From a virus: a stretch of 64,000 nucleotides of DNA. Where the stretch lies: the IMG/VR virus record IMGVR_UViG_3300005439_000019, positions 9,805-73,804 of that record; one strand, given 5' to 3'. A program made the translations under genes and the position numbers. Positions 1-64,000 of this stretch are shown here, piece after piece. Each line of letters begins with the position of its first letter. Position 1 is the stretch's first letter. A model generated the notes under the pieces. It did no database searches and had not been told where the DNA came from. It saw only the letters and a list, made by a program, of their open reading frames with translations.

Positions 1-59
1 CGGCGGCGTCACTCTCCCCGCGAGGGGAGACAAGGGTTCCTCGGGGCTCCCGGGCACAT

Positions 60-144
60 GGGCTTGTGGCGGAATGGCAGACGCGCCAGTTTCAGGAACT
101 GGTGTCCCGCAAGGGACGTGAGGGTTCGAGTCCCTCGGGGCTCA
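60..144 (+). tRNA. tRNA-like, class II Leu(CAG)-like; acceptor stem does not pair (possible pseudo-tRNA)
   Basis: TGGCGGAATGGCAGACGCG D-arm as in tRNA-Leu. Anticodon loop ttCAGga, long variable arm, T-arm GAGGGTTCGAGTCCCTC. The 5' GGGCTTG and 3' GGGGCTC do not form an acceptor helix. Flanked by a CCTCGGGGCTCnCGGG direct repeat. Confidence 0.35.
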
Positions 145-194
145 CGGGGATGCGCAGGTGGCCCGGCTTGCAAGAGCCCGGCGGTCCCTAACCT

Positions 195-281
195 GGAGAG
201 CGAACCGGACAGGCGCGCCGGGCTTCGCCGCTAACGAATGCGCGGGGGTGACCCCGTGGGTTTCGAGTACTCCGCTCTCCG
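195..281 (+). tRNA. tRNA-Ser(GCT)-like, class II, degenerate T-stem
   Basis: Perfect 7-bp acceptor GGAGAGC/GCTCTCC, anticodon loop cCGCTAa, long variable arm, TTCGAGT T-loop with a poor T-stem. Confidence 0.35.
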
Positions 282-400
282 CACCTGGGCCGCAGCACTG
301 GAGTGCAGCCGGATGGACGGGTTCGATTTCCCGTGCGGTCCACCGGGTCCCGGCAGGCCATGCCGGATTTTCCGGACACACCGGAAGCCGGGACCGGCAT

Positions 401-483
401 GGAGAGGTCGCCTAGCGGTCTATGGCGCTTGCCCGGAAAGCAAGTTGGGGTAACCCTCGCGAGTTCGAATCTCGCTCTCTCCG
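401..483 (+). tRNA. tRNA-Ser(GGA)
   Basis: Acceptor GGAGAGG/TCTCTCC (one G-U pair), anticodon stem CTTGC/GCAAG with loop ccGGAaa, long variable arm, T-arm GCGAGTTCGAATCTCGC. Confidence 0.55.
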
Positions 484-505
484 CGCGGATGGTAGATTAG
501 CTGTT

Positions 506-979
506 ATGCCATCCGAAATATCCTGCGCCTGGGCAGCCGGGATTCTCGACGCCGACGGATGCGTAACCATGAGACCGCCATCGGGCGGTCGGTTCCGGTC
601 CCCCTACCTTGTAGTCGACTCCACCGACAGGGAGATCCTGGAAGAGTTGGTTGCCAGCTTCGGCGGTCGCATCCACGAGAAGAGCGTCCGGCATGAGCAC
701 TGGCGTCGCCAGTGGTCCTGGCGGATGTACGGGACCGTTGGCATCCTTGAGTTCCTGCGGCTGGTCATCCCGTACATGCGATGCCCCGCCAAGGTAGCTC
801 GGGCGAGGATGCTAATCGACGAGTACCCGGCGCTGACTCAGCGAAACGGCTGGTACACCCCAGAACAGCGGGCAGCAAAGCTCGACATGGAGGAGCGGTT
901 CATGGCTATCGGTTACGGCCGAGGAGCCAGCCTGCGAGCCCTCCCAAGACCCGGAAGCGTAAGCCGAGCTTCGGCCTAA
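506..979 (+). CDS. LAGLIDADG homing endonuclease (single-motif family) embedded in the tRNA array
   Basis: ORF-track frame 422..979 with an internal ATG at 506 (MPSEIS...) downstream of tRNA-Ser. Motif WAAGILDADGCV matches LAGLIDADG. Local GC is lower than the flanks. The 3' end overlaps the next tRNA by ~25 nt. Confidence 0.55.
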   Translation: MPSEISCAWAAGILDADGCVTMRPPSGGRFRSPYLVVDSTDREILEELVASFGGRIHEKSVRHEHWRRQWSWRMYGTVGILEFLRLVIPYMRCPAKVARARMLIDEYPALTQRNGWYTPEQRAAKLDMEERFMAIGYGRGASLRALPRPGSVSRASA

Positions 980-1042
980 CGGCGGCTGTCTCGAAAACAG
1001 CTAGGGGTAACTCCCGTGTGGGTTCGAGACCCACCGCTTCCT
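953..1042 (+). tRNA. tRNA-Ser(CGA)
   Basis: Perfect acceptor GGAAGCG/CGCTTCC, anticodon stem GCTGT/ACAGC with loop cTCGAaa, long variable arm TAGGGGTAACTCCC, T-arm GTGGGTTCGAGACCCAC. Confidence 0.6.
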
Positions 1043-1046
1043 CTGC

Positions 1047-1238
1047 TTACGGCACGCGCCGCCTGGCGTTCCAGTTTCCGGCTCCCCAGCCGGAGCCGAA
1101 CCCCGCCTCGGCGAGGGCCAGGAAAGTCAGCCCGATGGCGATGATCCCGATGATGACGGTCAGGGAGATGCCGTGGACGCCGAGGATCGCGATGATCGCG
1201 GCGATGAGGAAAGCGAGGACCGCAAGTCCGTAAGTCAT
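1047..1238 (-). CDS. small hydrophobic membrane peptide (63 aa)
   Basis: ORF track. Very high GC3, two predicted TM helices (AVLAFLIAAIIAILG.. / VIIGIIAIGLTFLAL). Sits between tRNA genes. Confidence 0.45.
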   Translation of the reverse strand: MTYGLAVLAFLIAAIIAILGVHGISLTVIIGIIAIGLTFLALAEAGFGSGWGAGNWNARRRVP

Positions 1239-1294
1239 GACAGGGCTCCTTCTGAGGAGCTACCTGCCCCTCAGTTCTTCCGGGGGGCGGTCGA

Positions 1295-1368
1295 GGGCGT
1301 GTAGCTCAGTCGGTTAGAGCACTTCCCTGATAAGGAAGGGGTCAGAGGTTCAATTCCTCTTTCGCCCA
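1295..1368 (+). tRNA. tRNA-Ile(GAT)
   Basis: GTAGCTCAGTCGGTTAGAGC D-arm, anticodon arm CTTCC-ctGATaa-GGAAG, T-arm AGAGGTTCAATTCCTCT. One acceptor mismatch. Confidence 0.65.
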
Positions 1369-1372
1369 CCTC

Positions 1373-1444
1373 GGCGGTGTAGCTCAGTGGCAGAGCACCC
1401 GGCTCATAACCGGGAGGCCGGCGGGTCGTTCCCGCCCTCCGCTA
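1373..1444 (+). tRNA. tRNA-Met(CAT), elongator-like
   Basis: Anticodon arm CCCGG-ctCATaa-CCGGG, D-arm TAGCTCAGTGGCAGAGCA, T-stem GGCGG/CCGCC with a non-canonical T-loop. Confidence 0.5.
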
Positions 1445-1613
1445 CCTGGACCTGCGGGCAGGTTCCGGGCTCGTGCGCCAGCAGCAGCGCGGTGCCGGCC
1501 CAGAGATGGAATGCTGACTCTCCCGGCAGCACCGGGCGAGGGCACAGGAGGCACCGCCAGGGAAACGGCCCCCGGTAGGTGAAGACCTGCCCGATACGCA
1601 CGACCAGATACTA

Positions 1614-1686
1614 GGGCCGTTAACTCAGTGGTAAGAGTGTCACCCTTATAAGGTGAGAGTCGTGCGTTCAATCCGTACACGGCCCA
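1614..1686 (+). tRNA. tRNA-Ile(TAT) (AUA decoder)
   Basis: Perfect acceptor GGGCCGT/ACGGCCC, anticodon loop ctTATaa, T-arm GTGCGTTCAATCCGTAC. Confidence 0.55.
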
Positions 1687-1737
1687 CCAGGACGGAGAGC
1701 ACGTGAACGTCAAACAGGCCCGGCGAATACCTTTCGC

Positions 1738-1809
1738 GGGCTGGTAGCTCAACGGCAGAGCAGCGGTCTTTTAAACCGTGGGTTTAGGGTTCGAATCCCT
1801 GGCAGCCCA
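1738..1809 (+). tRNA. tRNA-Lys(TTT)
   Basis: D-arm TAGCTCAACGGCAGAGCA, anticodon arm GCGGT-ctTTTaa-ACCGT, T-arm TAGGGTTCGAATCCCTG. Confidence 0.65.
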
Positions 1810-1813
1810 CCCT

Positions 1814-1886
1814 GCGCCATTAGCTCAGAGGAAAGAGCGGCCGGCCTCTACCCGGCTCGCCGGGGGTTCGAGTCCTCCATGGCGCA
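1814..1886 (+). tRNA. tRNA-Arg(TCT)
   Basis: Perfect acceptor GCGCCAT/ATGGCGC, anticodon arm GCCGG-ccTCTac-CCGGC, T-arm GGGGGTTCGAGTCCTCC. Confidence 0.6.
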
Positions 1887-1974
1887 CGAGACTGGCCCAC
1901 TTAAGACGGGCTCCGTGGACGCGGGTGCTAGCCCCTCGTCCTCCCCCGGCGGTCGGTCAAGCCGCGCGGAACAC

Positions 1975-2048
1975 GGTCCGTTGGAGGAATCGGCGAACTC
2001 ACCTGGCCCTCAACCAGGAGATTGCGGGTTCAAGCCCCGCACGGATCA
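1975..2048 (+). tRNA. tRNA, anticodon uncertain (possibly Glu-CTC)
   Basis: Acceptor GGTCCGT/ACGGATC, anticodon stem CCTGG/CCAGG, T-arm GCGGGTTCAAGCCCCGC. Confidence 0.4.
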
Positions 2049-2235
2049 CGCAAGCCGGGTACCCAGCCAGCGGGTGACAAGCCCGGCGTGCAAGGACGCT
2101 GGCCTCTGCGAGCGGGAGCGCATGCCTCCCGCGCTTACTCGGGGACCCGTTACGCGGGAGGACGGCCATCCAATACGGCGTCCCCGTAATACGATCCGGA
2201 CCGCAGGTGGCTGAAATCCGCTGGACCGGACATCT

Positions 2236-2307
2236 GCCCCCATCGGCCAATGGCTAGGCCGTCTGCCTTTCAAGCAGGAGAAGACGGGTCGGAACCGTCT
2301 GGGGGAG
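2236..2307 (+). tRNA. tRNA-Glu(TTC)
   Basis: D-stem GGCC/GGCC, anticodon arm TCTGC-ctTTCaa-GCAGG, T-stem GACGG/CCGTC with an unusual T-loop GTCGGAA. Mismatch at pair 1-72. Confidence 0.45.
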
Positions 2308-2338
2308 CGAGGCCGGGACATGTATCCTGGCCACACGA

Positions 2339-2413
2339 CGCGGAGTGGGGGAGTTCGGTGTCCCCGCTGGGCTCATAACCCTGAGATCGCGGGTTCAAAT
2401 CCCGCCTCCGCAA
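2339..2413 (+). tRNA. tRNA-Met(CAT), initiator-like
   Basis: C1xA72 mismatch (CGCGGAG...CTCCGCA-A). Three G-C pairs close the anticodon stem (GGG-ctCATaa-CCC), as in bacterial tRNA-fMet. T-arm GCGGGTTCAAATCCCGC. Confidence 0.5.
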
Positions 2414-2559
2414 CGAGGAAGTGCTGGGCTGGTACTTGGCAACGTGTAGCGCCGCAGGGTCCGCCCTGCGGTGCTGTGACCGTAAGTCCCTTAAACCTCC
2501 CCCCTAGTCACGTCTGGAGCGCCGGCCAGCGCCAGTAAACGGGAAGAGCACTGAATCAT

Positions 2560-2633
2560 TCCGGTGTAGCTCAATTCGGCAGAGCAGGCGGCCGTTAACC
2601 GCAAGGTTCCAGGTTCGATTCCTGGTACCGGAG
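2560..2633 (+). tRNA. tRNA, probably Asn(GTT)
   Basis: Acceptor TCCGGTG/TACCGGA, D-arm TAGCTCAATTCGGCAGAGCA, loop ccGTTaa, T-arm CCAGGTTCGATTCCTGG. Confidence 0.45.
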
Positions 2634-2693
2634 CATCACGGTTGGCGCGGCGGGTAAAATCCCAGCCTTAACCGCGCCGTCATGGTCTTGCAG

Positions 2694-2768
2694 GGCAGCC
2701 AGGAGTGCCCACCTCCCTGTCAAGGAGGAGATCGCCGGTTCGAATCCGGTCAGGACCGCCGGGAAGGT
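2694..2768 (+). tRNA. tRNA-Asp(GTC)
   Basis: Acceptor GGTCTTG/CAGGACC, D-stem GGGC/GCCC, anticodon arm CCTCC-ctGTCaa-GGAGG, T-arm GCCGGTTCGAATCCGGT. Confidence 0.65.
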
Positions 2769-2827
2769 CATCGGCAGAAGTGAAAGAGCGCGCCTTGTCG
2801 AGGGCGGCTCGCCTTCCCTACAGCCCG

Positions 2828-2969
2828 GTTATCCGCCGCCGGTTGTGCAGCTCGGCCTCGCCGAGCCGCTCCAGCCCGTGCACCGCGCCGCTGCGCCGGC
2901 CGCAGGCGAAGCCGACGATGAAGGCGACGACGATGATCACGGCAAGTGCAAGTCCCATGTAACAAACGA
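2828..2969 (-). CDS. possible small membrane peptide (46 aa)
   Basis: Own translation MGLALAVIIVVAFIVGFACGRRSG..; high GC3. Below the ORF-track length cutoff. Lies between tRNAs. Confidence 0.3.
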
Positions 2970-3007
2970 TACGTTTCCCTGGCTTACCTGGCCACCGGGG
3001 ACGAAAC

Positions 3008-3079
3008 GGGCGCTTAGCTCAGCGGAAGAGCGCTTCTCTGACACAGAAGAGGCCGGAGGGTCAGCACCTCCAGTGCCCA
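3008..3079 (+). tRNA. tRNA-Val(GAC)
   Basis: Acceptor GGGCGCT/AGTGCCC, TAGCTCAGCGGAAGAGC D-arm, anticodon arm CTTCT-ctGACac-AGAAG, T-stem GGAGG/CCTCC. Confidence 0.5.
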
Positions 3080-3086
3080 CGGTAAG

Positions 3087-3164
3087 AGGACAGTGGTGAA
3101 ATCGGTAGACATTGGCGAGGAAGGGTGCCACCCCCTCATGCAGGTTCGAGTCCTGCCTGTCCTC
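3087..3164 (+). tRNA. tRNA, class II-like (Leu/Tyr type), anticodon not resolved
   Basis: Perfect acceptor AGGACAG/CTGTCCT, D-region GTGGTGAAATCGGTAGAC (Leu-like), T-arm GCAGGTTCGAGTCCTGC. Confidence 0.4.
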
Positions 3165-3207
3165 TCGCTAAAGGCGGCCCTGGTTGCAACCGGGGCCGCC
3201 TCAACTC

Positions 3208-3280
3208 GCGGACGTAGCTCAACGGATAGAGCGTCAGCCTACGGAGCTGAGCGTTGGGGGTTCGAGTCCCTCCGCCCGCA
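3208..3280 (+). tRNA. tRNA-Arg(ACG)
   Basis: TAGCTCAACGGATAGAGC D-arm, anticodon arm TCAGC-ctACGga-GCTGA, T-arm GGGGGTTCGAGTCCCTC. Confidence 0.6.
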
Positions 3281-3425
3281 CGGTCCCCAGGGACTGGTCC
3301 ATGGCTCCCCTGCACGGCTCCTCATGTGGGAGACATGCCGTGCGCCGCCGCACTTGCCCCACCCTGGGAGCGGCGGAGTTCCTGGGCGACTGCTCAATGA
3401 GTGGTTGAAGCAGTCATCACATCAC

Positions 3426-3497
3426 GGGCGACTAGCTCAAAGGAAGAGCGCTGGTCTCACACACCAGGGGTTGAAGGTTCGAGCCCTTCGCCGCCCA
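3426..3497 (+). tRNA. tRNA-Val(CAC)
   Basis: TAGCTCAAAGGAAGAGC D-arm, anticodon arm CTGGT-ctCACac-ACCAG, T-arm GAAGGTTCGAGCCCTTC. Confidence 0.55.
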
Positions 3498-3499
3498 CC

Positions 3500-3572
3500 G
3501 GGTCGTAACCCAAACGGTTGCGGGGCCTGCCTGTGGAGCAGGTATTAGCGGGTTCGACCCCCGCACGACCCT
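3500..3572 (+). tRNA. tRNA-His(GTG)
   Basis: Perfect acceptor GGGTCGT/ACGACCC, anticodon arm CCTGC-ctGTGga-GCAGG, T-arm GCGGGTTCGACCCCCGC. Confidence 0.55.
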
Positions 3573-3576
3573 CCGT

Positions 3577-3673
3577 GGTGAACATGGTGCAACGGAAGCA
3601 CGCCGGCCTAGCTGGATTTACTGCTCTCGTGGAGCCGGAGACCGCCGGGGTTCGACTCCTGGCGTGTTCATCA
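3577..3673 (+). ncRNA. atypical 97-nt tRNA-like element (8-bp acceptor helix, selC-like T-arm, no recognisable anticodon arm)
   Basis: GGTGAACA...TGTTCATC pair over 8 bp with discriminator A. D-arm GTGC-aacggaa-GCAC. T-region GGGGTTCGACTCCTGG resembles the tRNA-Sec T-arm. The ~45-nt central region gives no 5-bp stem plus 7-nt loop. Confidence 0.3.
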
Positions 3674-3678
3674 CCCCT

Positions 3679-3759
3679 GGCGGAGTGACCCGAGATGGCA
3701 TGGGGGCGGTCTGTAAAACCGCTGCTTCGGCACGGCTGGTTCGAGCCCAGCGTCCGTCA
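3679..3759 (+). tRNA. tRNA-Tyr(GTA)
   Basis: CCCGAG D-loop, anticodon arm GCGGT-ctGTAaa-ACCGC, long variable arm TGCTTCGGCACG, T-arm GCTGGTTCGAGCCCAGC. Confidence 0.55.
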
Positions 3760-3770
3760 CGTAGTTCTTT

Positions 3771-3843
3771 GCGCCCGTAGCTCAGCGGATAGAGCACCGC
3801 CCTCCGGAGGCGGGGGCCGGGGGTTCGAGTCCCTCCGAGCGCA
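3771..3843 (+). tRNA. tRNA-Arg(CCG)
   Basis: TAGCTCAGCGGATAGAGC D-arm, anticodon arm CCGCC-ctCCGga-GGCGG, T-arm GGGGGTTCGAGTCCCTC. Confidence 0.6.
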
Positions 3844-4013
3844 CTGGGAAGTGGTGTAAGAGGGCGATCCGGCCAAGCTCGTGGCCACGGGCGAAGGCAG
3901 GGGAAGCCCCTCGACAGCGCTGCCCGCCGAGACCATGGCAGCCGGCGGGCGGACAGCATCCCCGGGTTCCACCCCGGGGCGGTCCTGGCGAGAACCCAGG
4001 CTTCCCAGCCAAC

Positions 4014-4084
4014 CGCAGGGTGTCCGAGAGGCGAGGTCCTGGTCTGCAAAACCAGGTACGCGGGTTCGAATCCCGTCTCTGCGT
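4014..4084 (+). tRNA. tRNA-Cys(GCA)
   Basis: Acceptor CGCAGGG/CTCTGCG (one G-U pair), anticodon arm CTGGT-ctGCAaa-ACCAG, T-arm GCGGGTTCGAATCCCGT. Confidence 0.55.
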
Positions 4085-4119
4085 CGGGAACCGGGTGCGG
4101 TGCATCCATTCCGGTTCTA

Positions 4120-4192
4120 AGCCCGGTAGCTCAGGGGATAGAGCTATCGCCTCCTAAGCGAGTGGTCGGGGGTTCGAGTCCCTCCCGGGCTG
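4120..4192 (+). tRNA. tRNA-Arg(CCT)
   Basis: Perfect acceptor AGCCCGG/CCGGGCT, TAGCTCAGGGGATAGAGC D-arm, loop ctCCTaa, T-arm GGGGGTTCGAGTCCCTC. Confidence 0.6.
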
Positions 4193-4249
4193 CCCCGCGT
4201 GTTCCGCTGCTGAGTCCCTCCGCCCTGGAAGCAGGGAGGAGGCCAACAC

Positions 4250-4579
4250 ATGCCAACGATCCCGCCGGATACCGTCGCCGCAGGGCAGACCGGGCACCTG
4301 GACGCCCACAACAACATCAGCGACGTGCTGACCGCTTTCCAGGCCCAGCTCAGCGGAATCCCTGCCCTCAAGGCCGGCACCGCCGCGCTGGTCGCCGGGA
4401 CCGTCAGCGTCTCCCTGTCCTCGGTGAGCACCGGCACCATCGTGCTGGTGTCCCGGCTGGTACCCGGCGGCACCGTGGGGCACCTGTCGGTGCCGACCGT
4501 CAGCAACGGCACCGGCTTCACTATCGCCTCCACCTCGGTCTCCGAGACCTCCACCGTCGCCTGGCTCGCTATCGGGTAG
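4250..4579 (+). CDS. hypothetical protein, first gene of the tail-like module
   Basis: ORF track; high GC3; Ser/Thr/Gly/Val-rich beta-type composition. Confidence 0.45.
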   Translation: MPTIPPDTVAAGQTGHLDAHNNISDVLTAFQAQLSGIPALKAGTAALVAGTVSVSLSSVSTGTIVLVSRLVPGGTVGHLSVPTVSNGTGFTIASTSVSETSTVAWLAIG

Positions 4580-4608
4580 CGGCCACGGAAGGGGCAGGAG
4601 GAAACCAC

Positions 4609-5163
4609 ATGTCAGTCATGGAAACGTCCCTGCCGGGACCAGGCGACGCGCTCGCCGTCATGTGCCAGAACCAGATGTCCGGCCCCACCGTGATCGCGGC
4701 CGACGCGAAGCGGAACTACGAGGTCGTCTTCCAGGGCAAGGGCCACCCCGACGGCGAGGACGTCCAGCCGATCCCGGAGGCGCTGCTCAACACGATCCAG
4801 TTCCGCCGGGCGCTCAGCCGGGGCGTCATCGTCGCCATCGAGGGGGCTGACCACCCGATCGTCCAGCAGGCCCTCGCCCGCCAGTCTGACGCCTTCGCCA
4901 AGCGGATGGCCACGCAGCAGATGTCCGACCGCGAGGTGCTCGACTCCCCGGCCGCCGCCGACATCATCGTCGTCAACTGCATCGGCCCCGGCTCCCGGCC
5001 CGGCGCGGTCTGCGGCGAGCAGGTCCCGGTGAAGTCCGGCGACACCGGCAAGCCGCCGCTGTGCGACCGCCACCAGGGCCTGAAGGACCGCTGCCTCAAG
5101 CGCGGAGACGGCCCCTGGGTCCTGGAGGACGACGCCTCGATGTACGAGGGGACGAACTTCTAA
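4609..5163 (+). CDS. hypothetical protein (184 aa)
   Basis: Internal ATG of track ORF 4162..5163 preceded by a GGAGGAAAC Shine-Dalgarno; high GC3 from MSVMETSL. Confidence 0.5.
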   Translation: MSVMETSLPGPGDALAVMCQNQMSGPTVIAADAKRNYEVVFQGKGHPDGEDVQPIPEALLNTIQFRRALSRGVIVAIEGADHPIVQQALARQSDAFAKRMATQQMSDREVLDSPAAADIIVVNCIGPGSRPGAVCGEQVPVKSGDTGKPPLCDRHQGLKDRCLKRGDGPWVLEDDASMYEGTNF

Positions 5164-5588
5164 TGCCGTGGGGGCGTAACCCGGACCACGCCGCGATGAC
5201 CGGGACCTATGACACCAGCGACACCGCCGGCCCGGACGCGCCCCACACCGAGCTGCGCGGGGTGACGGCCGCGTTCGACCTGGCCCGCGCCAGCGACCTG
5301 GCGTGGGCGCTGCGGGGGATGGACCCCTCCGACGAGGCCGTCTCCTCGAACATCGTCCAGACCAGCCCGGGGCTGACCGTCAACCGGGGCGACCCGGACG
5401 GCGACAGGGCGCGGGTAACCGCCGCCGCCGCCCGTGCCCGCCAGGCCCTGGAAGAGGCAGGGATGGAGCTTGACCCGGTGTCCGGGGCGATCCGCTGGCG
5501 CGACCACACCGCGCCGTGGCAGAACCACGCCGCCGCGATCGGCCCCATGACCGTCGTCGATGACAACACGGACCGGAGCGCCGGATGA
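5163..5588 (+). CDS. hypothetical protein (141 aa)
   Basis: ATG overlaps the upstream TAA (TAATG); frame of track ORF 5061..5588. Confidence 0.45.
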   Translation: MPWGRNPDHAAMTGTYDTSDTAGPDAPHTELRGVTAAFDLARASDLAWALRGMDPSDEAVSSNIVQTSPGLTVNRGDPDGDRARVTAAAARARQALEEAGMELDPVSGAIRWRDHTAPWQNHAAAIGPMTVVDDNTDRSAG

Positions 5589-7888
5589 CAACCCCCGCCG
5601 ACTTCTACGGCGTCCCCCTGATCAGCGTCACGACCCAGGTGGACACGATCACCATCAGCCACACCGTCCCGGCTGCCCTCTCCAAGAAGGGCATCGTCTC
5701 CTACCCGTCGCTGGAGACCGCCGGGGCGACGCCGACCTCCGACGTGATCACCGTCTTCGACGTCACCACGGCCACCGCCCTGGTCCTGAACACCGACTAC
5801 ACGCTGACCGCCTCCGGCAGCTCGCCGGAGACCCAGACCTACTCGGTCACCCGGGTCAACAGCTCCTCGGCCTCCGCCGACGGCAACACCTGCCGCGTCA
5901 CCTACCGCTGGGGCACCGTCCCGGACAGCGCCCGTGACTTCGGCGACTTCCAGGGCGAGGCGGGCGCAGCCCCGGCGGGCACCGCCTTCCAGGCGTCCAA
6001 CCAGCCGACCAGCGGGTCGACGGTCGCTGGCATCGGCGAGCAGGCGGCCGGAGGGTCCCTCACCGACCCGGCCAACACCGTCAAGGGCGGCCCGGAGACC
6101 GGCTCCCCCGGCTCGGAGTACGGGGTCACCCCGACCCACCCGAGCACCTTCGGGTACAACGCCCTGGGCTCCCCCGATACCGAGGCGGTCTACGGCGGCG
6201 CGCTGCCGGAGAACTTCGTCCCGACCGACACCAGCTTCACCACGACGGTCGACACCACCGTGGCGGGCGGCTCCAACCTGGTGCCCGCGATGTTCCCGAG
6301 CCCGCCCGGGTACCGTGCCCCGTCGGCCGGGGTGGCGGGCGGGACGAAGGACACGACCCTGACGGACATCCTGGGCAACCAGGTGAACGCCACCGCGTCG
6401 CAGCCTCCCTCCGGGTACGCCGCGACGCTGGTCGACACCAGCTACATCGGGTCCCCGGCCGCTCCCACCGCGCTGGTGTCGCAGACCGACGCCTTCGCCG
6501 CCGACCAGGCAGGCTCCCCTGACTACCTGTCGCAGTCCGGGATCATCCCCTCGTCGATCGTCGTCACCAACACCACCACCTCGACGCTGATGGTGCTGAC
6601 GACCGACTACACGGTGACCACCGCAGGGAACGGCCCGACCCTCAACGCCTACGTCACGCCGGTCGCGGGCACCAACTTCGCCAACGGGAACAGCGTCTCG
6701 GTCACCTACAACTGGGGCGACGCGACCTACTGGGACTCCAACCCGCCAACCTCGGTCCCCGGCGCGCCGACGATGAACTCGGTCACCGCCGTCAACCGGG
6801 GCGTCAACGTCAACTGGAGCGCCCCGGCGACCGACGTCTACGTCCAGTACTACCTGCTCCAGTCCTCTGACCTGGGCACCATGTACGTCCCCTACACCGG
6901 GCAGCCGGTCAACTACGGGCAGACCTCCCCCTCGGGCGGCGCGAGCATCGGCCAGCCGACCTACCAGTCGGACGTCCTCAACCTGGTGACGGCGGCGCTG
7001 GCCGCCCCGGCGACCCCGACCTCCGCTACCGCCACCTCAGGCGGCACCGTGCTGGCCGGCACCTACACGATGGTCACCACCTACACGAACGCCAACGGGG
7101 AGACCCTGGCCTCGGCGACCCACACCCAGGTGACCACCGGGTCGACGTCCACCCTGACGGTCAACTCCCCCGGCGCGCTGTCCGGGGCCACCCACTGGTA
7201 CGCCTACGTCTCCCAGGTCGGCGGGACCACCCTGACCAGGCAGCAGGCAGCCGGGTCCCCCACCCTGATCGGCACCAACCTGACGCTGACCGCCCCGCCG
7301 ACCAGCACCGGGGCGAACCCGCCGACCCTGAACACGACGATCCCGACCACCTCGAAGACGGGCGTCCTCACCCCGCCCGCCCAGGTCATCGTCAAGGACC
7401 TCACCACCGCCGGGGCCGAGGGCGACCCGATGCAGCCCGACGGCTTCGTGCTGGAGTACGGCTATGACTACACCATCACGGTGGTCGGGGCCGGCCCGTG
7501 GACGCAGTACCAGGTCGCCCTGGTCGCCAGCTCGGTGAACGCGGCGGCGGGCGACCAGATCGAGATCGACTACTGGTACGGGGCGGACCCCAGCTCGGTC
7601 AGCGCGGTGTTCACCCAGGGCCTGGTGCAGAACACCAACGTGATCTACCGGCCGGACGGCACCACCCCCTACAACCAGGGGTACAGGTTCCAGGTGGCGG
7701 CCGGCAACCAGCTCGGGGTCGGCCCGTGGTCCGCCTGGTCCTCCTACGCGGTCCCGCTGAACTACAACGAGCCGCAGGCCAACGCCAGCATCACCGTCGG
7801 CACCGGCTCCCTCGACCCGGCCAACACGATCAACCCGATCTACAAGCCGGACGGCACCGTCAAGGCGGGCACAGGGCTCGGAGGCTAG
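5585..7888 (+). CDS. minor tail / tail-fibre-like protein with fibronectin type III domains (767 aa)
   Basis: ATGA overlap with the upstream gene. Thr/Ser/Gly-rich. FN3-like segments (VNWSAPATDVYVQYYLL..., YRFQVAAGNQLGVGPWSAWSSYAVPLN). Confidence 0.55.
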   Translation: MTTPADFYGVPLISVTTQVDTITISHTVPAALSKKGIVSYPSLETAGATPTSDVITVFDVTTATALVLNTDYTLTASGSSPETQTYSVTRVNSSSASADGNTCRVTYRWGTVPDSARDFGDFQGEAGAAPAGTAFQASNQPTSGSTVAGIGEQAAGGSLTDPANTVKGGPETGSPGSEYGVTPTHPSTFGYNALGSPDTEAVYGGALPENFVPTDTSFTTTVDTTVAGGSNLVPAMFPSPPGYRAPSAGVAGGTKDTTLTDILGNQVNATASQPPSGYAATLVDTSYIGSPAAPTALVSQTDAFAADQAGSPDYLSQSGIIPSSIVVTNTTTSTLMVLTTDYTVTTAGNGPTLNAYVTPVAGTNFANGNSVSVTYNWGDATYWDSNPPTSVPGAPTMNSVTAVNRGVNVNWSAPATDVYVQYYLLQSSDLGTMYVPYTGQPVNYGQTSPSGGASIGQPTYQSDVLNLVTAALAAPATPTSATATSGGTVLAGTYTMVTTYTNANGETLASATHTQVTTGSTSTLTVNSPGALSGATHWYAYVSQVGGTTLTRQQAAGSPTLIGTNLTLTAPPTSTGANPPTLNTTIPTTSKTGVLTPPAQVIVKDLTTAGAEGDPMQPDGFVLEYGYDYTITVVGAGPWTQYQVALVASSVNAAAGDQIEIDYWYGADPSSVSAVFTQGLVQNTNVIYRPDGTTPYNQGYRFQVAAGNQLGVGPWSAWSSYAVPLNYNEPQANASITVGTGSLDPANTINPIYKPDGTVKAGTGLGG

Positions 7889-8548
7889 GTGGCAACCTTC
7901 AGCACGGTCCTCGGGCTCAAGCTCAACGACCCGACTGACCCGTTCCAGCTCAGCGACTTCATCGCGAACTGGCAGGTCCTCGACGCCTCGCCGGGGATCT
8001 TCATCTGCACGTCCACCTCCCGGCCCTCCTGGGGGACCGCCCAGGCGGGCCGGCTGATCTTCATGAAGGACCTGAAGCAGACCAGCTACTGGGACGGGGC
8101 GACCTGGAACGACCTGCGCGACGCCGCGCCGATGTTCGCCGGCGGCTTCTTCCTGAACGCCGCGTGCAACCCGGGCTCCACCGGCACGTTCAACCTGCTG
8201 ACCCTCACCACGCCCAGGCCGTCGTCGCTAGCCATCTGGGCGACGGCGACCTACACCTGCGACAACGACGACTTCCAGAGCGCCCAGCAGGCGATCACCT
8301 TCGACGGAACCCCGTCGCTGATGGGGTCGTTCCAGGAGGCGGTGCGGCCGTCAGGCGACAACAACGGGGGCGGCACCCAGATCCCGGACAGCGCCACCTC
8401 GATCACGATGATCCCGGCGGTTACCGCCGGCCAGCACCAGATCGGGCTCCGGGTCCAGGTCAGCCACCATTACTGGGACACGGTTACCCTCGTCGGGGTG
8501 AAGGTGCTCGCGCTGGTCTCCGTCTACGCCACCGGAAACAGCCTGTAA
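7889..8548 (+). CDS. hypothetical tail-associated protein (219 aa)
   Basis: ORF track; GTG start immediately after the upstream stop. Confidence 0.45.
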   Translation: MATFSTVLGLKLNDPTDPFQLSDFIANWQVLDASPGIFICTSTSRPSWGTAQAGRLIFMKDLKQTSYWDGATWNDLRDAAPMFAGGFFLNAACNPGSTGTFNLLTLTTPRPSSLAIWATATYTCDNDDFQSAQQAITFDGTPSLMGSFQEAVRPSGDNNGGGTQIPDSATSITMIPAVTAGQHQIGLRVQVSHHYWDTVTLVGVKVLALVSVYATGNSL

Positions 8549-8757
8549 CGGACACTGGAGCCTAAGGATGTGGAAGAGGGCGTAATGCCCCCGGTAGCCG
8601 TCCGACGTCCAGAACTTCTTCCCGCACTCGCAGATATTGCGGCCGAAGAACCCGTAGAAGGGAAGCGGGATGGACGGGACCCAGGCTCCTTCGGCGTTCA
8701 TCTGTAGATCCACGCCTGCACCATAGCCCCCGGAAGAATCGGAGGAGGTTCGCTCTC

Positions 8758-9654
8758 ATGACCGTCGACCCCGGCTTGATCGACTGGCGCGAGCGCACCT
8801 ACCTGTCCCAGTACGCGCAGCCCCCGCTCACCTTCGCCATCTACGTCGGCGGGGTCCTGGCCGACCCGGACCACTCCTCGGTGACCGGCCGGCTGGTGAT
8901 GCAGAACCCGGACGGCACCGAGGCGCTGGTCAACACCTACACCGCCGCCCGGGAGGGCACCGGGACGTACGTGATCACCCCGTCCTCGGCCGACACGCAG
9001 ACCCCCGGCTACGCCGAGCTGGACTGGGCTTACTCGATCTCCGGGACGCCGCAGCAGTACGCCTCCTGGCTGACGATCGGCATCGCCAACCCGACCTGGG
9101 ACTCCCTCCCCCAGGACATGCAGGACTTCCTGGAGCAGCAGGTCTGGGTGCGGTTCGCCGACCTCTTCGACTCCCCCGGCGGCGGCCCCAACCTCCAGAG
9201 CTACTTCCAGGCGCACTGGTCGCGGGGCCGGGCGGCGCAGATGATGAGCATCGCGCTGATGAAGATCAACGCGGTCGCCCAGCCGTGGTCGAACTACACG
9301 CTCGACGGAAACGGCGGCCCGAAGTACGCCATCCAGTTCTGGGGCGGGCTCCTGGCGAGCTACACCTACATCGAGTGCGTCAAGCAGCTCATCCGCTCCT
9401 ACACCGAGCAGCCGGCCCTCTCCGGCCCGCCGGTCGCCCGGCTGGACCGTCGCGACTACGTGGACAGGTGGCGCTCCGCGCTCGCCGACGAGCAGGCGGA
9501 GCTGAAGTCGCTGCTGGACGTGTTCAAGATCCGGCACATCATGAACGGGTCCCCCAGGGTCCTGGTCTCGGGCGGCACCTACGGGCGGTACGCTCCCACC
9601 CGCATCGCCGGCTCCGTCGCCGCCCGCCCGCGCATGTGGGCACGCTGGTACTGA
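8758..9654 (+). CDS. hypothetical structural protein (298 aa)
   Basis: ORF track; GGAGGAGG-like SD upstream; high GC3. Confidence 0.5.
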   Translation: MTVDPGLIDWRERTYLSQYAQPPLTFAIYVGGVLADPDHSSVTGRLVMQNPDGTEALVNTYTAAREGTGTYVITPSSADTQTPGYAELDWAYSISGTPQQYASWLTIGIANPTWDSLPQDMQDFLEQQVWVRFADLFDSPGGGPNLQSYFQAHWSRGRAAQMMSIALMKINAVAQPWSNYTLDGNGGPKYAIQFWGGLLASYTYIECVKQLIRSYTEQPALSGPPVARLDRRDYVDRWRSALADEQAELKSLLDVFKIRHIMNGSPRVLVSGGTYGRYAPTRIAGSVAARPRMWARWY

Positions 9655-9681
9655 TACAGGGTTCCTCGGTATCCTCCTGGC

Positions 9682-9903
9682 ATGACCGCGACGGCCACCT
9701 GCCAGTGCGGCAAGGTCCCGGACCGGCCCTGCTCCGCCGCGATCACCCAGGAGGACCTGCTGTGCGACCAGTGCAGGGCATCCCTCCTGGAAGGCATGAC
9801 TCACATCGTCTTCTCCTGGCTGACCTTGAGCGGGCCGGTCCCCCAGCACTACGCCGTCCCGGTGAAAGGCGTAGACGGGTTCTTCTCCATGGAAGCGTCA
9901 TGA
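9682..9903 (+). CDS. small Cys-rich protein (CxC...CxxC)
   Basis: ORF track; CQCGKVPDRPC...CDQC. Confidence 0.4.
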   Translation: MTATATCQCGKVPDRPCSAAITQEDLLCDQCRASLLEGMTHIVFSWLTLSGPVPQHYAVPVKGVDGFFSMEAS

Positions 9904-10148
9904 GCGACGACAAGCGCCCGGCCTATGACTACCCGATCGCCGACCCCCGGCACCGCTGCGTCCAGGGGCTGTGCGACAGCCACGCGGGCAAGGCGGGGGC
10001 TGACGCGGAGAACCTCCTGATGCTGGAGCGGTTCTTCCTCCCGCTCGACCCGCAGGAGGCGGCCGAGCGGGAGCGGGCCGTCACCGGGTCCGGGGTCCTC
10101 ACCCGCGACATGATCGTCCGGGCGCTCGGCGGGGAGCCCGGTGGCTGA
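9901..10148 (+). CDS. hypothetical protein (82 aa)
   Basis: ATGA overlap with upstream; frame of track ORF 9285..10148 from MSDDKRPAYD. Confidence 0.4.
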
Positions 10149-10392
10149 CCCCTGGGAGCCGTACGAGCCGTGGCGGTCCTGGCAGGGCAACCTTGCCCCG
10201 GACGAGCTAGAGCGGTTCCGCCGTGACCTCGAACACTCCCTGAAGAGCCCTGTGCGGTACCGGCTCCCGAACGGGAAGCTCACCAGGCGGGTGCCGCTGC
10301 CGCTGCGCGCCCGCCTCAGGCTTAGCGCCCGGGGGATGGTGACCCGCTGGCTCTTGCGGCGGTACCGCCCCCGGAAGGTTCATGACCGCTAA
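10141..10392 (+). CDS. hypothetical protein
   Basis: ORF track; overlaps neighbouring genes by a few nt. Confidence 0.4.
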   Translation: MADPWEPYEPWRSWQGNLAPDELERFRRDLEHSLKSPVRYRLPNGKLTRRVPLPLRARLRLSARGMVTRWLLRRYRPRKVHDR

Positions 10393-10642
10393 GCGCGAGG
10401 CCGAGCTGGAGACCGAGAACCGCATGCTCCGTGAGCAGGTGGCCAGCCTTGAGAAGATCATCGAGCGGATGCAGCCGGTTATCTGCCTGGACAGCAGCCG
10501 CCTCGTCGGGGCCGCCGCGCCGCAGCCGCCGGTCTGGTACTGGTGGCCGAACAACACCTGGACCACCGACTTCACGGTGACCTGCGGCTCCGGCACGATC
10601 ACGGGGCCGACGCCTGAGGGCTCCACAGTCAGCCCGCTCTGA
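10382..10642 (+). CDS. hypothetical protein with N-terminal coiled coil
   Basis: ORF track; MTAKREAELETENRMLREQVASLEKIIERM. Confidence 0.4.
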   Translation: MTAKREAELETENRMLREQVASLEKIIERMQPVICLDSSRLVGAAAPQPPVWYWWPNNTWTTDFTVTCGSGTITGPTPEGSTVSPL

Positions 10643-10801
10643 GTTACCCTGGGGTTGTCGAGGGTGCCCCCGTCCCACGGCACGGGCCGACTTCCCCCAA
10701 GCGGCCCCTCGCGAGCCCGCCTGCCGCTCCCGCCCCAATGGAAAGTCACCAGGCGGGCTCGCCCCTTTCCCCGGAAGACATGAGCCGGGGAGGAGGCCGG
10801 G

Positions 10802-11056
10802 GTGCCGCACTGGTGGAGCGCTTACTGGGCCTGGGTGGGGTCGAACATCGGGGCGATGCCGGCCGAGTTCGTTATCACGGTCGTGGCGACCCTCGTCTTC
10901 CAGAAGCCGATCGCGAGGCTCCTGGCGCTGCTGCGCAGGGACGTCCACGCGGCGGTAGACAAGGCGCAGGAGGACGCGAAGGCAGCCAGGGAGATAGTCG
11001 GTGACCTGTACCGGCACATGACCGGCGAGGACCACCCGGTCCAGAACGGGAAGTAG
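10802..11056 (+). CDS. hypothetical small protein with one TM segment (holin-like?)
   Basis: ORF track; hydrophobic segment AEFVITVVATLVF followed by a charged tail. Confidence 0.35.
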   Translation: MPHWWSAYWAWVGSNIGAMPAEFVITVVATLVFQKPIARLLALLRRDVHAAVDKAQEDAKAAREIVGDLYRHMTGEDHPVQNGK

Positions 11057-11059
11057 CTC

Positions 11060-13162
11060 GTGGCCAACCACCCAGGAGCGGCAGCGCTCACCGGCAGCGG
11101 GACTATCACGCCGCACGGCACGGCCACCCGCCGTAAGTCCGCCGCCCTGTCCGGCTCGGGCACCTTCACCGCCCACGAGAAGAACGCATACCCGGTGGCG
11201 GCCCTGTCGGGATCGGGGAGCTTCACCGCGAACGGGCGGCGTCAGATCCCGGTGACGTTCCAGGCGGGCGCTTCGCTGTCGGTGAGCGCCCGGGTCATCA
11301 AGAACGCCACCGCCGCGCTGGCGGCTGCCCCGGTGCTCACCGCCACCGGGTTCGTGCCGATGATGGCCGCGCGCCCCGTGCTGGCCGCCACGGCGAAGGT
11401 GACCGAGGTGGCCGCCGCCGCCTTCACTGCGCCGGGCACCCTGACGGCGGCCACGTCGCAGTCGGCCGCGCACCTGTCGGCCGCGCCCGCGCTGCTGGCC
11501 CCCGGGCGGATGGCCGCCGCCCGCCTGCTGGCGGGCACCTCGATGTCGGTGTCCGGCACGTACTTCATGCCGGGCGCTGCGGCGCTGTTCGCCGGCCCTG
11601 TCCTGTCGGCTGCGGCGAGGGTCACCGAGCTTCCCTCCGTTCACCTGAGCGCGCCCGCCTCGATGTCCGTCCCGTCGTCCCTGCGGGTGCAGGCGTCGGC
11701 TGCCTTCCACGGCGGGGCGGCCCTGTCGGCGGCCCCGTTCACCGCCTCCGCCCACCTGTCGGCCGCGCCCGCGCTGAGCGCGGCTGGCACCGGGACCGAC
11801 TTCGCGCACGCGGCGCTGAGCGCACCGGGTTCCGTCACCTTCCACGGACAGGTCACGCGCAAGCCCAGGGCGGCCCTCAGCGGCTCCGGGACGATCCACT
11901 CGCGTGGTACGACCGTCAAGTTCGCCAGCGCCGCCCTGAGGGCTTCTGCGGCCCTCCGGGCGGCAGGGGTGCGCGGCGTCGCGGCGCACTCCGCGCTGAC
12001 GGCGGCGGCGCACCTCTCAGCGGGCGCGCTCCGCTCGGCGGCGGGCCGGGCGGCGCTGTCCGCCCAGGTAAGCGCCTTCGTCTCGGCCCAGGTGACACCT
12101 GGCGTGCGCCTGAGCGCCGCCGCCGTGCTGTCCGGCTCGGCGGTCCTCAGCCGGACGGTGCGGTCCACGCTGTCCAGCGGGGCGAGGCTCACCGCGACCG
12201 CGCACGGCACGGCGTTCCCGCGCGCCGCCTTCACCGCCCCCGGTGCCCTTGCCGCCGTGCCGCTCGGGGTGGTCAAGGGCGGCGAGGCGATGGCCGCCAG
12301 CCCGTCGCTGCGGGCGGCGGCCAGCACCAGGCCGAGGCTGCCGTTCCCGCAGCCGCCGGGCAGGCAGCAGGCCGCCTGGGAGCGGGACGTCCAGCGCTTC
12401 GCGATCGTCCAGGAGCGACAGCGGCACGCCCAGGCGCTTTGGCAGTACGGCGAGCTGGTGATGTTCGCCCTGATGTGGAAGCCCGAGGACATCACCTCTG
12501 GGCTGGCGCGACGGTGCACCCGCTGCTACGTCCCCGCCCAGGTGATCAGCGACCTGCCCCCGGAGACGCCGCCGCCGCTGGGATGGCCGACGGCATCCAC
12601 GGAAGCTCAGATCAGCGCCGCCTACGGGCAGGGCACCCAGTTCCGCTGCCCGCTGTGCTTCGGCACCCAGGTGATCGCGGCCGGGACGGTGAAGGTACCC
12701 GGCGTACGGGCGCTGCTGGTGCGCCCGGCGATCCTCACCGACACCGACCAGAACCAGCAGCGCACCGCGCGGGGCGTCGTCAACACCGGGAGCGTGCAGG
12801 TGCAGTCGACGCCTGACTTCCGGGTGCACACCCTGGACTACCTGTTCCGGTCAGACGGGCGGCGCTACCAGCTCTCGGTGCCGTCCCGGACGACGCTGCG
12901 CACCGGGTTCGGCTCCCCGTGGCAGGACGCGGCCGGGATCAGCTACAACGTCTCGAACGCCAGCCTGGAGGACCCGGACGCCTCGGTGGCGTACGCCATC
13001 GCCCCGCTGGCCGCCGAGCTGGCGCAGGTGCTCGGCACCTACACCAGGGTCCCGGCTGACTACGCCTGGGTCGAGCAGGTGAACGGGCCGCTGATCCCCG
13101 GCGAGGACCCGCCGCCCGCCGCGTACGGGCTGTATCAGCCGCCGGCCTCAGCGGGCGTCTGA
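11060..13162 (+). CDS. fibre-like protein with degenerate 17-aa 'A-LSGSGT-TA-G' repeats (700 aa)
   Basis: ORF track. N-terminal ~400 aa are Ala/Ser/Gly repeats homologous to the repeats in 34949..38521. C-terminal globular part contains CxxC pairs. Confidence 0.5.
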   Translation: MANHPGAAALTGSGTITPHGTATRRKSAALSGSGTFTAHEKNAYPVAALSGSGSFTANGRRQIPVTFQAGASLSVSARVIKNATAALAAAPVLTATGFVPMMAARPVLAATAKVTEVAAAAFTAPGTLTAATSQSAAHLSAAPALLAPGRMAAARLLAGTSMSVSGTYFMPGAAALFAGPVLSAAARVTELPSVHLSAPASMSVPSSLRVQASAAFHGGAALSAAPFTASAHLSAAPALSAAGTGTDFAHAALSAPGSVTFHGQVTRKPRAALSGSGTIHSRGTTVKFASAALRASAALRAAGVRGVAAHSALTAAAHLSAGALRSAAGRAALSAQVSAFVSAQVTPGVRLSAAAVLSGSAVLSRTVRSTLSSGARLTATAHGTAFPRAAFTAPGALAAVPLGVVKGGEAMAASPSLRAAASTRPRLPFPQPPGRQQAAWERDVQRFAIVQERQRHAQALWQYGELVMFALMWKPEDITSGLARRCTRCYVPAQVISDLPPETPPPLGWPTASTEAQISAAYGQGTQFRCPLCFGTQVIAAGTVKVPGVRALLVRPAILTDTDQNQQRTARGVVNTGSVQVQSTPDFRVHTLDYLFRSDGRRYQLSVPSRTTLRTGFGSPWQDAAGISYNVSNASLEDPDASVAYAIAPLAAELAQVLGTYTRVPADYAWVEQVNGPLIPGEDPPPAAYGLYQPPASAGV

Positions 13163-13368
13163 CCGAAGTCGTCGAACTCGCCGTTCATCACGCCGCCCAG
13201 GAAGTCGCGCCACTCGCCCGGGGTGTAGGTGAGGACGCCCTGGGCGTGGTCCTGGCCGTTGCGGACCTGGGCGCTCCCGTCGGAGAGAAGCTGGACCTCG
13301 ACGGAGTTGCCGGCGGCGGAGAGGCTCGACTTGAACCATGGCTTACTGACAGTAACGTCATGTGACAT
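13135..13368 (-). CDS. DUF397-like small protein (Streptomyces-type)
   Basis: Frame of track ORF 13135..13398 from MSHDVTVSKPWFKSS. GNSVEV...VRNGQD...LTYTPGEWRDFLGGVMNGEFD resembles the DUF397 consensus. Confidence 0.45.
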   Translation of the reverse strand: MSHDVTVSKPWFKSSLSAAGNSVEVQLLSDGSAQVRNGQDHAQGVLTYTPGEWRDFLGGVMNGEFDDFGQTPAEAGG

Positions 13369-13547
13369 ATCAGTGATTCTATGCAATAATCCTCGCAAGC
13401 ACCCGGATTTGGCGGCCCATTCCGGGTGCTTTTCTAATCCCTGTGCACCTCAATCGCATCGCCTGGTACGTTATGTCCCGAGCACAAGCTGAGGTTCAGG
13501 CTGAGGCTGACACGCTCCCACATTGACCGGAAGGCCCTGGTTCGACT

Positions 13548-13700
13548 CCAGGTCCCGGCACCCGCGCCGGGATAGCTCAGGGAGAGCACCCGGAGGGAGC
13601 CTCAGGATCAGGATGTGACGCTCGAAGCTGAAGCTCGCGCCAGCACGTGCAGATCCACCTGGTGGCCGCAGACGACAAGAAGCTGCGGGTTCGAGTCCCG
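13548..13700 (+). other. tRNA-like element with a ~95-nt insertion in place of the anticodon arm (possible attP or tRNA remnant)
   Basis: 5' GCGCCGG-GA-TAGCTCAGGGAGAGCACC resembles the D-arm of tRNA-Arg(CCG). 3' GCGGGTTCGAGTCCCGC-CCGGGGC is a T-arm plus acceptor strand. They are separated by ~95 nt. Confidence 0.3.
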
Positions 13701-13889
13701 CCCGGGGCGCTCCGTGCCCCGGTGGTCCAAGGGCAAGACGTCTTCCGTTCAGGATGACGGCCACCCGACAGCCGCTGCACGCGGACCTGGTGCCAGGAGC
13801 GAACCTGATAAGTCCGTAATCCTGATTACGTCGCCCCGGCGTACACGGCAAAGGTGCGCCGGGGCACCAAAGCACCCACGGGGAGAGGC

Positions 13890-14648
13890 ATGACGCAGAC
13901 GCTCGGGCAGGTAGTGGCGGCGGAGGCAGCGGCGCGGGCCGATGCCAACAAGCGCGGCGGGACGCTGCACAAGCAGGGCCAGAAGACCGACCTCTTCGAG
14001 GGGTTCGACACCACGTACTCGCCGTTCGCCGAGGCGGACGACGGGAGCGACTCCCGGGCGCTCCAGCGCCCCCCGGAGGGCAAGCGCGTCCAGCTCGTCG
14101 CCGAGGACCTGCTGCGCGAGTTCATGAACGAGATGCGCAGCGCCATCGACCTGGCCGCCGTCAAGGACGAGGCCAACTGCCGGGCGAGGGCCGACGTGAT
14201 CACGCCCGGCGGCCTGGTCCTGCTGACCGCCGTCCCGGCCACCCACCTGCTGCACATGGAGAAGGTGCTGGAAGACTTCGCGACCTTCATCGCCAAGCTC
14301 CCGGTCCGCGACCCGGCCATCGACTGGACCTACAGCCCCGACGACCGGATGGCCCACTCCCCGGCGACCTTCACCAACAGCGAGGAGGTCCGGACGAAGG
14401 CGCTGGTTATCGTCGCGCCGACGCAGTACCAGGCCGGCCAGGGGACCACCTACCAGGAGCGCGTCGCCGTCGGCCGCCGCACCACCGTCCGGCACACCGG
14501 GGCGCTGTCGGTGCAGCGCAAGCGCGACCTGGAGCGGCGCGTCGCCGAGCTGAAGGTCGCCTTCAAGCAGGCCCGGGAGGCGGCGAACCGCGTGGAGGCC
14601 GCCGACGTCCGGGAGGCCGACGAGCTGTTCGGCTATATCCTGGGATAG
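13890..14648 (+). CDS. hypothetical protein (252 aa)
   Basis: Track ORF 13854..14648; ATG at 13890 preceded by GGGGAGAGG; high GC3. Confidence 0.5.
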   Translation: MTQTLGQVVAAEAAARADANKRGGTLHKQGQKTDLFEGFDTTYSPFAEADDGSDSRALQRPPEGKRVQLVAEDLLREFMNEMRSAIDLAAVKDEANCRARADVITPGGLVLLTAVPATHLLHMEKVLEDFATFIAKLPVRDPAIDWTYSPDDRMAHSPATFTNSEEVRTKALVIVAPTQYQAGQGTTYQERVAVGRRTTVRHTGALSVQRKRDLERRVAELKVAFKQAREAANRVEAADVREADELFGYILG

Positions 14649-14704
14649 CCCGGAGACGGGAAAGAGCCCCGGCGACGTAACCGCCGGGGCTCTTTGCCTG
14701 CCTG

Positions 14705-14983
14705 CTACCGCTGGCCGTCCGGGTGGACTTCCATCACCACCGCGCCCATGGGGTCCTCGCACCGGCCCCGTTCGGCGTGCAGGTGCTGCACCACGTACTG
14801 GGTCTCGCCGAGGTCATGGAGCGCGCATACCAGCCCGACCGCGCTGAGGGCCATCACCGAGGTGCTGACGGTGACGCGGGGAACCCCCGCCTCGGCGGCG
14901 ATCAGCTTCGCGCTGACCTTGCCGGGGCCGAGGTCCCGCAGGACGGCCAGCACCCTGGCGTCGGCTTCCTCAGGAGTCATCAT
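14705..14983 (-). CDS. winged-helix (MarR-like) transcriptional regulator (92 aa)
   Basis: C-terminal part of track ORF 14705..15283 from MMTPEEADARVLAVLRDLG. HTH-like segment VSAKLIAAEAGVPRVTVSTSVMAL. GGGGAGGAAG SD. Confidence 0.45.
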   Translation of the reverse strand: MMTPEEADARVLAVLRDLGPGKVSAKLIAAEAGVPRVTVSTSVMALSAVGLVCALHDLGETQYVVQHLHAERGRCEDPMGAVVMEVHPDGQR

Positions 14984-15024
14984 GTGGCTTCCTCCCCTGC
15001 TTCCAGGCTGGCACGACGGGGAGG

Positions 15025-16137
15025 CTACCGGAAGACAAGAAGCCGCGTTCCCGGGAACAGGTTCCGGTTGTGGGAGGTGGACTGGACGAACACGGTCATC
15101 CCCGGCTTCGGGGTCGGCGCGACCGTGACCTCGTAGCCGTCGGGGAGCCCGACGAGCCCGCGCACCTGGTCGAGCGACCCAGAGTAGACGCGCCGTTCGT
15201 CCTGGGGACGCTCGGGGGCCACCTCGATGGCCACGCTCTTGTACGACTGGATCTTGGCCCGGTCGGTGAACTGGTAGTAGCACTTGCCCTTCGGGTAGGC
15301 GCGCCCCTGGTCAGCGAAGACCTTCTCGATGCCGATCTTGCCGCGCGGGCCGCCGCACATGGCATCGGTGATGTCGATGAAGTAGTAGCTGCCCGGAGTC
15401 ATCGGGACGAGGACGCTCTTCACGTCGGCTGCGGAGAAGTCGCGCATCTCGAACAGGCCGCCGCCGGACCGGACGCTGTAGCCCCGGACTCCCTGGGCGC
15501 GGGCCGCCATGTAGGACTCGGCGACGTCGCCCATGAGGGTGGCCGCCTCCTCGATCCCCTGCTCGGAGGTCGAGTCCCAGACGCTGATGTTAGAGGCCGG
15601 GAAGCCGAACTGCTGAGCCTGCACCTTGCCCATCTGGTCCGGGACGAACAGGCCGTAGGTCTCGTTGTCCGGGGCGGAGGCCAGTGCCCTGGACCACTCG
15701 GAGATCACCCGGGACTGGTTCTCGCGGGTGCGGGGGAAGTAGCTGTCGTTCTCTTCCCCGTCGGTCCAGCCGAAGACGACGAAGGAGTGGTTGCCGTACT
15801 TGACCGGGATCTCCCGCAGGTCGCTCATGGCGAGCTGGAAGGTCTGGAGGAGCGCGGTGTTCCCGTGCGGGTGGTAGAGCCCCTCCAGTGAGGGCACCCT
15901 CAGGACGTCCATGTCGTAGATGACGCACTTTTGGGTCCCGTAGGAGTTGAAGAAGTACACCGTGATCCGGGTCTCCTGGCCGGCCGTCTTCGAGGTGACG
16001 GCCAGGCGGGCGATGAAAGCGTCGAAGACGCGGACCACGGCCGCCCGGAGGCCCCGCATGGACAGTGACTCGTCCACGATCAGGATGAAGTGGTTGATGT
16101 AGTTGGCCGGCTCACTGGCCGTCGCGCCTACGGGCAT
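15025..16137 (-). CDS. von Willebrand factor A (vWA) domain protein (370 aa)
   Basis: ORF track; MIDAS motif HFILIVDESLSM (DxSxS); alpha/beta composition. Confidence 0.55.
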   Translation of the reverse strand: MPVGATASEPANYINHFILIVDESLSMRGLRAAVVRVFDAFIARLAVTSKTAGQETRITVYFFNSYGTQKCVIYDMDVLRVPSLEGLYHPHGNTALLQTFQLAMSDLREIPVKYGNHSFVVFGWTDGEENDSYFPRTRENQSRVISEWSRALASAPDNETYGLFVPDQMGKVQAQQFGFPASNISVWDSTSEQGIEEAATLMGDVAESYMAARAQGVRGYSVRSGGGLFEMRDFSAADVKSVLVPMTPGSYYFIDITDAMCGGPRGKIGIEKVFADQGRAYPKGKCYYQFTDRAKIQSYKSVAIEVAPERPQDERRVYSGSLDQVRGLVGLPDGYEVTVAPTPKPGMTVFVQSTSHNRNLFPGTRLLVFR

Positions 16138-16168
16138 TTTCTCCTCCGGTTATCTTGTTTTCCTGTAT

Positions 16169-16465
16169 TTAGTTTAGCGGAGGGGTCTGACATTCGGGAG
16201 CGGGACCTGGCCTCCGGCTCGTCCAGTCGCGACAGTTCCCGCAGTATCCCTCGCGGATGTCGTCGGGGCTGTAGCTGGTCATCAGGCAGCGCGGGCAGGT
16301 AATGCAGGGCTGCCCGAGGACGGGCGACCAGCAGACCGCGATCCCGTTGGCGTCGCGAACCGACGCCACGTTCCGCTCGAAGGAGACGATGAAGTGGAGG
16401 TTGCGCTGCATCTCGCCGATGACCTCACGGGACAGCCAGCGCCTCAGCCGGGGGAAAAGTGGCAC
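16169..16465 (-). CDS. Cys-rich putative zinc-binding protein
   Basis: ORF track; CITCPRC ... CGNC. Confidence 0.4.
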   Translation of the reverse strand: MPLFPRLRRWLSREVIGEMQRNLHFIVSFERNVASVRDANGIAVCWSPVLGQPCITCPRCLMTSYSPDDIREGYCGNCRDWTSRRPGPAPECQTPPLN

Positions 16466-16474
16466 GCGGGCATG

Positions 16475-16789
16475 CTAGCCCGGTTCCTCGTCGATGACGG
16501 TGCAGTCGTCGTGGATGATGACGTCGCCCTCGCCCCCGGCGACGAACTCGCAGCGGTCGTGCTTAACGAACCTCCACTGGCCGGGAGCATAGTCCGAGAC
16601 GGTGATCACCGCGATGCCCAGCAGCGACACCACGGAGCCTCCCCAGGTGACCATGAACTCGGGGGGCTTCTCCCGCGTCCTGGCGGCCAGCTCGCCGCTG
16701 ACGTCCCTGGCGCAGGTGATCACCTTCCAGCCGGGCTGCCCGTGGACCAGGGCGATATCGGCCATCAGCCGGTCGATGTGGTCGGCCAC
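16475..16789 (-). CDS. hypothetical protein
   Basis: ORF track; high GC3. Confidence 0.4.
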   Translation of the reverse strand: MADHIDRLMADIALVHGQPGWKVITCARDVSGELAARTREKPPEFMVTWGGSVVSLLGIAVITVSDYAPGQWRFVKHDRCEFVAGGEGDVIIHDDCTVIDEEPG

Positions 16790-16793
16790 GCGG

Positions 16794-17138
16794 TCAGGCT
16801 ATCCCGGCGCTGCGGCGGGCCAGCACCGCATGGGTAGCCCCCGACTTGATCCAGTTCTCGATCAGCATCGACGCCGAGGCCCCGCCGGGGCAGAGGCGGA
16901 AGGCGTCCAGGTCGTCGCGGTCCAGGACGATGAAGTGCTCCTGCTGGGCGCGCAGCGCGGCGATCTCCACCTGGCGGGCGGCCGGCTCCGGGATGATCAC
17001 CACGAAGGTCCCCATCCCGGCGGGCAGGTAGAAGTCGGCCGCCTGCATCCCGGCGTCCTCCTGGTCCCACGCGGTGATCCCGTGGAATGAGCACAGCCCG
17101 TAGAACAGGGCGCGCAGCCCCTTGCCGTTATCGTCCAC
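16794..17138 (-). CDS. hypothetical protein
   Basis: ORF track. Confidence 0.4.
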   Translation of the reverse strand: MDDNGKGLRALFYGLCSFHGITAWDQEDAGMQAADFYLPAGMGTFVVIIPEPAARQVEIAALRAQQEHFIVLDRDDLDAFRLCPGGASASMLIENWIKSGATHAVLARRSAGIA

Positions 17139-17352
17139 GGGACAGCACCCGGTCTACGTCCTGCGCGCTGTACGCGCCGGCCGCCTCGCACACGTCCTTC
17201 GCCAGCTCGAACAGGGCGCGGACGGTGCCGAGGGTGAGGGGCGGGTAGCTCCAGGCGCTCAGGAGGGTGACGTCCAGCTCGTCCTGCGATTCTTCCAGCA
17301 GGGCAAGCCACGGGGCCACCTCGGCGACGGCCTGGCTCAGCGGGACGCTCAT
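17128..17352 (-). CDS. hypothetical protein (74 aa)
   Basis: Frame of track ORF 17128..17634 from MSVPLSQ; ATGA overlap with the upstream gene. Confidence 0.4.
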   Translation of the reverse strand: MSVPLSQAVAEVAPWLALLEESQDELDVTLLSAWSYPPLTLGTVRALFELAKDVCEAAGAYSAQDVDRVLSRGR

Positions 17353-17687
17353 GGTGCTTCCCGGCGCGGCTGGCTCCTCCTGCCCGGGAAGCACCCCGGG
17401 CAGCCCTCGACCGTGCCGTCGTCGTCGTGGGTGTGAATGAAGGCCGGGGCAGCCTCGGCCACCTGCTCGTCGAGGAACCCGGCCATCTCCTTGTGCCGGT
17501 CGGGGAGCCTGGTCCACGCCTCCCACAGGATCTCCCGGATGGCCGCCACGCCCGCGCGGTCCCCCATCTCGTCGAGGTCGTAGATGATCCGGTCGACGAT
17601 CAGCCACTTGGTCTCGGCGTCGGTGAACTTGCACGCCTGGAGCCCGGCGCGGATCTGGAGCGCCCTCGCGGCGCTGTTGCTCAGCAT
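17349..17687 (-). CDS. hypothetical protein (112 aa)
   Basis: Frame of track ORF 17349..17759 from MLSNSAARALQ; TGATG overlap with the upstream gene. Confidence 0.4.
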   Translation of the reverse strand: MLSNSAARALQIRAGLQACKFTDAETKWLIVDRIIYDLDEMGDRAGVAAIREILWEAWTRLPDRHKEMAGFLDEQVAEAAPAFIHTHDDDGTVEGCPGCFPGRRSQPRREAP

Positions 17688-17989
17688 CACGGCCTCGCGA
17701 AGGTGAAGTACGGCCGGTAGGTCTCGTTGAAGCCGGGCTTGTCGTAGGTGACTCCCCACCCGGCGGCCCGGTAGACGGACTCGACGTCGAGCAGGTGACG
17801 ATCGTAGATCTCCTGGTGGGAGATCCCGAGGCGCTCGGAGATGGCCTCGGCCGCGTCGTCCTGCATGACGATCGCGGAGCGGCCGTCCCAGGCCTCGGCG
17901 ATCAGCTCGTTGAACACGTCGGTTACTTCATCGGGAAGAGCGGCGGCCTTGGCGGCGGTTACGTCCTCGGGCCGGATCGGATTTGCCAT
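17687..17989 (-). CDS. hypothetical protein, first gene after the promoter motif (apparently leaderless)
   Basis: ORF track. ATG lies 6 nt after the TAAGCT -10 element of the motif at 17996-18017. Confidence 0.5.
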   Translation of the reverse strand: MANPIRPEDVTAAKAAALPDEVTDVFNELIAEAWDGRSAIVMQDDAAEAISERLGISHQEIYDRHLLDVESVYRAAGWGVTYDKPGFNETYRPYFTFARP

Positions 17990-17995
17990 GAATGC

Positions 17996-18017
17996 AGCTT
18001 ATCAAGGAAGGCTGTAT
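17996..18017 (-). promoter_or_regulatory. conserved promoter/operator motif (copy 1)
   Basis: Minus strand reads ATACAGCCTTCCTTGATAAGCTG-cattc-ATG. Extended -10 element TGATAAGCT sits 6 nt before the start codon. Confidence 0.5.
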
Positions 18018-18024
18018 TTGCCTA

Positions 18025-18387
18025 CTACCCGGTGAGCAGGACGTCTTCCGTCACGATGACCAGCCGCCAGGTGCCCTCCGGGACGTCCATGGTGACCTTC
18101 GCGGGCACCTGGAAATGGTCGATCGGGTCGCCGGTTATCCCGGACGCCCCCCACAGGTCGCGGCAGAGCATCATGGCGCGGCGGACCGACGGGTGCATCT
18201 CCAGCCGGAGCCCCTCCGGGAAGATCATCTGCGGGCCGTAGTGCTCGGCCAGGTACCCGCTCGACTTCGTGAACAAGTCGCGGGTCACCTGGTCGGCCTT
18301 GTCCCAGCCGGGGCACCCCCCGCCGTGCGGCTCGCGGTGCGGCTCGTGCAGGTCGTAGTTCCCGCAGCGGGACCAGGGGAGGGGCAT
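18025..18387 (-). CDS. hypothetical protein
   Basis: ORF track. Confidence 0.45.
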   Translation of the reverse strand: MPLPWSRCGNYDLHEPHREPHGGGCPGWDKADQVTRDLFTKSSGYLAEHYGPQMIFPEGLRLEMHPSVRRAMMLCRDLWGASGITGDPIDHFQVPAKVTMDVPEGTWRLVIVTEDVLLTG

Positions 18388-18394
18388 GAAGGGC

Positions 18395-18613
18395 CTACCT
18401 CTCGGCCGCTAGCCCGTTGTTGTGCCTCATGCACGCCTCCTCGGCCAGCTCCGGGGTAACGAAGTGCCCGATCGGGTGATCGTCGTGATAATCCGGGGTG
18501 CCCATGTCGGCGTAGACGTTGCAAGGGTTCTGGTGCCCTGTGCGCCAGTGGCGGCCGACCATGGAGGCGGCAGCCTGGCGGTAGGAGCCGTAAGCCTCGG
18601 TGATGCTGCTCAT
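18395..18613 (-). CDS. hypothetical protein
   Basis: ORF track. Confidence 0.4.
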   Translation of the reverse strand: MSSITEAYGSYRQAAASMVGRHWRTGHQNPCNVYADMGTPDYHDDHPIGHFVTPELAEEACMRHNNGLAAER

Positions 18614-18622
18614 GACGGCAGG

Positions 18623-18892
18623 CTAGCGGTCGCGGAGCCTCTCGAAGGCCAGGACGAGCAGGAGCACCCGGCAGTCGATGTCCCGGGTGTCGATGCTGTA
18701 GCCGTGCGGCACCCCGGCCCGGTCGAGCAGGTGGTGGGCGTTGCGGATCTCGGCGAACATCTCCCCGGCGTAATGGGTGTCCGGGTCGGGCGCGGTCCAG
18801 TTGTTGTTCACCAGGGGATGCGGCTTGAACGCCAGGTCCTCCAGGACAGACCAGTCCACCTCGCCCCGGCCCGGGAACAGCTCCTCGCTCAC
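18623..18892 (-). CDS. hypothetical protein (GTG start)
   Basis: ORF track; high GC3. Confidence 0.45.
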   Translation of the reverse strand: MSEELFPGRGEVDWSVLEDLAFKPHPLVNNNWTAPDPDTHYAGEMFAEIRNAHHLLDRAGVPHGYSIDTRDIDCRVLLLVLAFERLRDR

Positions 18893-19093
18893 ATCCTGGT
18901 AAGACGGCGCACCGGAGGCGGTTGTCCGGGAACACCAGGCAGTCTCTCGCGTGCTCGATGACGTAGGGGGAGGTCTTCCCGTCCCCGGTGATCACCTCGG
19001 CGTCGCATTCCCCACAGGCGAGAGTGCCTGATTTGGTCCAGTAGAGGGTCTGCTGCACCCTTATGTCCTCTCCGGCCCCGCCAGGAAGAAACA
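18893..19093 (-). CDS. possible Cys-containing small protein with no in-frame stop (frameshift or sequencing error?)
   Basis: From ATG near 19091, frame MFLPGGAGEDIRVQQTLYWTKSGTLACGECDAEV... has high GC3. It runs stop-free into the next gene in the +1 frame. The alternative track frame 18889..19104 is Arg-rich with low GC3. Confidence 0.25.
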
Positions 19094-19225
19094 TATACCA
19101 CCATGACGGGACGGGAAATACCTGAAGCCGGCGGTCACCGGGACGTAAGGAAGCCCGCCGCTGATCAATGAGGGAAGAACCATCAACCCTGTCCGGGATC
19201 TCCCCCGGCTCTACTGCGGCAGGCC

Positions 19226-19447
19226 TCACTTCTTCAGGGGCGGCGGCTGTAACTCGTCGTCGCCCAGGCCCTCGGCCATCTCGGTCGTGGGGTCGTTGCT
19301 GTCGTCCCCGAAGATCCACTGGAGAACCCCGTAGACGGCCTCGGCCGCGTCGTCGAACTCGCCGTTGTCCTGGGCGGCGAACGCCGCCTTCTGGGCGCGG
19401 TACCTGGCGGCGTCGATCTCCTCGGTGGTCCGCATGATCCTTGGCAT
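19226..19447 (-). CDS. small acidic protein
   Basis: ORF track; the promoter motif lies ~100 nt upstream. Confidence 0.4.
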   Translation of the reverse strand: MPRIMRTTEEIDAARYRAQKAAFAAQDNGEFDDAAEAVYGVLQWIFGDDSNDPTTEMAEGLGDDELQPPPLKK

Positions 19448-19550
19448 TGACTGCTCCTCGCTGGTGATGTCCGGCGGGGTGCTGCGTGCCGTGGCGTTCC
19501 GCTCCCGTAGGGCGGTGATCCGTGGGATCAGTCACTTCCCTGATGCCACG

Positions 19551-19571
19551 AGTATATCAAGGAAAGCTGTA
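19551..19571 (-). promoter_or_regulatory. conserved promoter/operator motif (copy 2)
   Basis: Minus strand reads ATACAGCTTTCCTTGATATAC; -10-like TGATATACT. Confidence 0.45.
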
Positions 19572-19579
19572 TTTTCCTA

Positions 19580-19867
19580 CTAGGGCCGGGGACGACCCTC
19601 GGCCCAGGCCCTCAGGAGCCCGAGGCTCGGGAACGCTCGACCCCCGGTCCCCCGGTGGCTGTTGCACCACTTGTGGGCCAGCCTCATGTTCTCGGTGGTG
19701 TTCGGGCCGCCGAGGGACCGGGGGATGAAGTGGTCGCGGGACCAGTGCCAGTCGTCGTCGTCGTCCTCGATGCCGAAGTCGATCGGCTCGCGGCACAGCC
19801 AGCAGTCATCGCCGTCGCGCCTGCGGAGCCGGGCCACCTGGCGTGCGACGGCGCGGGAGTGTCCCAT
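19580..19867 (-). CDS. HNH endonuclease (95 aa)
   Basis: Frame of track ORF 19580..19996 from MGHSRAV. Motifs CWLCREP...DHFIPRSLGGPNTTENMRLAHKWCNSHRG. TGATG coupling to the upstream gene. Confidence 0.55.
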   Translation of the reverse strand: MGHSRAVARQVARLRRRDGDDCWLCREPIDFGIEDDDDDWHWSRDHFIPRSLGGPNTTENMRLAHKWCNSHRGTGGRAFPSLGLLRAWAEGRPRP

Positions 19868-20058
19868 TACTCGAAGAACCCGCTCACGTGGAGGGCCAGG
19901 TGCCGGTCCTTGGCCTCCTGGGCTGCCTTCCGGGTGTAGTACCCGTAGGAGTTCCCGAGGCCCGCGACGTTCTCTTCCACCACCGCTTCCCCGCACACCT
20001 CGCAGTCCACGAGGAACACCGGGGTGATGCTGACCTTCGACCGGGGGATCTTCGCCAT
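19867..20058 (-). CDS. small Cys-containing protein
   Basis: ORF track; CEVCGE. Confidence 0.4.
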   Translation of the reverse strand: MAKIPRSKVSITPVFLVDCEVCGEAVVEENVAGLGNSYGYYTRKAAQEAKDRHLALHVSGFFE

Positions 20059-20060
20059 GG

Positions 20061-20402
20061 CTAGCAGCGCTCCCTCAGGGTGATGTCCGCCGCGCCGAGG
20101 TGCACCAGGATCGCCCTGACGTCCTCCAGCGTCCGGGGGCGCAGCTCGGCCATGGCCGCGAAGAACTCGGGTGCCTGGGCGCGGGCCGCGTCCAGGTCTT
20201 CGGGGTCGCAGTAACGGTCGAGGCGGACTTCCCCGCTGCCGTCGTCCTCGATCAGCAGCCCCCAGTAGCAGCCGTCGCCAGGGACGCGGGCTGCGACCAG
20301 GATGTCCGGCACCTTGCCGGGGTCACTGGCGAGCACGGCCGGCCAGTACCAGGCCTCCGACTCGAAGGAGTAGGAGAAGACAGCGCCTTCCGGGAGGTTC
20401 AC
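20061..20402 (-). CDS. hypothetical protein (GTG start), apparently leaderless
   Basis: ORF track; GTG sits 6 nt after the TAAGCT of the motif at 20406-20430. Confidence 0.45.
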   Translation of the reverse strand: MNLPEGAVFSYSFESEAWYWPAVLASDPGKVPDILVAARVPGDGCYWGLLIEDDGSGEVRLDRYCDPEDLDAARAQAPEFFAAMAELRPRTLEDVRAILVHLGAADITLRERC

Positions 20403-20405
20403 TGC

Positions 20406-20430
20406 TACAGCTTATCAAGGAAAGCTGTAT
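20406..20430 (-). promoter_or_regulatory. conserved promoter/operator motif (copy 3, perfect inverted repeat)
   Basis: Minus strand reads ATACAGCTTTCCTTGATAAGCTGTA-gca-GTG. Palindromic arms TACAGCTT/AAGCTGTA. Confidence 0.5.
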
Positions 20431-20745
20431 TAGAACTAGCCCTCTTCCTGGGCCAGGCAGGAGGCTCGCCGGAGTTCGTCCTCGCGGAGTTCGTCCTCGC
20501 GGATTTCCGCGTCCCTCTGCCCGGTGAGATCGAACTTGCGGGGTCCCTGTTCCTGGTTGCCGGCGTCGAGCAGCTCGCGGTCCGGGTGCGGGCGTCCGGG
20601 AACCCGGGTGCGGGTTCTCTCGTGACCTGGCTGGGCCAGGGCCTCTTCGTCATCTGCCATGCCCGTGATCATAGCCCCGGAAATGGCGGAGGCCCTCGTC
20701 GCTTCGCAGCTCGGAGGACCTCCGGTCGCTCTTAACGAGTGATCA

Positions 20746-21771
20746 CTAGCTCTTGGTGATGCTCGCCAGGCCGCGCGGGTTGAGGATCGACATGGCGATC
20801 ATCTCGTCGAACACCCAGCCCTTCCAGAACGCCTCGACGTTGTGGTTCTCCTCAACGTCGAGGCTGTACAGGATAGGGAAAACTCCCAGGAAGTTCGGCT
20901 CGGGCGCGAGGAAGATCTTCGCCTGCGGGACGATGATGCTCCGCTGGATCTGGAACTCGCCGAAGCTGGTGATCGTCTCACCTGCGACAACGCGGTCCTT
21001 GAAGGCCCAGCCGGTCTGGTTGATGTCCCACCTGAACATGTCCCTGTAGTCGAAGGGGTTGATCAGGATGCGGGCCGACGGAAGCTCGTGCAGGTCGGTC
21101 ATCGCCACGGCGGAGTAGAGGCTGCCCGGCGTGAGGTAGCCGCTCGCCTCGGTGATGTTGTGGTTGGGGGTGACCACGTGGTCCGGCCGGGTGGCGTAGT
21201 CGGTGATCGCCGCCTGGAGGAGCACCAGCAGCCGGGCGTCCTCCTGCTTGAGGATGGCCTGCTTGGTCTCGTCCTGCGCCTGCTCGACCGCGTTGATGCG
21301 CAGGTAGAACAGGTCCTCCTTGCGGATCGCGGGACGCGAGGCGATGCGGAAGAACCGAACGGGGATTCGCTTGCCCTCGAACGGGGTAACCCGGACTTCG
21401 CCCTCTGTTCCAGAAAGGATGTAGGCCTGGCCAAGGTCATCCCAGACGTCGTACTCCACCGGGGTACCGGGAGTAACCGGGTCCTCGACCAGGACGTTCC
21501 GGACGATGCCCTGGTAGCGCAGCTTGAGCTGGATGGGGCCGACCATCCCGACGCCCAGCCGGCGGAAGCCGTGCATCTCGTCGCTCAGGATGAGCGCCAT
21601 CTTCCGCACCTTGGCCTCGCGGGTCAGCGAGACCCCGTTGGTCCGGGCGCGGCGCGCCTCGATCTGCGCAACGTAGTCGTCAGACTTGCGCGATGCCACG
21701 CGGGGCCGCAGGCCGCCGCCGGGAGCCAGCGCCAGTTGCCCGCCGGCCGTAGTGGTCGCCAGCTCGGTCAT
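20746..21771 (-). CDS. major capsid protein (HK97-fold-like, 341 aa)
   Basis: ORF track. Size, position downstream of the protease-scaffold gene and composition fit a capsid protein. Assigned by family resemblance only. Confidence 0.5.
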   Translation of the reverse strand: MTELATTTAGGQLALAPGGGLRPRVASRKSDDYVAQIEARRARTNGVSLTREAKVRKMALILSDEMHGFRRLGVGMVGPIQLKLRYQGIVRNVLVEDPVTPGTPVEYDVWDDLGQAYILSGTEGEVRVTPFEGKRIPVRFFRIASRPAIRKEDLFYLRINAVEQAQDETKQAILKQEDARLLVLLQAAITDYATRPDHVVTPNHNITEASGYLTPGSLYSAVAMTDLHELPSARILINPFDYRDMFRWDINQTGWAFKDRVVAGETITSFGEFQIQRSIIVPQAKIFLAPEPNFLGVFPILYSLDVEENHNVEAFWKGWVFDEMIAMSILNPRGLASITKS

Positions 21772-21804
21772 GGTTTTCCTTCCCTGCTTTCCGCGTGTCC
21801 GCGC

Positions 21805-22422
21805 TTAGTCCCTGACCGCCGTCAGCATGGCCGCGTCGTAAGGAGACAGGCCGCCGATGACGAGCTTGGTGGAGGAGCACACCTTCAGCAGCCGGGCCAC
21901 CGGGGCGGAGATGGTGGTGCTCGACGACCAGGGGACGAGCATCCCCTGGTTGGAGGTCGCCGTGCTGACCCCGACGAGGTTCGCGCCGGAGCCGTCAGTC
22001 GGGTCGGTCCAGGTGGCGGTGGCGTCGAAGGCAGGCGCGAGGATCTCGAACTCCGCGTCGGGGCCGAGCACCCACACCGCGAAGGCGTTGATGCCGGCGT
22101 AGAGCAGCTCGTCGATCCCGTCGCCGCCGACGTACAGCGCGCCCAGGCCGTAGACCGGGACCGCTGCGGCGGTGACGTCGGAGCCCGCGTTGCCCGAGTG
22201 GGCAGAGCCGGCCATCGTCTTGCCGCCCATCTGGGTGCTGTTCGCGCCCGCGAGGGTCACCAGGTCGCCGCCCGTGCGGACGAAGCCCATGCCGGGCCAG
22301 ATCGGGATGGCCCGCGTCCAGGCCGGGTCCAGGAAGCAGCTCTTCGGAGTTGCCTGCGTCCACGTGTAGAGCGGCCTGATCGTCCGCTTCACGTAGTCGT
22401 TCGAGAGGTACGTGCGAATCAT
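21805..22422 (-). CDS. head-associated structural protein (decoration-like?)
   Basis: ORF track; Gly/Ala/Thr-rich. Confidence 0.4.
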   Translation of the reverse strand: MIRTYLSNDYVKRTIRPLYTWTQATPKSCFLDPAWTRAIPIWPGMGFVRTGGDLVTLAGANSTQMGGKTMAGSAHSGNAGSDVTAAAVPVYGLGALYVGGDGIDELLYAGINAFAVWVLGPDAEFEILAPAFDATATWTDPTDGSGANLVGVSTATSNQGMLVPWSSSTTISAPVARLLKVCSSTKLVIGGLSPYDAAMLTAVRD

Positions 22423-22504
22423 CGGGCTCTACTCCGTGTCTGGTCGGCCGGGCCGTGTGGCCCTCCTGCTATTCCTTCTGGGGCTGCGGGCGGAAAAGGG
22501 CTCA

Positions 22505-23074
22505 TCAGGCCGCCGCGTACATGAAGAAGGTCGGCCCCGGTGCGGTCGGCGCGATGTACGTCGTGGTGCCGTCGGTGCCCGGCGTCGTCAGGCCGGTCGT
22601 CGATGTCCCGCCGAGCAGCGGCACCGGGACGCCCGTCCCGGTGATGAACTGCGCGGCCGGGTTGAACGTCGGGGCCAGGATGTTCGGGATGGTGGTCGTC
22701 GCGGTGAAGCACAGGCCGAGGTAGTGCTGGCCGGTGTAAGCCGCCGTGTACGGCGCGGTCATCGCCAGGCTCTGCCAGGTGGAGGCGGGCTGGGCGGTGC
22801 TCCCCTGGTCGGCCGAGTGCGCCCGCTGCACGTAGGAGCTGTCCAGGACGGCGGCCCACCAGTGGGTTGGCGCGACCCCGGCGTTAGCCCCGGTGCAGAA
22901 GCCGAGGTGGCCGACGACCTGCCCGATGGTGAGCGTGGTGCTCATGATGTAGAGGGTTCCGCCGTTCGGCGTGCTGGCGCTCGACGCCGTGTACCTGTGG
23001 CACGTCTCGGCGATCGAGCCCGGTATGACGGCGGTCTCGTACGGGTGGGCCGGCGACGGGGCGAACAGGGGCAC
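22505..23074 (-). CDS. hypothetical structural protein
   Basis: ORF track; Thr/Gly/Ala-rich. Confidence 0.4.
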   Translation of the reverse strand: MPLFAPSPAHPYETAVIPGSIAETCHRYTASSASTPNGGTLYIMSTTLTIGQVVGHLGFCTGANAGVAPTHWWAAVLDSSYVQRAHSADQGSTAQPASTWQSLAMTAPYTAAYTGQHYLGLCFTATTTIPNILAPTFNPAAQFITGTGVPVPLLGGTSTTGLTTPGTDGTTTYIAPTAPGPTFFMYAAA

Positions 23075-23078
23075 CGGG

Positions 23079-23516
23079 TCACCAGCTCGTCAGGCGGGCG
23101 TTGCCGTTCGCGGACGCCCAGATCCCGTCGACCCGGCCGCCGTAGACCGGGGCCGGGAACTCGAAGAAGCCCCCGGCCGGGACCTGCACGGTGTAGCTGG
23201 TGGCGCTGGCGGTCGTGCCGAACTTGACGTACAGCACGGCGGTCGAGTCGTTGAAGATCGTCCGGCCGCCGACCGCCCCGGTCGCCGCGCTGAACAGGGT
23301 GACGCTGCTCGCCGACGAGGCGACGGTGGCCTCCGTTGCCGTCGCCACGCTGGTCGGGTCGGCTGCCACCGAGCTGAACAGCGTCGATACCGCGTTCGCG
23401 GACAGGACGCTGTACTGCTCGTCTGACAGCACGGCGGTGCCGCCGGCCGTGTAGCGCAGCCCGTTGGGCAGCACCACGTTGCTCAGGCCGGAGTTGACGG
23501 TCACCTGGTAGGGCAC
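23079..23516 (-). CDS. hypothetical structural protein
   Basis: ORF track; Ser/Thr/Ala-rich. Confidence 0.4.
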   Translation of the reverse strand: MPYQVTVNSGLSNVVLPNGLRYTAGGTAVLSDEQYSVLSANAVSTLFSSVAADPTSVATATEATVASSASSVTLFSAATGAVGGRTIFNDSTAVLYVKFGTTASATSYTVQVPAGGFFEFPAPVYGGRVDGIWASANGNARLTSW

Positions 23517-23522
23517 TGTCGC

Positions 23523-26500
23523 CTACAGGAAGAGGTCCGAGCCGTCCAGGTCGTCCATGACGGCCGGGGCGTACTGGGCGGAGGCTCCTACCGGGGCGAG
23601 CGACGGGACCGACCGGGCGGCGGTGCGCTGCTGCGGGGGGCGCGCGGCCTGGCGCTGCGGGGCGACGGCCGACAGGACCCCGATCTCGTGCTCGATCAGC
23701 GCCGTGGACAGAGCCGCGTCGCGCTCGATGTGCTCGGCGACCGCCAGCTCCTCTCCGTGGGCGATCCCGGCGGTGACCCGCAGGCGCGCCAGGCGGATGG
23801 AGGCGAAGGTGCGCCGCGAGGCCTCGGCCTCGCTCAGCGAGGCGTTGACGCTGCCGCCCGCGCCCTGCTGCTGGCCCGGCTGCCGGGCGTCCAGCAGCCA
23901 CGGGAACGCCGCGCCGTTGTCGCCCTGGCCGCCGATGCCGGGGCCGTGCGCCTTCAGCGGGTCGGGGTCGATGCGGACGTCGGTCTCGATGCGCCGCTGC
24001 TCCAGGGGGACGCCGCCGTCCTGGCTGGGGTTGGTCCCCTGCACGGGCTGGGTGACGTCGACCAGGTTGGTCGCCGGGGGCGTCTGCACCTCGACGCCCG
24101 GGGTGATCGGGGTGGTGGTCTGCATGGCCGGGACCCGCGAGTTGGCACCGGGCGTGGTGCCGGGACGGCCCGCGTTGTCCATCGCCTCGGGGGCGAGCGC
24201 CTGCTCGGTGGTCTCCGACGGCGGACCCTGCGGCGGGTCGGGGACCGGGCTGGCCGGGTTGAGGAGGTCCGCCTGCCTGCGCATCTCCCGGCGGCCGATC
24301 TCGGCCAGCTCCCTGCCTACCCCCGCAGCGGAGGCGAGGAAGCTGAGCTGGGCCTCCAGGACCGCGTTACGGGCGCTCAGCTCGGCAATCCGGCGCGTCT
24401 GGGCCTGCGCGAGCGCGGCGGCCGTCTTACGGTCTGCTGGCATGTCCTTGTCCTCGTCTTCCTCGTCTTCCTCGTCCTCGGGCTGCTCGCCCTCGGCAGA
24501 CGGGTCTTCTGACTCTTCCGGGGGCACCGCGCCCTCGCCGCCTTCCCCGTCCTCGTCGGCGGGGTGCAGCGCGGCCATCCCGCACGCCGGGCAGGGGACC
24601 CCCGGCTGGGCGGCGGCGTCCGCCTCGAAGGTGGTGCCGCACGCTGGGCAGATCAGCTCCTCGGCGTAGGCCTGGTCCCCGCCTTCCTCGTCTTCCGGCG
24701 GGACGGCACCCTCCGGGGCTTCCTCGTCCTCTTCGGCTGCTGCCTCTTCTTCTTCCGCCACGGCATCCGGCGGGAGCCCGTCGGTGTCCCCGGCGGGCAC
24801 GGGGCCGCCCTCCCCCTGGACCGTCGGCACCCCGTCAGGGGCGATCTGGTCGGGGTGCACGAGCTGCTCGTCGGCGTCATCTCCGCTGCCGATCTCCGCC
24901 TGCGCCGGGGCACCGGGCTGCCCGGCACCCGGCTGGTCCGGTGGGATCTCGACGTCCCCCGAGCTGTCGAGCTGGTCACGTACCTCGCTGGCCTTGCTGG
25001 TGTCCGGGTCCCTGAAAACCGACGGAGGGACGACGAAGCCGCAGACCGGGCACCGCGATCCCGACCAGACGTTGTGCTCTCCGCAGACCGGGCACTCGTC
25101 CATCCGCAGCGCGTCCACCTGCGGCGGGACCCTGGTCTCCCCGTACGCCTGCCTGGTCAGCGAGTTGTAGGACTGGCGCAGCGCGTAGTCCATCGGCCGG
25201 GATGTCCTCCCGAGGATGGTGTCCTGCTGGTGGGCCTGGTTCCAGTGCCCCGGCATGGCGGTGTCTTCCTTCCAGCCGATCTTCCCGAGGCAGTGCTGGC
25301 ACAGCATCGGCATCATCCGGCTGGGCGGGGACCCGACCTCGTTGAAGTCAGCCCCGCAGCCGGCGCAGTGGGTGCCGCCCTCCGCCAGCGCCCCGTGGTA
25401 GTGCATGTTCTCCTCGGGGATGTCCGGGTGGTGCTGCCTGCGCCGCTCCTGCCAGCGGGTCCGGGAGTTCTCCCCGAGCTGGTTACGGCCCTTCCCGCCG
25501 CCGCCCTTGCTGCCGGATGCGTCCTCGGCGGCGTTCTTGCGGATCTGCACCAGCCAGGTGGCCGCCTGCACCTGGTGCGGGGCGATCTTCCTGCCGTAGT
25601 GCGCCGACAGCTCCCTGGACGCCTGCCGGTAGGCGTGCGCGACGTGCTCGTAGTGCTGGTGCTGGCCGATCGGCATGCCGTCCTTCTCGGTGTCGGTCAG
25701 CCGGTGCCCGACGGCGACGGACATGGCGTGCCGGTCGACGACCACCTTCTCCGTGCCGTTCCTCACGTCCTCGTCGGTGTCGCCGCCGTGCTCTATCAGG
25801 TGGGCGAACGCCGCCGTCTTGGGGGCCTTCAGCACCTTGGAGTGGTGCTCCCCGCCGAGGATGCGGACGGCGGCCTTCTGGTGCACGCCCATCGCCCCGG
25901 TGCCTGGGCCGGGCGGGTCGCCGTGGAAGGCGCGGCTGGCGTTGAACAGGTTGACCGGCCACAGGGTGCGGACCGAGTAGGCGGACAGCACGCCGGCCCC
26001 CATGGCGGCGTCCCCCTTGCCCATCACCTTGGCGACGTGGTGGGCGTCGGAGTACCACCTGTCGCCCAGCGCCCGCTCGTCGTCGCTGGCCTCGTGGTAG
26101 GCGGCGACGATGTGGTGGCTGGAGACCGGGTGGCGCTTGAACCACTCGTGCTCACCGCCCTCGGCCTTCTTCGCCGCCGACGTCCGCATCTCGGCGATGT
26201 CGGAGTCCGGGATGTCGTCGACCGTGGGGTAGGAGTCGCTCCTCGACCTGTGGGTCCGGGAGTGGACGTAGAACCCGTTGCGGTCCTTCTTCAGGCCAAC
26301 CCCGTCGAACCGGGCGTCGCGGCCGTAACCGCGCACCGGCCTGCCCTGAGGCCGCTTCCGGGCGCTCTGCGACTGCATCGGGGCGTCCTCCGGGTTCCAC
26401 TGGCGGGCGGGCGCGAAGGGCTCGGTGCCCTCGTCCCGGTACCCTCTCTCGACTTCCAGGGGGTGCTGCTCGGTGCCGCCGGCGCTGTTGTAGCGGACGG

Positions 26501-27707
26501 AGCCCGGCTTGCCCTCGGCGGTGCCTGTCCCGTAGTGCCCGATCGCGCAGTCGTTGCAGAGGAACGGCATGCCCTGGTTCTGCCAGTCGCCGGCTGCGCT
26601 GCTCTCGTACGGGCTGGTGAACGGGTGGCCGCAGTTGACGCAGCGGCCCGCGTCGGACGGCCACGGGAGCGCGGCGGACCTGCGCGACGCGGTGAACGGG
26701 TCCGGCGGCATCTGCCCCTCGTCCCCCCGGGGGCGGCGCGGCAGCTCGTGCCCTGACAGCTCCTCGAACCGGGCGTGCATGTACTCCCGCATCGCCTGCT
26801 GCGCCTGGTCGCGCCGTGCCTCGATGCCGGGGATCGACGCGAAGACGCCCTCGGGGTCGGCGGGGGTGGCGGGGTGGTCGCGCTTCATCCCGTCGTGGTG
26901 GTGCCAGCCGCCGTTGGCCTCCGGCTTGCGCATGTTGACCCGGACCTGCTCGCCGCAGACCAGGCAGTGCGTGCCCCCGTAGGTCTGGTCCCGGTTCACG
27001 GCCGTCCTCGCGGCGGCCTTCGCCATGCCCCGGGCGTCGGGCTTGCCGAGCAGGTACGCGGTCGGGTCGGCCGGGTCCTCGACCAGGAGCGAGTTCTCGA
27101 AGAACGACAGGCCGGCGCAGACCTCGTGGATCAGCTTCTCCTCGACCTTGCCGGTCACCTTGTTGCGCTGGCGGATCTTCTTGCCCTTCATAGCGGGCAG
27201 GTGCTTGCAGTACTCGGCGGGGCTGGTCGCCTTGTTGCCGCAGGCGGAGCAGCGCGACCACTCGACGTCCACGCCCATCGAGGTGCGGTTCACCCGCCCG
27301 GCGAGGATGGCCTTGGCCAGGCGCGGGAACCGCACGGCGTCGACCTCCATGAGGCCCTCGACCCAGGTGTCCGGCGTCCCGTCGGGGTTGCGGTCGCGGT
27401 GCAGGGCGATGGCGACGATGACGCCCCGTGCCCGGCGGTGGTTGGCGTTGTGGTGGTTGACGAAGACCGGCTTGCCGAGGAAGCTCTTGTACCCCTTCTC
27501 GATCTCATCGGCCGGGAACGTGTCGTGGTTGTCGTTGGTCCGGCTGGAGATCATCCGGGAGCGGACGTACAGGTAGCCCTGGCGCGGCTGGTAGTCGAAC
27601 GCGACGCGGTGGGCGGTCTTGAAGATCCGGCGCTCAGCGCCCGCGAGGCTGCCCGGGGCAGCGTGACGCCACGCCTCCAGTACCTCCAGCGTCGCGTACT
27701 TCCGCAC
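23523..27707 (-). CDS. giant prohead protease (HK97/S78-like N-terminus) fused to a zinc-ribbon-rich, acidic, scaffold-like protein (~1394 aa)
   Basis: Track ORF 23523..27893; probable GTG start at 27707 after GGGAGGA. KPVFVNHHNANHRRARG and NRTSMGVDVEW resemble the PLLWNHD and Ser motifs of HK97-family prohead proteases. Six or more CxxC pairs. Glu/Asp blocks. C-terminal coiled coil. Confidence 0.5.
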   Translation of the reverse strand: MRKYATLEVLEAWRHAAPGSLAGAERRIFKTAHRVAFDYQPRQGYLYVRSRMISSRTNDNHDTFPADEIEKGYKSFLGKPVFVNHHNANHRRARGVIVAIALHRDRNPDGTPDTWVEGLMEVDAVRFPRLAKAILAGRVNRTSMGVDVEWSRCSACGNKATSPAEYCKHLPAMKGKKIRQRNKVTGKVEEKLIHEVCAGLSFFENSLLVEDPADPTAYLLGKPDARGMAKAAARTAVNRDQTYGGTHCLVCGEQVRVNMRKPEANGGWHHHDGMKRDHPATPADPEGVFASIPGIEARRDQAQQAMREYMHARFEELSGHELPRRPRGDEGQMPPDPFTASRRSAALPWPSDAGRCVNCGHPFTSPYESSAAGDWQNQGMPFLCNDCAIGHYGTGTAEGKPGSVRYNSAGGTEQHPLEVERGYRDEGTEPFAPARQWNPEDAPMQSQSARKRPQGRPVRGYGRDARFDGVGLKKDRNGFYVHSRTHRSRSDSYPTVDDIPDSDIAEMRTSAAKKAEGGEHEWFKRHPVSSHHIVAAYHEASDDERALGDRWYSDAHHVAKVMGKGDAAMGAGVLSAYSVRTLWPVNLFNASRAFHGDPPGPGTGAMGVHQKAAVRILGGEHHSKVLKAPKTAAFAHLIEHGGDTDEDVRNGTEKVVVDRHAMSVAVGHRLTDTEKDGMPIGQHQHYEHVAHAYRQASRELSAHYGRKIAPHQVQAATWLVQIRKNAAEDASGSKGGGGKGRNQLGENSRTRWQERRRQHHPDIPEENMHYHGALAEGGTHCAGCGADFNEVGSPPSRMMPMLCQHCLGKIGWKEDTAMPGHWNQAHQQDTILGRTSRPMDYALRQSYNSLTRQAYGETRVPPQVDALRMDECPVCGEHNVWSGSRCPVCGFVVPPSVFRDPDTSKASEVRDQLDSSGDVEIPPDQPGAGQPGAPAQAEIGSGDDADEQLVHPDQIAPDGVPTVQGEGGPVPAGDTDGLPPDAVAEEEEAAAEEDEEAPEGAVPPEDEEGGDQAYAEELICPACGTTFEADAAAQPGVPCPACGMAALHPADEDGEGGEGAVPPEESEDPSAEGEQPEDEEDEEDEDKDMPADRKTAAALAQAQTRRIAELSARNAVLEAQLSFLASAAGVGRELAEIGRREMRRQADLLNPASPVPDPPQGPPSETTEQALAPEAMDNAGRPGTTPGANSRVPAMQTTTPITPGVEVQTPPATNLVDVTQPVQGTNPSQDGGVPLEQRRIETDVRIDPDPLKAHGPGIGGQGDNGAAFPWLLDARQPGQQQGAGGSVNASLSEAEASRRTFASIRLARLRVTAGIAHGEELAVAEHIERDAALSTALIEHEIGVLSAVAPQRQAARPPQQRTAARSVPSLAPVGASAQYAPAVMDDLDGSDLFL

Positions 27708-27762
27708 AGGGTCCTCCCGGTCTGCTCTCCTCTTCCGGGGCAGCCCGGGAACCCGTTGCTCA

Positions 27763-27783
27763 ATACAGCTTTTCTTGATATTC
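27763..27783 (+). promoter_or_regulatory. conserved promoter/operator motif (copy 4) in a divergent intergenic region
   Basis: ATACAGCTTTTCTTGATATTC between the minus gene start (27707) and the plus gene start (27835). Confidence 0.45.
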
Positions 27784-27834
27784 TCGTGCCAGCGAACGCA
27801 GAGCAGGGACGAAGCAGGGACACTGGAGGAGAAG

Positions 27835-28395
27835 ATGACCGAGATGACACTGGCCCAGCAGGTCGCCCAGGAGGCAGCCGGACGGGTCCACAAGCTCGCC
27901 CCCTACCTGACCGACGGCCGGCACCCGCTCACCCCCGGGCAGGCCGAGGGGATCATGCGGCACCTGGGCACGTGCCCGGTACGGCCAGCTCCGGAGGAGA
28001 ACGTGGCGCGTCACGACGCTCACAGGGCGGAAACGGATCACGAGCGTCACGCGGCAGGCCCCGTCATCGCCGACATCACGGCCGGGTTCTACGCCACGCC
28101 GAGCAGGACCGGCACCAACGACCTGGACTTCTGGAAGGTCACCGAGGGCCGCAGGCCCGGCATCCGGTTCGTCAAGCGGGTGGTCGGCGGCGGCGACGAC
28201 AAGTACCCCAGGCTGATCGAGATCTCCAACCAGGAGCAGCTCCAGGCGCTGCGGGCTATCCTGCGGGCAGGGATATCAGAGGCTGCCGACGTCTACGCCG
28301 TCAACCAGGAGCGCTGCAAGAAGTGCGGCAGCCAGCTTACTGACGAGGCGTCGCGGGCGGCCAGGATGGGGCCTGTATGCCGAGGAGAACGGTGA
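27835..28395 (+). CDS. hypothetical protein (186 aa)
   Basis: Frame of track ORF 27775..28395; ATG after GGAGGAG; C-terminal CKKCGSQ...C. Confidence 0.45.
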   Translation: MTEMTLAQQVAQEAAGRVHKLAPYLTDGRHPLTPGQAEGIMRHLGTCPVRPAPEENVARHDAHRAETDHERHAAGPVIADITAGFYATPSRTGTNDLDFWKVTEGRRPGIRFVKRVVGGGDDKYPRLIEISNQEQLQALRAILRAGISEAADVYAVNQERCKKCGSQLTDEASRAARMGPVCRGER

Positions 28396-28844
28396 GCAAC
28401 TGGATTACGGCCGAGGTCGCGATCCTCGCGATGGTCCTCCTCGCGGCACTGATGCCGGGCGAGGAGGACCTCCTCATTCCCGAGCGCCGCGACTGGCGCG
28501 GCACCGTGCGGCGCATCCTCAGCCCGGCCGCCCGGCGGCTCCGCGAGGTCCAGGGCGCACGGGAGGCTGACGCCTACGTGCAGGTCCTCACCCAGGCTGA
28601 CCTGCCCAGCACCACCGCCCGGTTCAGGACGGCGCTGCTGACCGCGCCGGCGGAGGGGCACGAGAAGGACAAGCCGCCGTGGGCGACCGCGCCGTTCGCG
28701 GCGTCTCCCGCAGGCCCGCCGATGGACCGGCCACGACAGGCCGAGCGGCAGCCGCCCACCCTCGTCCGGGAGGCGGTACTCCCGGTGATCAGGAGTGACC
28801 TGGGGAGCTATCTGTCGCGGATTCCCGGGTACCCCGAGGACTAG
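28377..28844 (+). CDS. hypothetical protein with N-terminal TM segment
   Basis: ORF track; very high GC3. Confidence 0.45.
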   Translation: MPRRTVSNWITAEVAILAMVLLAALMPGEEDLLIPERRDWRGTVRRILSPAARRLREVQGAREADAYVQVLTQADLPSTTARFRTALLTAPAEGHEKDKPPWATAPFAASPAGPPMDRPRQAERQPPTLVREAVLPVIRSDLGSYLSRIPGYPED

Positions 28845-29157
28845 CCTCGCCGTCCAGGGCACCGGCCCGCTGGGACCTGTAGATCATCACGGCCCGCCAC
28901 ACCACGTTGACGAACACCAGGGCCAGCGAGATGACCTGGAGCAGCTCCAGGGTCTGGCTGGAGACCCGGAAGTCGATGAACAGCCAGGACGGAAGGATCG
29001 CCCCCGCGATCCCGATCTCCAGCATGACGATGTTCCAGCCCCAGGAACTCTCGTGCCACGGCCAGTAGAGCCGGGTGACGACCGGGAACAGCACCGACGC
29101 GATGAAGCAGGCGTTGACTTCCCACTCGGTGACCTCGCGCAGCAGGGAGAACATCAC
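28789..29157 (-). CDS. integral membrane protein (3-4 TM)
   Basis: ORF track; hydrophobic segments. Confidence 0.45.
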   Translation of the reverse strand: MMFSLLREVTEWEVNACFIASVLFPVVTRLYWPWHESSWGWNIVMLEIGIAGAILPSWLFIDFRVSSQTLELLQVISLALVFVNVVWRAVMIYRSQRAGALDGEASPRGTRESATDSSPGHS

Positions 29158-29357
29158 GCCCCCGCCTGGTCCGCGCGCCGCTGTATCAGCATGGTGATCG
29201 CCTCCGAGACGTGATTACGTTCCCGCAGCTCCCGCAGCGGGATGATCACGGTCTCGCGCGCTTCCGCCAGGCGCTGCTCTGCCTCTTCCCGGGCCTCACG
29301 CGCCTCGCTCAGCACGGGAGAGCCCGGGAAGTACTTCGTGCGCCACCAGAACCGCAT
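29154..29357 (-). CDS. hypothetical protein (67 aa)
   Basis: Frame of track ORF 29154..29498 from MRFWWRTKYF; charged and helical. Confidence 0.35.
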   Translation of the reverse strand: MRFWWRTKYFPGSPVLSEAREAREEAEQRLAEARETVIIPLRELRERNHVSEAITMLIQRRADQAGA

Positions 29358-29358
29358 G

Positions 29359-29673
29359 TCACCCAAGCTCCTTGACGTCCCGGCCTGCTCCCGGGAACTC
29401 GTCGTGCAGGGCGCGGAGGACGTCCCTGGCCGTCTGCCCGGCCAGGACGCCGGCCTCGGCACGAGCGCCGTTGAGTTCTGCCGTCCGCTTCCAGTCATCT
29501 CGCTCTGCCTTCACCTCGTCAAGCCTTCCCTTGGGAACGAGCTGCTCGGTCACCAGCAGGACGATGAAGACGATGATCGCCCCGCCGTTCTCCAGCAGCG
29601 TGATGAGGTCGCCTGTCGTCACTCGCCTTTCCCCCGTCCCATCGCTCCCGGATAAGGCCGGCGTCTGTCTCAC
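29359..29673 (-). CDS. small membrane protein (GTG start)
   Basis: ORF track; TM segment AIIVFIVLLV. GC3 is high only from about residue 18 onward. Confidence 0.35.
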   Translation of the reverse strand: MRQTPALSGSDGTGERRVTTGDLITLLENGGAIIVFIVLLVTEQLVPKGRLDEVKAERDDWKRTAELNGARAEAGVLAGQTARDVLRALHDEFPGAGRDVKELG

Positions 29674-29866
29674 TGCTTCCGGGGTCGACCCAGACGCCTA
29701 TGCCGCTCCAGGTAACGGCGGGCATCACCTTCCCCATCAGGAGGGCGAGGGTCCTGAGGATCTCGTCCCCTGGAACCCCGTGAGCCTCAAGGAACACCCC
29801 CCGCCCCTGGAACGGGTCCTCGGCGGCCATCTCCTCCCGGGAGCGCTCCGTCCACCACGCGGTCAT
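29519..29866 (-). CDS. hypothetical protein (ATGA-coupled to the giant acidic gene), 3' part doubtful
   Basis: ORF track. ATGA overlap with the stop of 29863..33600. GC3 decays after about 70 codons, where the other frame becomes coding. Confidence 0.3.
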   Translation of the reverse strand: MTAWWTERSREEMAAEDPFQGRGVFLEAHGVPGDEILRTLALLMGKVMPAVTWSGIGVWVDPGSSETDAGLIRERWDGGKASDDRRPHHAAGERRGDHRLHRPAGDRAARSQGKA

Positions 29867-32800
29867 GCGAACATCACGTCGTCGTCGTAGTCGTCCAGGC
29901 TGATGCCCCGCTTGCCCAGGTCCTCGTCGGCGTCCTCGTAGTGGGTGCCCTCCAGGCGCAGCAGGTCCAGGTTCCGGGCGCGGCTGCCCGCGCCCTCCCG
30001 GATCAGCTCCTCTGCCTCGGCCTGGGGCAGCACGTCAGCGGTCTTGGACAGGTGCGCCCGCGCCGCCGCCGCGATGTCCCCGTCGGCTACCGCAGGCCGG
30101 GAGTCCCCGGCGTAGCCCCTCGCCGCCGCCGACCGCTGGAAGGCGGCCACGATGTCGTCGATCTGCCCCTGCGGCTGGCCTGCCGGGACGGCCGTCTCGT
30201 CAGAGTCGGCCCCGCCGCCGGACCACTGCTGGTTGCCGACCGTCTGGATCGAGGGGTCACCCGGGCTCAGGTACTCGTCCCCCGACCCCATGCCCGGCTC
30301 CTGCCCGACCGGGGACGGCTGCTGCGCCTGCGGCCACGTCTCCCGCGCCAGGTCGCCCATCGGGGTGCCCGCCAGGTGGTGCAGGTACATCCGGCGCGCC
30401 GCGCCGAACTCGCCGAGTGCGGCGATGTCCTCCGCCGCCCCCTGGCCCTGCCCGGTCGCGGCGCTCCCGCCGCCGATCGTCCCGTCGGCCGCCGCCGTCG
30501 CCTCGATCTCCTCGTCCCCGGTCGTCGAGGGGAGGGCGGGCTCCGGCTCGTCGCGCAGCTCGGCGAGCGCGCCGTCAAGCTGCGGCACGGTGTCCCGGAA
30601 CGGGTACGGGGTGCCCGAGGCCAGGGCCTCCTCCATCCGGATGCCCTCCGGGTCACGGGGGGTGATAGAGGTCGACGGGCCGGACGTGTTCGCCCGGTCG
30701 GTGTAGCCGAACGAGCCCTGGTCCTCCGGCTGCCATCCCTCCACGGCAGGCCAGTGCAGGTCCCCGGGCACCGGCCTGGGCGCGCCCGGCACCAGCACCT
30801 GGTGGGCGGCTGTGTTGGTCAGCGGCATCTGCATGGCGCTGTCGTCCTGGATGCCGCCCCAGTTGTCCGGGTCCGGCCCGGACAGGAAGCCGTAAGAGCC
30901 TGGGTCCATGTCCCAGTTGCGGGGGGACGTCGCCCCGTACGGCTTCTGGGTGGGGTGCTCTGACACGTTCTGGCTGCCCCAGGAGGAGTTCGCCTGGTCG
31001 GCGGTGGCGCGCAGCCCGGCCATCACCCGGAGCGCGCCGACCGCGCCAGGGTCCGCGCCGGCGCGCAGCAGCGCCACGGTGGCGCGGTCGGCCGGCGCGA
31101 GGCTGCTCCAGTGCGGCGGCAGCGGCTCAAGCGACACGCTGCGCTCCGCGCCAGGGAAGTCCCGGTGCGGCGTGCCTCCGTACGGGTCGACGGAGAACCC
31201 CTGCTCCGGGCGGAAGGCGGCGGGCCAGCGTGTCTCCCCTGCCAGCCCGGACGGCGCGTCGTGCTGGTGGTTGAAGGCGTGCTCCGTCTTGTTGCGGTGC
31301 TCCGCGTCGTGCCAGGCCCGCGCCCAGATGTCTCCCTTGGCCGGGTCGCCCATCCGGGTCAGGGCACGCGCCACCGATCCGGCGTCCAGCCCGTGATGGC
31401 CGATGATGTGCTGCGCCAGGTCCCGTGGCGCGACCGGCGGCACGTACGGCCACCCCTCGCGGTGCGCCAGGTGCGCCAGCGGGGCGCGCCACTGCTCGCG
31501 CCACTGGCCCGCGTGCGGGTCCCCCTCGTACGGCGGGTAGGACTTCACCACCACGGTCTGCGGCGACCAGGCCGGGGCCTCGGCGTCCGCGCCGAAGGAG
31601 CGGCCGAACATGCCCCGGCTCTGCGCCTCGAACTGGAGGGCCATCACGTGGGAGCACGGCCGGCCGGCGTACCGGGCCGCCGCCGCCTTGTCCTGGTGGA
31701 AGCTCGCCCAGGGGCAGCCGCAGGCCCAGTACTGGATCGTCATCCTCTTGCCGACCGGGCGCTGGATGCCGCTCTCGTAGGTGTCGTGGTCGCCCCGCAC
31801 CTCGCCGATCACCATCCCCGCCGAGGCATGGGTGATCCGGACGTGGCCCTCGGCCCTGATCCGCTTCGCCTTCGCCACCACGTCGTGCCAGGCGGCGGTG
31901 AACTCGAACCGGAAGGCGGGGCTCCCGGCGGCGGCGGTGAACATCGCCAGCGCGGCGTCCTTGGAGAACGGGGTGTCGTCGTCGTCCGGCTGGTCCCCGT
32001 CGTCCGGGTCGTCCCCCTGGTCCCCGCCCCCGCCGCTGTCCCCGTCGCCGGGAGAGAACGGGCCGGGTGCGGGAGCGCCGCGCTTCACCTTGCCGTCGTC
32101 CGACCCCTGGGTGTAGGCGCGGCCCGTCTCGCTGACGTCGGCCCCGGCCTGCGGCCAGTTGTCCGGGTGTCCGGGATCGTCCGGGGACAGTCCGGGATCG
32201 TCCGGATTCTTCCGGCCGTCCGGCGGAGTGACCGGCGGAGTGACCGGCAGCCCGCCCCCGCTGGCCTGGCCAGACGTGATTTCCGGGCCGTTCTTGTCCG
32301 CCGGGTTGTCCGGCGCGTTGTCCGGAGTTGTCCGGGAATTGTCCAGCGAGTTGTCCGGGTCATCGTGCTCGTGCTGCTGCGGCTGCGGGTCCGGGCCGTC
32401 GTCGTCGTGGTCGTGCTTCAGCTCCTGGCCGTCGATCCGCACGTGCACGTTGAGCGCGGCGTCCCGGTGCACGCGCGGGAAGCCGTCATCGCCCTCGACC
32501 CCGCCCTGGTCGATCTCGCTGTCGTCGTCGTCATGCGGGTGAGGCAGGTCGAGCGCGGCCTCCGCCTCCCCCAGGCGCTCGCCCGGTTCCTCGTGGACGA
32601 CGTGCTCTCCCGGCCCGAGCAGCGGGAAGTCGGCGGAGTTCACGAAGTCACCCCAGGTGCTGCTCGGCGGGCTCTCCTGCCAGGTGTGGAGGGTGCCGCG
32701 CTCCTTGTCGGTCCACGGCACCCGGGCTTCGTGGCGGGAGGCGATAAAGTCGTGATAGCCACCGTTACCCCCGTGGTCTTCCCAGTCGGGGTCAAACTCG

Positions 32801-33600
32801 TAGTCCTCCGGGTGATAGTGGTCGGCGCTGCCCTCGAAGTGCTCTTGCGAGTGCCGGTGGGGCAGCGAGATGCGCCAGAAGTCATTAGGAACGGAAGATC
32901 CGCTATACCCGTGCTCCTCCGCCATGTGATGGTGCAGCTCGGCGTAGTCCTCATCGCTTATCGCAGCAGTGAACGCCCCGATCGGCAGTCCCGGCCCGTT
33001 GCCGCTGGAGATCCCCTCGGGGTACATCCCGACGGTGGCGGCGTTCTCGTTCTCCTTGTCGCCGCCCTGGTCCTTCGGGAGGGCCTGGTTCCACCTGTCG
33101 TCGCCCTGGCCCTCCTGCGACTCGTCATCGTAGGCGTTCGGGTCCTCGGCTCGGGGGACGGTGCCGTGCTCGGGGGCGTCGCCGGCGTCGTCCACGTGCG
33201 TGCCGTTGATGTCGGTGGCGTGGTGGAGCATGCCGAAGAAGCCCTGCGCCTCCTCGATGGCCGCCAGGCGGGCCAGGACGGGGCTCTGGCCCATCAGCGG
33301 GGGCGGTGCCTCCTCCTGGGGGCCGAGGTTGTCGCGTGCCCACTGCTGCTCTCCCGGCTCCGCCCAGTACATGCCGGTGTCGCCCTCGCCGCCGTTGTAG
33401 TCCCCGTTGCGGGCGTCGTGCTCCGCGTCGTACGCCTCGGCGGCCCGCCGCATCCCGATGACCGTGATCTGGCTGCCGGGGTCAGGCCGGTCGGTCAGGA
33501 TGTCGCCCAGCTCGGGGTAGTCGGCGGAGGCAGTGCGGTGCTGCTCCTCCGGGTCCTCGTCGTGCTCCTGGGACAGCCGGGTTGAGTGCCTCGGGGTCAT
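29863..33600 (-). CDS. giant, extremely acidic (D/E/H-rich) protein with a central SWIM-type zinc finger (1245 aa)
   Basis: ORF track. CxCx(n)CxH motif: WACGCPWASF...GRPCSHVMA. Long low-complexity HDHDDDGPDPQP tracts. Confidence 0.5.
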   Translation of the reverse strand: MTPRHSTRLSQEHDEDPEEQHRTASADYPELGDILTDRPDPGSQITVIGMRRAAEAYDAEHDARNGDYNGGEGDTGMYWAEPGEQQWARDNLGPQEEAPPPLMGQSPVLARLAAIEEAQGFFGMLHHATDINGTHVDDAGDAPEHGTVPRAEDPNAYDDESQEGQGDDRWNQALPKDQGGDKENENAATVGMYPEGISSGNGPGLPIGAFTAAISDEDYAELHHHMAEEHGYSGSSVPNDFWRISLPHRHSQEHFEGSADHYHPEDYEFDPDWEDHGGNGGYHDFIASRHEARVPWTDKERGTLHTWQESPPSSTWGDFVNSADFPLLGPGEHVVHEEPGERLGEAEAALDLPHPHDDDDSEIDQGGVEGDDGFPRVHRDAALNVHVRIDGQELKHDHDDDGPDPQPQQHEHDDPDNSLDNSRTTPDNAPDNPADKNGPEITSGQASGGGLPVTPPVTPPDGRKNPDDPGLSPDDPGHPDNWPQAGADVSETGRAYTQGSDDGKVKRGAPAPGPFSPGDGDSGGGGDQGDDPDDGDQPDDDDTPFSKDAALAMFTAAAGSPAFRFEFTAAWHDVVAKAKRIRAEGHVRITHASAGMVIGEVRGDHDTYESGIQRPVGKRMTIQYWACGCPWASFHQDKAAAARYAGRPCSHVMALQFEAQSRGMFGRSFGADAEAPAWSPQTVVVKSYPPYEGDPHAGQWREQWRAPLAHLAHREGWPYVPPVAPRDLAQHIIGHHGLDAGSVARALTRMGDPAKGDIWARAWHDAEHRNKTEHAFNHQHDAPSGLAGETRWPAAFRPEQGFSVDPYGGTPHRDFPGAERSVSLEPLPPHWSSLAPADRATVALLRAGADPGAVGALRVMAGLRATADQANSSWGSQNVSEHPTQKPYGATSPRNWDMDPGSYGFLSGPDPDNWGGIQDDSAMQMPLTNTAAHQVLVPGAPRPVPGDLHWPAVEGWQPEDQGSFGYTDRANTSGPSTSITPRDPEGIRMEEALASGTPYPFRDTVPQLDGALAELRDEPEPALPSTTGDEEIEATAAADGTIGGGSAATGQGQGAAEDIAALGEFGAARRMYLHHLAGTPMGDLARETWPQAQQPSPVGQEPGMGSGDEYLSPGDPSIQTVGNQQWSGGGADSDETAVPAGQPQGQIDDIVAAFQRSAAARGYAGDSRPAVADGDIAAAARAHLSKTADVLPQAEAEELIREGAGSRARNLDLLRLEGTHYEDADEDLGKRGISLDDYDDDVMFA

Positions 33601-33646
33601 GACGCCTCCTCAACCCTTCCCCGGTTCCCCAGGAAAGCATTGCTTA

Positions 33647-33668
33647 AATACAGGATTTCTTGATATTG
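33647..33668 (+). promoter_or_regulatory. conserved promoter/operator motif (copy 5, degenerate)
   Basis: AATACAGGATTTCTTGATATTG upstream of 33721. Confidence 0.4.
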
Positions 33669-33720
33669 TCTTGGCACGAAGACTTGCCTGTAACCCCGAG
33701 CCAGACGAGGAGCAGTGATC

Positions 33721-33975
33721 ATGCCGCACCTGATGGGCCAGGTCCTGCCGCGCGACCTGAAGCCGGGCGACGAGATCATCCGCCCCTACGGCTCCAGCCC
33801 GGAGCGCGTGAGGCTGGTGGTCAAGCGCACCCAGAGGACGCACGGCGTTATCCGGGCCGGCCACGTCACCCGGTACAAGGTGATCACCGACCGCGCCGAG
33901 CACAACCGCTTCTGGGTCGCCCCGCACGTAAGGATCGATATCTGCCTCACCCACAAGAGGCCGGAGGAGTCATGA
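33721..33975 (+). CDS. hypothetical protein
   Basis: Track ORF 33715..33975; ATG 7 nt after a GAGGAG SD. Confidence 0.4.
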   Translation: MPHLMGQVLPRDLKPGDEIIRPYGSSPERVRLVVKRTQRTHGVIRAGHVTRYKVITDRAEHNRFWVAPHVRIDICLTHKRPEES

Positions 33976-34301
33976 GCGAGCCGCTGAAGCTAAGGATCTA
34001 CATCAGGTTGATCGGCACCGATGAGCACCGGCTGCTCCGGGATGCCATCGCCGAGGCCCCCGCCGGCCACGTCACCTACGTTGACTCGCCAGAGGGCCAG
34101 GCAGCGATCGTCCCCGTGCAGGCCGCCCAGTGGTGGGAGGCATACCTCGCGGGGCTGTGCGCCATGTGCGGCCAGGGATCGCACGCTCACTGCTCCCGGT
34201 ATTCCGGCACCGAGTGCAACTGCCTGAACACCGACGTCCACCATGAGATCGAGATGGAGCGGGCGGCCCGTGCCGGGCTGCTGAGCAGGAGGCATCGGTG
34301 A
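33972..34301 (+). CDS. hypothetical Cys-rich protein
   Basis: ATGA overlap with the upstream gene; frame of track ORF 33660..34301; CAMCGQGSHAHC...CNC. Confidence 0.4.
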   Translation: MSEPLKLRIYIRLIGTDEHRLLRDAIAEAPAGHVTYVDSPEGQAAIVPVQAAQWWEAYLAGLCAMCGQGSHAHCSRYSGTECNCLNTDVHHEIEMERAARAGLLSRRHR

Positions 34302-34531
34302 CCCGGCAGTTTGAGTGGCCGCCTCTCACGGAGGAGGGCGACCGGGTGCGCAAGCACCTGATCACCGAGCACGGCGAGCTTGAGGCGGACGAGCTGAGCG
34401 ATGTCCTGGCCTTCGCCGAGCACTACTCCCAGCATTTCTCCCCGGACGGGGGGATCACCCCGGCGAAGGGGACGCAGGAGCACTCATTCGCCGACCTGTC
34501 CTACAACGCGGACCTGGACGAGGAGGCGTAG
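34298..34531 (+). CDS. hypothetical acidic protein
   Basis: ORF track; GTGA overlap with the upstream gene. Confidence 0.4.
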   Translation: MTRQFEWPPLTEEGDRVRKHLITEHGELEADELSDVLAFAEHYSQHFSPDGGITPAKGTQEHSFADLSYNADLDEEA

Positions 34532-34535
34532 GCCG

Positions 34536-34952
34536 GTGCCTTACGCGATTGCCGGCGTGGTCGTCTTCGTCCTGCTCGTGGCCGGGGGCGTCGAGCTTGA
34601 CGACCTTATGCACGAGTACCCCGGCCAGTTCTACATGGGCGTCTTCGCCACACTGTTCATCGCCGTGGGCTGCGGCACCGCGCTGCTGCGCAGGGCCGCC
34701 AGGGGCGGGCACCAGGTGCCGCTCGTACGGGAGCTGCCTCCCCTGCCGAAGGCGATCCAGGCGGTGCCGGTCATGACCGCCGCCGCCGTGACGGCGGGGC
34801 CGCAGGAAGAGGTGGAGTGCGAGCGCCAGGACTGCGACCACAGGGTGGTCCCCAAGGCAGCCTGGGGCGTCCGGCTGGAGGGCGAGGCGAGGGAGCACCT
34901 GTTCTGCTCGGAGTGGTGCGCCCAGGCGTGGGACTCCGCCAGGGTGTCCTAG
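34536..34952 (+). CDS. membrane protein with C-terminal Cys/His cluster
   Basis: Frame of track ORF 34401..34952 from the GTG after GAGGAGG; two TM helices. Confidence 0.4.
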   Translation: MPYAIAGVVVFVLLVAGGVELDDLMHEYPGQFYMGVFATLFIAVGCGTALLRRAARGGHQVPLVRELPPLPKAIQAVPVMTAAAVTAGPQEEVECERQDCDHRVVPKAAWGVRLEGEAREHLFCSEWCAQAWDSARVS

Positions 34953-37900
34953 CCGGGCGCTCCCGCGTAGACGCGGCGCTGTGCCTCCTGGAAGGCGGTG
35001 TAGGCGAGGTCGGCGTCGCGCTCGGCGTCGTAGGCCTGGGCGTAGAGGAAGCCCGCCGACCCGTCGGTGCCGCCGGCCTGCCGCATCATCTTGTAGTTCG
35101 ACAGCTTCTGGTCGGCGATGATCTTCAGTGCCAGGTAGGAGGACCAGAGAGCCTCAAGGTCCGGGCCGGCCGTCGCCGACGCGGCGAGCAGCGGCGTGCC
35201 GGACAGCGCGGCCTGGCCGAACCGGGTGAACGCGGTGGCGTACAGCACCGGGAGCGCGTGCAGGGAGGCCGCCCCCTGGATGGGGATTTCCCCGGCGGCC
35301 GTCATCGTGCCCGGCGCGGCCAGGTGAGCTGTCCCGTTCTTCCCACGGGTCCCCTGGGCGTGCAGGATCGCGGCGGCAAGCAGCCCGGCAGTGAAGTGGA
35401 GGACACGGTGGCCGGCGGGGTGAAGCGCCCCCGAGCCGGACAGCGCGGCCGTGCCGGGCACCGTCCGGACGTGCCCGGCGAAGATCGTCCCGGACCCGGA
35501 GAGCGGCGCGACGGGGTTCTTGGCGACGGAGGGGGTGCCGCCGAAGGTCCCGATCCCCGACAGGGAGGCACCGGACGGGATGTTCTTCCGGGAGACGGCG
35601 GCCAGGGTGCCCGACCCTGACAGCGGGGCGTGGCCCTCGTGCCCGATGACGGCGGCGGAAGCAAGGGAGCCGGGTGCCGACATGGCGGCGGACGCGGCGT
35701 GCCCGTGGACCGGCGGGGCGGTCAGGGTCCCGGACCCGGAGAAGGCGACGACGCCCGGGACGAACTTCCTGCCGGCGGCGGTGAAGGTGCCGGACCCCGA
35801 CAGCGGGGCGAACCCCGCGAAGGTCATGATGAAGACGGCCGTGAGGGAGCCCGAGCCCGACAGCGCCGCTGCACCGGGCGAGATGACCAGCGCAGCGCCC
35901 CCGATGGACCCCGAGCCCGACATCGCTGCGGTACCCGGGACCAGCTTCTGGCCGGTGCCGGAGGCGGTGCCCGAGCCGGACAGGGAGACGGCGGCCTGGA
36001 CCAGCACCAGGGCCTGGCCGCTGAGGGTCCCTGAGCCGTCCAGGGCGATGACGCGCGAGAAGGCGACCAGGGCGGCTGCGGTGATGGTGCCCTGGCCGTC
36101 GAGGGGAGCGGCCCCGGGGACCAGCTTCTGGCCCGCTGCGGTGAACGTGCCGGAGCCGTTAAGTGCCGCCGCGCCTGATATGAACCCGCCCTCGACTGCC
36201 GTGATGCTGCCGGAGCCGTCCAGGGCTGCGGCACCGGGAACCGTCTTCTGCCCTGTGGCGGTGAAGCTCCCGGACCCCGACAGGACGGCGGTGCCGCCCG
36301 GGATGATGATCGTCGGCGGTGCCGTCAGGGTGCCCGAGCCGGACATCGCCGACGCGCCCGGGACCTGCTTCTGCCCGGTCGCGGTGACCGTCCCCTGGCC
36401 GTCGAGGGCCGCCGCGCCGGGGACGCTCTTCTGGCCCGTTGAGGTGATGACGCCCGAGCCCGACATGGAGGACGCGCCGGGCACCTGCTTCTGCCCGGTC
36501 GCGGTGAAAGTGCCCGAGCCGGACATCGAGGACGCAGCCGGGACGATGACCGTCGGGGGTGCCGTGACGGTTCCGGAGCCGGAGAGGGCGGCTGCTCCGG
36601 GAACCTGCTTCTGGGCGGTGGCCGCGATGGTCCCCGAGCCCGACAGGGAGGCGGCCCCGGCGAGCACCCCGGCGGCGGTGAGCGTCCCCGAGCCCGACAT
36701 CGCTGCGGTACCCGGGACCAGCTTCTGGCCGGTCGCGGTGAACGTCCCCGAGCCGGACAGGGCGGCCGAGCCGAAGGCGAAGATGGCGAAGGACCCGGTG
36801 AATGTCCCGATACCCGACAGGGAGGACGAGCCGGGAACCTGCTTCTGGGCGGTGGCAGTGATCGTGCCGGAGCCCGTGAGGGCTGCCGATCCCGCCAGGA
36901 CCCCGGCAGCGGTGAAAGTGCCCGAGCCGGACATCGCCGACGCGCCGGGGACAGTCTTCTGGCCCGTAGCCGTGAAGGTGCCGGACCCTGCCAGGGCGGC
37001 GCTGCCCGCGAAGACCCCGGCCGCCGTGATAGTCCCTGACCCGGTGAGGGCGGCAGCACCGGGCACCGTCTTCTGGCCGGCGGCGGTGATAGCACCCGAG
37101 CCTGACAGGGAGGCCGTGCCGGCGTGCGTGACGGTTGCCTTGAACGTCGCGGCGACGGCAGTGTAGTCGGCGGCCGTCGTCTGCGTCCCGGAGTAGGTGA
37201 CAGCCCCCGTGCTGGTCAGCACCTGGTAGCCGGCGACCAGGCCCATGACCCCGCCGGGCGAGTTCTGCTGCGCCAGGTTGAACCACGGGCTCGACGGCCC
37301 GCTGATCGTGCCGATGGACGGGCTGGCGAAGGCCCCCACCGCCCCGATGGCGACCTCGGAGGCCTGGGTGGTCGCCGCCGTCGCCCCGGAGGACCAGGAG
37401 GTAACCGTGGTGTCGCTGATCCCGCTGGAGGTCTTGTCGGGGGTAGCGGTGTTGGCCAAGCCGAACCACTCCATGACCGTGACCATGAGGGCGGCCCCGG
37501 TGCCCGAGGACGTGAAGGTAATGGAGAGCGCCGTCTGGCCGCCGGCGCAGTTGGGGTCAGCCCAGATCGCCGTCGTCATGAAATCAGAGGAGACGTTCCC
37601 GGCGGTGAGCGACTGCGCGAAGTTGTCGGCGCTGCCGCCGAGGGTGATCCCGGTGACGCTCGGGTTGTTGGTGCCCGCGTCCCCGGTGACGCACACGATC
37701 AGGCAGTTGCCGGAGGTCGTCGTCCAGGGCAGGGTTATGGATACCGGCGATGCAGCGCCGTTGCCCGTCACCGACTGGACGAGCGACGGCTTCCCCTGGA
37801 TGCCCCCGGTCGCCCTGATCGTGCCGGAGCCCGACAGGGAGGCGGTACCGCTGTGAGTGGTGCCCACGGCTTTGAACGTGGCGATGAGGGCCGCACCGTC

Positions 37901-38521
37901 AGATGACGAGGCGAACGTTCCCGCGTAGGACGGCGTGCCCGTCGCGGAAAGCACGTTGTAGCCGACGAGCAGGCCCACGTGCGTGCTGGCGCTGGTGACC
38001 TGGGTGAGGTTGGTCCACGGGGACGACGGCCCGGTGATGGTCCCGACGCCGCTGCCGTTGAAGGTGCCGACCGCGCCGATCGCGACCTCGGACGCCTGGG
38101 TGGTCGTTGCCGTGGTACCCGACGACCAGGAGGTGATAGCCGATGCGACGTTCCCGGCTGTCTTATCCACGGGCGTCGTGGTGGCGATCCCCGACCATTC
38201 CATGACGATCACGTCGACCGACCCGGAGGCGGCGCTGACCGTGACCACGACGGAGGTCTGCCCGCCGGCGCAGTTCGGGTCGGACCAGAGGTACACCGAC
38301 TCGCTGTCAACGGACGGGTTCCCGGCCGTGGCCGACTGCGCGAAGTTGCCGGCCGAGCCGCCGAGGGTGATCCCGCTGACCGTGGGGTTCGTCGGAGACG
38401 ACGAGGTGACGACGGCAACGACCAGGCAGTTACCTGCCGTCGTGCTCGACGTCAGGGTAACGGTCACCGTTGTCACGGAGGCCGCTGTCGCTGACTTCGA
38501 CTGGACAAGCGACGGGGCCAC
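34949..38521 (-). CDS. fibre-like protein (1190 aa): duplicated ~230-aa N-terminal domain plus ~36 tandem 17-aa repeats
   Basis: ORF track. Two N-terminal copies of a domain (..NCLVVAVVTSSSPTNPTVSGITLGGSAGNFAQS..DPNCAGGQT..), then 17-aa repeats of consensus A-A-L-S-G-S-G-T-I-T-A-x-G-Q-K-x-V-P-G. Homologous repeats occur in 11060..13162. Confidence 0.55.
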   Translation of the reverse strand: MAPSLVQSKSATAASVTTVTVTLTSSTTAGNCLVVAVVTSSSPTNPTVSGITLGGSAGNFAQSATAGNPSVDSESVYLWSDPNCAGGQTSVVVTVSAASGSVDVIVMEWSGIATTTPVDKTAGNVASAITSWSSGTTATTTQASEVAIGAVGTFNGSGVGTITGPSSPWTNLTQVTSASTHVGLLVGYNVLSATGTPSYAGTFASSSDGAALIATFKAVGTTHSGTASLSGSGTIRATGGIQGKPSLVQSVTGNGAASPVSITLPWTTTSGNCLIVCVTGDAGTNNPSVTGITLGGSADNFAQSLTAGNVSSDFMTTAIWADPNCAGGQTALSITFTSSGTGAALMVTVMEWFGLANTATPDKTSSGISDTTVTSWSSGATAATTQASEVAIGAVGAFASPSIGTISGPSSPWFNLAQQNSPGGVMGLVAGYQVLTSTGAVTYSGTQTTAADYTAVAATFKATVTHAGTASLSGSGAITAAGQKTVPGAAALTGSGTITAAGVFAGSAALAGSGTFTATGQKTVPGASAMSGSGTFTAAGVLAGSAALTGSGTITATAQKQVPGSSSLSGIGTFTGSFAIFAFGSAALSGSGTFTATGQKLVPGTAAMSGSGTLTAAGVLAGAASLSGSGTIAATAQKQVPGAAALSGSGTVTAPPTVIVPAASSMSGSGTFTATGQKQVPGASSMSGSGVITSTGQKSVPGAAALDGQGTVTATGQKQVPGASAMSGSGTLTAPPTIIIPGGTAVLSGSGSFTATGQKTVPGAAALDGSGSITAVEGGFISGAAALNGSGTFTAAGQKLVPGAAPLDGQGTITAAALVAFSRVIALDGSGTLSGQALVLVQAAVSLSGSGTASGTGQKLVPGTAAMSGSGSIGGAALVISPGAAALSGSGSLTAVFIMTFAGFAPLSGSGTFTAAGRKFVPGVVAFSGSGTLTAPPVHGHAASAAMSAPGSLASAAVIGHEGHAPLSGSGTLAAVSRKNIPSGASLSGIGTFGGTPSVAKNPVAPLSGSGTIFAGHVRTVPGTAALSGSGALHPAGHRVLHFTAGLLAAAILHAQGTRGKNGTAHLAAPGTMTAAGEIPIQGAASLHALPVLYATAFTRFGQAALSGTPLLAASATAGPDLEALWSSYLALKIIADQKLSNYKMMRQAGGTDGSAGFLYAQAYDAERDADLAYTAFQEAQRRVYAGAPG
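35250..37100 (-). repeat. ~36 tandem copies of a 51-bp coding repeat (17-aa SGSGT repeat)
   Basis: Repeated SLSGSGTITA-GQK-VPGAAA units across aa ~475-1090 of the ORF 34949..38521 translation. Confidence 0.55.
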
Positions 38522-38597
38522 GGGCGCGCCTCCCTCCTATGAGGCCCGCGTGCGGCCGGGCGGTCCTAGCGCCGCGCCGCGTTCCTGGGCGACGCGG

Positions 38598-39011
38598 TTA
38601 CCAGACGCTTGCGTCGCAGGTCACGGCCCCGGAGGCGAACTGAACCGTGTCACCGTTCGCGACCCCGGTGATATTGGCGGTCAGAGCGCCCTGGAACCAG
38701 CGGAGCGGGGTGCCTGCGGTGTCCCAGATCTCGACTGAGGTGATGGTCGTCCAGGAGCCGGTCGCCGTCCACGACGGGGTGTTAGACGAGGTGGACACGC
38801 CGGAGGAGTTCGCGCCAAAGGTGATCGCTACGCCGCCGGCGGTGTAGCCGGGGCAGTTACCTGAGGTGGCCTCGGTGCCGTTGGAGGTGTTGGACCCCTG
38901 GGCGGTCATCAGCCGCAGGTGCAGGGCGGTCGGGTAGGTCGGGGCGGACCCGCCGTGCAGGATCGCGTCCATGATGGACGCGGCGCGGGTCCGGTCGGTC
39001 ATCGATGCCAT
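38598..39011 (-). CDS. hypothetical structural (tail-fibre-associated?) protein
   Basis: ORF track; Thr/Ser/Gly-rich. Confidence 0.4.
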   Translation of the reverse strand: MASMTDRTRAASIMDAILHGGSAPTYPTALHLRLMTAQGSNTSNGTEATSGNCPGYTAGGVAITFGANSSGVSTSSNTPSWTATGSWTTITSVEIWDTAGTPLRWFQGALTANITGVANGDTVQFASGAVTCDASVW

Positions 39012-39012
39012 G

Positions 39013-39219
39013 TCAGGAAACCTCCGCGCTGAAGCCGGCCAGGATGATGGTCACGGGGCGGCAGGGGATTCCGGTTTCCCTGTTCGCCTGCCCGTGGTTG
39101 TGGGGCTGCGTGCAGCACTTGCAGCCCGCCGCGTCCAGCGCGTCGTGGATGTCCACGTCATCGGAGGTGACGGCGGCGACCGCCGTGCACTCCTTGTTCA
39201 CGCACTGCACCAGGTGCAT
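39013..39219 (-). CDS. small Cys-rich protein (68 aa)
   Basis: Own translation MHLVQCVNKECTAVAAV...CKCCTQPH (tail of track ORF 39013..40065); high GC3. Confidence 0.4.
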   Translation of the reverse strand: MHLVQCVNKECTAVAAVTSDDVDIHDALDAAGCKCCTQPHNHGQANRETGIPCRPVTIILAGFSAEVS

Positions 39220-39230
39220 GCCGGTCCTCC

Positions 39231-41507
39231 TCACCCCCGCGCGGGGGCGTAGCTCTCGTAATCCACCAGGTCGCCGTCGTCCTCGGTCACGCCGAGGCGC
39301 GAGCGGATTCCGACGTGCGGCGGGTCCTGGTAGCCCCGGATCGACGGGCCGGAGAACCAGGTGCCCTGTCCCTTCTGGGCCTGCGCCTCGCTTTCTGCCT
39401 GGTGCGCCGCGAGGACGGGCAGGCCGTCGCTCCCGGAGGCGGCGATATCCCCCTCCAGGGCGGCCTCGTTGACGGCACGGGCCAGGGCTGCCATGCGGCG
39501 CACCCGGTCGGAGCGGCGCATCAGCGCCCCCTGCTTCGGCATGCCGCGCTTGCCGGCCTTCGGCATCGGGCCGCGCTGCTCGGAGGACTCCGGCGGTACC
39601 TGCGGCATGCCGCCCGCGTCCTCTCCGGCGATCTCGCCCTCGCTCGGGGCGTTGACCGGGCCGCCCGCCTGGGCCTCCATCTCCTCGGCCATCTGCTGGT
39701 CCTCGGGGGTGGGCGCGAGGTCCGGCAGGGGCAGCGGCTGGACGCCCATCCGGTCGATCATCATCTGCTGGGCGGCCAGGGCCGGGGGAACGCCCTCCAC
39801 CTGGGCGACGGGGGAGAAGTCGGCCATGAGGTCCGGCGGGACGGGCAGGCCCTGGTTGCGCAGCTCGACGAACGCCTGGCGGCGGGTGCGGGCCTGGGCG
39901 ATGATGTCGGCGACCGCCTCGTCCTGGCTCTGCTCGCGCTCCTCGTCCAGGTCGACCCCGAGCCCCCGCGTGCGCGTGCGAGCGGAGATCGGGATGCCGG
40001 AGGCGCGCAGCGCCTCGGTGAACTGGCGGGTGATGTCCTCGTCCCGGAAGTTGAGGACCTGGCACTTGAGGTCGGGCACCAGGAGCTTGGGCTGCTCGGT
40101 GATCCGCTTCTCGCCGGTCTCCTCGTCGGTCTCCAGGACCTCCTCCATGATCACGAAGCGGCGGCCGGAGCGCTCCTCGTAGTCATAGTGTTCCTGCGCT
40201 TCAGCAACAATGAGCATCCGCTTGCGCATGTGCCTCATGAGCATCTGCTGGTAGGTGGTCATGAGCTGCTCGACGAGCTGCTTGTTGAGCGCGTCGGCGG
40301 CGTACGTCTGCCCCTCGCCCGCCCCGGTGAGGAACGTCCTGGACAGGCCGAACACCTGGAGAACCCGGTCCTCGATCCGCTCGAAGTCCATGCTCAGGTC
40401 AGGCATGTTCTCCCGGCCGAACACCGGCTCGATCTCCACCGCGAAGTTGTGGATCAGCGCCCGGAAGTCGCCCGCGAGGGCGGCGTCCAGCGCCATCTCG
40501 AAGTTCTCCAGGTCATCGTCGGTGGGAATCCACGGGACGCTGGTGCCGAGGTCGGTGGCGGACGCGCCGAGCTTGCACAGGATCAGCGGGGTGTAGAGCC
40601 GGTCGGCGATCGAGTCGAGCGCGGTGTTGAGCATCTCCTGCTGGAGCATGGAGCGCATCGCCCGGGTGAGCAGCGGCAGGCCCCGCAGGCTGAAGGTGTC
40701 GCCCTTGAACCGGAGCTGGCGCAGCAGGATGTTGCTGACCGGCATGAATGCGTTCTCGGCGGTGTAGGCGGCCAGCTCCGGGTACTCCTGGACCAGCCGG
40801 TTGTACTCCCAGGCCGGCTGGCGGGTGGTGAGGATCTGCCGGATCGTCCACGGCAGCCGGGTGAAGTACCGGGGCTCCTTCAGGAACGGGCTGCGCTCCA
40901 CCTTGATGTCGTCGGCGTTGAGCAGCTCCTCGTCGTCCCAGATGCCCAGGTCCTCGTTGAACGTGGCGAACGGCCACGCCTCCCCGGTGATGTAGTACTC
41001 GCGGCCGATGTCGACGAGGAACTCGCCGTAGTCAAGGCCGTCGTCGCCGAAGAACAGGTCCTGGTAGAAGTCGGTGAGCCGCTGGTCCTTGCACTCCAGG
41101 TGCGCCCCGACGACAGGGAACTTGCTGAAGATGTCGACGCAGGAGCCGACGATCGGGTCGGTCTGGTAGAGCAGCCGGCAGAACGCCCGGACCTTCGCCA
41201 GCTCCTCGTTCTGGGAGAAGTCGTAGGGGAGGTTGTTCTGCCGCCAGTAGAACAGCGGGTCCCTGGGCCGTCCGGTGGCGAACTGGATGTCGGAGAAGCC
41301 AGACCCCCCGGCTCCCCCGGCCGTGTAGGCGGTGCGGCGGCCGACGGACGCCTGCCGGGCGTTGATCCGCCGGTTCTTGCGGGCCTCGGCGACCTCGGGG
41401 CTCATCTGCTCGGAGCTGAGCGCACCGACGCCCATCGTCCGGCCGAGCTGCCTGGCTACTGACGCCTGCCGGGCGGTGCCCGACCCCGGCCTGTACGCGA
41501 CTCGCAT
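39231..41507 (-). CDS. portal (head-tail connector)-like protein, 758 aa
   Basis: ORF track. Size, head-module context and an acidic C-terminal tail. No recognisable ATPase motifs. Family resemblance only. Confidence 0.45.
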   Translation of the reverse strand: MRVAYRPGSGTARQASVARQLGRTMGVGALSSEQMSPEVAEARKNRRINARQASVGRRTAYTAGGAGGSGFSDIQFATGRPRDPLFYWRQNNLPYDFSQNEELAKVRAFCRLLYQTDPIVGSCVDIFSKFPVVGAHLECKDQRLTDFYQDLFFGDDGLDYGEFLVDIGREYYITGEAWPFATFNEDLGIWDDEELLNADDIKVERSPFLKEPRYFTRLPWTIRQILTTRQPAWEYNRLVQEYPELAAYTAENAFMPVSNILLRQLRFKGDTFSLRGLPLLTRAMRSMLQQEMLNTALDSIADRLYTPLILCKLGASATDLGTSVPWIPTDDDLENFEMALDAALAGDFRALIHNFAVEIEPVFGRENMPDLSMDFERIEDRVLQVFGLSRTFLTGAGEGQTYAADALNKQLVEQLMTTYQQMLMRHMRKRMLIVAEAQEHYDYEERSGRRFVIMEEVLETDEETGEKRITEQPKLLVPDLKCQVLNFRDEDITRQFTEALRASGIPISARTRTRGLGVDLDEEREQSQDEAVADIIAQARTRRQAFVELRNQGLPVPPDLMADFSPVAQVEGVPPALAAQQMMIDRMGVQPLPLPDLAPTPEDQQMAEEMEAQAGGPVNAPSEGEIAGEDAGGMPQVPPESSEQRGPMPKAGKRGMPKQGALMRRSDRVRRMAALARAVNEAALEGDIAASGSDGLPVLAAHQAESEAQAQKGQGTWFSGPSIRGYQDPPHVGIRSRLGVTEDDGDLVDYESYAPARG

Positions 41508-41559
41508 CTGACCTCCTACCCCTTCCGGGGAGGAGGTCAGGAGGTCAGGTCAACTGCCT

Positions 41560-42021
41560 CTACTCGTAGTGGCTGAAGCGGGCGTCGTACGGGTTGTCCG
41601 CGATCCACCGCTTCGCCGTCCCTGCGGTGCCCTCCGGGTCGCCCGCCGCAGCCGCGCGCTGCCACTGCTCGCCCATCGCCCGCACCACGTGCGGGTGCCG
41701 CAGCTCCCTGAAGGCGTTAGCGGCGACGCTGTGGTCATGGGGGCCGAGGTCGGACCAGACAGCCCCGCCCGTCGGGTCACCGGGGTGGAGGGCCATCATG
41801 TGCCACCTGTTGCTCTCGGCGTCCAGGTGGAAGCCGATCTTGTGCCCGGTTTCCAGGCGCAGGTTGTCATCGGGCCAGTACTCCCTGCCCGGGTGCAGGC
41901 CGTGCGCCTGGAGCTGCTCCTCCACCCGGTTGGTGCGCTCCTGCAACTCGCCGAACGGGATAGCCCACGTCCCCCGGTGCCCCCGGTAGTGGTACGGGTA
42001 AGCGTTCTCGCCGTAAATCAT
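41560..42021 (-). CDS. His-rich paralogue family member 1 (153 aa)
   Basis: Frame of track ORF 41560..42168 from MIYGEN after a GGAGGA SD. Motifs LETGHKIGFH, LHPGDP, HPHVVRAMGEQWQRA shared with the three upstream paralogues. Confidence 0.45.
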   Translation of the reverse strand: MIYGENAYPYHYRGHRGTWAIPFGELQERTNRVEEQLQAHGLHPGREYWPDDNLRLETGHKIGFHLDAESNRWHMMALHPGDPTGGAVWSDLGPHDHSVAANAFRELRHPHVVRAMGEQWQRAAAAGDPEGTAGTAKRWIADNPYDARFSHYE

Positions 42022-42194
42022 CAGGGTCCTCCGCGTCGAGGATCGCCTGCGCCAGCTCGCGCCACCCGGCCCAGGTGCGAGCGGGGTGGAGGATGATCCA
42101 CTGGCCGTCGCAGTGGCTGGTGAACTCGGGGATGCCGTCAGCGCCGAGGAGGCGGCGGCCGGAATCACCGGATGGCTGGAGGCTGCTCACGCTG

Positions 42195-42647
42195 TCATCC
42201 TTCCGGTTCCTGCTCGGGGTAGTGGGCGAAGACGTGGGAGGTGACCTGCGGGTAGGGCCGCCTCTGGTCACTGATCCCGTGCGGGGTGCCGTTGGCGTAG
42301 GCGCGCTGCATCTGCTCGCCCATCGCCCGCACCACATCCCGGTGGTGCAGCTCCTGAATCGCCCGGTGCTGGACCAGGTGATCGGTCATGCCCAGGTCCG
42401 ACTCGATCATCGTGTTGTCCGGGTCACCGTGGTGGTGGACCTCCATCCTCCAGCGGCCCGTTTGCGGGCTCAACTGGAAGTGGGCGAAGTGCCCGGTCTC
42501 CATCGGCATGACGAAGGGCCAGTCCTTGTCGGTCATCCCGGAGTCCTGCATGCCGCCGAGCACTGTCCCGTTGCGCCGCTTCAGCTCCCCGTGGGAGAGG
42601 TTCTCGCCTGGGCGCACGTAGTCGTCGGGGGGTTCCTGCCAGGGCAT
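42195..42647 (-). CDS. His-rich paralogue family member 2
   Basis: Frame of track ORF 42195..43019 from MPWQEPP; METGHFAHF, HHHGDP, HRDVVRAMGEQMQRA; TGATG overlap with the upstream gene. Confidence 0.45.
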   Translation of the reverse strand: MPWQEPPDDYVRPGENLSHGELKRRNGTVLGGMQDSGMTDKDWPFVMPMETGHFAHFQLSPQTGRWRMEVHHHGDPDNTMIESDLGMTDHLVQHRAIQELHHRDVVRAMGEQMQRAYANGTPHGISDQRRPYPQVTSHVFAHYPEQEPEG

Positions 42648-43057
42648 CAGACCTCGAACTTCCTGTACCAGCGGGGCTCCGGCTGGCCACGGTGCTGCAT
42701 CATCTCGCGCATCGAGGCCATGACCCCCGGGTGGCGCAGCATGGCGTGGACGGACTCGCCGAGCCGGGAGTGGTCGCCGCCGAGGTCGCCGTGCTCGACC
42801 TGGAGGATGCGCGAGAGGGCGGGCCGGTCGTCCTCGTGGGTGACGTACGACGTCCACTGGCCGTCCTCGCCGCCGAGCAGCGTCTCGACGTGGTGGCCGG
42901 TGTCGTAGGTGGCCCCGGGCTGCTCGTTCTCGGGGTGGCTGCGGGGGAGCAGGCCGTGCGCCTTCATTGAGCGCACGCCCTCGGCGATGCCCTGCACGTG
43001 CTCGTCCTCGCCCATCCACCGGCCGGCAGCGCGCCGTACCGCCTCGAAGGCTCCCAT
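42647..43057 (-). CDS. His-rich paralogue family member 3
   Basis: ORF track; YDTGHHVETL, HGDLGGDH, HPGVMASMREMMQHR. Confidence 0.45.
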   Translation of the reverse strand: MGAFEAVRRAAGRWMGEDEHVQGIAEGVRSMKAHGLLPRSHPENEQPGATYDTGHHVETLLGGEDGQWTSYVTHEDDRPALSRILQVEHGDLGGDHSRLGESVHAMLRHPGVMASMREMMQHRGQPEPRWYRKFEV

Positions 43058-43707
43058 CAGCGCCCCCGCGTCATGTCGAGGAGCAGCCGGTTCCCCGTCT
43101 GGGCCGGGCCGCGCCCCTGCGCCCGGTCCATCTGGTCGCGCATGTGGCCCAGGACGTCCGGCCGCCTGAACATGCCGTGCAGCAGCGGGCCGACGTGCTC
43201 AGGAACCTCGCCGAGGTGCGCCTCCACGACGTGGCCCTGGTCCCCTTGCGGGTGCCAAACCTGGACGTGGAAGCCAGGCCGGGGGTCCGCGCCGAACAGC
43301 CCCTCGTTCTCCTCGCGGCCTCGTGGCCCCACGTGGTACAGCCACATCTTGTGCCCGGTGTCGAGTCGCATCTGGGAGTCGGGGAAGCCGTGCTCGGCGA
43401 GCGAGTCCTTCATCCGGTCCCAGTCCCCACCGTCGCCGAAGACGTCCCTCGGGTCGTCTATGTTCCTCACTGCGGTGAACCTGGGGCTGCGGGAAGCGTC
43501 TGGCGAACCGCGCCATTCTGGCTCATGGTCACGGTGGTCCTCCTCGTGCATGTGCATCAGCACGTGCAGCGGGAGCATCCCCGCCACCCCGAGCTGGTGG
43601 GTGCCGTCCATGTGGGCGCGCAGCTCCGCCAGGTCCCGCAGGGGCTCGTGCCCCTCGGGGACCGCCGTGCGGATGAACGCCTCCGCCAGGCGAAGGCTAG
43701 TAGTCAT
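43057..43707 (-). CDS. His-rich paralogue family member 4 (216 aa)
   Basis: ORF track; LDTGHKMWLYH, WHPQGDQGH, RPDVLGHMRDQMDRA. Confidence 0.45.
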   Translation of the reverse strand: MTTSLRLAEAFIRTAVPEGHEPLRDLAELRAHMDGTHQLGVAGMLPLHVLMHMHEEDHRDHEPEWRGSPDASRSPRFTAVRNIDDPRDVFGDGGDWDRMKDSLAEHGFPDSQMRLDTGHKMWLYHVGPRGREENEGLFGADPRPGFHVQVWHPQGDQGHVVEAHLGEVPEHVGPLLHGMFRRPDVLGHMRDQMDRAQGRGPAQTGNRLLLDMTRGR

Positions 43708-44872
43708 CGCCGATCCCGTGCTGGCGCAGCCAGTCCTGGTCGCCGAGGTGGATGTCCTCGCCGTACTCGCCCTCCAGGTCGGGGTGCACGTGCTCCAGGC
43801 GGGCGTCGGCGTGCTCGTTGCGGTGCGTGTCGTCGATCACCCAGTCCGGGTCGTCAGGCGTATCGACGAACCCGTGCCGGTCCCTCATGTGCCGCCGCAG
43901 CTCGCCCTCGCTCATTTCATCGTGGCTGGGATCTACGCGCACGGCGGCCCTACCGAAAGGGCGGCGGCCCCTGGAAGCCTGGCGGGACGGGGTGCCCTGA
44001 AGGCGCTGCGGGGCAGCGTTCCACCACTCGCCGGGAGCATCCTGGGGCATGCCCGGCTGGCCGCCCGCGTGGCCCGGGGTGGTGGAGTCGATGAACGACC
44101 TGGCGAGGCCGGTGCCGAGCTGGCGCTCCGCCTCGGCGTGCGGGTCGCTGCCCTGGCCGAGGTGCATGTAGTGGACCTGCTGGTAGGCAGGGTGGCGGAT
44201 GACGCCGTACCAGTCGCCGCCCATGCGCCCGACCGACACCTGGTGCCCGGTGGGCAGGGTGCGGTAAACGGCCTCCCCGGTCGCCGCAGCGCGCCGGGTG
44301 CCCCCCTCGGCGCGCAGCCGGGCCATGACCCGGGGGTCAGCGCCGGACAGCCGGACGGCCAGGTGGCGGACAAGCTGCGCTTCGGTGAGAGACTGCCCCT
44401 CAAGGCCACGGAAACGAGCAGATTCCTTCTTGTTCTTCCCCTTACCGGACTTCTCGTCCTTCTTCGGGGGAAACGGCGTATCGTCGTCACCGCCATCATC
44501 GCCAGGCGGAAGTTCCTCACCGTCCGGCGGGATACCCTCAGGCCCGCCTTCCGCTGCGGCATCACCGGGAGGCGGGCCTTCCCCGTCTGCGGGCATGCCG
44601 TCAGGCCCGACCATGGCGGGGTCGAGCAGCCCGCCGTCCGGGCCGGTGTCGGAGGGGGCTCCGGGACCCATCGGCATCTGGGGCATCCCGGGGAACGCCG
44701 GCTGGACGCGGACGATGTAGTTCTGCCCGCAGAAGTCGCAGCCGATCGTGCCGTCGGAGCGGCCGACCACCTGGCCAGAGCCGCAGAACGGGCAGTGGCT
44801 GGTGACCAGCGGGTCGCCGGGGTCATGGGCTGTCCTGCGGCCGACGCCGCGCGGCCGGGTGCTCGTGTTCAT
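43697..44872 (-). CDS. zinc-ribbon protein with long Pro/Gly/Asp-rich linker (391 aa)
   Basis: ORF track; N-terminal CPFCGSGQ...CDFCG; low-complexity middle; conserved-looking C-terminus. Confidence 0.45.
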   Translation of the reverse strand: MNTSTRPRGVGRRTAHDPGDPLVTSHCPFCGSGQVVGRSDGTIGCDFCGQNYIVRVQPAFPGMPQMPMGPGAPSDTGPDGGLLDPAMVGPDGMPADGEGPPPGDAAAEGGPEGIPPDGEELPPGDDGGDDDTPFPPKKDEKSGKGKNKKESARFRGLEGQSLTEAQLVRHLAVRLSGADPRVMARLRAEGGTRRAAATGEAVYRTLPTGHQVSVGRMGGDWYGVIRHPAYQQVHYMHLGQGSDPHAEAERQLGTGLARSFIDSTTPGHAGGQPGMPQDAPGEWWNAAPQRLQGTPSRQASRGRRPFGRAAVRVDPSHDEMSEGELRRHMRDRHGFVDTPDDPDWVIDDTHRNEHADARLEHVHPDLEGEYGEDIHLGDQDWLRQHGIGDDY

Positions 44873-44896
44873 GGGGCCTCCTGCCCCTTCCGAGCG

Positions 44897-45112
44897 TCAC
44901 AGCGCGACCTCCCCGCCGGCCATGTCCGAAAGGCGGAGCCCCTTGGCGTTGCGGTACCCCTCGGCCCACGTCATCGCCTCCTGGCCGAGGTGGTCAGCGA
45001 GCGCCTTCCTCGCCCCGGCGAACGTGCCGAAGACGCGCTCGCCGTCTACCGGGTCCTCGGTTTCCGCGATCCCGCCCGTGGCATTCGACCCGGACCACCA
45101 CCTGTAGTTCAT
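44897..45112 (-). CDS. hypothetical small protein
   Basis: ORF track. Confidence 0.35.
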   Translation of the reverse strand: MNYRWWSGSNATGGIAETEDPVDGERVFGTFAGARKALADHLGQEAMTWAEGYRNAKGLRLSDMAGGEVAL

Positions 45113-45140
45113 GCCCCGATTCTATGCTGCTCTCTTGGAA

Positions 45141-45164
45141 ATATACAGCTTTTCTTGATAAGCT
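45141..45164 (+). promoter_or_regulatory. conserved promoter/operator motif (copy 6); leaderless start of the long plus-strand operon
   Basis: TATACAGCTTTTCTTGATAAGCTG-cgggaATG. The TAAGCT -10 element lies 6 nt before the ATG. Confidence 0.5.
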
Positions 45165-45169
45165 GCGGG

Positions 45170-45554
45170 AATGAGCGTGAAGAGCAGGAACGGCTCATGG
45201 AAGGGGCCTACGAGCATGAGTGAGACTAGCCAGGAGCCGGGCGGGTTCAGCGTCGCGGTGGTCACCGGCTTCAGCCCGGTCGAGATCTCGATCCAGCACC
45301 TCGTCCTGGACATCGACCCGGACGACTTCTTCACCACCGACAACATGCCGCGCGGACGGGACTACGGGTTCGACGCGGTAGACGTCGGCTACGCCATCGA
45401 GGACGCCGGGTACGAGCCGACCTCCGACCTCCAGTGGACAGGCACCCACTGGGCCTACGTCGTGCAGCCGAAGACAGACCCGGCCGGTGACCCGCGCTAC
45501 CACCCCGGGAAGCTCCCGCCGCTCAGGGCGTGGGAGCAGGGCGGCTACGAGTGA
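45170..45554 (+). CDS. hypothetical protein
   Basis: ORF track. Confidence 0.45.
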
Positions 45555-45838
45555 CTAGCCGGCAGCCGGAGCGCACGCTCGTCTTCAGGTACGACGGTGA
45601 CGGGCGCTGCTGGTTCTCCGCCCCTCAGGCGGACGTGACGGGCATGCGGTACCCGGCCCGCTGCACCCGGTGCGGGCACGTCTACGACCTGGCCGCGCTG
45701 CGGAACGTCCTGCGGTACGCCGAGTGCGACGTCTGGAGCTGCCCAGGCTGCCGGGTCACCGTCAGCGACCGCACCGGGTCGCCCGATCATCACTACACCG
45801 AACTCGGTGCCGACGGTTACGAGAAGAGGCCATCATGA
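45551..45838 (+). CDS. Cys-rich zinc-binding protein (95 aa)
   Basis: GTGA overlap; frame of track ORF 45530..45838; CTRCGHVYD...CPGC. Confidence 0.4.
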   Translation: MTSRQPERTLVFRYDGDGRCWFSAPQADVTGMRYPARCTRCGHVYDLAALRNVLRYAECDVWSCPGCRVTVSDRTGSPDHHYTELGADGYEKRPS

Positions 45839-46461
45839 AGCCCAGGACCGTGCAGGAGAGGCTGGACGCGGCGGGCGGCCTGCCGGCGCTCGAAGAGGCC
45901 GTCGGCATCCCGGCGGCGCAGTGGGGCGGCAACTGCCACGGGATCTCCCTGGCGGTGCTGAAGAGCGGTCTGCTCGGCTCGGGGCGGGTAGCGCGCGGCA
46001 CAGCGCGCGGGGTGACCAGCCAGCACTCGTGGATCATCCTCGGGGACGAGCCGCTGCCCAGCGTTTACAGCGAGGAGTCGGTGATCGCCGACCCGACGAT
46101 CTTCAGCTACGAGCGACGGGACCCGTACGTCCTGGTCAAGCAGAACCTGATGCACACCCACTGGCCGCACGGGGCCGGGGACATCTGGACGCAGGGCGGC
46201 CCGCCTCCCGAGCCGACGGGGAAGCTGATCGAGCTGGAAGGCTACGAGGGCCTGTCCGAGCTGGCCAGGTCCTTCCTGGAGCTGTGCGGCTACCCGCTGG
46301 ACTACCGGGGCTGGGCGCACCTCGTGCACGGCCCGGCCGAGGGGTGGCCCTGCGGGGAGATCGTCACCGCCATGTGCGCCACGAAGGAGCTGGCCGTCGT
46401 CACGCCGATCGACGTCATCGGCATGACCACCGAACTCAACCCGAAGGGGCTGTACTGGTGA
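45835..46461 (+). CDS. hypothetical protein (208 aa)
   Basis: ATGA overlap; frame of track ORF 45670..46461 from MKPRTVQERL. Confidence 0.45.
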   Translation: MKPRTVQERLDAAGGLPALEEAVGIPAAQWGGNCHGISLAVLKSGLLGSGRVARGTARGVTSQHSWIILGDEPLPSVYSEESVIADPTIFSYERRDPYVLVKQNLMHTHWPHGAGDIWTQGGPPPEPTGKLIELEGYEGLSELARSFLELCGYPLDYRGWAHLVHGPAEGWPCGEIVTAMCATKELAVVTPIDVIGMTTELNPKGLYW

Positions 46462-46601
46462 CCCGGTGGGACTCGGCGGTCAGCGCCGAGGCGTGGAACG
46501 ACCTGGTGAAGCGCTACCGGGAAGCCGGGGGAGCGAACGCCAGCGACTTCGACCTGGCGGAGATAGTGCGGCAGAAGGTGGAGGAGGTGGAAGGCGAGTG
46601 A
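46459..46601 (+). CDS. hypothetical small protein (47 aa)
   Basis: GTGA overlap; frame of track ORF 45807..46601. Confidence 0.3.
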
Positions 46602-46984
46602 GCGGGACCGAGGACGAGCTGAAGGGCCTCGTCGAGGAGGCCATGCACCTGTGCGTCAACGGGGAGCGCGCCCCCGGGGGGAACGAGACCTGGGCGGCAT
46701 GGCACCTGAAGGCCGAGCGGCTCCTGCGCAGCCTCCAGCCGCTGGCGCGCGAGGAGCAGCGGCTGCTGACTGTCGACGAGCGCCTGATGGCCCGGCACTA
46801 CCTCCAGGAGCTGAAGGAAGGCGTGCCCGGGGTACGCGACGCCATGGAGCCGTACACCGGGGTCGTGAGGATCACCGACGAGGCCTGGTACGGCCAGTGG
46901 GCGGCCCTGACCAGGAACCTCGACTACTTCACTGAGGAGGTCGTCCGGAAGAGGCGGCCCGCAACCCCCTACGGGAGGATCTGA
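46598..46984 (+). CDS. hypothetical protein
   Basis: GTGA overlap; frame of track ORF 46466..46984. Confidence 0.4.
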   Translation: MSGTEDELKGLVEEAMHLCVNGERAPGGNETWAAWHLKAERLLRSLQPLAREEQRLLTVDERLMARHYLQELKEGVPGVRDAMEPYTGVVRITDEAWYGQWAALTRNLDYFTEEVVRKRRPATPYGRI

Positions 46985-47283
46985 TGCCCAAGGTAATTCC
47001 CCCGTGCCCGGCGGCCGAGGACGCCCTGTGCCAGGCGATGGTCCGGGCGGTGGAGACGCTGGGCGAGCCCGGGGTACTCACCGGGGCCTCGTTCGGCCGG
47101 TTCACCGACCCGGCCGAGGGCTGGCACTGGGAGCTGGAGGTCAGCCGCCGGATCACCTCCGACCACCCGCACCTGAGGCGCGACAGCGACAACCTGGACC
47201 GCCGCACCAGGATGATCATCACGGCGTGGCAGCGTGACGTGGCCCGGTACCGGCAGGACTTCACGCCGGCCGAGGCAGGGTAA
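46984..47283 (+). CDS. hypothetical protein
   Basis: ORF track; TGATG overlap. Confidence 0.4.
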   Translation: MPKVIPPCPAAEDALCQAMVRAVETLGEPGVLTGASFGRFTDPAEGWHWELEVSRRITSDHPHLRRDSDNLDRRTRMIITAWQRDVARYRQDFTPAEAG

Positions 47284-48096
47284 ATGACCCGCAGGAGGAT
47301 TATCGCCGGGTGCGAGTGCTCCGGGATGGTGGCGAACGCCTTCGCCGAGCTGCTCGGCTGGGAGGCATACTCCTGGGACACCGAGCCGGGCGAGATGCCG
47401 GACCGGGACTACCCGAATGGCGGAACCTACCGGCATGTCCAGGGCAACATCCTCGACGACCCGGAGGCGGGCACGCTCGGGGCGTTCAACTGGTATCACC
47501 CGGTGAACCGCCAGCGGGCGCAGGAGGCTGACGAGGCCGAGAGCGCACGCGGCGAGAGCATCCCGCTGTGGGACTTCGGGGCATTCTTCCCGCCGTGCAC
47601 CCACCTGAGCCAGGCGGGCGCGGTGTGGTGGAAGCACAAGGACGCCACCCGGGGCGGCGACGGCCGGATGCAGGAGGGCGCGGCGTTCTTCATGCAGATG
47701 GTGAAGCTGGGCCGCGCCACGTGCACGTACTCCGCCGTGGAGAACCCGGTCGGGGTGATGGGCCTGCCCAGCCAGTCGTGCTACTACCGGCGGCCCGACC
47801 AGGTGGTGCAGCCGCACATGTTCGGCGACCCGCTGATCAAGGCGACGTGCTTCTGGCTGGAAGGGCTGCCCCTCCTGACCGCCGACAGGCCGGTCGAGCC
47901 GACCGGACGGGTGGCGACCGGCGGCGGGAGCTGGCGCACCGACCAGCGTCACGGGCGCGGGGCGAACAACGGCCACGAGGACGCCAAGGGCCGCAGGTTC
48001 CGGCAGCGCGAGCGCAACCGGACCCTGCCCGGCCTGGCCAGGGTGATGGCCGAGCAGTGGGGCACGTGGATCGAGTCGCAGGAGCGCGCCGCGTGA
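47284..48096 (+). CDS. DNA (cytosine-5) methyltransferase-like (orphan, compact)
   Basis: ORF track; motif IV-like FPPCTHLSQAG and ENV-like AVENPVGVMG. Confidence 0.5.
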   Translation: MTRRRIIAGCECSGMVANAFAELLGWEAYSWDTEPGEMPDRDYPNGGTYRHVQGNILDDPEAGTLGAFNWYHPVNRQRAQEADEAESARGESIPLWDFGAFFPPCTHLSQAGAVWWKHKDATRGGDGRMQEGAAFFMQMVKLGRATCTYSAVENPVGVMGLPSQSCYYRRPDQVVQPHMFGDPLIKATCFWLEGLPLLTADRPVEPTGRVATGGGSWRTDQRHGRGANNGHEDAKGRRFRQRERNRTLPGLARVMAEQWGTWIESQERAA

Positions 48097-48332
48097 GCGC
48101 CGGGGTGTTCAAGGACTGCCATCTCACCTGCGACAGGTGCGGCCGGAGGGTATTCGGCTCTCAGGTCGGGCTCGGCGACGGGATGACCGTGACCGACCTG
48201 CGCAAGGTCCTGAAGCGGTCAGGGTGGCTGACCGGGGTGGAGAACGCCGAGCCTCAGGAGGACGGGTCGGTGCTGCGCGGCCCGCGCCTCGACTACTGCG
48301 GCCCGTGCAAGCAAGAGGAGGCAAGGACGTGA
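48093..48332 (+). CDS. zinc-ribbon protein
   Basis: GTGA overlap; CHLTCDRCG...CGPC. Confidence 0.35.
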   Translation: MSAGVFKDCHLTCDRCGRRVFGSQVGLGDGMTVTDLRKVLKRSGWLTGVENAEPQEDGSVLRGPRLDYCGPCKQEEART

Positions 48333-48868
48333 CGATGCAGGACAACCCACGGAAGCCGAGCCGGCTGCTGATGCTGGCGGGGCACTACACCCCGGTGGCG
48401 TTCATCGCGCTGGCTGCGATGGCGCTCGCGGACGAGGCGACGGGCAGGCACCCCGGGCTGCTGCGCGACATCACCTACGTGGCGGGGGCCGCGTGGCTGC
48501 TCTCGTTCTACGCAGACGAGGGGTACCACTCGCGCGGGCTGTGCTGGCGGTGCGCGAGGCACGCCCCCGCTAACCCGGATGCGTCGGTGGCCAGGTGGCG
48601 GCGTGCCCTGTGGCTGCACCACAAGCCGGGGCTGGTTCTCCTGGCCGGGGCGCTCCCGGTGGCCGTCCTCCTGCTGGGCAGTCACTTCCCCCGGTGGCTG
48701 AGCGTAGCGTCCGACGTCTGCATCCTCGTCGTGGCGGGCTCGGCGTTCTGGTCGGGCATCATGCACCGCCGGCTGCGGCCGTGGTGCCCGTGGTGCAAGC
48801 CGTGGGACGAGGGCGGCGACAGCGAGGCCGTGCCGGACCCGGAGCCTGACCCGGCGGTGGCGCGGTGA
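48329..48868 (+). CDS. membrane protein with Cys cluster
   Basis: Frame of track ORF 48137..48868; four TM helices; CWRCARH...CPWC. Confidence 0.4.
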   Translation: MTMQDNPRKPSRLLMLAGHYTPVAFIALAAMALADEATGRHPGLLRDITYVAGAAWLLSFYADEGYHSRGLCWRCARHAPANPDASVARWRRALWLHHKPGLVLLAGALPVAVLLLGSHFPRWLSVASDVCILVVAGSAFWSGIMHRRLRPWCPWCKPWDEGGDSEAVPDPEPDPAVAR

Positions 48869-49173
48869 GGGCCTGGGCGCTGCTGCGCTACGACAGGACC
48901 CAGGCGCAGATGGACCTCTCCGGGACGTACCTGGGTCCCGGCGAGGCGGCCGACGCGGCGGACGGGTTCGGCGCGAAGGCGAAGTGGGGCTCCTGGCGCG
49001 AGCGCGAGGAGACCGACCTGGTGACAGCCGACTGGGTACTGGACCGCGAGGGCGTCACCTGGTACATCGTCCCCACCGAGGTGCACCCCGCTCGCGGCTG
49101 GTGGGCGGTGCAGCGCGCCATGAACCTGGCACGGGACTGCCTGCGGGCCATCGTGAAGGGCGGTACGCGGTGA
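48865..49173 (+). CDS. hypothetical protein
   Basis: ORF track. Confidence 0.4.
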   Translation: MRAWALLRYDRTQAQMDLSGTYLGPGEAADAADGFGAKAKWGSWREREETDLVTADWVLDREGVTWYIVPTEVHPARGWWAVQRAMNLARDCLRAIVKGGTR

Positions 49174-49511
49174 GGAGGAGGGACCTGAAGGGCGAGCGCG
49201 GGAAGCGCGACCCGGCCGTGGAGACGGCGGTGGGGCTCCTCGGCCACGTGGCCGACCTTCCGGCAGGCGAGCAGCTCAGGGCCGCAGTCGAGCTGCTCCA
49301 GATGATGGGGTTCGTCCCGACGCCGGAGGCGGAGGCCAGGAAGCGGGTGCCCGCTCCCCAGGTGGTGCCGGGCAAGCGGACGACCATGCTCCGGGGGCTC
49401 AGGGAGCCGGTGTCGGCCTGCTGCGGCGCGGAGATGGAGACGGCGGGGACCGTGACCCGGTACTACGTGTGCACCCGGTGCGACATGCCCTGTGACGCAA
49501 AGGCTTCCTAA
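49170..49511 (+). CDS. hypothetical protein (C-terminal CxxC)
   Basis: GTGA overlap; frame of track ORF 48984..49511. Confidence 0.35.
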   Translation: MRRRDLKGERGKRDPAVETAVGLLGHVADLPAGEQLRAAVELLQMMGFVPTPEAEARKRVPAPQVVPGKRTTMLRGLREPVSACCGAEMETAGTVTRYYVCTRCDMPCDAKAS

Positions 49512-49512
49512 A

Positions 49513-49538
49513 ATACAGCTTTCCTTGATAAGCTGTAT
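49513..49538 (+). promoter_or_regulatory. conserved promoter/operator motif (copy 7, full palindrome)
   Basis: ATACAGCTTTCCTTGATAAGCTGTAT followed by a GGGAGGG SD and the GTG at 49565. Confidence 0.5.
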
Positions 49539-49564
49539 TCAGCAACCCCAGGGAGGGCCAGGAC

Positions 49565-49897
49565 GTGAACGCGAAGATGCGGGAGCTGGTGCACCGGGCG
49601 GTGGTCGACGCGCTCATCGCGGGCGGCTCCCCGGTCGACCAGGGCAGGCACTCCTACGGCTGGATCGACGGCCGGTACGCGGAGCTGCGCATCCACATGG
49701 CCCACTGCCCCCCGGTCTACGAGGCGTGCACCTGGTACGACTCCTCGTGGAGCGAGTTCCAGGGCACCTTCGACCCGCCCGCCGACATGAAGGGCATCGA
49801 CCTGAAGCTGGCCTGCCGGTGCGGGCTGCTGACCGGGCGGACATGGCGGTACTCCGGCGGCTACGCGGACCTGATCCGCGCGATCACGGGAGAGTGA
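49565..49897 (+). CDS. hypothetical protein
   Basis: ORF track. Confidence 0.45.
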   Translation: MNAKMRELVHRAVVDALIAGGSPVDQGRHSYGWIDGRYAELRIHMAHCPPVYEACTWYDSSWSEFQGTFDPPADMKGIDLKLACRCGLLTGRTWRYSGGYADLIRAITGE

Positions 49898-49898
49898 C

Positions 49899-50153
49899 GT
49901 GCCTGGCTCCCGGGCGGACCGCGAGGTCCCGTGGCACCGCTGGTCCTACGAGGAGGAGCCGCGCCGGGCGACTGAGCGGTACTGCCTGTTCTGCGGTATC
50001 GAGTGCCGCCGGGGGTCAGCCGCCGCTTCGTGGAAGAAGGACGTCGAGGTGAGGCCGCGCGGCGGGGAGTGGACCCAGGTCCCGTCCCTGCCGCCGTGCA
50101 CGTCGCAGGGGGAGTCCATCCGGTACTACCGATGGGAGGAGAGGGCACAGTGA
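49899..50153 (+). CDS. Cys-containing hypothetical protein
   Basis: ORF track. Confidence 0.4.
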   Translation: MPGSRADREVPWHRWSYEEEPRRATERYCLFCGIECRRGSAAASWKKDVEVRPRGGEWTQVPSLPPCTSQGESIRYYRWEERAQ

Positions 50154-50347
50154 ACGACCGGCTGGCGAGGGTGATCGAGGAGAACGCGGAGCGGGTCCGC
50201 AGGCTGGTGCCACCGCCTTACCGGGCGGGGCGCACGCGCGTCGTCTACGACACCGCCCGGTACATGCACGAGCAGGACAGCGGCCTGACCGACGAGCAGA
50301 TCGTGCTCGTCTTCACGGCGCTGGCCTGGGCGTCAGAGCAGCAGTAA
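50150..50347 (+). CDS. hypothetical protein (65 aa)
   Basis: GTGA overlap; frame of track ORF 50003..50347. Confidence 0.35.
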   Translation: MNDRLARVIEENAERVRRLVPPPYRAGRTRVVYDTARYMHEQDSGLTDEQIVLVFTALAWASEQQ

Positions 50348-50388
50348 GCCGCCCGTCCGGGCGGGACGATCAATCACAGGAGGACGCA

Positions 50389-50685
50389 GTGAGCAGGTTC
50401 TACGGGACGATGACGAACAGCCGGGGCCGTGACGTGACGGCCATGAGCCCGGACTTCGCCCATCTCTGCGGGTGGAACGCCGGGGTCAAGGTCATGCCGT
50501 TCGAGGCGGGCGACAAGAAGCACCCGGTCGACGGGTTCCAGGTCTGGATGACCTACGGCAGCAACGGCAACGGGTCAGCGAAGCTGCTCGGCGTCGTCTA
50601 CGACACCGCCGACGGGCCGCAGTTCGTGGCCGCCGGCGACGAGATGACGGAGGACGCCTACGACAGCGCCGAGGTGCCCGGGTGA
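50389..50685 (+). CDS. hypothetical protein
   Basis: ORF track. Confidence 0.4.
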   Translation: MSRFYGTMTNSRGRDVTAMSPDFAHLCGWNAGVKVMPFEAGDKKHPVDGFQVWMTYGSNGNGSAKLLGVVYDTADGPQFVAAGDEMTEDAYDSAEVPG

Positions 50686-51005
50686 CCAGGCTGGTCCGGG
50701 CTGTCGACGACTCCGACGAGTCCGAGACCGTGATGGTCCTCGGCGGGGAGCACGGCGTGGTCACCCTGCACGTCTCGCTGTGCGGGATACCGCAGGCCAT
50801 GGTGCTGCACTCGCCCCGGGAGTTCCGGGGGTGGACGAAGGCGGTGCGGTGCCTGCGCATGGAGGTGCCCTGCTGGTCGCTGTCCAGCGTCACGGGCGGG
50901 GAGATGACCGAGCTGCTGGCGCAGTACTCGATCTCAGGCGAGGAGGCGCTGTGGCGGCTGATGGAGAACGACTACAGCCTCTACCTGAGGGGTGGGCAGC
51001 GGTGA
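50682..51005 (+). CDS. hypothetical protein
   Basis: GTGA overlap; frame of track ORF 50472..51005. Confidence 0.4.
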   Translation: MTRLVRAVDDSDESETVMVLGGEHGVVTLHVSLCGIPQAMVLHSPREFRGWTKAVRCLRMEVPCWSLSSVTGGEMTELLAQYSISGEEALWRLMENDYSLYLRGGQR

Positions 51006-51214
51006 GCGGAGACATCGGCCAGGAGGACCCGCAGGGCCTGTACGACGCCGGCTGGGCGGAAGACGGCCAGGTGACGCACGTCTGGATCGAGGAGGAGCAC
51101 GAGGCGATCGTCATCGACCTCAAGTCCGAAGAAGGACAGGCGCTCCTGGCGGAGCAGCGCAGGGCGATGCTGGAGCGGGTGCGGCAGATCCTGATCGGCG
51201 GGCGCTATGGGTAG
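51002..51214 (+). CDS. hypothetical protein
   Basis: GTGA overlap; frame of track ORF 50780..51214. Confidence 0.35.
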   Translation: MSGDIGQEDPQGLYDAGWAEDGQVTHVWIEEEHEAIVIDLKSEEGQALLAEQRRAMLERVRQILIGGRYG

Positions 51215-51476
51215 GACCTTCCGGGGACGGCCGCCGGGGGAGCCGGGTTCGGGAGACGGGACGAGGGCCGCCTGGCGGGACGCCTCCTGGTACAGGAAGC
51301 CCGGGACGGCATCGAAGTACCACGTGGTGGGCGATGACAGCGGGTCGGCGTGCTCGGGGATGCCGCTGGTCCTGGAGAGCGTGAGCATCCCCGTCCGGGA
51401 CCAGACGGTCTCAGCGGGGTCGGTGGAGGAGCGCCTGCGGTGCAGGCGGCCCGGGTGCAGGGAGAGGTGGCCGTGA
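51207..51476 (+). CDS. hypothetical protein
   Basis: ORF track. Confidence 0.35.
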   Translation: MGRTFRGRPPGEPGSGDGTRAAWRDASWYRKPGTASKYHVVGDDSGSACSGMPLVLESVSIPVRDQTVSAGSVEERLRCRRPGCRERWP

Positions 51477-51823
51477 GCAGGCTGGTCCGGGGCGAGATGC
51501 GCGATGGCGAGGGCCGGGGCTTTGTCGTCGCCGGGGAGCGCGGGGCGGTCGAGATGCGGGAGTACCCGGGGTACTACTGGCGCTTCTACGTGCACTCGCC
51601 GGTCAACCGGCCTGAGGTGGCACTACGGTGCGTGCAGGCCACCTGGCGGGGCGGCAGGGAACTGCCGGGGCTGTCCCCGCACCGCTGCCGCATCCTGGAG
51701 GGCGACTGCTGGACCGGGCTGACCTACTGCGGGACCTACGACTTCGAGCGGCCCGACGTGGAGGAGGTCGTCCAGTGGGAAGCGCTGGAGGACCTCTACC
51801 GGAAGAGGCTGGAGGCCCGGTGA
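51473..51823 (+). CDS. hypothetical protein
   Basis: GTGA overlap; frame of track ORF 51350..51823. Confidence 0.4.
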   Translation: MSRLVRGEMRDGEGRGFVVAGERGAVEMREYPGYYWRFYVHSPVNRPEVALRCVQATWRGGRELPGLSPHRCRILEGDCWTGLTYCGTYDFERPDVEEVVQWEALEDLYRKRLEAR

Positions 51824-52212
51824 GCAGCGACCCGGCGGTGCTGCTGGACGTGGACGGGGTGTTCAACCTTGCCCGGTTCCGGTCGTCGAGGAACAGGGAC
51901 CGGCTGATCCGGGAGGGCTGGTTCCACCGCAGGCCCTCCGACCCGTTCGCGGGCGACCGGCTGCTGATGAACCTGCCCCGGGCGCGGGCGGCGGCGCGGG
52001 CCCTCGTGGAGACGGGAGCGGAGCTGATCTGGGGGACCACCTGGGGCGCTGCGGCCAACGACTACTTCGTGCCGCTGCTCGGGCTGCCTAAGGTGCTGCG
52101 GGTGGCCCCGGTGAACTTCGAGCTGAGCCGCAAGGCGTACACGGTGATCCCGTGGCTGGAGGGCAGGCCCTGGGCATGGCTGGAGACCAGGAGGGCGAGC
52201 TGGCGGCGGCGC
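51820..52212 (+). CDS. HAD-like hydrolase (motif I DVDGV)
   Basis: GTGA overlap; frame of track ORF 51628..52221; LLDVDGVFNLA. Confidence 0.35.
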
Positions 52213-52321
52213 ACGCGATGACGGGGCACGGGGTGCCGCACTGCCCTGTCCTGGTCAGCCCGGAGACCGGGGCGGGCGAGGAGCACGTCGCGGTGGTGGC
52301 GCAGTGGCTGGGGAGCCTGTG

Positions 52322-52504
52322 ATGCAGAGGGTGCTGCTGGCGGTCGAGGCGTTCGCGCCTGACGGCATGAGCGAGGGCGAGGCCTCGCAGGACGTGTACC
52401 TGGCGCTGCGGGCGGCGTTCGCTTCCAGGGACATGCTGGTCGAGGTCAGTCACGTCAAGACAATGATGATTGCTTCCGATTTATCAAGAAAAGCTGTATC
52501 CTGA
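52322..52504 (+). CDS. hypothetical small protein; C-terminus reads through the motif
   Basis: Track ORF 52304..52504. Confidence 0.25.
   Translation: MQRVLLAVEAFAPDGMSEGEASQDVYLALRAAFASRDMLVEVSHVKTMMIASDLSRKAVS
52481..52499 (-). promoter_or_regulatory. conserved motif (copy 8, half-site in reverse orientation)
   Basis: TTATCAAGAAAAGCTGTAT. On the plus strand, TGTATCCT plus a 7-nt spacer precedes the ATG at 52510. Confidence 0.35.
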
Positions 52505-52509
52505 CTGAC

Positions 52510-52770
52510 ATGAATACCGAAGAGGCGCAGGCGGTCCTCGACGCGAGGGCCGACGCCGAGAAGCACTTGCTGGAGCACGACGAGACACCGGAGATGTACC
52601 TCTCTAGCTCCCGTCTGGCGAGCATGGCGTCTTACGCGCGCAAGCAGACCGGGACCCCCGAGCCGGCAAAGCCGCAGAACGAGCGGGAGGCCGTGGACGA
52701 CATCCTGGAGGCCATGTTCCCGCAGACCGGCGAGGCCCTTGAGGTCCTTGCTCGGGCGGAGCTGGGATGA
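52510..52770 (+). CDS. hypothetical protein
   Basis: ORF track. Confidence 0.4.
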   Translation: MNTEEAQAVLDARADAEKHLLEHDETPEMYLSSSRLASMASYARKQTGTPEPAKPQNEREAVDDILEAMFPQTGEALEVLARAELG

Positions 52771-53114
52771 CCTCCGTCAGGTTCGGGAAGAACGGCACCT
52801 CCGTGCCCGCCATGCTCGACTGCTGGGACAACGTGATCATCGCCCAGGTGGTCACCTGCGACACCGGGGCCGAGCTAATGGCCCTCGCCGAGAGCCGCGT
52901 GGGCGGGAAGATCTGGCTGCTGACCGGGGACGAGCGCGACGCCGAGGCCATCCTGGTCAAGGTCGACGCCGGCCTCTGGGAGCTGACCTGCGTGCTGCCC
53001 GACGGGAACTGCCCCTGGTGCGGCACCCCGCTTAACGCCGACGACCAGCACGAGAACGCCGTCATCGGCTCAGCGTGCGACAGGAACCACCCGAAGCCGC
53101 AGGAGGACGAGTGA
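52767..53114 (+). CDS. hypothetical protein with CPWCG zinc ribbon
   Basis: ORF track. Confidence 0.4.
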   Translation: MTSVRFGKNGTSVPAMLDCWDNVIIAQVVTCDTGAELMALAESRVGGKIWLLTGDERDAEAILVKVDAGLWELTCVLPDGNCPWCGTPLNADDQHENAVIGSACDRNHPKPQEDE

Positions 53115-53344
53115 AGCTCGCAGTCAGCTCCGCCGAGGCGGCGGTCGCCGTCATCGACTGGGAAGGCCCGCTCCCCCGCAAGGGCGATTACATCGAGGTG
53201 CCGGGGTCCGACGGGCACGACCCGCTGGTCCCCGGTCACCTGCGCGCCGTGCTGTACGTCGTGTGGCACTTCCTGGGCGAGAAGCCGGAGGGCGGGCTCT
53301 ACGGCCCGGCCCAGGAGCCGTACGCCGAGGTGATGATCTCGTGA
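53111..53344 (+). CDS. small protein, tandem paralogue A
   Basis: GTGA overlap; AVIDWEGPLPRKGDYIEVPG...EPYAEVMIS. Confidence 0.35.
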   Translation: MKLAVSSAEAAVAVIDWEGPLPRKGDYIEVPGSDGHDPLVPGHLRAVLYVVWHFLGEKPEGGLYGPAQEPYAEVMIS

Positions 53345-53589
53345 GGCTGATCATCAGCACAGGCAACGGGGAGCACCCCGTCGCGGTGGTCGACGACTAC
53401 CAGGGGCCGGTGCCCCGCGCCGGCGACTCGATCCACTACCCGCAGGACGGCGAACCCTCTCCGGGCGTGTGCCTCGACGGCTTCATGACGGTGCGCGCCG
53501 TGATGTGGGGAATCGTCGCGCGGGACCCGTGCAGGGTGCGGGGCTGGATGGTCGGGGCCGAGGAGCCGTTCGTCGAGGTGATCGTGTGA
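53341..53589 (+). CDS. small protein, tandem paralogue B
   Basis: GTGA overlap; AVVDDYQGPVPRAGDSIHYPQ...EPFVEVIV. Confidence 0.35.
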   Translation: MRLIISTGNGEHPVAVVDDYQGPVPRAGDSIHYPQDGEPSPGVCLDGFMTVRAVMWGIVARDPCRVRGWMVGAEEPFVEVIV

Positions 53590-53828
53590 GCAAGTGGCAC
53601 GAGGGCCAGAAGGTCCGGGTGGTCGAGTGCGTGGACGCCACCAGGAAGCCGAAGGAAGGCGGGGAAGCGTACCCGGCCGAGGTGCTGCGGGTCGTCGGCC
53701 CGTACGTGATCGCCGACATCCCCGCCCTCGGCGAGGTCGCCTCGTTCTGGGTGCAGTCCGGGTGGACCGCCTGGGACGCGATGTTCAGGTGGCGGCTCAT
53801 GCCGCTTGAGGAGAAGGGGCAGGGATAA
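53586..53828 (+). CDS. hypothetical protein
   Basis: GTGA overlap; frame of track ORF 53469..53828. Confidence 0.35.
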   Translation: MSKWHEGQKVRVVECVDATRKPKEGGEAYPAEVLRVVGPYVIADIPALGEVASFWVQSGWTAWDAMFRWRLMPLEEKGQG

Positions 53829-54076
53829 TGGGCATCTTCAGGCAGGAGTACCCGGCGGGTCACCCCAACGGGAAGGTCTACTCGCTGGTCTACGAGGACG
53901 GCGAGCCTTACACCTTCCGGCAGGCAGGCCAGGACCCGATCCGGGAGTGGAACCTGGCCTCGGCCGTCATGTGGGCCAACCACGTGACGAGCGACGGCGG
54001 GGGAACGCTCAGCGTCGTCGACCCCGACACCCGGGCAGTGCTGTGGGTCGGCGAGATGAGCACGAGGTCCCGATGA
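53828..54076 (+). CDS. hypothetical protein
   Basis: ORF track. Confidence 0.4.
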   Translation: MGIFRQEYPAGHPNGKVYSLVYEDGEPYTFRQAGQDPIREWNLASAVMWANHVTSDGGGTLSVVDPDTRAVLWVGEMSTRSR

Positions 54077-54402
54077 CCCTCCCGGCGATGGCAGGCGACA
54101 GGTGCCTGGTGGTGCAGACGGACCCTGGCAGCGGCGAGCCCGTGGAGGGCGGCCACGTGATCGAGGCGACGTGCGCCCGGTTCCTACTCAACGGCGACGT
54201 CGAGGTCACCCACGGCCACATGGACGAGGCGCTGCGAGGCACCTGGATTCCGATGCGCTTCGACGGGTCGGACGGCTACAACACGGCCGGCTGGGAGCGC
54301 TCCTGGCGGCTGATGATCCCCGGGGACCCCGGGGCATGGCGGCCGGGCGACCCGGTGCCGGACGCGCCGGGGCACGGCTACTGGGAGAAGGGGGACTACT
54401 GA
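54073..54402 (+). CDS. hypothetical protein
   Basis: ATGA overlap; frame of track ORF 53806..54402. Confidence 0.4.
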   Translation: MTLPAMAGDRCLVVQTDPGSGEPVEGGHVIEATCARFLLNGDVEVTHGHMDEALRGTWIPMRFDGSDGYNTAGWERSWRLMIPGDPGAWRPGDPVPDAPGHGYWEKGDY

Positions 54403-54740
54403 TGATGACGCTGCTCGTCATCGCGGCTTCGTGGATCGCCGCAGACCTCGTTCACAGCGTGGCCACCCTCGGGAAGACCGTGAGGATCACCCGGAGGTAC
54501 GCGGTCGTCAGCGTGACGGAGGACCTCGGCCTGGCCGCCGTCTACGCCGTCACGGCCCAAGCCGCGCACCAGTGGTGGCTGTACCTGGCCACCGGGCTCC
54601 TCGCGGTATCCGCCCCGGTCATGATCCTCGGTTACGGCAAGGCGTTCACGAGGACGCGCCTCCTGGTTGCAAGTCAGGTGGCCCTCGACGTCGTGCTGAT
54701 CGCCCTGCTGGCCGGCGCGGCTGACCACCTGGGGCACTAA
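54402..54740 (+). CDS. membrane protein (3 TM)
   Basis: Frame of track ORF 54102..54740 from MMTLLVIAASW. Confidence 0.4.
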   Translation: MMTLLVIAASWIAADLVHSVATLGKTVRITRRYAVVSVTEDLGLAAVYAVTAQAAHQWWLYLATGLLAVSAPVMILGYGKAFTRTRLLVASQVALDVVLIALLAGAADHLGH

Positions 54741-54994
54741 TGGACGCCACCGAGTTCAGCGCCCAGATGCGGCGGGGCTACTCCTCCAAGGCGGACGCCT
54801 GCCGGGACAAGACCCACCGCTCGTCGTGGGGCGTCATGGTCCGCCTCGGCAACTACAGCGCGTTCAACGGCTACCACTTCACCCCCAGCGATTACTCGCT
54901 GGTCAGGTGCGGGCACCCAGGATGCGGGCGGATGTGGCGGACGAAGGCGTCCTATGTGAGCGAGCTGCCGGACCTGACCAGGGAGAGAGGGTGA
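54740..54994 (+). CDS. hypothetical protein
   Basis: ORF track. Confidence 0.4.
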   Translation: MDATEFSAQMRRGYSSKADACRDKTHRSSWGVMVRLGNYSAFNGYHFTPSDYSLVRCGHPGCGRMWRTKASYVSELPDLTRERG

Positions 54995-54999
54995 GCGGC

Positions 55000-55368
55000 A
55001 TGACGGACACTGAGGCCCGGACCGTGCTGCGCGCCGTCGCCGGGTACGAGTGGCCGGTCACCGCAGCCGAGACCGCGCGGATGACCGGGCTGTCCCGGCA
55101 GACGACAGCCGGGATGATGGCCGAGCTGGCGCGCCAGGGGCTGCTGAGCAGGGCCAGGCAGGAGTCGCGCTCCTCCTACACCGTCACCGAGACGGGGCGG
55201 GCCGAGCTGGAGCAGAACAAGACGACGGTCCTGGCGGTGGAGGTGGACGACCGGCTGGCCGCTGAGGTCATGGCCTACCTCCAGTCCGTCAACGGGGTGG
55301 AGATGGTCTACGAGCACGGCAACGGCTGCTGCTGCAAGAACTGCCCCTGGCGGGGGAACCACGGGTGA
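55000..55368 (+). CDS. winged-helix transcriptional regulator-like protein with C-terminal Cys cluster
   Basis: Frame of track ORF 54826..55368; MTGLSRQTTAGMMAELARQGLL; CCCKNCPW. Confidence 0.4.
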   Translation: MTDTEARTVLRAVAGYEWPVTAAETARMTGLSRQTTAGMMAELARQGLLSRARQESRSSYTVTETGRAELEQNKTTVLAVEVDDRLAAEVMAYLQSVNGVEMVYEHGNGCCCKNCPWRGNHG

Positions 55369-55583
55369 GCACCGCCGACCTGGCCAGGGAGAAGGCCCTC
55401 AGCGCGCTCAGGCTCAACCGGGAGGCGGAAGACCTGATCGCCATGGCCCGCAGGCTGCCCTGGTGGCGGCCGGGCACCCGGCTGGCCCTTGTCAACGAGG
55501 CTGAGGACCTCCTCCTGGAGGCCGACTCGCTGACCGCCGAGAGCTTCCTGCTGACCGCCATCGCCCTGCGAGGCCAGCGGTAA
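55365..55583 (+). CDS. hypothetical protein
   Basis: ORF track. Confidence 0.35.
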   Translation: MSTADLAREKALSALRLNREAEDLIAMARRLPWWRPGTRLALVNEAEDLLLEADSLTAESFLLTAIALRGQR

Positions 55584-55804
55584 TGGCGGGCGGCGTGGCG
55601 AGGAACGTCACCCCCGGCGACGTGCGCGAGCAGGTGCGCCGGATCGGGGCGTACTCGGCGCACGCCGGGGCGACGGCGCACGCCATGGAGGACCAGCTCT
55701 ACCTGGCGGTGCTCGCCGCCATCGCCCAGGGAGCGCCGCAGGCGGCGGAGCTGGCCCAGGCGGCGCTGATGACCAGGGGCTACGAGTTCGAGAGGTACAC
55801 GTAA
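55583..55804 (+). CDS. hypothetical protein
   Basis: ORF track. Confidence 0.35.
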   Translation: MAGGVARNVTPGDVREQVRRIGAYSAHAGATAHAMEDQLYLAVLAAIAQGAPQAAELAQAALMTRGYEFERYT

Positions 55805-55806
55805 CG

Positions 55807-55989
55807 ATGGACAGGTGCCAGGGATGCGGGGCCGGGGACCCGGAGTTCTCGCTGGAGCCCGATGACGGCGCGGAGGTCCTATCATGCGCGGGGTGCCTCG
55901 CCGCGATCGTCACCAGGCTGTTCGACGACGGCTCCGTCATCGCTCCCGCCTGGGGGATGAAGGTCTACGACGTCAGGCCGCACACGTGA
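55807..55989 (+). CDS. hypothetical small Cys protein
   Basis: ORF track. Confidence 0.35.
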   Translation: MDRCQGCGAGDPEFSLEPDDGAEVLSCAGCLAAIVTRLFDDGSVIAPAWGMKVYDVRPHT

Positions 55990-56180
55990 TGACGGGCGAG
56001 GACGGCGCGCAGGAGACTGCGGAGGCGGACCCGGCCGCGAAGCGCCGCGAGATCAACCGGCGCTACAACACCAGCCGCAAGGGGCAGAAGCGCAACAAGC
56101 GCTACGAGGACAAGCACCCTGAGCGGGCGCTTCGGTGGGAGAAGGCGCGCAACGCAATGAGGCCGGGAGGAGCGCCGTGA
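55986..56180 (+). CDS. hypothetical basic protein
   Basis: GTGA overlap; frame of track ORF 55884..56180. Confidence 0.3.
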   Translation: MMTGEDGAQETAEADPAAKRREINRRYNTSRKGQKRNKRYEDKHPERALRWEKARNAMRPGGAP

Positions 56181-56386
56181 GCGCAGTAGAGTCAGCGACC
56201 GCCGGGGACGGCTACGAGGTCCGGGCGGGCACCGAGGTGGTGGCCGACGGCCCGGACCACTACGGGGTCGTCGCCGGCCTGGCGGAGGAGGACGGCCGCG
56301 TCGTGGCGGCGGTCATGTGCGAGGACGACGTGCTGCGCGGCTACGACGTGGAGGACCTGAGCGTCTTCACTGTGCAGCACGGCTGA
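56177..56386 (+). CDS. hypothetical acidic protein
   Basis: GTGA overlap; frame of track ORF 56135..56386. Confidence 0.3.
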   Translation: MSAVESATAGDGYEVRAGTEVVADGPDHYGVVAGLAEEDGRVVAAVMCEDDVLRGYDVEDLSVFTVQHG

Positions 56387-56561
56387 CGGGGTGCTCCGTT
56401 ACCTGGTTTCATTGGCAACGTGAAGCCGAGCGAGGACCTCCGGGAGTGCGGCCGGGCCGGGTGCGGCCACCAGCGCCGCGTCCATGACCACTACACGCAC
56501 TCGACCTATTGCAGCACGACCGGGTGCCTGTGCCGGAAATGGCACCGGCCCCGTAGAGGAA

Positions 56562-56582
56562 ATACAGGCTTTGTTGATATCC
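56562..56582 (+). promoter_or_regulatory. conserved promoter/operator motif (copy 9, degenerate)
   Basis: ATACAGGCTTTGTTGATATCC upstream of a GGAAGGGAG SD and the ATG at 56621. Confidence 0.4.
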
Positions 56583-56620
56583 TCTTGCTGATATCGGGGC
56601 ACGAGGAAGGGAGCCTGAGC

Positions 56621-56860
56621 ATGACGAGGAAGTGGCGGGTCATCATCGCGGGATGGGCCAGGGGGCCGGGAATCAACGCGATGTACGAGCTGTGGCTCGG
56701 CCTGACGTACGAGCCGTGGCGGCTGGTGCCGCACCTGCGGAGCCCGAGGAGGATTCCGGCAGGCGACGGGTACGAGTGCTCCTTCTGCGGGTCGCGCTCG
56801 GCGCGGGTCCAGGCCAAGGGACAGCGCAAGGCCGAGGCGATCCGGAGGCAGTTCGCATGA
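56621..56860 (+). CDS. hypothetical protein with CSFCG zinc ribbon
   Basis: Internal ATG of track ORF 56420..56860, after the SD. Confidence 0.4.
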   Translation: MTRKWRVIIAGWARGPGINAMYELWLGLTYEPWRLVPHLRSPRRIPAGDGYECSFCGSRSARVQAKGQRKAEAIRRQFA

Positions 56861-57789
56861 GCGAGGAACCAGGCAGGTACGCGGCACCCCAGGTGCAGGC
56901 GTCCCTGAGGGAAGACCCCGACCGGGGCGGCCTGGTCGTCGGGGTGCACACCGAGTACCCGAACAGCAAGGGCATGCCGTACGAGCGGCACGTGCCGAAC
57001 CTGGAGGCGGCCCTCGGCTACATCGGGACGTTCTGGCGCAACTCGGCCCCCGGCCGGGACGCGGCCGTGCCGCCCGCCGAGGGCATCGAGTGGGGCTACA
57101 GGTACAAGGCCCCCAGGACGCGCCAGGTCAGGGAGTACCAGTCGGACAACAGGGCCGAGGCCGAGCGCACCGTCCGCGAGTTCGCCGAGGACGGCGAGAA
57201 GAACCGCTGCGACTGGGAGGCCGGGGTCATCTGGCGAACGGCGGCGGTGAAGCCCGGCGAGTGGCACAGCCTGAAGCTGACGGTCACCGACACCCTGGAG
57301 AAGGTCGCGGAGGCCGGGGAGGACGGCGAGGCCGTCACCCCGCAGGTGCTGTCCGACCTGATGTCCCTGGCCGGCGGCACGGTCATCCCGCCGGAGGTGA
57401 TCGCCACCTGGACGGACGGGGAGCGCGAGCAGGCGGCCCAGTGGGCTGCGGCCGAGCACCTGAGCGCCTCCGACAACCCGGTGATCCGGGTGCCGCAGCC
57501 GGAGGTGGTGCGGCGCGCCGCCGAGATCTGCGCCAGCCCGGCCCTCGCCCAGCTCGCCGTCGAGTCGTGGCGCGATGCGGGACGGCGGCTGGAGGAGTCC
57601 GGGTTCACGTTCGACGACGAGAGCGCGCACGCCCTGGCGGTAGCCGGGCAGGACGCCATCACCGGGCTGCTGGTGCTGCTGAGGACCGCAGGGGGACCGG
57701 GGCAGTTCACCAGCGAGCAGATGGCGGCCACCTACCGCGCCGGGTACGTCAAGGCCCGCCAGGACGCGGTGACCGAGGAGCCGCTGTGA
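56857..57789 (+). CDS. hypothetical protein (310 aa)
   Basis: ATGA overlap; frame of track ORF 56632..57789. Confidence 0.45.
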   Translation: MSEEPGRYAAPQVQASLREDPDRGGLVVGVHTEYPNSKGMPYERHVPNLEAALGYIGTFWRNSAPGRDAAVPPAEGIEWGYRYKAPRTRQVREYQSDNRAEAERTVREFAEDGEKNRCDWEAGVIWRTAAVKPGEWHSLKLTVTDTLEKVAEAGEDGEAVTPQVLSDLMSLAGGTVIPPEVIATWTDGEREQAAQWAAAEHLSASDNPVIRVPQPEVVRRAAEICASPALAQLAVESWRDAGRRLEESGFTFDDESAHALAVAGQDAITGLLVLLRTAGGPGQFTSEQMAATYRAGYVKARQDAVTEEPL

Positions 57790-58148
57790 GCACGATGACC
57801 CTGGAGGAGATCCTCGACGTGATCGTCCTGATGGACGCGCACCTGGACAGCGCCGCCAGCCCGGACTATCAGGCGCAGCCGCTCGCCCAGGACTGGGCGC
57901 GGGTCACCAAGCCGTGCGAGGAGGCCGGGGAGGCGTGGCAGGCGTTCAGCCGGCTCACCGGGGAGAACCCCCGCAAGGGGAAGTGCGGCACCCTGGACGA
58001 GGTGCTCGGCGAGCTGGGCGACACGGCCGCGTCCGCGCTGATGGCGGTCCAGCACCTGGTGAAGGACCGGCAGCGGGTACTGGAGGTCCTGTCCGCCGCG
58101 ATGGAGAAGGCGCGTGCACGCGCCCTGGCCGGCGGGATAGCGCCGTGA
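57786..58148 (+). CDS. MazG-like nucleotide pyrophosphohydrolase
   Basis: GTGA overlap; frame of track ORF 57090..58148; EEAGEAWQA...LDEVLGELGDTAASALMAVQHL pattern. Confidence 0.4.
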   Translation: MSTMTLEEILDVIVLMDAHLDSAASPDYQAQPLAQDWARVTKPCEEAGEAWQAFSRLTGENPRKGKCGTLDEVLGELGDTAASALMAVQHLVKDRQRVLEVLSAAMEKARARALAGGIAP

Positions 58149-58360
58149 TCAGCCGGGCGGCGCTGTGGTACACCGCCCCCGTGCTGCTGACCGGCATGGC
58201 GGCGGCCCTGGCCTCGGAGCTGTTCGCAGGCTGGCTGGGGGACACGCTGCTGATCGCCGGGTGCGCCCTGCTGCTTCCCTGCTGCGCCGCGATGGCGGTG
58301 GCGTGCGGCCTGGACGCCGTGACCGGGTGGCGCAGGGAGCGCGAGAGGAGCAGGCAGTGA
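58145..58360 (+). CDS. small membrane protein
   Basis: GTGA overlap; frame of track ORF 57914..58360. Confidence 0.3.
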   Translation: MISRAALWYTAPVLLTGMAAALASELFAGWLGDTLLIAGCALLLPCCAAMAVACGLDAVTGWRRERERSRQ

Positions 58361-58563
58361 AGACAACAGCCACGCACAAGTGCCCCGGGCCGGGGTGCGA
58401 GGAGCAGATCGCCGTCGGCAAGCTGATGTGCGGGCCGCACTGGGACGAGGTGCCTGCCCCCTTGCAGGCGGAGGTGTACGCGGCCTGGGACCGGGGACGG
58501 GGCCGGGGCTCGCTGCGGCACCTGCAAGCTGTCCGGGCGGCGATCGAGGCGGTGCGTCCCTGA
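58357..58563 (+). CDS. small zinc-finger protein
   Basis: GTGA overlap; CPGPGCEEQ...CGPHW. Confidence 0.35.
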   Translation: MKTTATHKCPGPGCEEQIAVGKLMCGPHWDEVPAPLQAEVYAAWDRGRGRGSLRHLQAVRAAIEAVRP

Positions 58564-59351
58564 TGCGCGGCCGGGCGATGGTGAAGCCGGCCCTCAAAGG
58601 GCTCGCGGTGTCGGCGGCGACCATCCCGCCGCTGATGCTGCCCGAGCCAGGCTGGGCGATCTGGGCGCTGAACTTCATCGGGGCCGGGGCGTTCTACATG
58701 AGCGCCGTCACCCTGGCGGTGCTGTTCCTGTGGAACGTCCTGCACCCCGACACCGAGGAGCGCGACGCGCGGCTGGAGGCGGCGCGGGAGCACCAGCGGA
58801 TGATCATGGAGCACGCCAGTCCCCGGGCGGCCAGGACGCAGTGGGAGCGCGCGGTCCTGGAGGCGCGGCGGGCCGGGACGTTCAGCCTCAACGGGGTGCG
58901 GCAGCCGGGGACGACGCTGCGCTATCCCGGGCGCGACGTGACCTGGACCTACGATGAGATCGTCACGGCGGCGGGACGGGAGTGGGAGGCCAGGCACTAC
59001 GGGCCGCAGCCGCCGGGGTCGGTGCTGCGCTACCCCGGGCCGCCTCCCGTCTACACGCCGCCCGGCGGGTTCGAGGTGGTGATCCACGTCGAGCTGCGGG
59101 CCGAGCCGAAGATGATCCACGGCAGGGGCGGGCCGCTGAGCCCGGACCACGGCTGGACCTGCGAGGAGTGCGGCGAGCCGGTCACCGAGGGCCGTCGCTT
59201 CTGCCGGCCGTGTCTCACTCACGGGATGCCCGGGTACAACGCGCCCGAGCCGCACTCCGGGACCTGCGACCGCTGCGGGAAGCAGACCGGCATGTGCATG
59301 CGGGCCGGGGAGGGCCACCTGCACTACTGCTACGGCTGCGCGTACGGCTGA
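58563..59351 (+). CDS. membrane-anchored protein with C-terminal Cys-rich domain
   Basis: Frame of track ORF 58380..59351; TGATG overlap; four CxxC pairs at the C-terminus. Confidence 0.4.
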   Translation: MRGRAMVKPALKGLAVSAATIPPLMLPEPGWAIWALNFIGAGAFYMSAVTLAVLFLWNVLHPDTEERDARLEAAREHQRMIMEHASPRAARTQWERAVLEARRAGTFSLNGVRQPGTTLRYPGRDVTWTYDEIVTAAGREWEARHYGPQPPGSVLRYPGPPPVYTPPGGFEVVIHVELRAEPKMIHGRGGPLSPDHGWTCEECGEPVTEGRRFCRPCLTHGMPGYNAPEPHSGTCDRCGKQTGMCMRAGEGHLHYCYGCAYG

Positions 59352-59444
59352 CCGCAGGATCTTCACTTCACCTTCGAACCACCTCAACACTTCATCCTGC
59401 TCAATCCGCTTTAAACAGGAAAACCTTCACTGGAGGAGAGAGAA

Positions 59445-59711
59445 ATGACCGCAGTCGCCGACGAGATCACCGTCCCCGAGGGCCACGGGCTCATGCACGA
59501 GCTGGACAAGACCGGGGACACCCGCGTCATGTGGGACCGGGGCAACAGCGACGAGGTGGCCGCCGCCCGCAGGCAGTTCGACGACCTGACCGGCAAGGGG
59601 TACCTCGCTTACAAGGCCGAGGGCAAGGACGGCCACCAGGGGAGGCAGATCCGCAGGTTCGACCCCGAGGCCGAGCGGATCATCCTGGTCAAGCAGCTCG
59701 TCGGCGGCTGA
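59445..59711 (+). CDS. hypothetical protein with strong SD
   Basis: ORF track; GGAGGAGAGAGAAATG; preceded by a low-GC region with TTCAC repeats. Confidence 0.45.
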   Translation: MTAVADEITVPEGHGLMHELDKTGDTRVMWDRGNSDEVAAARRQFDDLTGKGYLAYKAEGKDGHQGRQIRRFDPEAERIILVKQLVGG

Positions 59712-59712
59712 C

Positions 59713-60504
59713 GTGCCAGCCGCGATGGCAGCGCTGACCAGTGACGAGGTGGTCAGCGCCATCGAGCGGGCCAGGACGCTGGCGCATGCACGGGAGCTGG
59801 CCCTAGCCGAGTCGCCCACGGCCGAGGAGATGGCGGCGCACCTCAGCATCCTGCCGTTCAAGGAGCAGGCGTTCCAAGCTTGGTCACCGGGCCAGACCTG
59901 GTTCGCCTGGTGCTCGACGACGAGCACCACCGTGACGATGAGCGACAGCACGTGGACGGCGTGGAACAACGGCGTTACCACCACCAGCGGCTCGCTGGCG
60001 CTCAACTACACCAGCGGCACCGCCTACGTCAGCACCGGCACGCAGTGGGTCTCGTGGAACACCAGCTACGCGGAGATGACCGAGGAGCAGCAGGCGGCCG
60101 TCGCCGAGGCGCACCGGGCCGCTGAGGAGCGCAGGGCCGCCCAGGAGGCCGAGTGGGCGGTCGAGCGGGCCGAGCGCGAGAAGGCGTCCGAGCGGGCCGC
60201 AGGGCTGCTCCTGAGCCTGCTGAGCCCCGGGCAGGCCGCGACGTACCGCGAGCACGGCTGGTTCGAGGTACGGGGCTCCTCGGGCCGCAGGTGGCGCATC
60301 AGGAACCGTGGCCAGTCCGGCAACGTCGACCTGATGCCGGAGATCGGCGAGGAGCGCGACGCCAGCTTCTGCGCGCACCCGCCGGGCCACCTGCCGGACG
60401 CCGACGCGCACGTGGCGCAGATGCTCGCCCTGGTCACCGACGACGAGGCGTTCGAGCGGACGGCGAACGTGCACTACCGCAGGCCCGCCTTGCGGGCGGC
60501 TTAG
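59713..60504 (+). CDS. hypothetical protein
   Basis: ORF track. Confidence 0.4.
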   Translation: MPAAMAALTSDEVVSAIERARTLAHARELALAESPTAEEMAAHLSILPFKEQAFQAWSPGQTWFAWCSTTSTTVTMSDSTWTAWNNGVTTTSGSLALNYTSGTAYVSTGTQWVSWNTSYAEMTEEQQAAVAEAHRAAEERRAAQEAEWAVERAEREKASERAAGLLLSLLSPGQAATYREHGWFEVRGSSGRRWRIRNRGQSGNVDLMPEIGEERDASFCAHPPGHLPDADAHVAQMLALVTDDEAFERTANVHYRRPALRAA

Positions 60505-60555
60505 CAAGAAAAGCTGTAAGGATCTTCCACCGATACAGCCTTTATTGATAAGCTC
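60501..60555 (+). promoter_or_regulatory. composite motif (copy 10: half-site plus full degenerate copy)
   Basis: AGCAAGAAAAGCTGTAA ... GATACAGCCTTTATTGATAAGCTC, then a GGAAGGGAGG SD and the ATG at 60587. Confidence 0.4.
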
Positions 60556-60586
60556 CGAGGAGCAGTAACTCGGAAGGGAGGCCGGG

Positions 60587-60814
60587 ATGGCATCGGACAT
60601 ACCGCTGCTGTTCGTCGCAGCTTTCATCGCCGCCGCCGGGATAGGAGCGCTGATCCTGATGGTCCCGGCCGCCCGCCGGAGGCAGGCCCTCCGCTCCGAG
60701 GCCAGGGACCGGCGGCTCATGAAGAGCCCCGCTGACCTGGAGGACTACCTCGCGCGGCTCGACCAGGCTGAGACCGACGCGGACATCGACAGCCTGGGAG
60801 GGGAAGGAAAGTAG
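60587..60814 (+). CDS. small membrane protein
   Basis: ORF track. Confidence 0.35.
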   Translation: MASDIPLLFVAAFIAAAGIGALILMVPAARRRQALRSEARDRRLMKSPADLEDYLARLDQAETDADIDSLGGEGK

Positions 60815-60820
60815 ACCTCA

Positions 60821-61750
60821 GTGACTCAGTTCATCTTCGCGGTCATCTTCTGGGTGATCATGATCATCTGCGGCTTCGTCGGCGTGTTCCTCGCGCAGAA
60901 CCGCAAGGACCGGGCGGGGGCCATCACGGCAGCCGTGCTCCTCGGGGCCATCGGCTTCGGGCTGTTCGCATGGGGCGGGGTCAAGAACATCCCGCTCAAG
61001 AACATCGGCGTCCCCACGGCCCTCGGCAACGTGAACGGCACCGTCTACCAGAGCGGCACCTACGAGACGTGGACGCCGTGGCAGAGCTTCACCAACATCG
61101 ACGAGACCGTCCAGTCCGTCACCTGGGAGGCCGGGCCGAAGAACAACGGCATCAACTGCGACGGCGGCCTCGCGATCCGCATCGGCGGCCAGCAGAGTGC
61201 CTGCGCGAACGTCACCATCCAGTTCCAGGTCCGGCCGTCGGCCGCGATCAGCCTCCTGGAGGACTACGCCAACCACGGGCCGCTGATCCCCGAGATCAAG
61301 CAGGCCGTGGTCATCCGCGAGTTCGAGACCGTCGTCAACCAGGTGCTGGGCGACTACGACCCGATCACCGACCAGCAGAACGTCAGCGACGCCAAGGTCA
61401 CCACCAGCCAGTTCACGAAGTTCGCGCCGACCATCCTGGCCGACATGCGCAGCGACATCGGCGACAAGATCATCGTCCAGGCGGTCTACCTGCCGAAGGT
61501 GATCTTCGACCCGACCATCGAGGGCGCGCTCAACGCGATCCAGAAGGCGCACGCCGACTTCGCGGTCCAGACCGAGAACGAGCTGGTCAACTCCGCCCAC
61601 AAGCAGGCGCTGACCAACCTCGGCAACCCGACCCTCAACCAGCTAATCGCCCAGTGCCTCGCCAACGCGGGCACCAGCAACCCGGGGTCCTGCATCCCGG
61701 GTGCCAGCACCAAGCTCCAGCTCAGCGGAAGTGCGAACGCTGCGGGCTAG
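60821..61750 (+). CDS. SPFH/band-7 (stomatin/prohibitin-like) domain membrane protein
   Basis: ORF track; N-terminal TM helices then SPFH-like domain. Family call from composition and architecture only. Confidence 0.45.
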   Translation: MTQFIFAVIFWVIMIICGFVGVFLAQNRKDRAGAITAAVLLGAIGFGLFAWGGVKNIPLKNIGVPTALGNVNGTVYQSGTYETWTPWQSFTNIDETVQSVTWEAGPKNNGINCDGGLAIRIGGQQSACANVTIQFQVRPSAAISLLEDYANHGPLIPEIKQAVVIREFETVVNQVLGDYDPITDQQNVSDAKVTTSQFTKFAPTILADMRSDIGDKIIVQAVYLPKVIFDPTIEGALNAIQKAHADFAVQTENELVNSAHKQALTNLGNPTLNQLIAQCLANAGTSNPGSCIPGASTKLQLSGSANAAG

Positions 61751-61823
61751 CCCAAGCCAGTCCCGGCCGGGTCGACTCCACATCCCCGGCCGGGGCTGCA
61801 CCGCAAGGAAAGGTACCCGGCAG

Positions 61824-62018
61824 ATGGCCCCCGTAGTCGCAGTCCACAGGTCAGCCTCGGCGATGGCCGTGGTGATGATCGCCCTGTGGACGCTCAGGGA
61901 GGACCCGGAGATGCTGGCCGTGCTCATGATGGTCTGCCAGGCCCCGGAGCTGATCGCCATGGCGCTGCTGATGATCGCGCTGGCCATGCCTGACCACACC
62001 GAGAGGACGACGACATGA
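61824..62018 (+). CDS. small membrane protein
   Basis: Frame of track ORF 61701..62018 from MAPVVAV. Confidence 0.3.
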   Translation: MAPVVAVHRSASAMAVVMIALWTLREDPEMLAVLMMVCQAPELIAMALLMIALAMPDHTERTTT

Positions 62019-62187
62019 GCTGCCTGAACTGCGGCACCCATACCCCCGGCACGTACTGCCCCAACTGCACCGCCTACGCGCGGCAGGAGGGCGTGCTGCC
62101 GGTGGTGGACGACCCGGAGAGCCCCGACGCCAGGGAGCCCGGCACCGGGCTGTGGATCTTCAACTGGCGGAGCCGGGCGCGTTAGAC
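62017..62187 (+). CDS. zinc-ribbon peptide (56 aa)
   Basis: Own translation MSCLNCGTHTPGTYCPNC; ATGA overlap. Confidence 0.3.
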
Positions 62188-62316
62188 GTCCCGCGTGACC
62201 TGGTTTCCCAGGGACAAACCGCGCTTCATGGGACGAACCTCAGGAAAGCACCACTCAAGGACATAAGAAGGCATAAGGGCGTTGCGCACGCGCAACGGGA
62301 GCGAGCGGGAGACAGG

Positions 62317-62748
62317 ATGGCTGACTACGTGGGGTTCATACCGGCCGTAGGCTGGCGGGCTGCGGTGACCATGAAGGACGGCAGGTACCAGGACACCCCC
62401 CTGGTCGCCTGGGCGTTCGGGCAGCACGACCTGGGGGTCGCGTTCATCCCCGACCCGGACGGCGGCGGCACCGCCGTGGAACTCTGCAAGGCGACCGCCC
62501 CCGGCCTCGGCATCGAGGAGTTCCGGGTGTACCACCCCGGCGCGAGGAAGACCAGGACCCGCAGGGAGCCGGCACCGGACGCCCCCGTCGTGCACCTGAT
62601 GCTGACCGACCCGGACGACCTGCCGTACAGCGACATCTTCACCGCCTGCTGCGGGATCAACTGGAGGTCGGTCTCCGGGGTCATCGCCAGGGACCGGACC
62701 CTGGCCACCTGCCCGGGACGGCCGAAGGGCACCGGGGACGCCCCGTGA
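62317..62748 (+). CDS. hypothetical protein
   Basis: Frame of track ORF 62152..62748; ATG after GGGAGACAGG. Confidence 0.4.
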   Translation: MADYVGFIPAVGWRAAVTMKDGRYQDTPLVAWAFGQHDLGVAFIPDPDGGGTAVELCKATAPGLGIEEFRVYHPGARKTRTRREPAPDAPVVHLMLTDPDDLPYSDIFTACCGINWRSVSGVIARDRTLATCPGRPKGTGDAP

Positions 62749-62972
62749 TCGCCATGAAGCCTCCCCGGGCAGGCAGGAAGATCCTCCTCGCCTGGGCAGC
62801 GGCGATCACCGCCTACGCCGGGCTCTGGGCCTACCACGCCGCCGCCTACGGGCTCTGGTACAGCGGCCCGGTGTCCCCCTGGCTCCGCATCGGGCTGTCA
62901 GCGAGCCTCGCGGCGGCCCTGGCGCTCACCGTCCCCTACTGGCTGCGCGCCAGGAAGAAGGCCAGGAGGTGA
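62745..62972 (+). CDS. small membrane protein
   Basis: ORF track. Confidence 0.35.
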   Translation: MIAMKPPRAGRKILLAWAAAITAYAGLWAYHAAAYGLWYSGPVSPWLRIGLSASLAAALALTVPYWLRARKKARR

Positions 62973-63190
62973 CCCTGTGGCCGTTCGACCCGCCGACCGA
63001 GCCCATCCGGGTACCGACGCTCCCCCTGGAGCCCGTCACCCGGGGCAGCGAGCCGCCGCACTGCCCCAGGTGCGGCCTGGCGACGGAGTTCCTGTCGGCC
63101 GGCCACTACCAGAACGGGTGCCTGCGCACCATGCAGGAGTCCGAGTACCACTTCTGCTGCCCTGGCCGGTGCGAGCTGGCCGCAGCGTGA
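62969..63190 (+). CDS. zinc-finger protein
   Basis: ORF track; CPRCG...CCPGRC. Confidence 0.35.
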   Translation: MTLWPFDPPTEPIRVPTLPLEPVTRGSEPPHCPRCGLATEFLSAGHYQNGCLRTMQESEYHFCCPGRCELAAA

Positions 63191-63193
63191 GAC

Positions 63194-63227
63194 AGGCGGG
63201 TGCCTGCCGAAAGGCACCCGCCCGGGA
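63194..63227 (+). terminator. GC-rich hairpin, candidate intrinsic terminator
   Basis: CGGGTGCC-tgccgaaag-GGCACCCG; 8-bp perfect stem immediately after the stop at 63190; no U-tract. Confidence 0.35.
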
Positions 63228-63257
63228 ATCCCAACCAACCAGAAGGAGGCGAGCGCG

Positions 63258-64000
63258 ATGCGCAGCCAGTGGGAAATTATCACAGTAGAGCAGGCGATGA
63301 CGGTCCTTGAGACCGCCGACTGCGGCCGGAACCTGACCAAGGTCAGGGTGGAGAGGTACAAGCGCGACATGCTCGCGGGGTGCTGGTTCGAGATCCCCCA
63401 GGGCCTCGTGTACGACACCCGCGACGTCCTGCGCGACGGGCAGCACCGCCTCGCCGCGATGATCGCCGCAGCCCAGGAGATGGAAGAGGCCGGGAAGATC
63501 GCCGACGCCTTCGAGTTCTCCATGCGGATGTGGGTCACCAGGGACTGGGAGGGCAGCCCCGAGGCGTTCCGGGTGATGGACACCGGGGACAGCCGCAGCT
63601 ACATCGACCTGCTGGTCATGGGCGGGTACGTCAACGCCGACCAGCTCCGCGCGGTGCTGCGGCGCATCGCCTCCTGGGAGGCGGGCAAGTCCTACACCCA
63701 CAAGATGTCCCCCACCCACACCGAGCTGGACAAGATCCTCACCGCCCACCCCGAGGCGGTGGAGGCGGCCCGGTTCGGCAAGGCGTGGCGCGCCCCCGTG
63801 GTGCCCAAGAGCATCGCCGGCTTCTGCTGGTGGCTGTTCTCCTCGATCGACGCCGACGCCGCCCAGTTCTTCATGGACGGGCTCCGCACCGACATGGGCT
63901 TCGAGAGCAGCCCGGAGAGCCCGCACCCCATCCACGTGCTGCGCGAGCGGCTGATCCGCGACCAGAAGGTCAACCAGGGGCGCGGCAGCTTCACCCGGCC
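63258..64000 (+). CDS. ParB-like nuclease / DGQHR-domain protein (partial at window end)
   Basis: ATG after GAAGGAGG SD; VLRDGQHRLAAM motif; continues beyond the window. Confidence 0.45.
   Translation, partial: MRSQWEIITVEQAMTVLETADCGRNLTKVRVERYKRDMLAGCWFEIPQGLVYDTRDVLRDGQHRLAAMIAAAQEMEEAGKIADAFEFSMRMWVTRDWEGSPEAFRVMDTGDSRSYIDLLVMGGYVNADQLRAVLRRIASWEAGKSYTHKMSPTHTELDKILTAHPEAVEAARFGKAWRAPVVPKSIAGFCWWLFSSIDADAAQFFMDGLRTDMGFESSPESPHPIHVLRERLIRDQKVNQGRGSFTR

Follow-up and report, generated by a model that had tools for sequence, protein, structure and literature searches.

A tRNA gene array in an uncultivated soil actinophage, probably part of a near-complete decoding set, with embedded structured RNAs

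Why a virus with a genome of about 70% GC should carry a dense run of tRNA genes, and whose codons these genes serve, is the question raised by the start of the window, by which we mean the whole 64,000-nt stretch analysed here (positions 9,805 to 73,804 of the viral IMG/VR record IMGVR_UViG_3300005439_000019). A dense tRNA array occupies positions 60-4194, with every tRNA gene on the + strand (Table 1); ARAGORN and Rfam found no tRNAs in the remaining 60 kb. Default ARAGORN called 21 tRNA genes, and 19 tRNAs reached the gathering score of Rfam RF00005, with Tyr-GTA as the 20th in a focused scan. The count of 22-24 genes in the initial annotation agrees with the 24 tRNA-shaped genes obtained when Ser-GCT, Tyr-GTA and the RNA called X, all three backed by orthologues in related phages, are added to ARAGORN's 21. 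The ARAGORN output contains all five genes that the annotation singled out (Ile-TAT, Lys-TTT, Arg-TCT, Arg-CCT and Glu-TTC), and GC is, as it stated, about 0.70 over the whole window, falling to 0.65 inside the array.

Table 1. Features of the tRNA array in window coordinates.
Feature	Position	Strand	Evidence and remarks
tRNA-Leu(CAG), class II	60..145	+	ARAGORN; Rfam 40.5 bits; position kept in all related arrays
tRNA-Ser(GCT), class II, C33, 4-bp anticodon stem	195..282	+	Relaxed ARAGORN only; Rfam Sec model 27.1 bits; orthologues at matching array position are default ARAGORN calls in L062, L063, L064, L066, L067
Mini tRNA-like fold	286..342	+	MFE z = -2.6 (spacer 283-400); read from sequence
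tRNA-Ser(GGA), C33, loop CC-GGA-AA	401..484	+	ARAGORN; Rfam 49.4 bits
Probable LAGLIDADG-type homing endonuclease, 157 aa, motif AAGILDADGC	506..979	+	phrog_5046 E = 5e-22
tRNA-Ser(CGA), class II	953..1041	+	ARAGORN (shifted, 959-1043); Rfam Sec model 33.4 bits
Small membrane-protein ORF, 63 aa, antisense to array	1047..1238	-	GC3 0.88; GAAGGAG ribosome-binding site
tRNA-Ile(GAT)	1295..1370	+	ARAGORN; Rfam 69.5 bits
tRNA-Met(CAT), elongator type (or Ile2), T-loop GTCGTTC	1373..1446	+	ARAGORN; Rfam 59.5 bits
tRNA-Ile(TAT)	1614..1689	+	ARAGORN; Rfam 63.9 bits; also in L062, L101, L104, Daubenski, Racecar
tRNA-Lys(TTT)	1738..1811	+	ARAGORN; Rfam 60.1 bits
tRNA-Arg(TCT), C33, loop CC-TCT-AC	1814..1887	+	ARAGORN; Rfam 56.9 bits
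Conserved spacer motif GCGGTCGGTCAAGCCGCGCGGA	1946..1973	+	Directly 5′ of tRNA-Glu(CTC)
tRNA-Glu(CTC), C33	1975..2049	+	ARAGORN; Rfam 57.4 bits
tRNA-Glu(TTC), T-loop GTCGGAA, G1xA72	2236..2308	+	ARAGORN; Rfam 41.6 bits
Initiator tRNA-fMet(CAT)	2339..2414	+	ARAGORN structure; Rfam 56.4 bits; conserved in all arrays
tRNA-Asn(GTT), C33, loop CC-GTT-AA	2560..2634	+	ARAGORN; Rfam 56.0 bits
tRNA-Asp(GTC)	2684..2760	+	ARAGORN; Rfam 53.2 bits
Small single-pass membrane ORF, 46 aa, antisense to array	2818..2958	-	Read from sequence
tRNA-Val(GAC), T-loop GTCAGCA	3008..3080	+	ARAGORN; Rfam 54.9 bits
Non-canonical tRNA-shaped RNA	3086..3166	+	ARAGORN '???(gaag)'; Rfam 24.9 bits, below threshold
13-bp GC-rich hairpin, no U-tract	3172..3200	+	MFE z = -5.5; after 3086..3166 RNA
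tRNA-Arg(ACG)	3208..3281	+	ARAGORN; Rfam 60.5 bits
tRNA-Val(CAC)	3426..3499	+	ARAGORN; Rfam 59.5 bits
tRNA-His(GTG)	3500..3574	+	ARAGORN; Rfam 48.1 bits
X, tRNA-shaped RNA	3580..3670	+	Rfam tRNA model 25.5 bits, 24-nt insert
tRNA-Tyr(GTA), class II, G7xG66	3679..3759	+	Rfam 30.0 bits (focused scan); relaxed ARAGORN; orthologues called Tyr in L060, L061, L064, L066
tRNA-Arg(CCG)	3771..3844	+	ARAGORN; Rfam 62.9 bits
Z, unclassified structured RNA, about 165 nt	3845..4007	+	Fills gap between two tRNAs
tRNA-Cys(GCA)	4014..4085	+	ARAGORN; Rfam 47.4 bits
tRNA-Arg(CCT), final gene of array	4120..4194	+	ARAGORN; Rfam 59.3 bits

The initial annotation located the array at 1-4200, where it does lie, yet only in part: it runs on upstream past position 1, and the window start cuts the cluster. 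Metagenome contig L078 matches window 1-2040 with 100% identity and carries 12 further tRNAs upstream. The full array has at least 36 tRNA genes, the window holding its 3′ part, and probably comprises about 42, or roughly 40. Four relatives (L060, L062, L066 and L067) have 37-40 tRNAs in the same gene order as here, relatives of about 160 kb have tRNAs for all 20 amino acids plus the initiator, and gene order is conserved in at least 10 related arrays. Judging from these relatives, Trp, Ala and Pro genes would lie at the 5′ end of the array in this phage. The spacer motif at 1946-1973, with one exact copy in the window and 91-96% identity in L066, L062, L067, L064 and L063, served to recover additional arrays from metagenomes. 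On the other side, the last tRNA gene is followed by a tail-fibre-like gene (4250-4579) with a K1-lyase_C domain.

The phage appears to be a distant relative of the Cluster C mycobacteriophages as well as of large phages of Gordonia and Rhodococcus. It matches PHROG families for portal, major head and protease, its portal shares 35-37% identity with the Myrna, Phabba, Pupper and Finch portals, and it has 57 relatives in IMG/VR, several of them contigs of 160-166 kb. Myrna shows a similar architecture, with 33 tRNAs in 4.7 kb adjoining tail genes and an endonuclease within the array. Overall, the array is of an ordinary kind, and only a few of its details are unusual.

We consider it fairly probable, although well short of certain, that an uncultivated soil actinophage of ~70% GC, with a genome of about 160 kb, carries at window 1-4200 the 3′ portion of a nearly complete tRNA set that frees phage translation from the host tRNA pool, with a LAGLIDADG-like endonuclease as a mobile passenger riding on tRNA-Ser, and with two small antisense membrane ORFs and three non-decoding structured RNAs as further embedded passengers. 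Window tRNAs decode 52% of phage codons, a share that rises to 78% with the upstream part in L078 and to 98.5% if Trp, Ala and Pro are added as in relatives. Complete arrays leave only CTA, GCA, GTA, TCA and TTA unread, all of them rare and A-ending. The array is a near-complete decoding set whose anticodons appear to mirror the phage's own G/C-ending codon usage, although codon-matching tests are weak here because such a set covers almost every codon anyway. The initiator tRNA bears its hallmarks (the mismatch C1xA72 and an anticodon stem closed by three G-C pairs), and the translation autonomy proposed in the initial annotation fits the near-complete, initiator-containing, order-conserved set. 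Independence from the host tRNA pool is most likely the function, and the best-supported one. The array would presumably be transcribed as long precursors and cut by host RNase P and RNase Z. Against this reading, the 64-kb window contains no genes for RNA repair, CCA addition or tRNA modification. A full set for all 20 amino acids and the initiator would make phage protein synthesis independent of host tRNAs, with a presumed benefit when structural genes are expressed in the late burst and whenever host tRNAs are depleted, whether the cause is shut-off or a defence or toxin system that cleaves tRNAs.

A possible, though clearly less probable, account is that the array merely boosts tRNA dose per codon demand, or widens host range, with no link to tRNA loss or defence. 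The mirrored anticodon set and its 98.5% cover would be expected under this account as well, and there are no RNA-repair or anti-defence genes nearby. Codon usage is nearly alike in the phage and in the Streptomycetales/Streptosporangiales used as host proxy, and this cuts both ways: it agrees with supply boosting, but a host with matching usage should have a tRNA pool that already suffices. Nor does this account explain why position 33 and the anticodon-flanking bases vary. On sequence data alone, supply boosting and independence from the host pool are inseparable.

The suggestion in the initial annotation that some members may be pseudogenes turned out to be mostly wrong. Stems in the array tRNAs are 95-99% paired, and 2,486 double substitutions preserve pairing versus 155 that disrupt it, so by this measure most members do not appear to be pseudogenes. 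At the level of sequence comparison, the array genes are shown to be real, structurally constrained, conserved in order and codon-matched to the phage. The non-canonical features reported earlier do exist: three T-loops (GTCGTTC, GTCGGAA and GTCAGCA), mismatches in acceptor stems and an anticodon loop of 8 nt. A U at position 33 is near-universal in tRNAs; C33 takes its place in 38 of 229 clade tRNAs (about 17%) versus 1 of 75 control tRNAs. Positions 32, 33, 37 and 38 vary among orthologues, position 33 at the level of stem positions (0.25), and T54, C56 and A58 are conserved. This anticodon-loop variation and the C33 frequency are in line with evasion of tRNases, an idea published for Cluster C1 mycobacteriophages (PMC10264068). 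For C33 and C55, mutational drift under relaxed constraint, not adaptation, could also be the cause, both being T-to-C changes in a genome of 70% GC.

Two RNAs of the array are tRNA-shaped but non-canonical. The RNA at 3086-3166 has a Leu-like D-arm, an 8-nt G-rich loop (AGGAAGGG) without U33, a short variable region and discriminator C, with orthologues 3′ of Val-GAC in L062, L063 and L066 (loop CGCGGGA/CGCGGTA) and in L064. X has all four arms, an anticodon 'loop' of 26 nt and a terminal stem extendable to 12 bp (3575-3674); its orthologue in L066 (8888-8978) shares 79% identity and shows compensatory changes in both acceptor and inner stems. It seems unlikely that these two RNAs, together with the C33 tRNAs and those with odd T-loops, are pseudogenes decaying under relaxed selection. 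The window's 8-nt loop at 3086-3166 does differ from the 7-nt CGCGGGA of L062 and L063, in the L064 copy the D-loop GG and the T-loop consensus are gone, both RNAs are missing from L060, L067 and L099, and C33 and C55 are T-to-C transitions, the direction favoured by GC pressure in a 70%-GC genome. However, compensatory double changes are found at six stem pairs of the 3086-3166 RNA (hand count) and three of X, and the G33 loop CGCGG(G/T)A is retained in three divergent phages. Odd T-loops are likewise kept between orthologues, the GTCGGAA of Glu-TTC recurring in L062 and the L078 compact array. The C33 of Glu-CTC is common to L063, L099, L101, L104 and that compact array, the affected tRNAs being otherwise fully paired. 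Both RNAs keep their stems and lack a canonical anticodon loop, and to judge from these features they are not decoders, which makes the earlier suggestion of regulatory RNAs partly right.

The third structured RNA, Z, has six orthologues, for which RNAalifold gives 47 pairs, 18 of them with compensatory double changes. Its covariance model finds one copy per array, with 139.9 bits for L063, which was left out of model building. Z had no match to Rfam families or among cultured phages and its reading frame is not conserved; on the modelled structure, it is a new structured RNA. The hairpin at 3172-3200 is also present in L062, L063 and L066 with differing stem sequences. The mini fold at 286-342 combines an acceptor-like stem with a T-arm (CGGG-TTCGATT-CCCG), lacks an anticodon arm and is only partially conserved, in L063; we tentatively regard it as a probable tRNA remnant.

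The initial annotation had described the array as enriched for readers of A/U-ending codons, which does not hold up, and had suggested that these readers, for codons rare in a high-GC host, might compensate for the codon usage of phage genes, an explanation that we now find very unlikely. Four of its examples (Ile-TAT, Lys-TTT, Arg-TCT and Glu-TTC) do read such codons; the fifth, Arg-CCT, reads the G-ending AGG. The 22 anticodons counted in the window begin with U in 4 cases, C in 8, G in 9 and A in 1, and the U34 share of 18% contrasts with 53% in Streptomyces phage Daubenski and 46% in Arthrobacter phage Racecar (Fisher p = 0.018), lower-GC actinophages with arrays about half U34 (18-21% here), where compensation is plausible. 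Phage GC3 is 0.92-0.93, and ATA, AAA, AGA and GAA (0.8, 0.5, 0.5 and 5.5 per 1000 codons in the phage) each fall below their frequency in the host proxy. The only enriched codon is AGG, read by Arg-CCT and Arg-TCT, at 11.9 versus 6.4 per 1000 (1.8-fold), and this, together with some rare codons used by the endonuclease ORF, favours compensation. Most members, however, read the commonest codons (CUG, GAG, GAC, AAC, CAC, GUC, CGG and CGC), and complete arrays omit precisely the A-ending readers UAA, UAG, UAC, UGC and UGA.

The endonuclease ORF has a sub-threshold Pfam LAGLIDADG_3 match (E = 0.011), its motif matches I-CvuI, and it is absent from all clade relatives. Its final 27 nt overlap tRNA-Ser(CGA), which has a perfect 7-bp acceptor (GGAAGCG/CGCTTCC), an enlarged D-arm and 78% identity to an annotated tRNA-Ser of Daubenski, positions 972-1041 being homologous to L060 Ser-TGA. 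Gordonia phage WilliamBoone gp22, 45% identical, likewise lies within a tRNA-Ser/endonuclease/tRNA-Ser module. Least credible of all is a selfish array unit moving among chromosomes, plasmids and phages with little benefit to the phage, as suggested by this endonuclease, by reported array units common to mycobacterial chromosomes, plasmids and phages (PMC5966550), and by a divergent compact array in L078 that shares order and quirks beside Trebonia/Streptosporangiaceae-like chromosomal genes. However, the join in L078 destroys a tRNA, which marks this contig as chimeric at least in part, 0 of 12 related bacterial loci have an array beside that chromosomal gene, and conservation of order and structure despite portal identity down to 63-75% points to long-term selection within the phage lineage.

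Two small ORFs antisense to the array have no family match. That at 1047-1238 is a called gene in L078, with its DNA conserved in L060, L063 and L064, and antisense ORFs resembling that at 2818-2958 occur in L067, L099 and L108, in the spacer between Val-GAC and Arg-ACG.

On the best-supported reading, the tRNA array of this phage is a nearly full complement under structural constraint, which makes translation of phage genes independent of the tRNAs of the host. ARAGORN predicted 21 tRNA genes, all on the same strand, with a tRNA count of zero in the remaining 60 kb and no tmRNA in the window. A whole-window scan with the Rfam model RF00005 returned 19 genes that reached the gathering score (29 bits), and tRNA-Tyr(GTA) became the 20th to pass when its stretch was scanned alone (30.0 bits); rejection of most candidates by covariance models, the outcome that the initial annotation regarded as fatal to the array, was not observed. 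Four genes scored below the RF00005 threshold, namely tRNA-Ser(GCT), tRNA-Ser(CGA) and two tRNA-shaped RNAs referred to here as the odd tRNA and X. Both serine genes are class II tRNAs and were matched by the Sec model alone. tRNA-Ser(CGA) is a real tRNA gene and shares 78% identity with a tRNA-Ser annotated in Streptomyces phage Daubenski. tRNA-Ser(GCT) was called by ARAGORN at a relaxed threshold only, in a run that also produced antisense and "tmRNAp" calls disregarded as noise, and its orthologue at the same position is a default call in five relatives. Altogether 24 tRNA-shaped genes, two of them non-canonical (the odd tRNA and X), occupy 4.1 kb, within the 22-24 first proposed, and the Ile(TAT), Lys(TTT), Arg(TCT), Arg(CCT) and Glu(TTC) anticodons listed at that time are all present. 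A tRNA array is expected to hold at least 20 genes, densely packed on one strand and covering most amino acids, and this one does. The GC content of the window is ~0.70, as had been stated, compared with 0.65 in the array. In the initiator tRNA, C1xA72 is mismatched and the anticodon stem has three G-C pairs in a row next to the loop; this loop is kept in all arrays. Between tRNA-Ser(GCT) and tRNA-Ser(GGA) lies a mini tRNA-like fold with an acceptor-like stem, two small hairpins and a T-arm but without an anticodon arm, which is probably a tRNA remnant.

Coordinates of the features of the array, its relatives and the neighboring genes
Feature	Locus	Coordinates	Strand	Description
tRNA array (ARAGORN)	window	60-4194	+	
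tRNA-Ser(GCT)	window	195-282		
Mini tRNA-like fold	window	286-342		
Endonuclease ORF	window	506-979	+	motif AAGILDADGC; last 27 nt overlap tRNA-Ser(CGA)
tRNA-Ser(CGA)	window	953-1041	+	Rfam bounds, perfect 7-bp acceptor GGAAGCG/CGCTTCC; ARAGORN bounds wrong
Small single-pass membrane ORFs	window	1047-1238, 2818-2958	-	antisense to array
Motif 5' of tRNA-Glu(CTC)	window	1946-1973		
Initiator tRNA	window	2339-2414		
Odd tRNA	window	3086-3166	+	Leu-like D-arm, 8-nt G-rich loop AGGAAGGG, short variable region, discriminator C
X	window	3580-3670	+	all four arms align to tRNA model; 26-nt anticodon loop (24-nt insert)
tRNA-Tyr(GTA)	window	3679-3759		
Z	window	3845-4007	+	~165-nt structured RNA directly between two tRNA genes
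Z orthologues	L060; L062; L063; L064; L065	7776-7946; 8488-8655; 5200-5369; 4143-4312; 249-416		
1,456-aa protein	window	23523-27893	-	
tRNA-Ser / homing endonuclease / tRNA-Ser module	window; L109 (WilliamBoone); L074 (Daubenski)	506-1041; 2867-3507; 11204-12092		
Array with C55 T-loops	L067	1-9548		
Antisense membrane ORF	L067	8742-8916		
Sequence at odd-tRNA site	L060	7575-7702		128 nt
Second, compact array	L078	4753-7878		15 tRNAs
Ro60-like gene and two tRNA-like genes	L073	5-1363 and 2543-2770		

The window captures only part of this array. Among its gene products are a portal, a major head protein, a cement protein and a giant protein that contains a protease, and the portal shares 35-37% identity with its counterparts in Myrna, Phabba and large phages of Gordonia and Rhodococcus. 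Megablast of window positions 1-6000 against cultured phages gave zero matches, and distant blastn gave scattered single-tRNA matches only. IMG/VR holds 57 relatives, several of them contigs of 160-166 kb. Related arrays were fetched through anchor genes just 3' of the array, for which a 767-aa downstream protein gave only two loci and a 184-aa protein did better, and a search of the metagenome collection with a conserved spacer motif added four further arrays. Four of the relatives (L060, L062, L066 and L067) have 37-40 tRNAs each and cover 20 amino acids. Their 3' halves follow the order of the window, starting with Leu-CAG, three or four Ser, Ile, Met, (Ile-TAT), Lys, Arg-TCT and two Glu and continuing with fMet, Asn, Asp, Val, (odd tRNA), Arg-ACG, Val/His, Tyr, Arg-CCG, Cys and Arg-CCT, and their 5' halves carry in addition Trp, Ala, Pro, Phe, Gly, Lys-CTT, Leu, Gln and Thr. 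Since L078, a contig from the same metagenome that is 100% identical to window 1-2040, has 12 extra tRNAs upstream (Phe to Gly-CCC), the array is cut by the window edge. The 24 genes of the window and the 12 on L078 therefore give the phage at least 36 tRNA-shaped genes, and from the relatives we infer a full array of about 42.

The initial annotation allowed that some non-canonical members might be pseudogenes; for the most part, the comparison of orthologues suggests that they are not. Across seven arrays, 95% of acceptor, 97% of anticodon and 99% of T-stem positions are paired, figures biased by the preference of ARAGORN for folded sequences, while 27-44% of stem positions differ between orthologues. 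Double substitutions keep the pair in 2,486 cases and break it in 155 (pairwise counts, which are non-independent). Odd features are inherited: the T-loop GTCGGAA of tRNA-Glu(TTC) is seen again in L062 and in a second array on L078, and C33 in tRNA-Glu(CTC) is shared by at least five arrays.

Enrichment for readers of A/U-ending codons, and with it codon-usage compensation, had been proposed for this array, and the anticodon set and codon usage argue against both. The 22 tRNAs with standard 7-nt loops comprise 9 with G, 8 with C, 4 with U and 1 with A as the first anticodon base. This puts U34 at 18% in the window and at 21% with the upstream part, compared with 53% in Daubenski and 46% in Arthrobacter phage Racecar (Fisher p = 0.018). 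These two actinophages resemble the present one in having a multi-tRNA cluster, Ile-TAT (which is therefore not peculiar to this array) and an endonuclease between tRNA-Ser genes. Unlike the present phage, which is as GC-rich as its presumed host, they have a GC content of 48-51% and about half of their anticodons begin with U, and codon compensation is plausible there. Codons were counted in GC3-supported ORFs (13,000-15,000 codons), a set partly chosen by GC3, and gave a phage GC3 of 0.92-0.93. Per 1000 codons the phage uses ATA 0.8-0.9, AAA 0.5, AGA 0.5 and GAA 5.1-5.5 times, and all four are rarer than in the host proxy, an inferred one made of chromosomal loci of Trebonia/Streptosporangiaceae MAGs. 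AGG alone is enriched (11.9 in the phage vs 6.4 in the host proxy, 1.8-fold). Compensation for rare A/U-ending codons is thus largely excluded, a possible contribution of AGG aside. Under standard wobble rules, the window tRNAs read 52% of phage codons, rising to 78% with the L078 part and to 98.5% once Trp, Ala and Pro are added as in the relatives. This full set, which leaves only CTA, GCA, GTA, TCA and TTA unread, thus follows the common codons ending in G or C and lacks readers for several that end in A.

Large phage tRNA arrays are well known and their purpose is debated, with codon compensation set against escape from host tRNA depletion. Because the GC content of this phage is as high as that of its likely host and its tRNA set mirrors common codons, the array is a clean case in which rare-codon compensation is largely excluded, and it adds weight to explanations by independence from the host tRNA pool. 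The selective force may be host tRNA depletion and defence (PMC10264068) or simple supply, two possibilities that sequence does not separate. The anatomy of the array matches that of known large actinophage arrays. As in Cluster C mycobacteriophages (Bxz1/Myrna type, ~30-35 tRNAs, with a tmRNA also in C1), the phage is a large lytic-type actinophage whose array is dense, lies on one strand, spans a few kb next to tail genes, covers nearly all amino acids and contains an endonuclease gene, and the portal and head proteins are homologous; Myrna itself has 33 tRNAs in 4.7 kb by tail genes with an endonuclease inside. The present phage differs from Cluster C in the low portal identity (35-37%), the lack of a tmRNA in the window, a larger array (~40 genes) and the structured RNAs X and Z, for which cultured phages gave no counterpart. 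Among ~35 window proteins scanned against Pfam and PHROG, none was assigned to translation, RNA repair or tRNA modification.

U33 is carried by nearly all tRNAs (PMC2275089). In the window, U33 is found in 17 of the 22 tRNAs whose anticodon loop has 7 nt, as expected of canonical decoders, and the other five (Ser-GCT, Ser-GGA, Arg-TCT, Glu-CTC and Asn-GTT) have C33. Across the clade C33 occurs in 38 of 229 tRNAs (17%), in different tRNAs from phage to phage, compared with 0/19, 0/28 and 1/28 in controls (p = 2e-4), 1/28 being the figure for Myrna; later-recovered arrays have three to five C33 tRNAs each. Position 33 varies between orthologues at a stem-like rate (0.25), and T54, C56 and A58 are nearly fixed. 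Positions 32, 33, 37 and 38 are all variable among orthologues. In the array of L067, about half of the T-loops read TCCGAAT, with C55 in place of the near-universal U55. The C33 and C55 changes are all T-to-C and the genome is GC-rich, so the null explanation is drift under relaxed constraint. It is also possible that C33 has been selected for escape from anticodon-loop nucleases, an idea taken from van den Berg et al. (2023), who proposed that phage tRNAs evade host anticodon nucleases on the basis of known mycobacterial VapC and MazF specificities and comparison with host tRNAs (PMC10264068). The phages are of the same type and show the same variation of loop bases outside the anticodon. 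The commonest change here, U33 to C, is not discussed in that study. The clade offers tRNA biology a set of natural, otherwise well-formed tRNAs whose near-universal U33 is often C.

Two further members are tRNA-shaped without a standard decoding loop. Known pseudo-tRNAs and mimics include tRNA-Other of B. cereus and the tRNA-like module of bacterial Y RNAs such as YrlA. The odd tRNA and X resemble these in shape and, unlike the permuted YrlA module, have normal tRNA topology. The odd tRNA has G at position 33, and its orthologues in L062, L063 and L066, directly 3' of Val-GAC, share G33 within a loop that reads CGCGG(G/T)A; the loop in L064 is AGGGGGCA. Six stem pairs show compensatory double changes (e.g., TGGCG/TGCCA vs TGACG/TGTCA and GCAGG/CCTGC vs GCGGG/CCCGC), counted by hand because MAFFT mis-registered the 3' anticodon stem owing to unequal loop lengths. 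A 13-bp GC hairpin follows the odd tRNA (z = -5.5). The odd tRNA is absent from L060, L067 and L099, and a scan of IMG/VR for its D-arm pattern returned the known relatives, two chance matches and one unrelated phage. The orthologue of X was found only in L066, with compensatory changes in the acceptor and inner stems, and a pattern scan for X matched the L066 contig alone. At the odd-tRNA site, L060 has a different sequence with an 11-bp terminal stem (GCAGCATGGGC/GCCCATGCTGC), and array spacers seem to host diverse structured RNAs. A Ro60/Y-RNA system for these tRNA-like RNAs was considered and rejected: Rfam Y RNA and YrlA matches were sub-threshold (~20 bits) and all lay over true tRNAs, and a search for Ro (TROVE) homologues gave none in the window and the clade loci, which cover part of each genome. 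In an unrelated phage of 44% GC (L073, IMGVR_UViG_3300020156_000022), a Ro60-like gene stands beside two tRNA-like genes with 8-nt anticodon loops, which are candidate Y-RNA-like tRNA mimics.

The structured RNA Z has 47 predicted pairs from six orthologues, 18 of them with compensatory double changes. A search with its covariance model gives a single copy in each array, also in that of L063, which was outside the model-building set (139.9 bits). The conserved single-stranded blocks are TGGTGTAAG, ACCATGGATAAC and GGACAGCA, and the place of Z within the array varies between phages. Z matches no Rfam family and no cultured phage. A peptide gene was rejected, as the ATG-containing block lies in different frames in different phages.

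A more elaborate reading, which we regard as improbable, is that the array is a layered counter-measure to tRNA-targeting host immunity. The recurrent change of U33 to C, and of U55 to C in one relative, would yield poor substrates for anticodon-loop and T-loop nucleases that still decode, the odd tRNA and X would serve as decoys or inhibitors, and Z would be a small RNA freed by tRNA processing. If this were true, C33 elongator tRNAs would be functional and in routine natural use. The C33-rich tRNAs, the two conserved tRNA mimics and the unclassified RNA Z are of specialist interest and leave the category of the feature unchanged.

Homing endonucleases within phage tRNA clusters are familiar from T4 SegB and the tRNA-region endonucleases of T5. 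The endonuclease ORF of this array is, judging from its sequence, a probable LAGLIDADG-type homing endonuclease. Its AAGILDADGC motif aligns to I-CvuI, the Pfam LAGLIDADG_3 score is 16.4 bits (under the 22.5 cut-off), the PHROG family label is 'HNH endonuclease', and some homologues were annotated as LAGLIDADG by their depositors; a single-sequence AlphaFold model was unusable (pLDDT 45). Among ten related arrays it is present in the window and L078 only and is absent from all clade relatives, the sporadic distribution among close relatives expected of a mobile gene. It is 45% identical to a gene of WilliamBoone, a Gordonia phage unrelated to the window phage, which has the same Ser / endonuclease / Ser layout with a 54-nt overlap. 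The module recurs in Daubenski, and in two of these unrelated actinophages the endonuclease ORF enters the 5' part of the second tRNA-Ser. As only 972-1041 is homologous to the tRNA-Ser(TGA) of relatives, the cassette may carry a 5' tRNA segment of its own. Like the T4 and T5 genes, this is a free-standing endonuclease gene between tRNAs, sporadic among relatives; unlike them, it is LAGLIDADG-like rather than GIY-YIG, it runs at its coding end into the 5' part of a tRNA-Ser, and its module recurs in WilliamBoone.

Several minor features accompany the array. A motif of 22-28 nt (GCGGTCGGTYAAGCCGYGCGGA) just 5' of tRNA-Glu(CTC) is more conserved than the tRNAs themselves; it has no second copy in the window and is thus not a general promoter. 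The exact motif is also present in three tRNA-free metagenome stretches (L097, L098 and L106). A sigma-70 promoter scan gave no sites, and a terminator scan found no more than expected by chance. The small membrane ORFs antisense to the array (44-63 aa) matched no known family and recur in L067 and in the Val-GAC/Arg-ACG spacer of L099 and L108. In the head module, the 1,456-aa protein joins a head-maturation-protease-like region (phrog_18299, phrog_2774) to DUF7178, an unusually large fusion.

Beyond the segment shared with the window, L078 carries a second, compact array with 1-5 nt spacers, in the same order from Lys-TTT to Arg-CCT and with the same quirks as the phage array. The EamA and DUF2071 genes that follow are 82-91% identical to genes of Trebonia/Streptosporangiaceae MAGs, and chromosomal homology begins ~95 nt past the last tRNA. 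We rejected a host chromosomal array as its source because the EamA gene has no tRNAs next to it in any of 12 related bacterial loci and the first junction on L078 destroys a tRNA. L078 is probably chimeric, at least in part, and its neighboring genes hint only weakly at a host within the Streptosporangiales. Ahead of the compact array lies a short rare-codon ORF (MRSKQQAGNRIRLPAPQALR), which has a strong ribosome-binding site.

Follow-up and report, generated by a model that had tools for sequence, protein, structure and literature searches.

The recurrence of an AT-rich sequence of ~35 bp, present in 12 copies in a phage fragment of 70% GC, raises the question of what such an element does and which protein reads it. 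The window, that is, the whole stretch of 64,000 nucleotides analysed here, comes from a large, uncultivated phage of actinobacteria with a genome of ~160 kb, of which it covers only ~40%, and this phage is a distant relative of the cluster C mycobacteriophages. The clade of ~160-kb actinobacterial phages is large, abundant and wholly uncultivated. In the original prediction, the element was described as a near-palindromic promoter and candidate dimeric operator. As judged from sequence comparison, the motif looks like a strong actinobacterial promoter that would often start transcription at the start codon, and it is well supported as a phage control element, though one of a fairly ordinary type. 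The best explanation, which we consider probable, combines a family of promoters with a box that would serve as the site of a dedicated regulator.

The copies were located with an 18-nt core, ATACAGCTTTyCTTGATA, at up to four mismatches, or with a 27-nt position weight matrix (PWM), and both rules returned 12 copies, designated here by the 5' base as read on the strand of the copy: 9654(+), 18017(-), 19572(-), 20430(-), 27763(+), 33648(+), 45143(+), 49513(+), 52499(-), 56562(+), 60519(-) and 60533(+). All ten sites listed at the outset hold the motif; the total is higher because 9654 had been missed and the pair 60519/60533 counted as one. Chance does not account for this distribution, as the leave-one-out PWM scores range from 19.1 to 47.5 bits, while 50 windows simulated with a Markov-1 model reached 13.2 bits at most. 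The full 26-mer at up to three mismatches matches four sites, 17992-18017(-), 20405-20430(-), 45143-45168(+) and 49513-49538(+), and none in shuffled sequence. No match of at least 22 bits was found in the loci of more distant relatives anchored on the major capsid protein (L047-L103 except L063), which account for the bulk of the ~1.0 Mb scanned. A promoter scan of 44000-62000 with the E. coli consensus also returned no match, as expected for TAnnnT promoters, and gives no independent support.

Every copy is located at a gene boundary, in agreement with the intergenic placement first proposed. According to GC3-based gene calls, the non-coding fraction amounts to ~8.7% of positions 4200-63200, and 10 boxes are fully non-coding, another two reach a stop codon and one falls within the final codons of a weak ORF. 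Copies also flank variable gene cassettes as well as two antiparallel islands of genes. The claim that orientation follows the strand of the downstream gene holds for 10 of the 12 copies, the exceptions being the inverted 52499(-) and 60519(-), and three copies rather than one (27763, 33648 and 45143) occupy divergent regions.

To define the conserved unit, 87 distinct copies were pooled from the window and close relatives in IMG/VR, many of them orthologues, so that the counts do not represent independent events. The family consensus is wTACAGsTTTyCTTGmTAwnnT. It describes a promoter with a weak -35 and an extended -10 in which TAnnnT follows T-15 G-14. T-27, A-26, T-20, T-19 and A-11 are invariant in 87/87 copies, and C-25, A-24, T-16, T-15, G-14 and T-12 are kept in 85-86 (T-15 in 86, G-14 in 85, T-12 in 86), figures that are somewhat inflated because the copies were picked by PWM, which also leaves box-less promoters undetected. 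T-7 occurs in 75 of the 87; the 12 copies lacking it are all defective in the forward direction, most of them with TAnnnT on the other strand. Positions -9, -8 and -6 to -1 are unconstrained, and the commonest hexamer, TAAGCT, is found in 20/87. Such uneven, position-specific conservation points to selection acting at individual positions rather than to recent copying. The spacing to the start codon is just as specific: among 74 competent copies, ATG lies exactly 6 nt past the hexamer in 28, against at most four at any other offset, and another four have GTG at 6 nt and five a start at 7 nt. A same-strand gene is faced by 60 of 72 forward-competent copies.

These comparative data, the conservation and the ATG spacing together, back the promoter reading, the extended -10 element and the leaderless geometry. 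The TAnnnT hexamer with A-11 and T-7, preceded by TG at -15/-14, is that expected of principal-sigma (SigA/HrdB-type) recognition, and the family would thus consist of host-RNA-polymerase promoters of the extended -10 type, with a weak or absent -35 (TTG, TTC or TAG at -35 to -33). Numbered from the predicted transcription start, the 17-bp box TACAGCTTTTCTTGATA would occupy -27 to -11, its 3' end providing T-15 G-14 and T-12 A-11, and the hexamer would be completed as TAwnnT. Transcription would start 7 nt past T-7, which in ~40% of copies coincides with the first base (A or G) of the start codon and would yield a leaderless mRNA, while the remaining copies would give a short leader with a Shine-Dalgarno (SD) sequence.

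By geometry, five window genes carry a start codon at or near the predicted transcription start without an SD. The four already recognized begin at 17989, 20402 and 45171 (6 nt) and at 52510 (7 nt, inverted box), and 9682 is added here. The last belongs to the weakest copy (9654..9684, plus strand; 19.1 bits), in which the box 9654-9671 (ATACAGGGTTCCTCGGTA) and the -10 TATCCT 9670-9675 are followed after 6 nt by ATG 9682 of a 73-aa gene. On the minus strand, copy 18017 (17987..18024; forward; box 18000-18017) has TAAGCT at 17996-18001 and, 6 nt on, ATG 17989 of the gene 17687-17989; it is near-palindromic at 5/6 positions, and the stop codon of the upstream gene lies immediately 5' of its box. 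Copy 20430 (20400..20437, minus strand; forward; box 20413-20430) is palindromic, with TAAGCT at 20409-20414, 6 nt before GTG 20402 of the gene 20061-20402. The divergent region 45110..45173 contains two promoters: on the plus strand the box 45143-45160, TAAGCT 45159-45164, 6 nt and ATG 45171; on the minus strand a box-less TAGAAT 45119-45124, 6 nt and ATG 45112. The -35 position of the latter coincides with the 5' end of the box, and this paired arrangement (45113-45170) is kept in the related locus L013 although the flanks have diverged.

The other forward copies are leadered, with SD-like sequences. Copy 19572 (19544..19582, minus strand; box 19555-19572; TATACT 19551-19556) has a 5'UTR of ~100 nt to ATG 19447, and its orthologue in L041 (12054+) retains both the box and the leader start. 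The upstream gene ends in the stop TAG 19580-19582, and another TAG occupies the -35 position. Two plus-strand copies lie in divergent gaps. Copy 27763 (27756..27837) presents a -35 TTGCTC 27756-27761, box 27763-27780 and TATTCT 27779-27784, then the SD ggaggag and ATG 27835 of a 186-aa DUF6011 protein; ~15 orthologues retain TTGC/TTGA at 17-nt spacing plus TATTGT. Copy 33648 (33640..33723) has a -35 TTGCTT with an 18-nt spacer, box 33648-33665, TATTGT 33664-33669 and a start at GTG 33715 or ATG 33721. Also on the plus strand, copy 49513 (49506..49567; box 49513-49530; TAAGCT 49529-49534) is a perfect 26-bp palindrome followed by the SD gggaggg and GTG 49565, and copy 56562 (56555..56623; box 56562-56579, ATACAGGCTTTGTTGATA; TATCCT 56578-56583) leads to the SD gaagggag and ATG 56621. 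Copy 60533 (60526..60589, plus strand; box 60533-60550; TAAGCT 60549-60554), with the SD gggagg and ATG 60587, has an orthologue in L006 at 803+. At 31 bp from it, centre to centre, lies copy 60519 (60484..60519, minus strand), inverted and promoter-defective (forward TAAGCC, reverse TAAGGA), which is absent from the orthologous place in L006; its box 60502-60519 overlaps the stop codon TAG 60502-60504 and adjoins a hairpin at 60484-60499.

The second inverted copy shows how the box can be used backwards. At 52475..52512 the minus strand carries the box (52482-52499) with a defective forward -10, TAAATC, and the promoter would point along the plus strand, where the other TA of the box seeds TATCCT 52497-52502, 7 nt before ATG 52510 of an 86-aa gene. 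The same class recurs in relatives. In the family, 13 of the 87 copies have a defective forward -10; TAnnnT is found on the other strand, from the 5' TA of the box, in 10 of these 13 versus 13 of the 74 forward-competent copies, and in 12 of the 13 a gene departs in the reverse direction. Inverted copies in relatives have -35 elements TTGGCT, TTGCCA or TTGGCG at 16-17 nt, with TG shifted by 1 nt, and they retain CTTGATA though it does not serve as a -10 there. These observations support a box that works in either orientation. In one further lineage (L091), a more symmetric variant, TAnCAAGG-TTT-ATTGrTA, is used in both directions, and other lineages carry different repeats.

It is the 17-bp box, and not the palindrome, that is conserved. 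The original prediction that the 8-9-bp arms TACAGCTT/AAGCTGTA form the operator of a dimeric repressor, centred near -15/-16 and overlapping the -10, draws on near-perfect palindromes at 49513 and 20430, which alone form significant hairpins, on partial ones at 18017 and 45143, and on a mild association of TAAGCT with GCT at -23 to -21 (odds ratio 3.9, p=0.02, uncorrected for relatedness). Yet the arms are present in only three or four window copies, the right arm is missing from 8 of the 12 and is not conserved beyond the hexamer across the family, where the bases are unconstrained, and complementarity (1.83 of 6 informative positions) is at the level obtained with right arms shuffled (1.75 +/- 0.05, P ~0.05). 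Copies complementary at no fewer than five of six positions number three, all in the window, against 2.7 expected. Dyad symmetry is thus not a shared property of the copies and their relatives, and the palindromic dimeric operator as first proposed is not supported, its probability being low; what survives of an operator overlapping the promoter is the putative 17-bp site at -27 to -11, in either orientation. Lower still, and the least probable of the readings, is that promoter activity is not the main function of the motif, which would be a roadblock of the stoperator kind, a hairpin or processing site in RNA, or a scar left at module boundaries by recombination or a mobile element. The copies are indeed numerous, intergenic and orientation-biased like L5 stoperators, they flank the cassettes and islands mentioned above, and one adjoins a hairpin, but this accounts neither for the invariant TA..T hexamer nor for the exact spacing to ATG; a hairpin is found in only two or three copies, Rfam holds no match for the motif, and the uneven conservation speaks against neutral scars.

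Two other readings keep the promoter. Recognition by a phage-encoded sigma factor, or by an RNA polymerase of the phage, in place of the host principal sigma, would suit a motif that is long, orientation-specific and lineage-specific, like T7-type or phage-sigma promoters, with quite different repeats in other lineages, in a window that holds ~40% of the genome. We regard it as improbable, slightly more so than the palindromic operator: a domain search of the 109 window ORFs found no sigma or RNA-polymerase domain, the principal sigma is matched by TAnnnT at the canonical start-codon distance and, in many copies, by TTGnnn at 17 nt, the box is used inverted, and -6 to +1 shows no conservation where single-subunit polymerases need it. 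The strongest competitor, still rather unlikely, is that the host RNA polymerase reads the whole 24-nt consensus without help, through the extended -10, the T-rich spacer and an upstream contact of core enzyme or sigma, or that the motif is no more than the strong promoter that is optimal locally, with no separate regulator. It is favoured by the 3' half of the box being an extended -10, by TGN promoters being the strongest class in mycobacteria, with no -35 needed (PMC3898074), and by profile and homologue searches of the window ORFs, which tied no DNA-binding protein to the box. Against it, T-27, A-26, C-25 and A-24 are invariant or nearly so, at positions where no base recognition by sigma-70-type holoenzymes is known. 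Moreover, the box stays intact when inverted, though its TTG is then off -16 to -14, and the same genome also has leaderless TAGAAT promoters without a box. Against a separate regulator stands that RNA polymerase could itself recognize part of the box (T-tract, TG).

We infer, returning to the preferred combination of promoter and regulator site, that the box goes beyond the role of a promoter spacer and would bind a dedicated protein, probably encoded by the phage, through which all these promoters would be co-regulated. Because the box extends over both the spacer and the upstream half of the -10, and tolerates inversion, a timing regulator or repressor that acts by occlusion seems to us more likely than an activator contacting RNA polymerase; as the box also covers the -35 position of the divergent TAGAAT promoter at 45113-45170, one bound protein could control both. 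No known repressor family was recognized by domain search among the 109 window ORFs (~40% of the genome). Two weak winged-HTH proteins are candidates. The first, of 92 aa (14705..14983, minus strand), matches MarR_2 at E=2.4e-5, below the Pfam cut-off, and phrog_2440 'transcriptional regulator' at E=8e-4; its homologues occur only in motif-positive loci, several others of which lack one. The second, of 125 aa with a Cys-rich tail (54991..55368, plus strand), matches MarR_2 and HTH_Crp_2 at E ~1e-5 (below cut-offs), HTH_IclR at 22.1 bits against a cut-off of 22, and phrog_2440 at E=6e-5, with homologues in L005 and L013. In this lineage the box lacks dyad symmetry, which is unusual for a winged-HTH dimer.

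Several known systems share part of this design. In the transcription start maps of M. tuberculosis, TGnTAnnnT is the strongest promoter class and has no conserved -35 (Cortes et al., PMC3898074). The present promoters resemble such actinobacterial principal-sigma leaderless promoters in TGnTAnnnT, in the want of a strong -35 and in a start codon at +1, but differ in that 12 more bp (-27 to -16) are near-invariant across copies and phages and that the unit is used in both orientations. Cluster O mycobacteriophages possess divergent SigA-like leaderless promoters, PL1/PR2 (PMC4351075), a pair in a phage control region like the one found here. In cluster A mycobacteriophages (L5 gp71, the TipsytheTRex repressor), a monomeric repressor binds asymmetric operators and stoperators of 13-17 bp, which makes asymmetric sites plausible protein targets; these stoperators are not promoters, and reversal abolishes their function (PMC9283540). 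The box is similar in its many asymmetric, orientation-biased sites in short intergenic gaps, whereas it stands in fixed register within a promoter, nearly all copies having an in-register -10 on either strand, and tolerates inversion (13/87).

Two more phages offer parallels. The temperate siphovirus phiC31, whose host is a high-GC actinomycete, carries conserved inverted repeats, true palindromes bound by its c repressor. Those repeats are likewise a multi-copy, promoter-associated 17-bp element, but the present box is asymmetric and the relatives of this phage are lytic-type myoviruses; the 109 window ORFs (~40% of the genome) gave no integrase domain and no sign of a temperate lifestyle. 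Myrna (cluster C2), among the closest cultured relatives with a major capsid protein 59% identical, has a repeated leaderless promoter, GTTCTAGCsTGCTAGAATAGAATCATG, just downstream of its capsid gene, for which no publication was found. Its TGC-TAGAAT, 6 nt and ATG give the same leaderless geometry, although the sequence differs and there are only two copies in 50 kb.

T4 middle promoters combine a MotA box centred near -30 with a -10 and depend on sigma appropriation. Here too a conserved phage-specific box lies upstream of a TAnnnT -10 with a weak or absent -35, but it reaches from -27 to -11 and works inverted, and the domain search of the window (109 ORFs, ~40% of the genome) found neither a MotA-like phage activator nor an AsiA-like anti-sigma co-factor. 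A broader proposal, which is speculative and rather improbable as a whole, is that each lineage of these uncultivated ~160-kb actinobacterial phages has its own 17-bp box at -27 to -11 in dozens of promoters, together with a co-evolving phage protein that reads it in either orientation. If true, the box would be a lineage-specific master switch inside promoters, standing in for the -35, functionally like sigma appropriation and mechanistically distinct from it.

The AT-rich repeat is present in 12 copies in the window, named here by 5' base and strand: 9654(+), 18017(-), 19572(-), 20430(-), 27763(+), 33648(+), 45143(+), 49513(+), 52499(-), 56562(+), 60519(-) and 60533(+). These were recovered with an 18-nt core (up to 4 mismatches) or a 27-nt position weight matrix, with a clean gap beneath them, and their leave-one-out scores were 19-47 bits, against a best score of 13 bits among 50 simulated windows. 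The original prediction of ten copies was thus right about the existence of the repeat and wrong about the number, having missed 9654 and merged the 60519/60533 pair. Its exact 26-mer has 4 matches in the window at up to 3 mismatches (0 in shuffles), and the remaining sites that it listed have only the left two-thirds of this sequence in common. By GC3-based gene calls about 8.7% of the region is non-coding; 10 of the boxes (the conserved 17-bp units) are fully non-coding, 2 touch a stop codon and 1 lies within the last codons of a weak ORF.

A related capsid gene was found in at least 192 IMG/VR contigs, several of which are 154-166 kb long. The window, with a GC content of about 70%, therefore comes from a large, uncultivated actinobacterial phage and covers about 40% of its genome. 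The window starts with an array of 21 tRNA genes (60-4194, +) and carries the major head protein gene at 20746-21699 (-) and the portal protein gene at 39231-41435 (-). An Rfam scan of the window returned only tRNAs above threshold; one call of the array, at 3086-3166, which has the odd four-base anticodon gaag, was not among them. The closest cultured relatives are the cluster C mycobacteriophages (Myrna, Phabba, Bxz1-like) and large Gordonia and Rhodococcus phages, at the protein level only, where the portal shows only 37% identity and the capsid protein only 59%; a megablast search of 20 kb of the window found no nucleotide similarity to cultured phages. With regard to the host, DUF397, a domain typical of Streptomyces-like actinomycetes, is matched by one of the 109 ORFs (E=8e-14), and a single motif copy lies in a 70%-GC contig (L134) binned with a Streptosporangiaceae MAG, which has no similarity to the window and is the only high-GC genome matching the exact core. 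Both are weak hints of the host group.

Close relatives, with at least 97% capsid identity, were gathered through an exact-core scan of IMG/VR together with capsid-anchored loci, and carry 1-4 motif copies per 20 kb. In the pooled set of 87 distinct copies, with the hexamer numbered -12 to -7, T-27, A-26, T-20, T-19 and A-11 are invariant, C-25, A-24, T-16, T-15, G-14 and T-12 are kept in 85-86 copies and T-7 in 75, while positions -9, -8 and -6 to -1 are unconstrained. The -35 signal is weak (T-35 in 59 and T-34 in 39 of the 87). Judged by this conservation, the motif is TGnTAnnnT, of the extended -10 class. In M. tuberculosis, TGnTAnnnT promoters show the highest activity and have no conserved -35 element (PMC3898074). 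A scan of 44000-62000 with the E. coli promoter consensus, which is uninformative for TAnnnT promoters, gave 0 sites. Promoters of the structural operon often have the preceding gene's stop codon at their -35 position or immediately 5' of it, and thus fit entirely into a gap of about 40 nt.

The spacing of start codons is the most telling result. Of the 74 copies whose hexamer is intact, 28 have ATG exactly 6 nt 3' of it, and no more than 4 have ATG at any one other offset; GTG at 6 nt adds 4 copies, and a start at 7 nt another 5. This exact 6-nt spacing places the start codon at the predicted +1, which is the leaderless geometry. In the window it is seen for the starts at 9682, 17989, 20402 and 45171, as well as for 52510, on the strand opposite its box, and the other copies have leaders bearing Shine-Dalgarno-like sequences. 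The comparison across relatives therefore upholds what had been predicted from the window, namely promoters with an extended -10 element and leaderless starts, and this reading is very probably correct. The leader GCAAGG(g/a)AAC, located around +5 to +15, recurs in several promoters of relatives, both in forward copies (L002 7163, L007 9853 and 13126, L018 1431, L006 7637) and in inverted ones (L013 8247, L003 592, L002 2589, L006 5723). The forward copies have a CCCTTG mirror at -35, forming an inverted repeat that brackets the promoter, and related leaders occur in the window, CAGCGAAC 3' of 27763 and CAGCAACC 3' of 49513. At the minus-strand junctions 16465, 16789 and 18613, TAGCCT or TAGCAT is followed after 6 nt by GTG or ATG, the TAG being the stop codon of the upstream gene; these could be weak internal leaderless promoters or merely a recurrent coupling arrangement.

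The motif had also been proposed to be a palindromic operator for a dimeric repressor. The arms of that palindrome, TACAGCTT and AAGCTGTA, require bases past the hexamer. Of nine possible arm pairs, three are already set by the promoter constraints; for the six informative ones the family mean is 1.83 complementary pairs, and permuting the right arms between copies yields 1.75 +/- 0.05 (P about 0.05). At least five of the six are complementary in only three copies, all from the window (18017, 20430 and 49513), with 2.7 expected, and a significant hairpin was found at 49513 and 20430 only. TAAGCT is the commonest hexamer (20/87) and shows a mild association with GCT at -23 to -21, and a short inner symmetry may be favoured. 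Arm complementarity being close to the shuffled level, the 8-9-bp dyad is, on this comparison, not a property of the element. A hairpin or terminator reading of the motif was likewise rejected, as just 2-3 copies fold.

A different kind of protein-binding site is suggested by the inverted copies. The forward hexamer is defective (e.g., TAAAGC, TAAATC, TAGACA) in 13 of the 87 copies, 10 of which have an opposite-strand TAnnnT arising from the 5' TA of the box itself, compared with 13 of the 74 forward-competent ones. Such reverse hexamers in relatives read TATCCT, TATTGT, TAATGT or TATAAT, with TTGGCT, TTGCCA or TTGGCG 16-17 nt 5' of them and a gene following in the reverse direction. By a GC3-based coding-strand test, a gene leaves in the reverse direction from 12 of the 13 defective copies, and 60 of 72 intact copies face a gene on their own strand. 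Window copy 52499(-) is of this inverted class: TATCCT on the plus strand is followed after 7 nt by ATG 52510, within a co-directional plus-strand gene array. The 17-bp unit TACAGCTTTTCTTGATA, at -27 to -11, is thus found in both orientations, and none of its sequence is lost on inversion, not even CTTGATA where this segment does not serve as an extended -10. RNA-polymerase contacts alone do not explain a box kept intact when inverted, and this is the main ground for suggesting a separate protein that recognises it. The alternation of conserved and variable positions within the box would fit a factor site co-evolving with its binder, without amounting to proof, and so would the more symmetric variant of the L091 lineage (TAnCAAGG-TTT-ATTGrTA, likewise in both directions) and the different repeats of distant lineages. 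What survives of the operator proposal is accordingly a site overlapping the promoter, in a form other than the palindromic one, and such an operator-like box is somewhat favoured. An IHF-like reading of TATCAA in the inverted box, compared by eye with WATCAAnnnnTTR, was rejected on the mismatched TTR part.

Should such a factor exist, it would probably be encoded by the phage. No sigma, RNA-polymerase or integrase domain was detected among the 109 window ORFs, and the sole DNA-binding signatures are two weak winged-HTH proteins (14705-14983 and 54991-55368), the same candidates as in the original prediction, with Pfam matches under the curated cut-offs except for a marginal HTH_IclR (22.1 bits vs 22). 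Homologues of 14705-14983 occur at motif-positive loci only, yet several such loci have none nearby and small genes turn over quickly, which makes this distribution uninformative. A host regulon is argued against by an exact-core search, a blunt test, which found no multi-copy host or prophage among 185,579 reference genomes. Its 78 single, scattered matches, mostly in AT-rich genomes, were judged roughly consistent with chance for an 18-mer in about 600 Gb. A 35-nt blastn against cultured phages returned nothing beyond partial, chance matches in AT-rich phages, and in more distant relatives (capsid-anchored loci L047-L103, except L063) no match reached 22 bits. Loci orthologous to the early region, sought with proteins 56893-57789 and 59725-60504, had no exact peptide words in common, and in the literature no described motif was found for this clade or for cluster C promoters.

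Other lineages have repeats of their own. L095, L082, L046, L058, L048 and L091, with 85-94% capsid identity, are without the window motif and carry distinct high-copy intergenic repeats, so control motifs appear to be lineage-specific throughout the clade. Examples are GGACTTGACTCTATCAG, with 11 copies in 20 kb, tCCTGTc..CCTGTGAAGGGGTGAGA, with 7, GTGCTATCTTCCTTGATAT and the palindromic CGTTCCGTATACGGAACG. At the edge of L088, a locus of a relative (20158-20302), at least 5 tandem 36-nt repeats (GTAGCACCGGTTTGACCGTTATTACCGGTTAGACCA) probably code for a repetitive protein.

In the window, box promoters head the long plus-strand array of small genes (45171, 49565, 52510, 56621, 60587), a single gene (9682), three minus-strand units downstream of the capsid gene (20402, 19447, 17989) and two small antiparallel plus-strand islands (27835, 33715). 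These islands, 27835-28844 and 33715-34952, lie inside the minus-strand structural module between genes of 1394, 1245 and 1172 aa and, each having its own box promoter, resemble inserted cassettes. Two minus-strand promoters are leaderless-type and box-less: TAGAAT, 6 nt, ATG 45112 (45110-45124) and TAGAAT, 7 nt, ATG 13368 (13366-13384). This (GCA)TAGAAT type is kept in L013 at about 530-560 and resembles the repeated TGCTAGAATAGAATCATG of Myrna (16010-16040 and 20680-20710 of its locus L104). The 45112(-) promoter diverges from box promoter 45143, its -35 position coinciding with the 5' end of the box, and the arrangement is conserved in L013 despite diverged flanks; one protein bound at this box could affect both promoters, making a two-way control region. 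Copy 60519(-), promoter-defective on both strands, overlaps a stop codon beside a hairpin, three helical turns from 60533(+). L006 has no copy at the orthologous position, so this one may be decaying or serve as an auxiliary site.

The stretch 13163-13890 is long and non-coding and may hold a gene for a Y-RNA-like or tRNA-like product. It includes a patch rich in AT, a tRNA-like T-arm GGTTCGACTCC (13539-13549) and a hairpin resembling a terminator (GCACCCGG...CCGGGTGCTTTTCT), and at 13662-13767 it matches the Y RNA-like family YrlA below threshold (29.3 bits, E=4e-4; the gathering score is 69). Ro-like proteins are known from cluster C phages, but the window showed no TROVE domain. At the convergent junction 14649-14704, the strong GC-rich hairpin GAGCCCCGGCG..CGCCGGGGCTC (14664-14692) is a probable bidirectional terminator.

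Taken together, the elements provide a first predicted transcription-unit map (unit starts, leaderless genes and a divergent control region) for a widespread soil-type clade of large actinophages without a cultured member, and a concrete 17-bp sequence for tracking down the regulator that would time gene expression. Being compact (about 35 bp), probably strong, leaderless or short-leader, and native to a 70%-GC background, they could find use as expression parts for Streptomyces-like, high-GC hosts, and the orientation-flipped copies can tell a protein-binding box from the overlapping RNA-polymerase contacts. Their value lies mainly in opening a way into gene regulation in an uncultivated phage clade and in supplying compact promoters for high-GC hosts.

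Among known systems, the T4 MotA box stands where the -35 element is weak. The present box would be alike in this respect, and unlike it in being nearer to the -10 element and in apparently working when inverted. By its promoter features the motif matches the class of principal-sigma, extended -10, leaderless promoters, and Myrna has its own repeated leaderless promoter right after the capsid gene. The SigA-like promoters strongly predicted in cluster O phages are also similar, a divergent leaderless pair included (PMC4351075). The box, an asymmetric site with many copies in an actinophage genome, is reminiscent of the operators and stoperators of cluster A phages, which are bound by a monomeric repressor (PMC9283540). 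Those sites do not act as promoters and are inactive when reversed, and this phage gives no sign of a temperate life.
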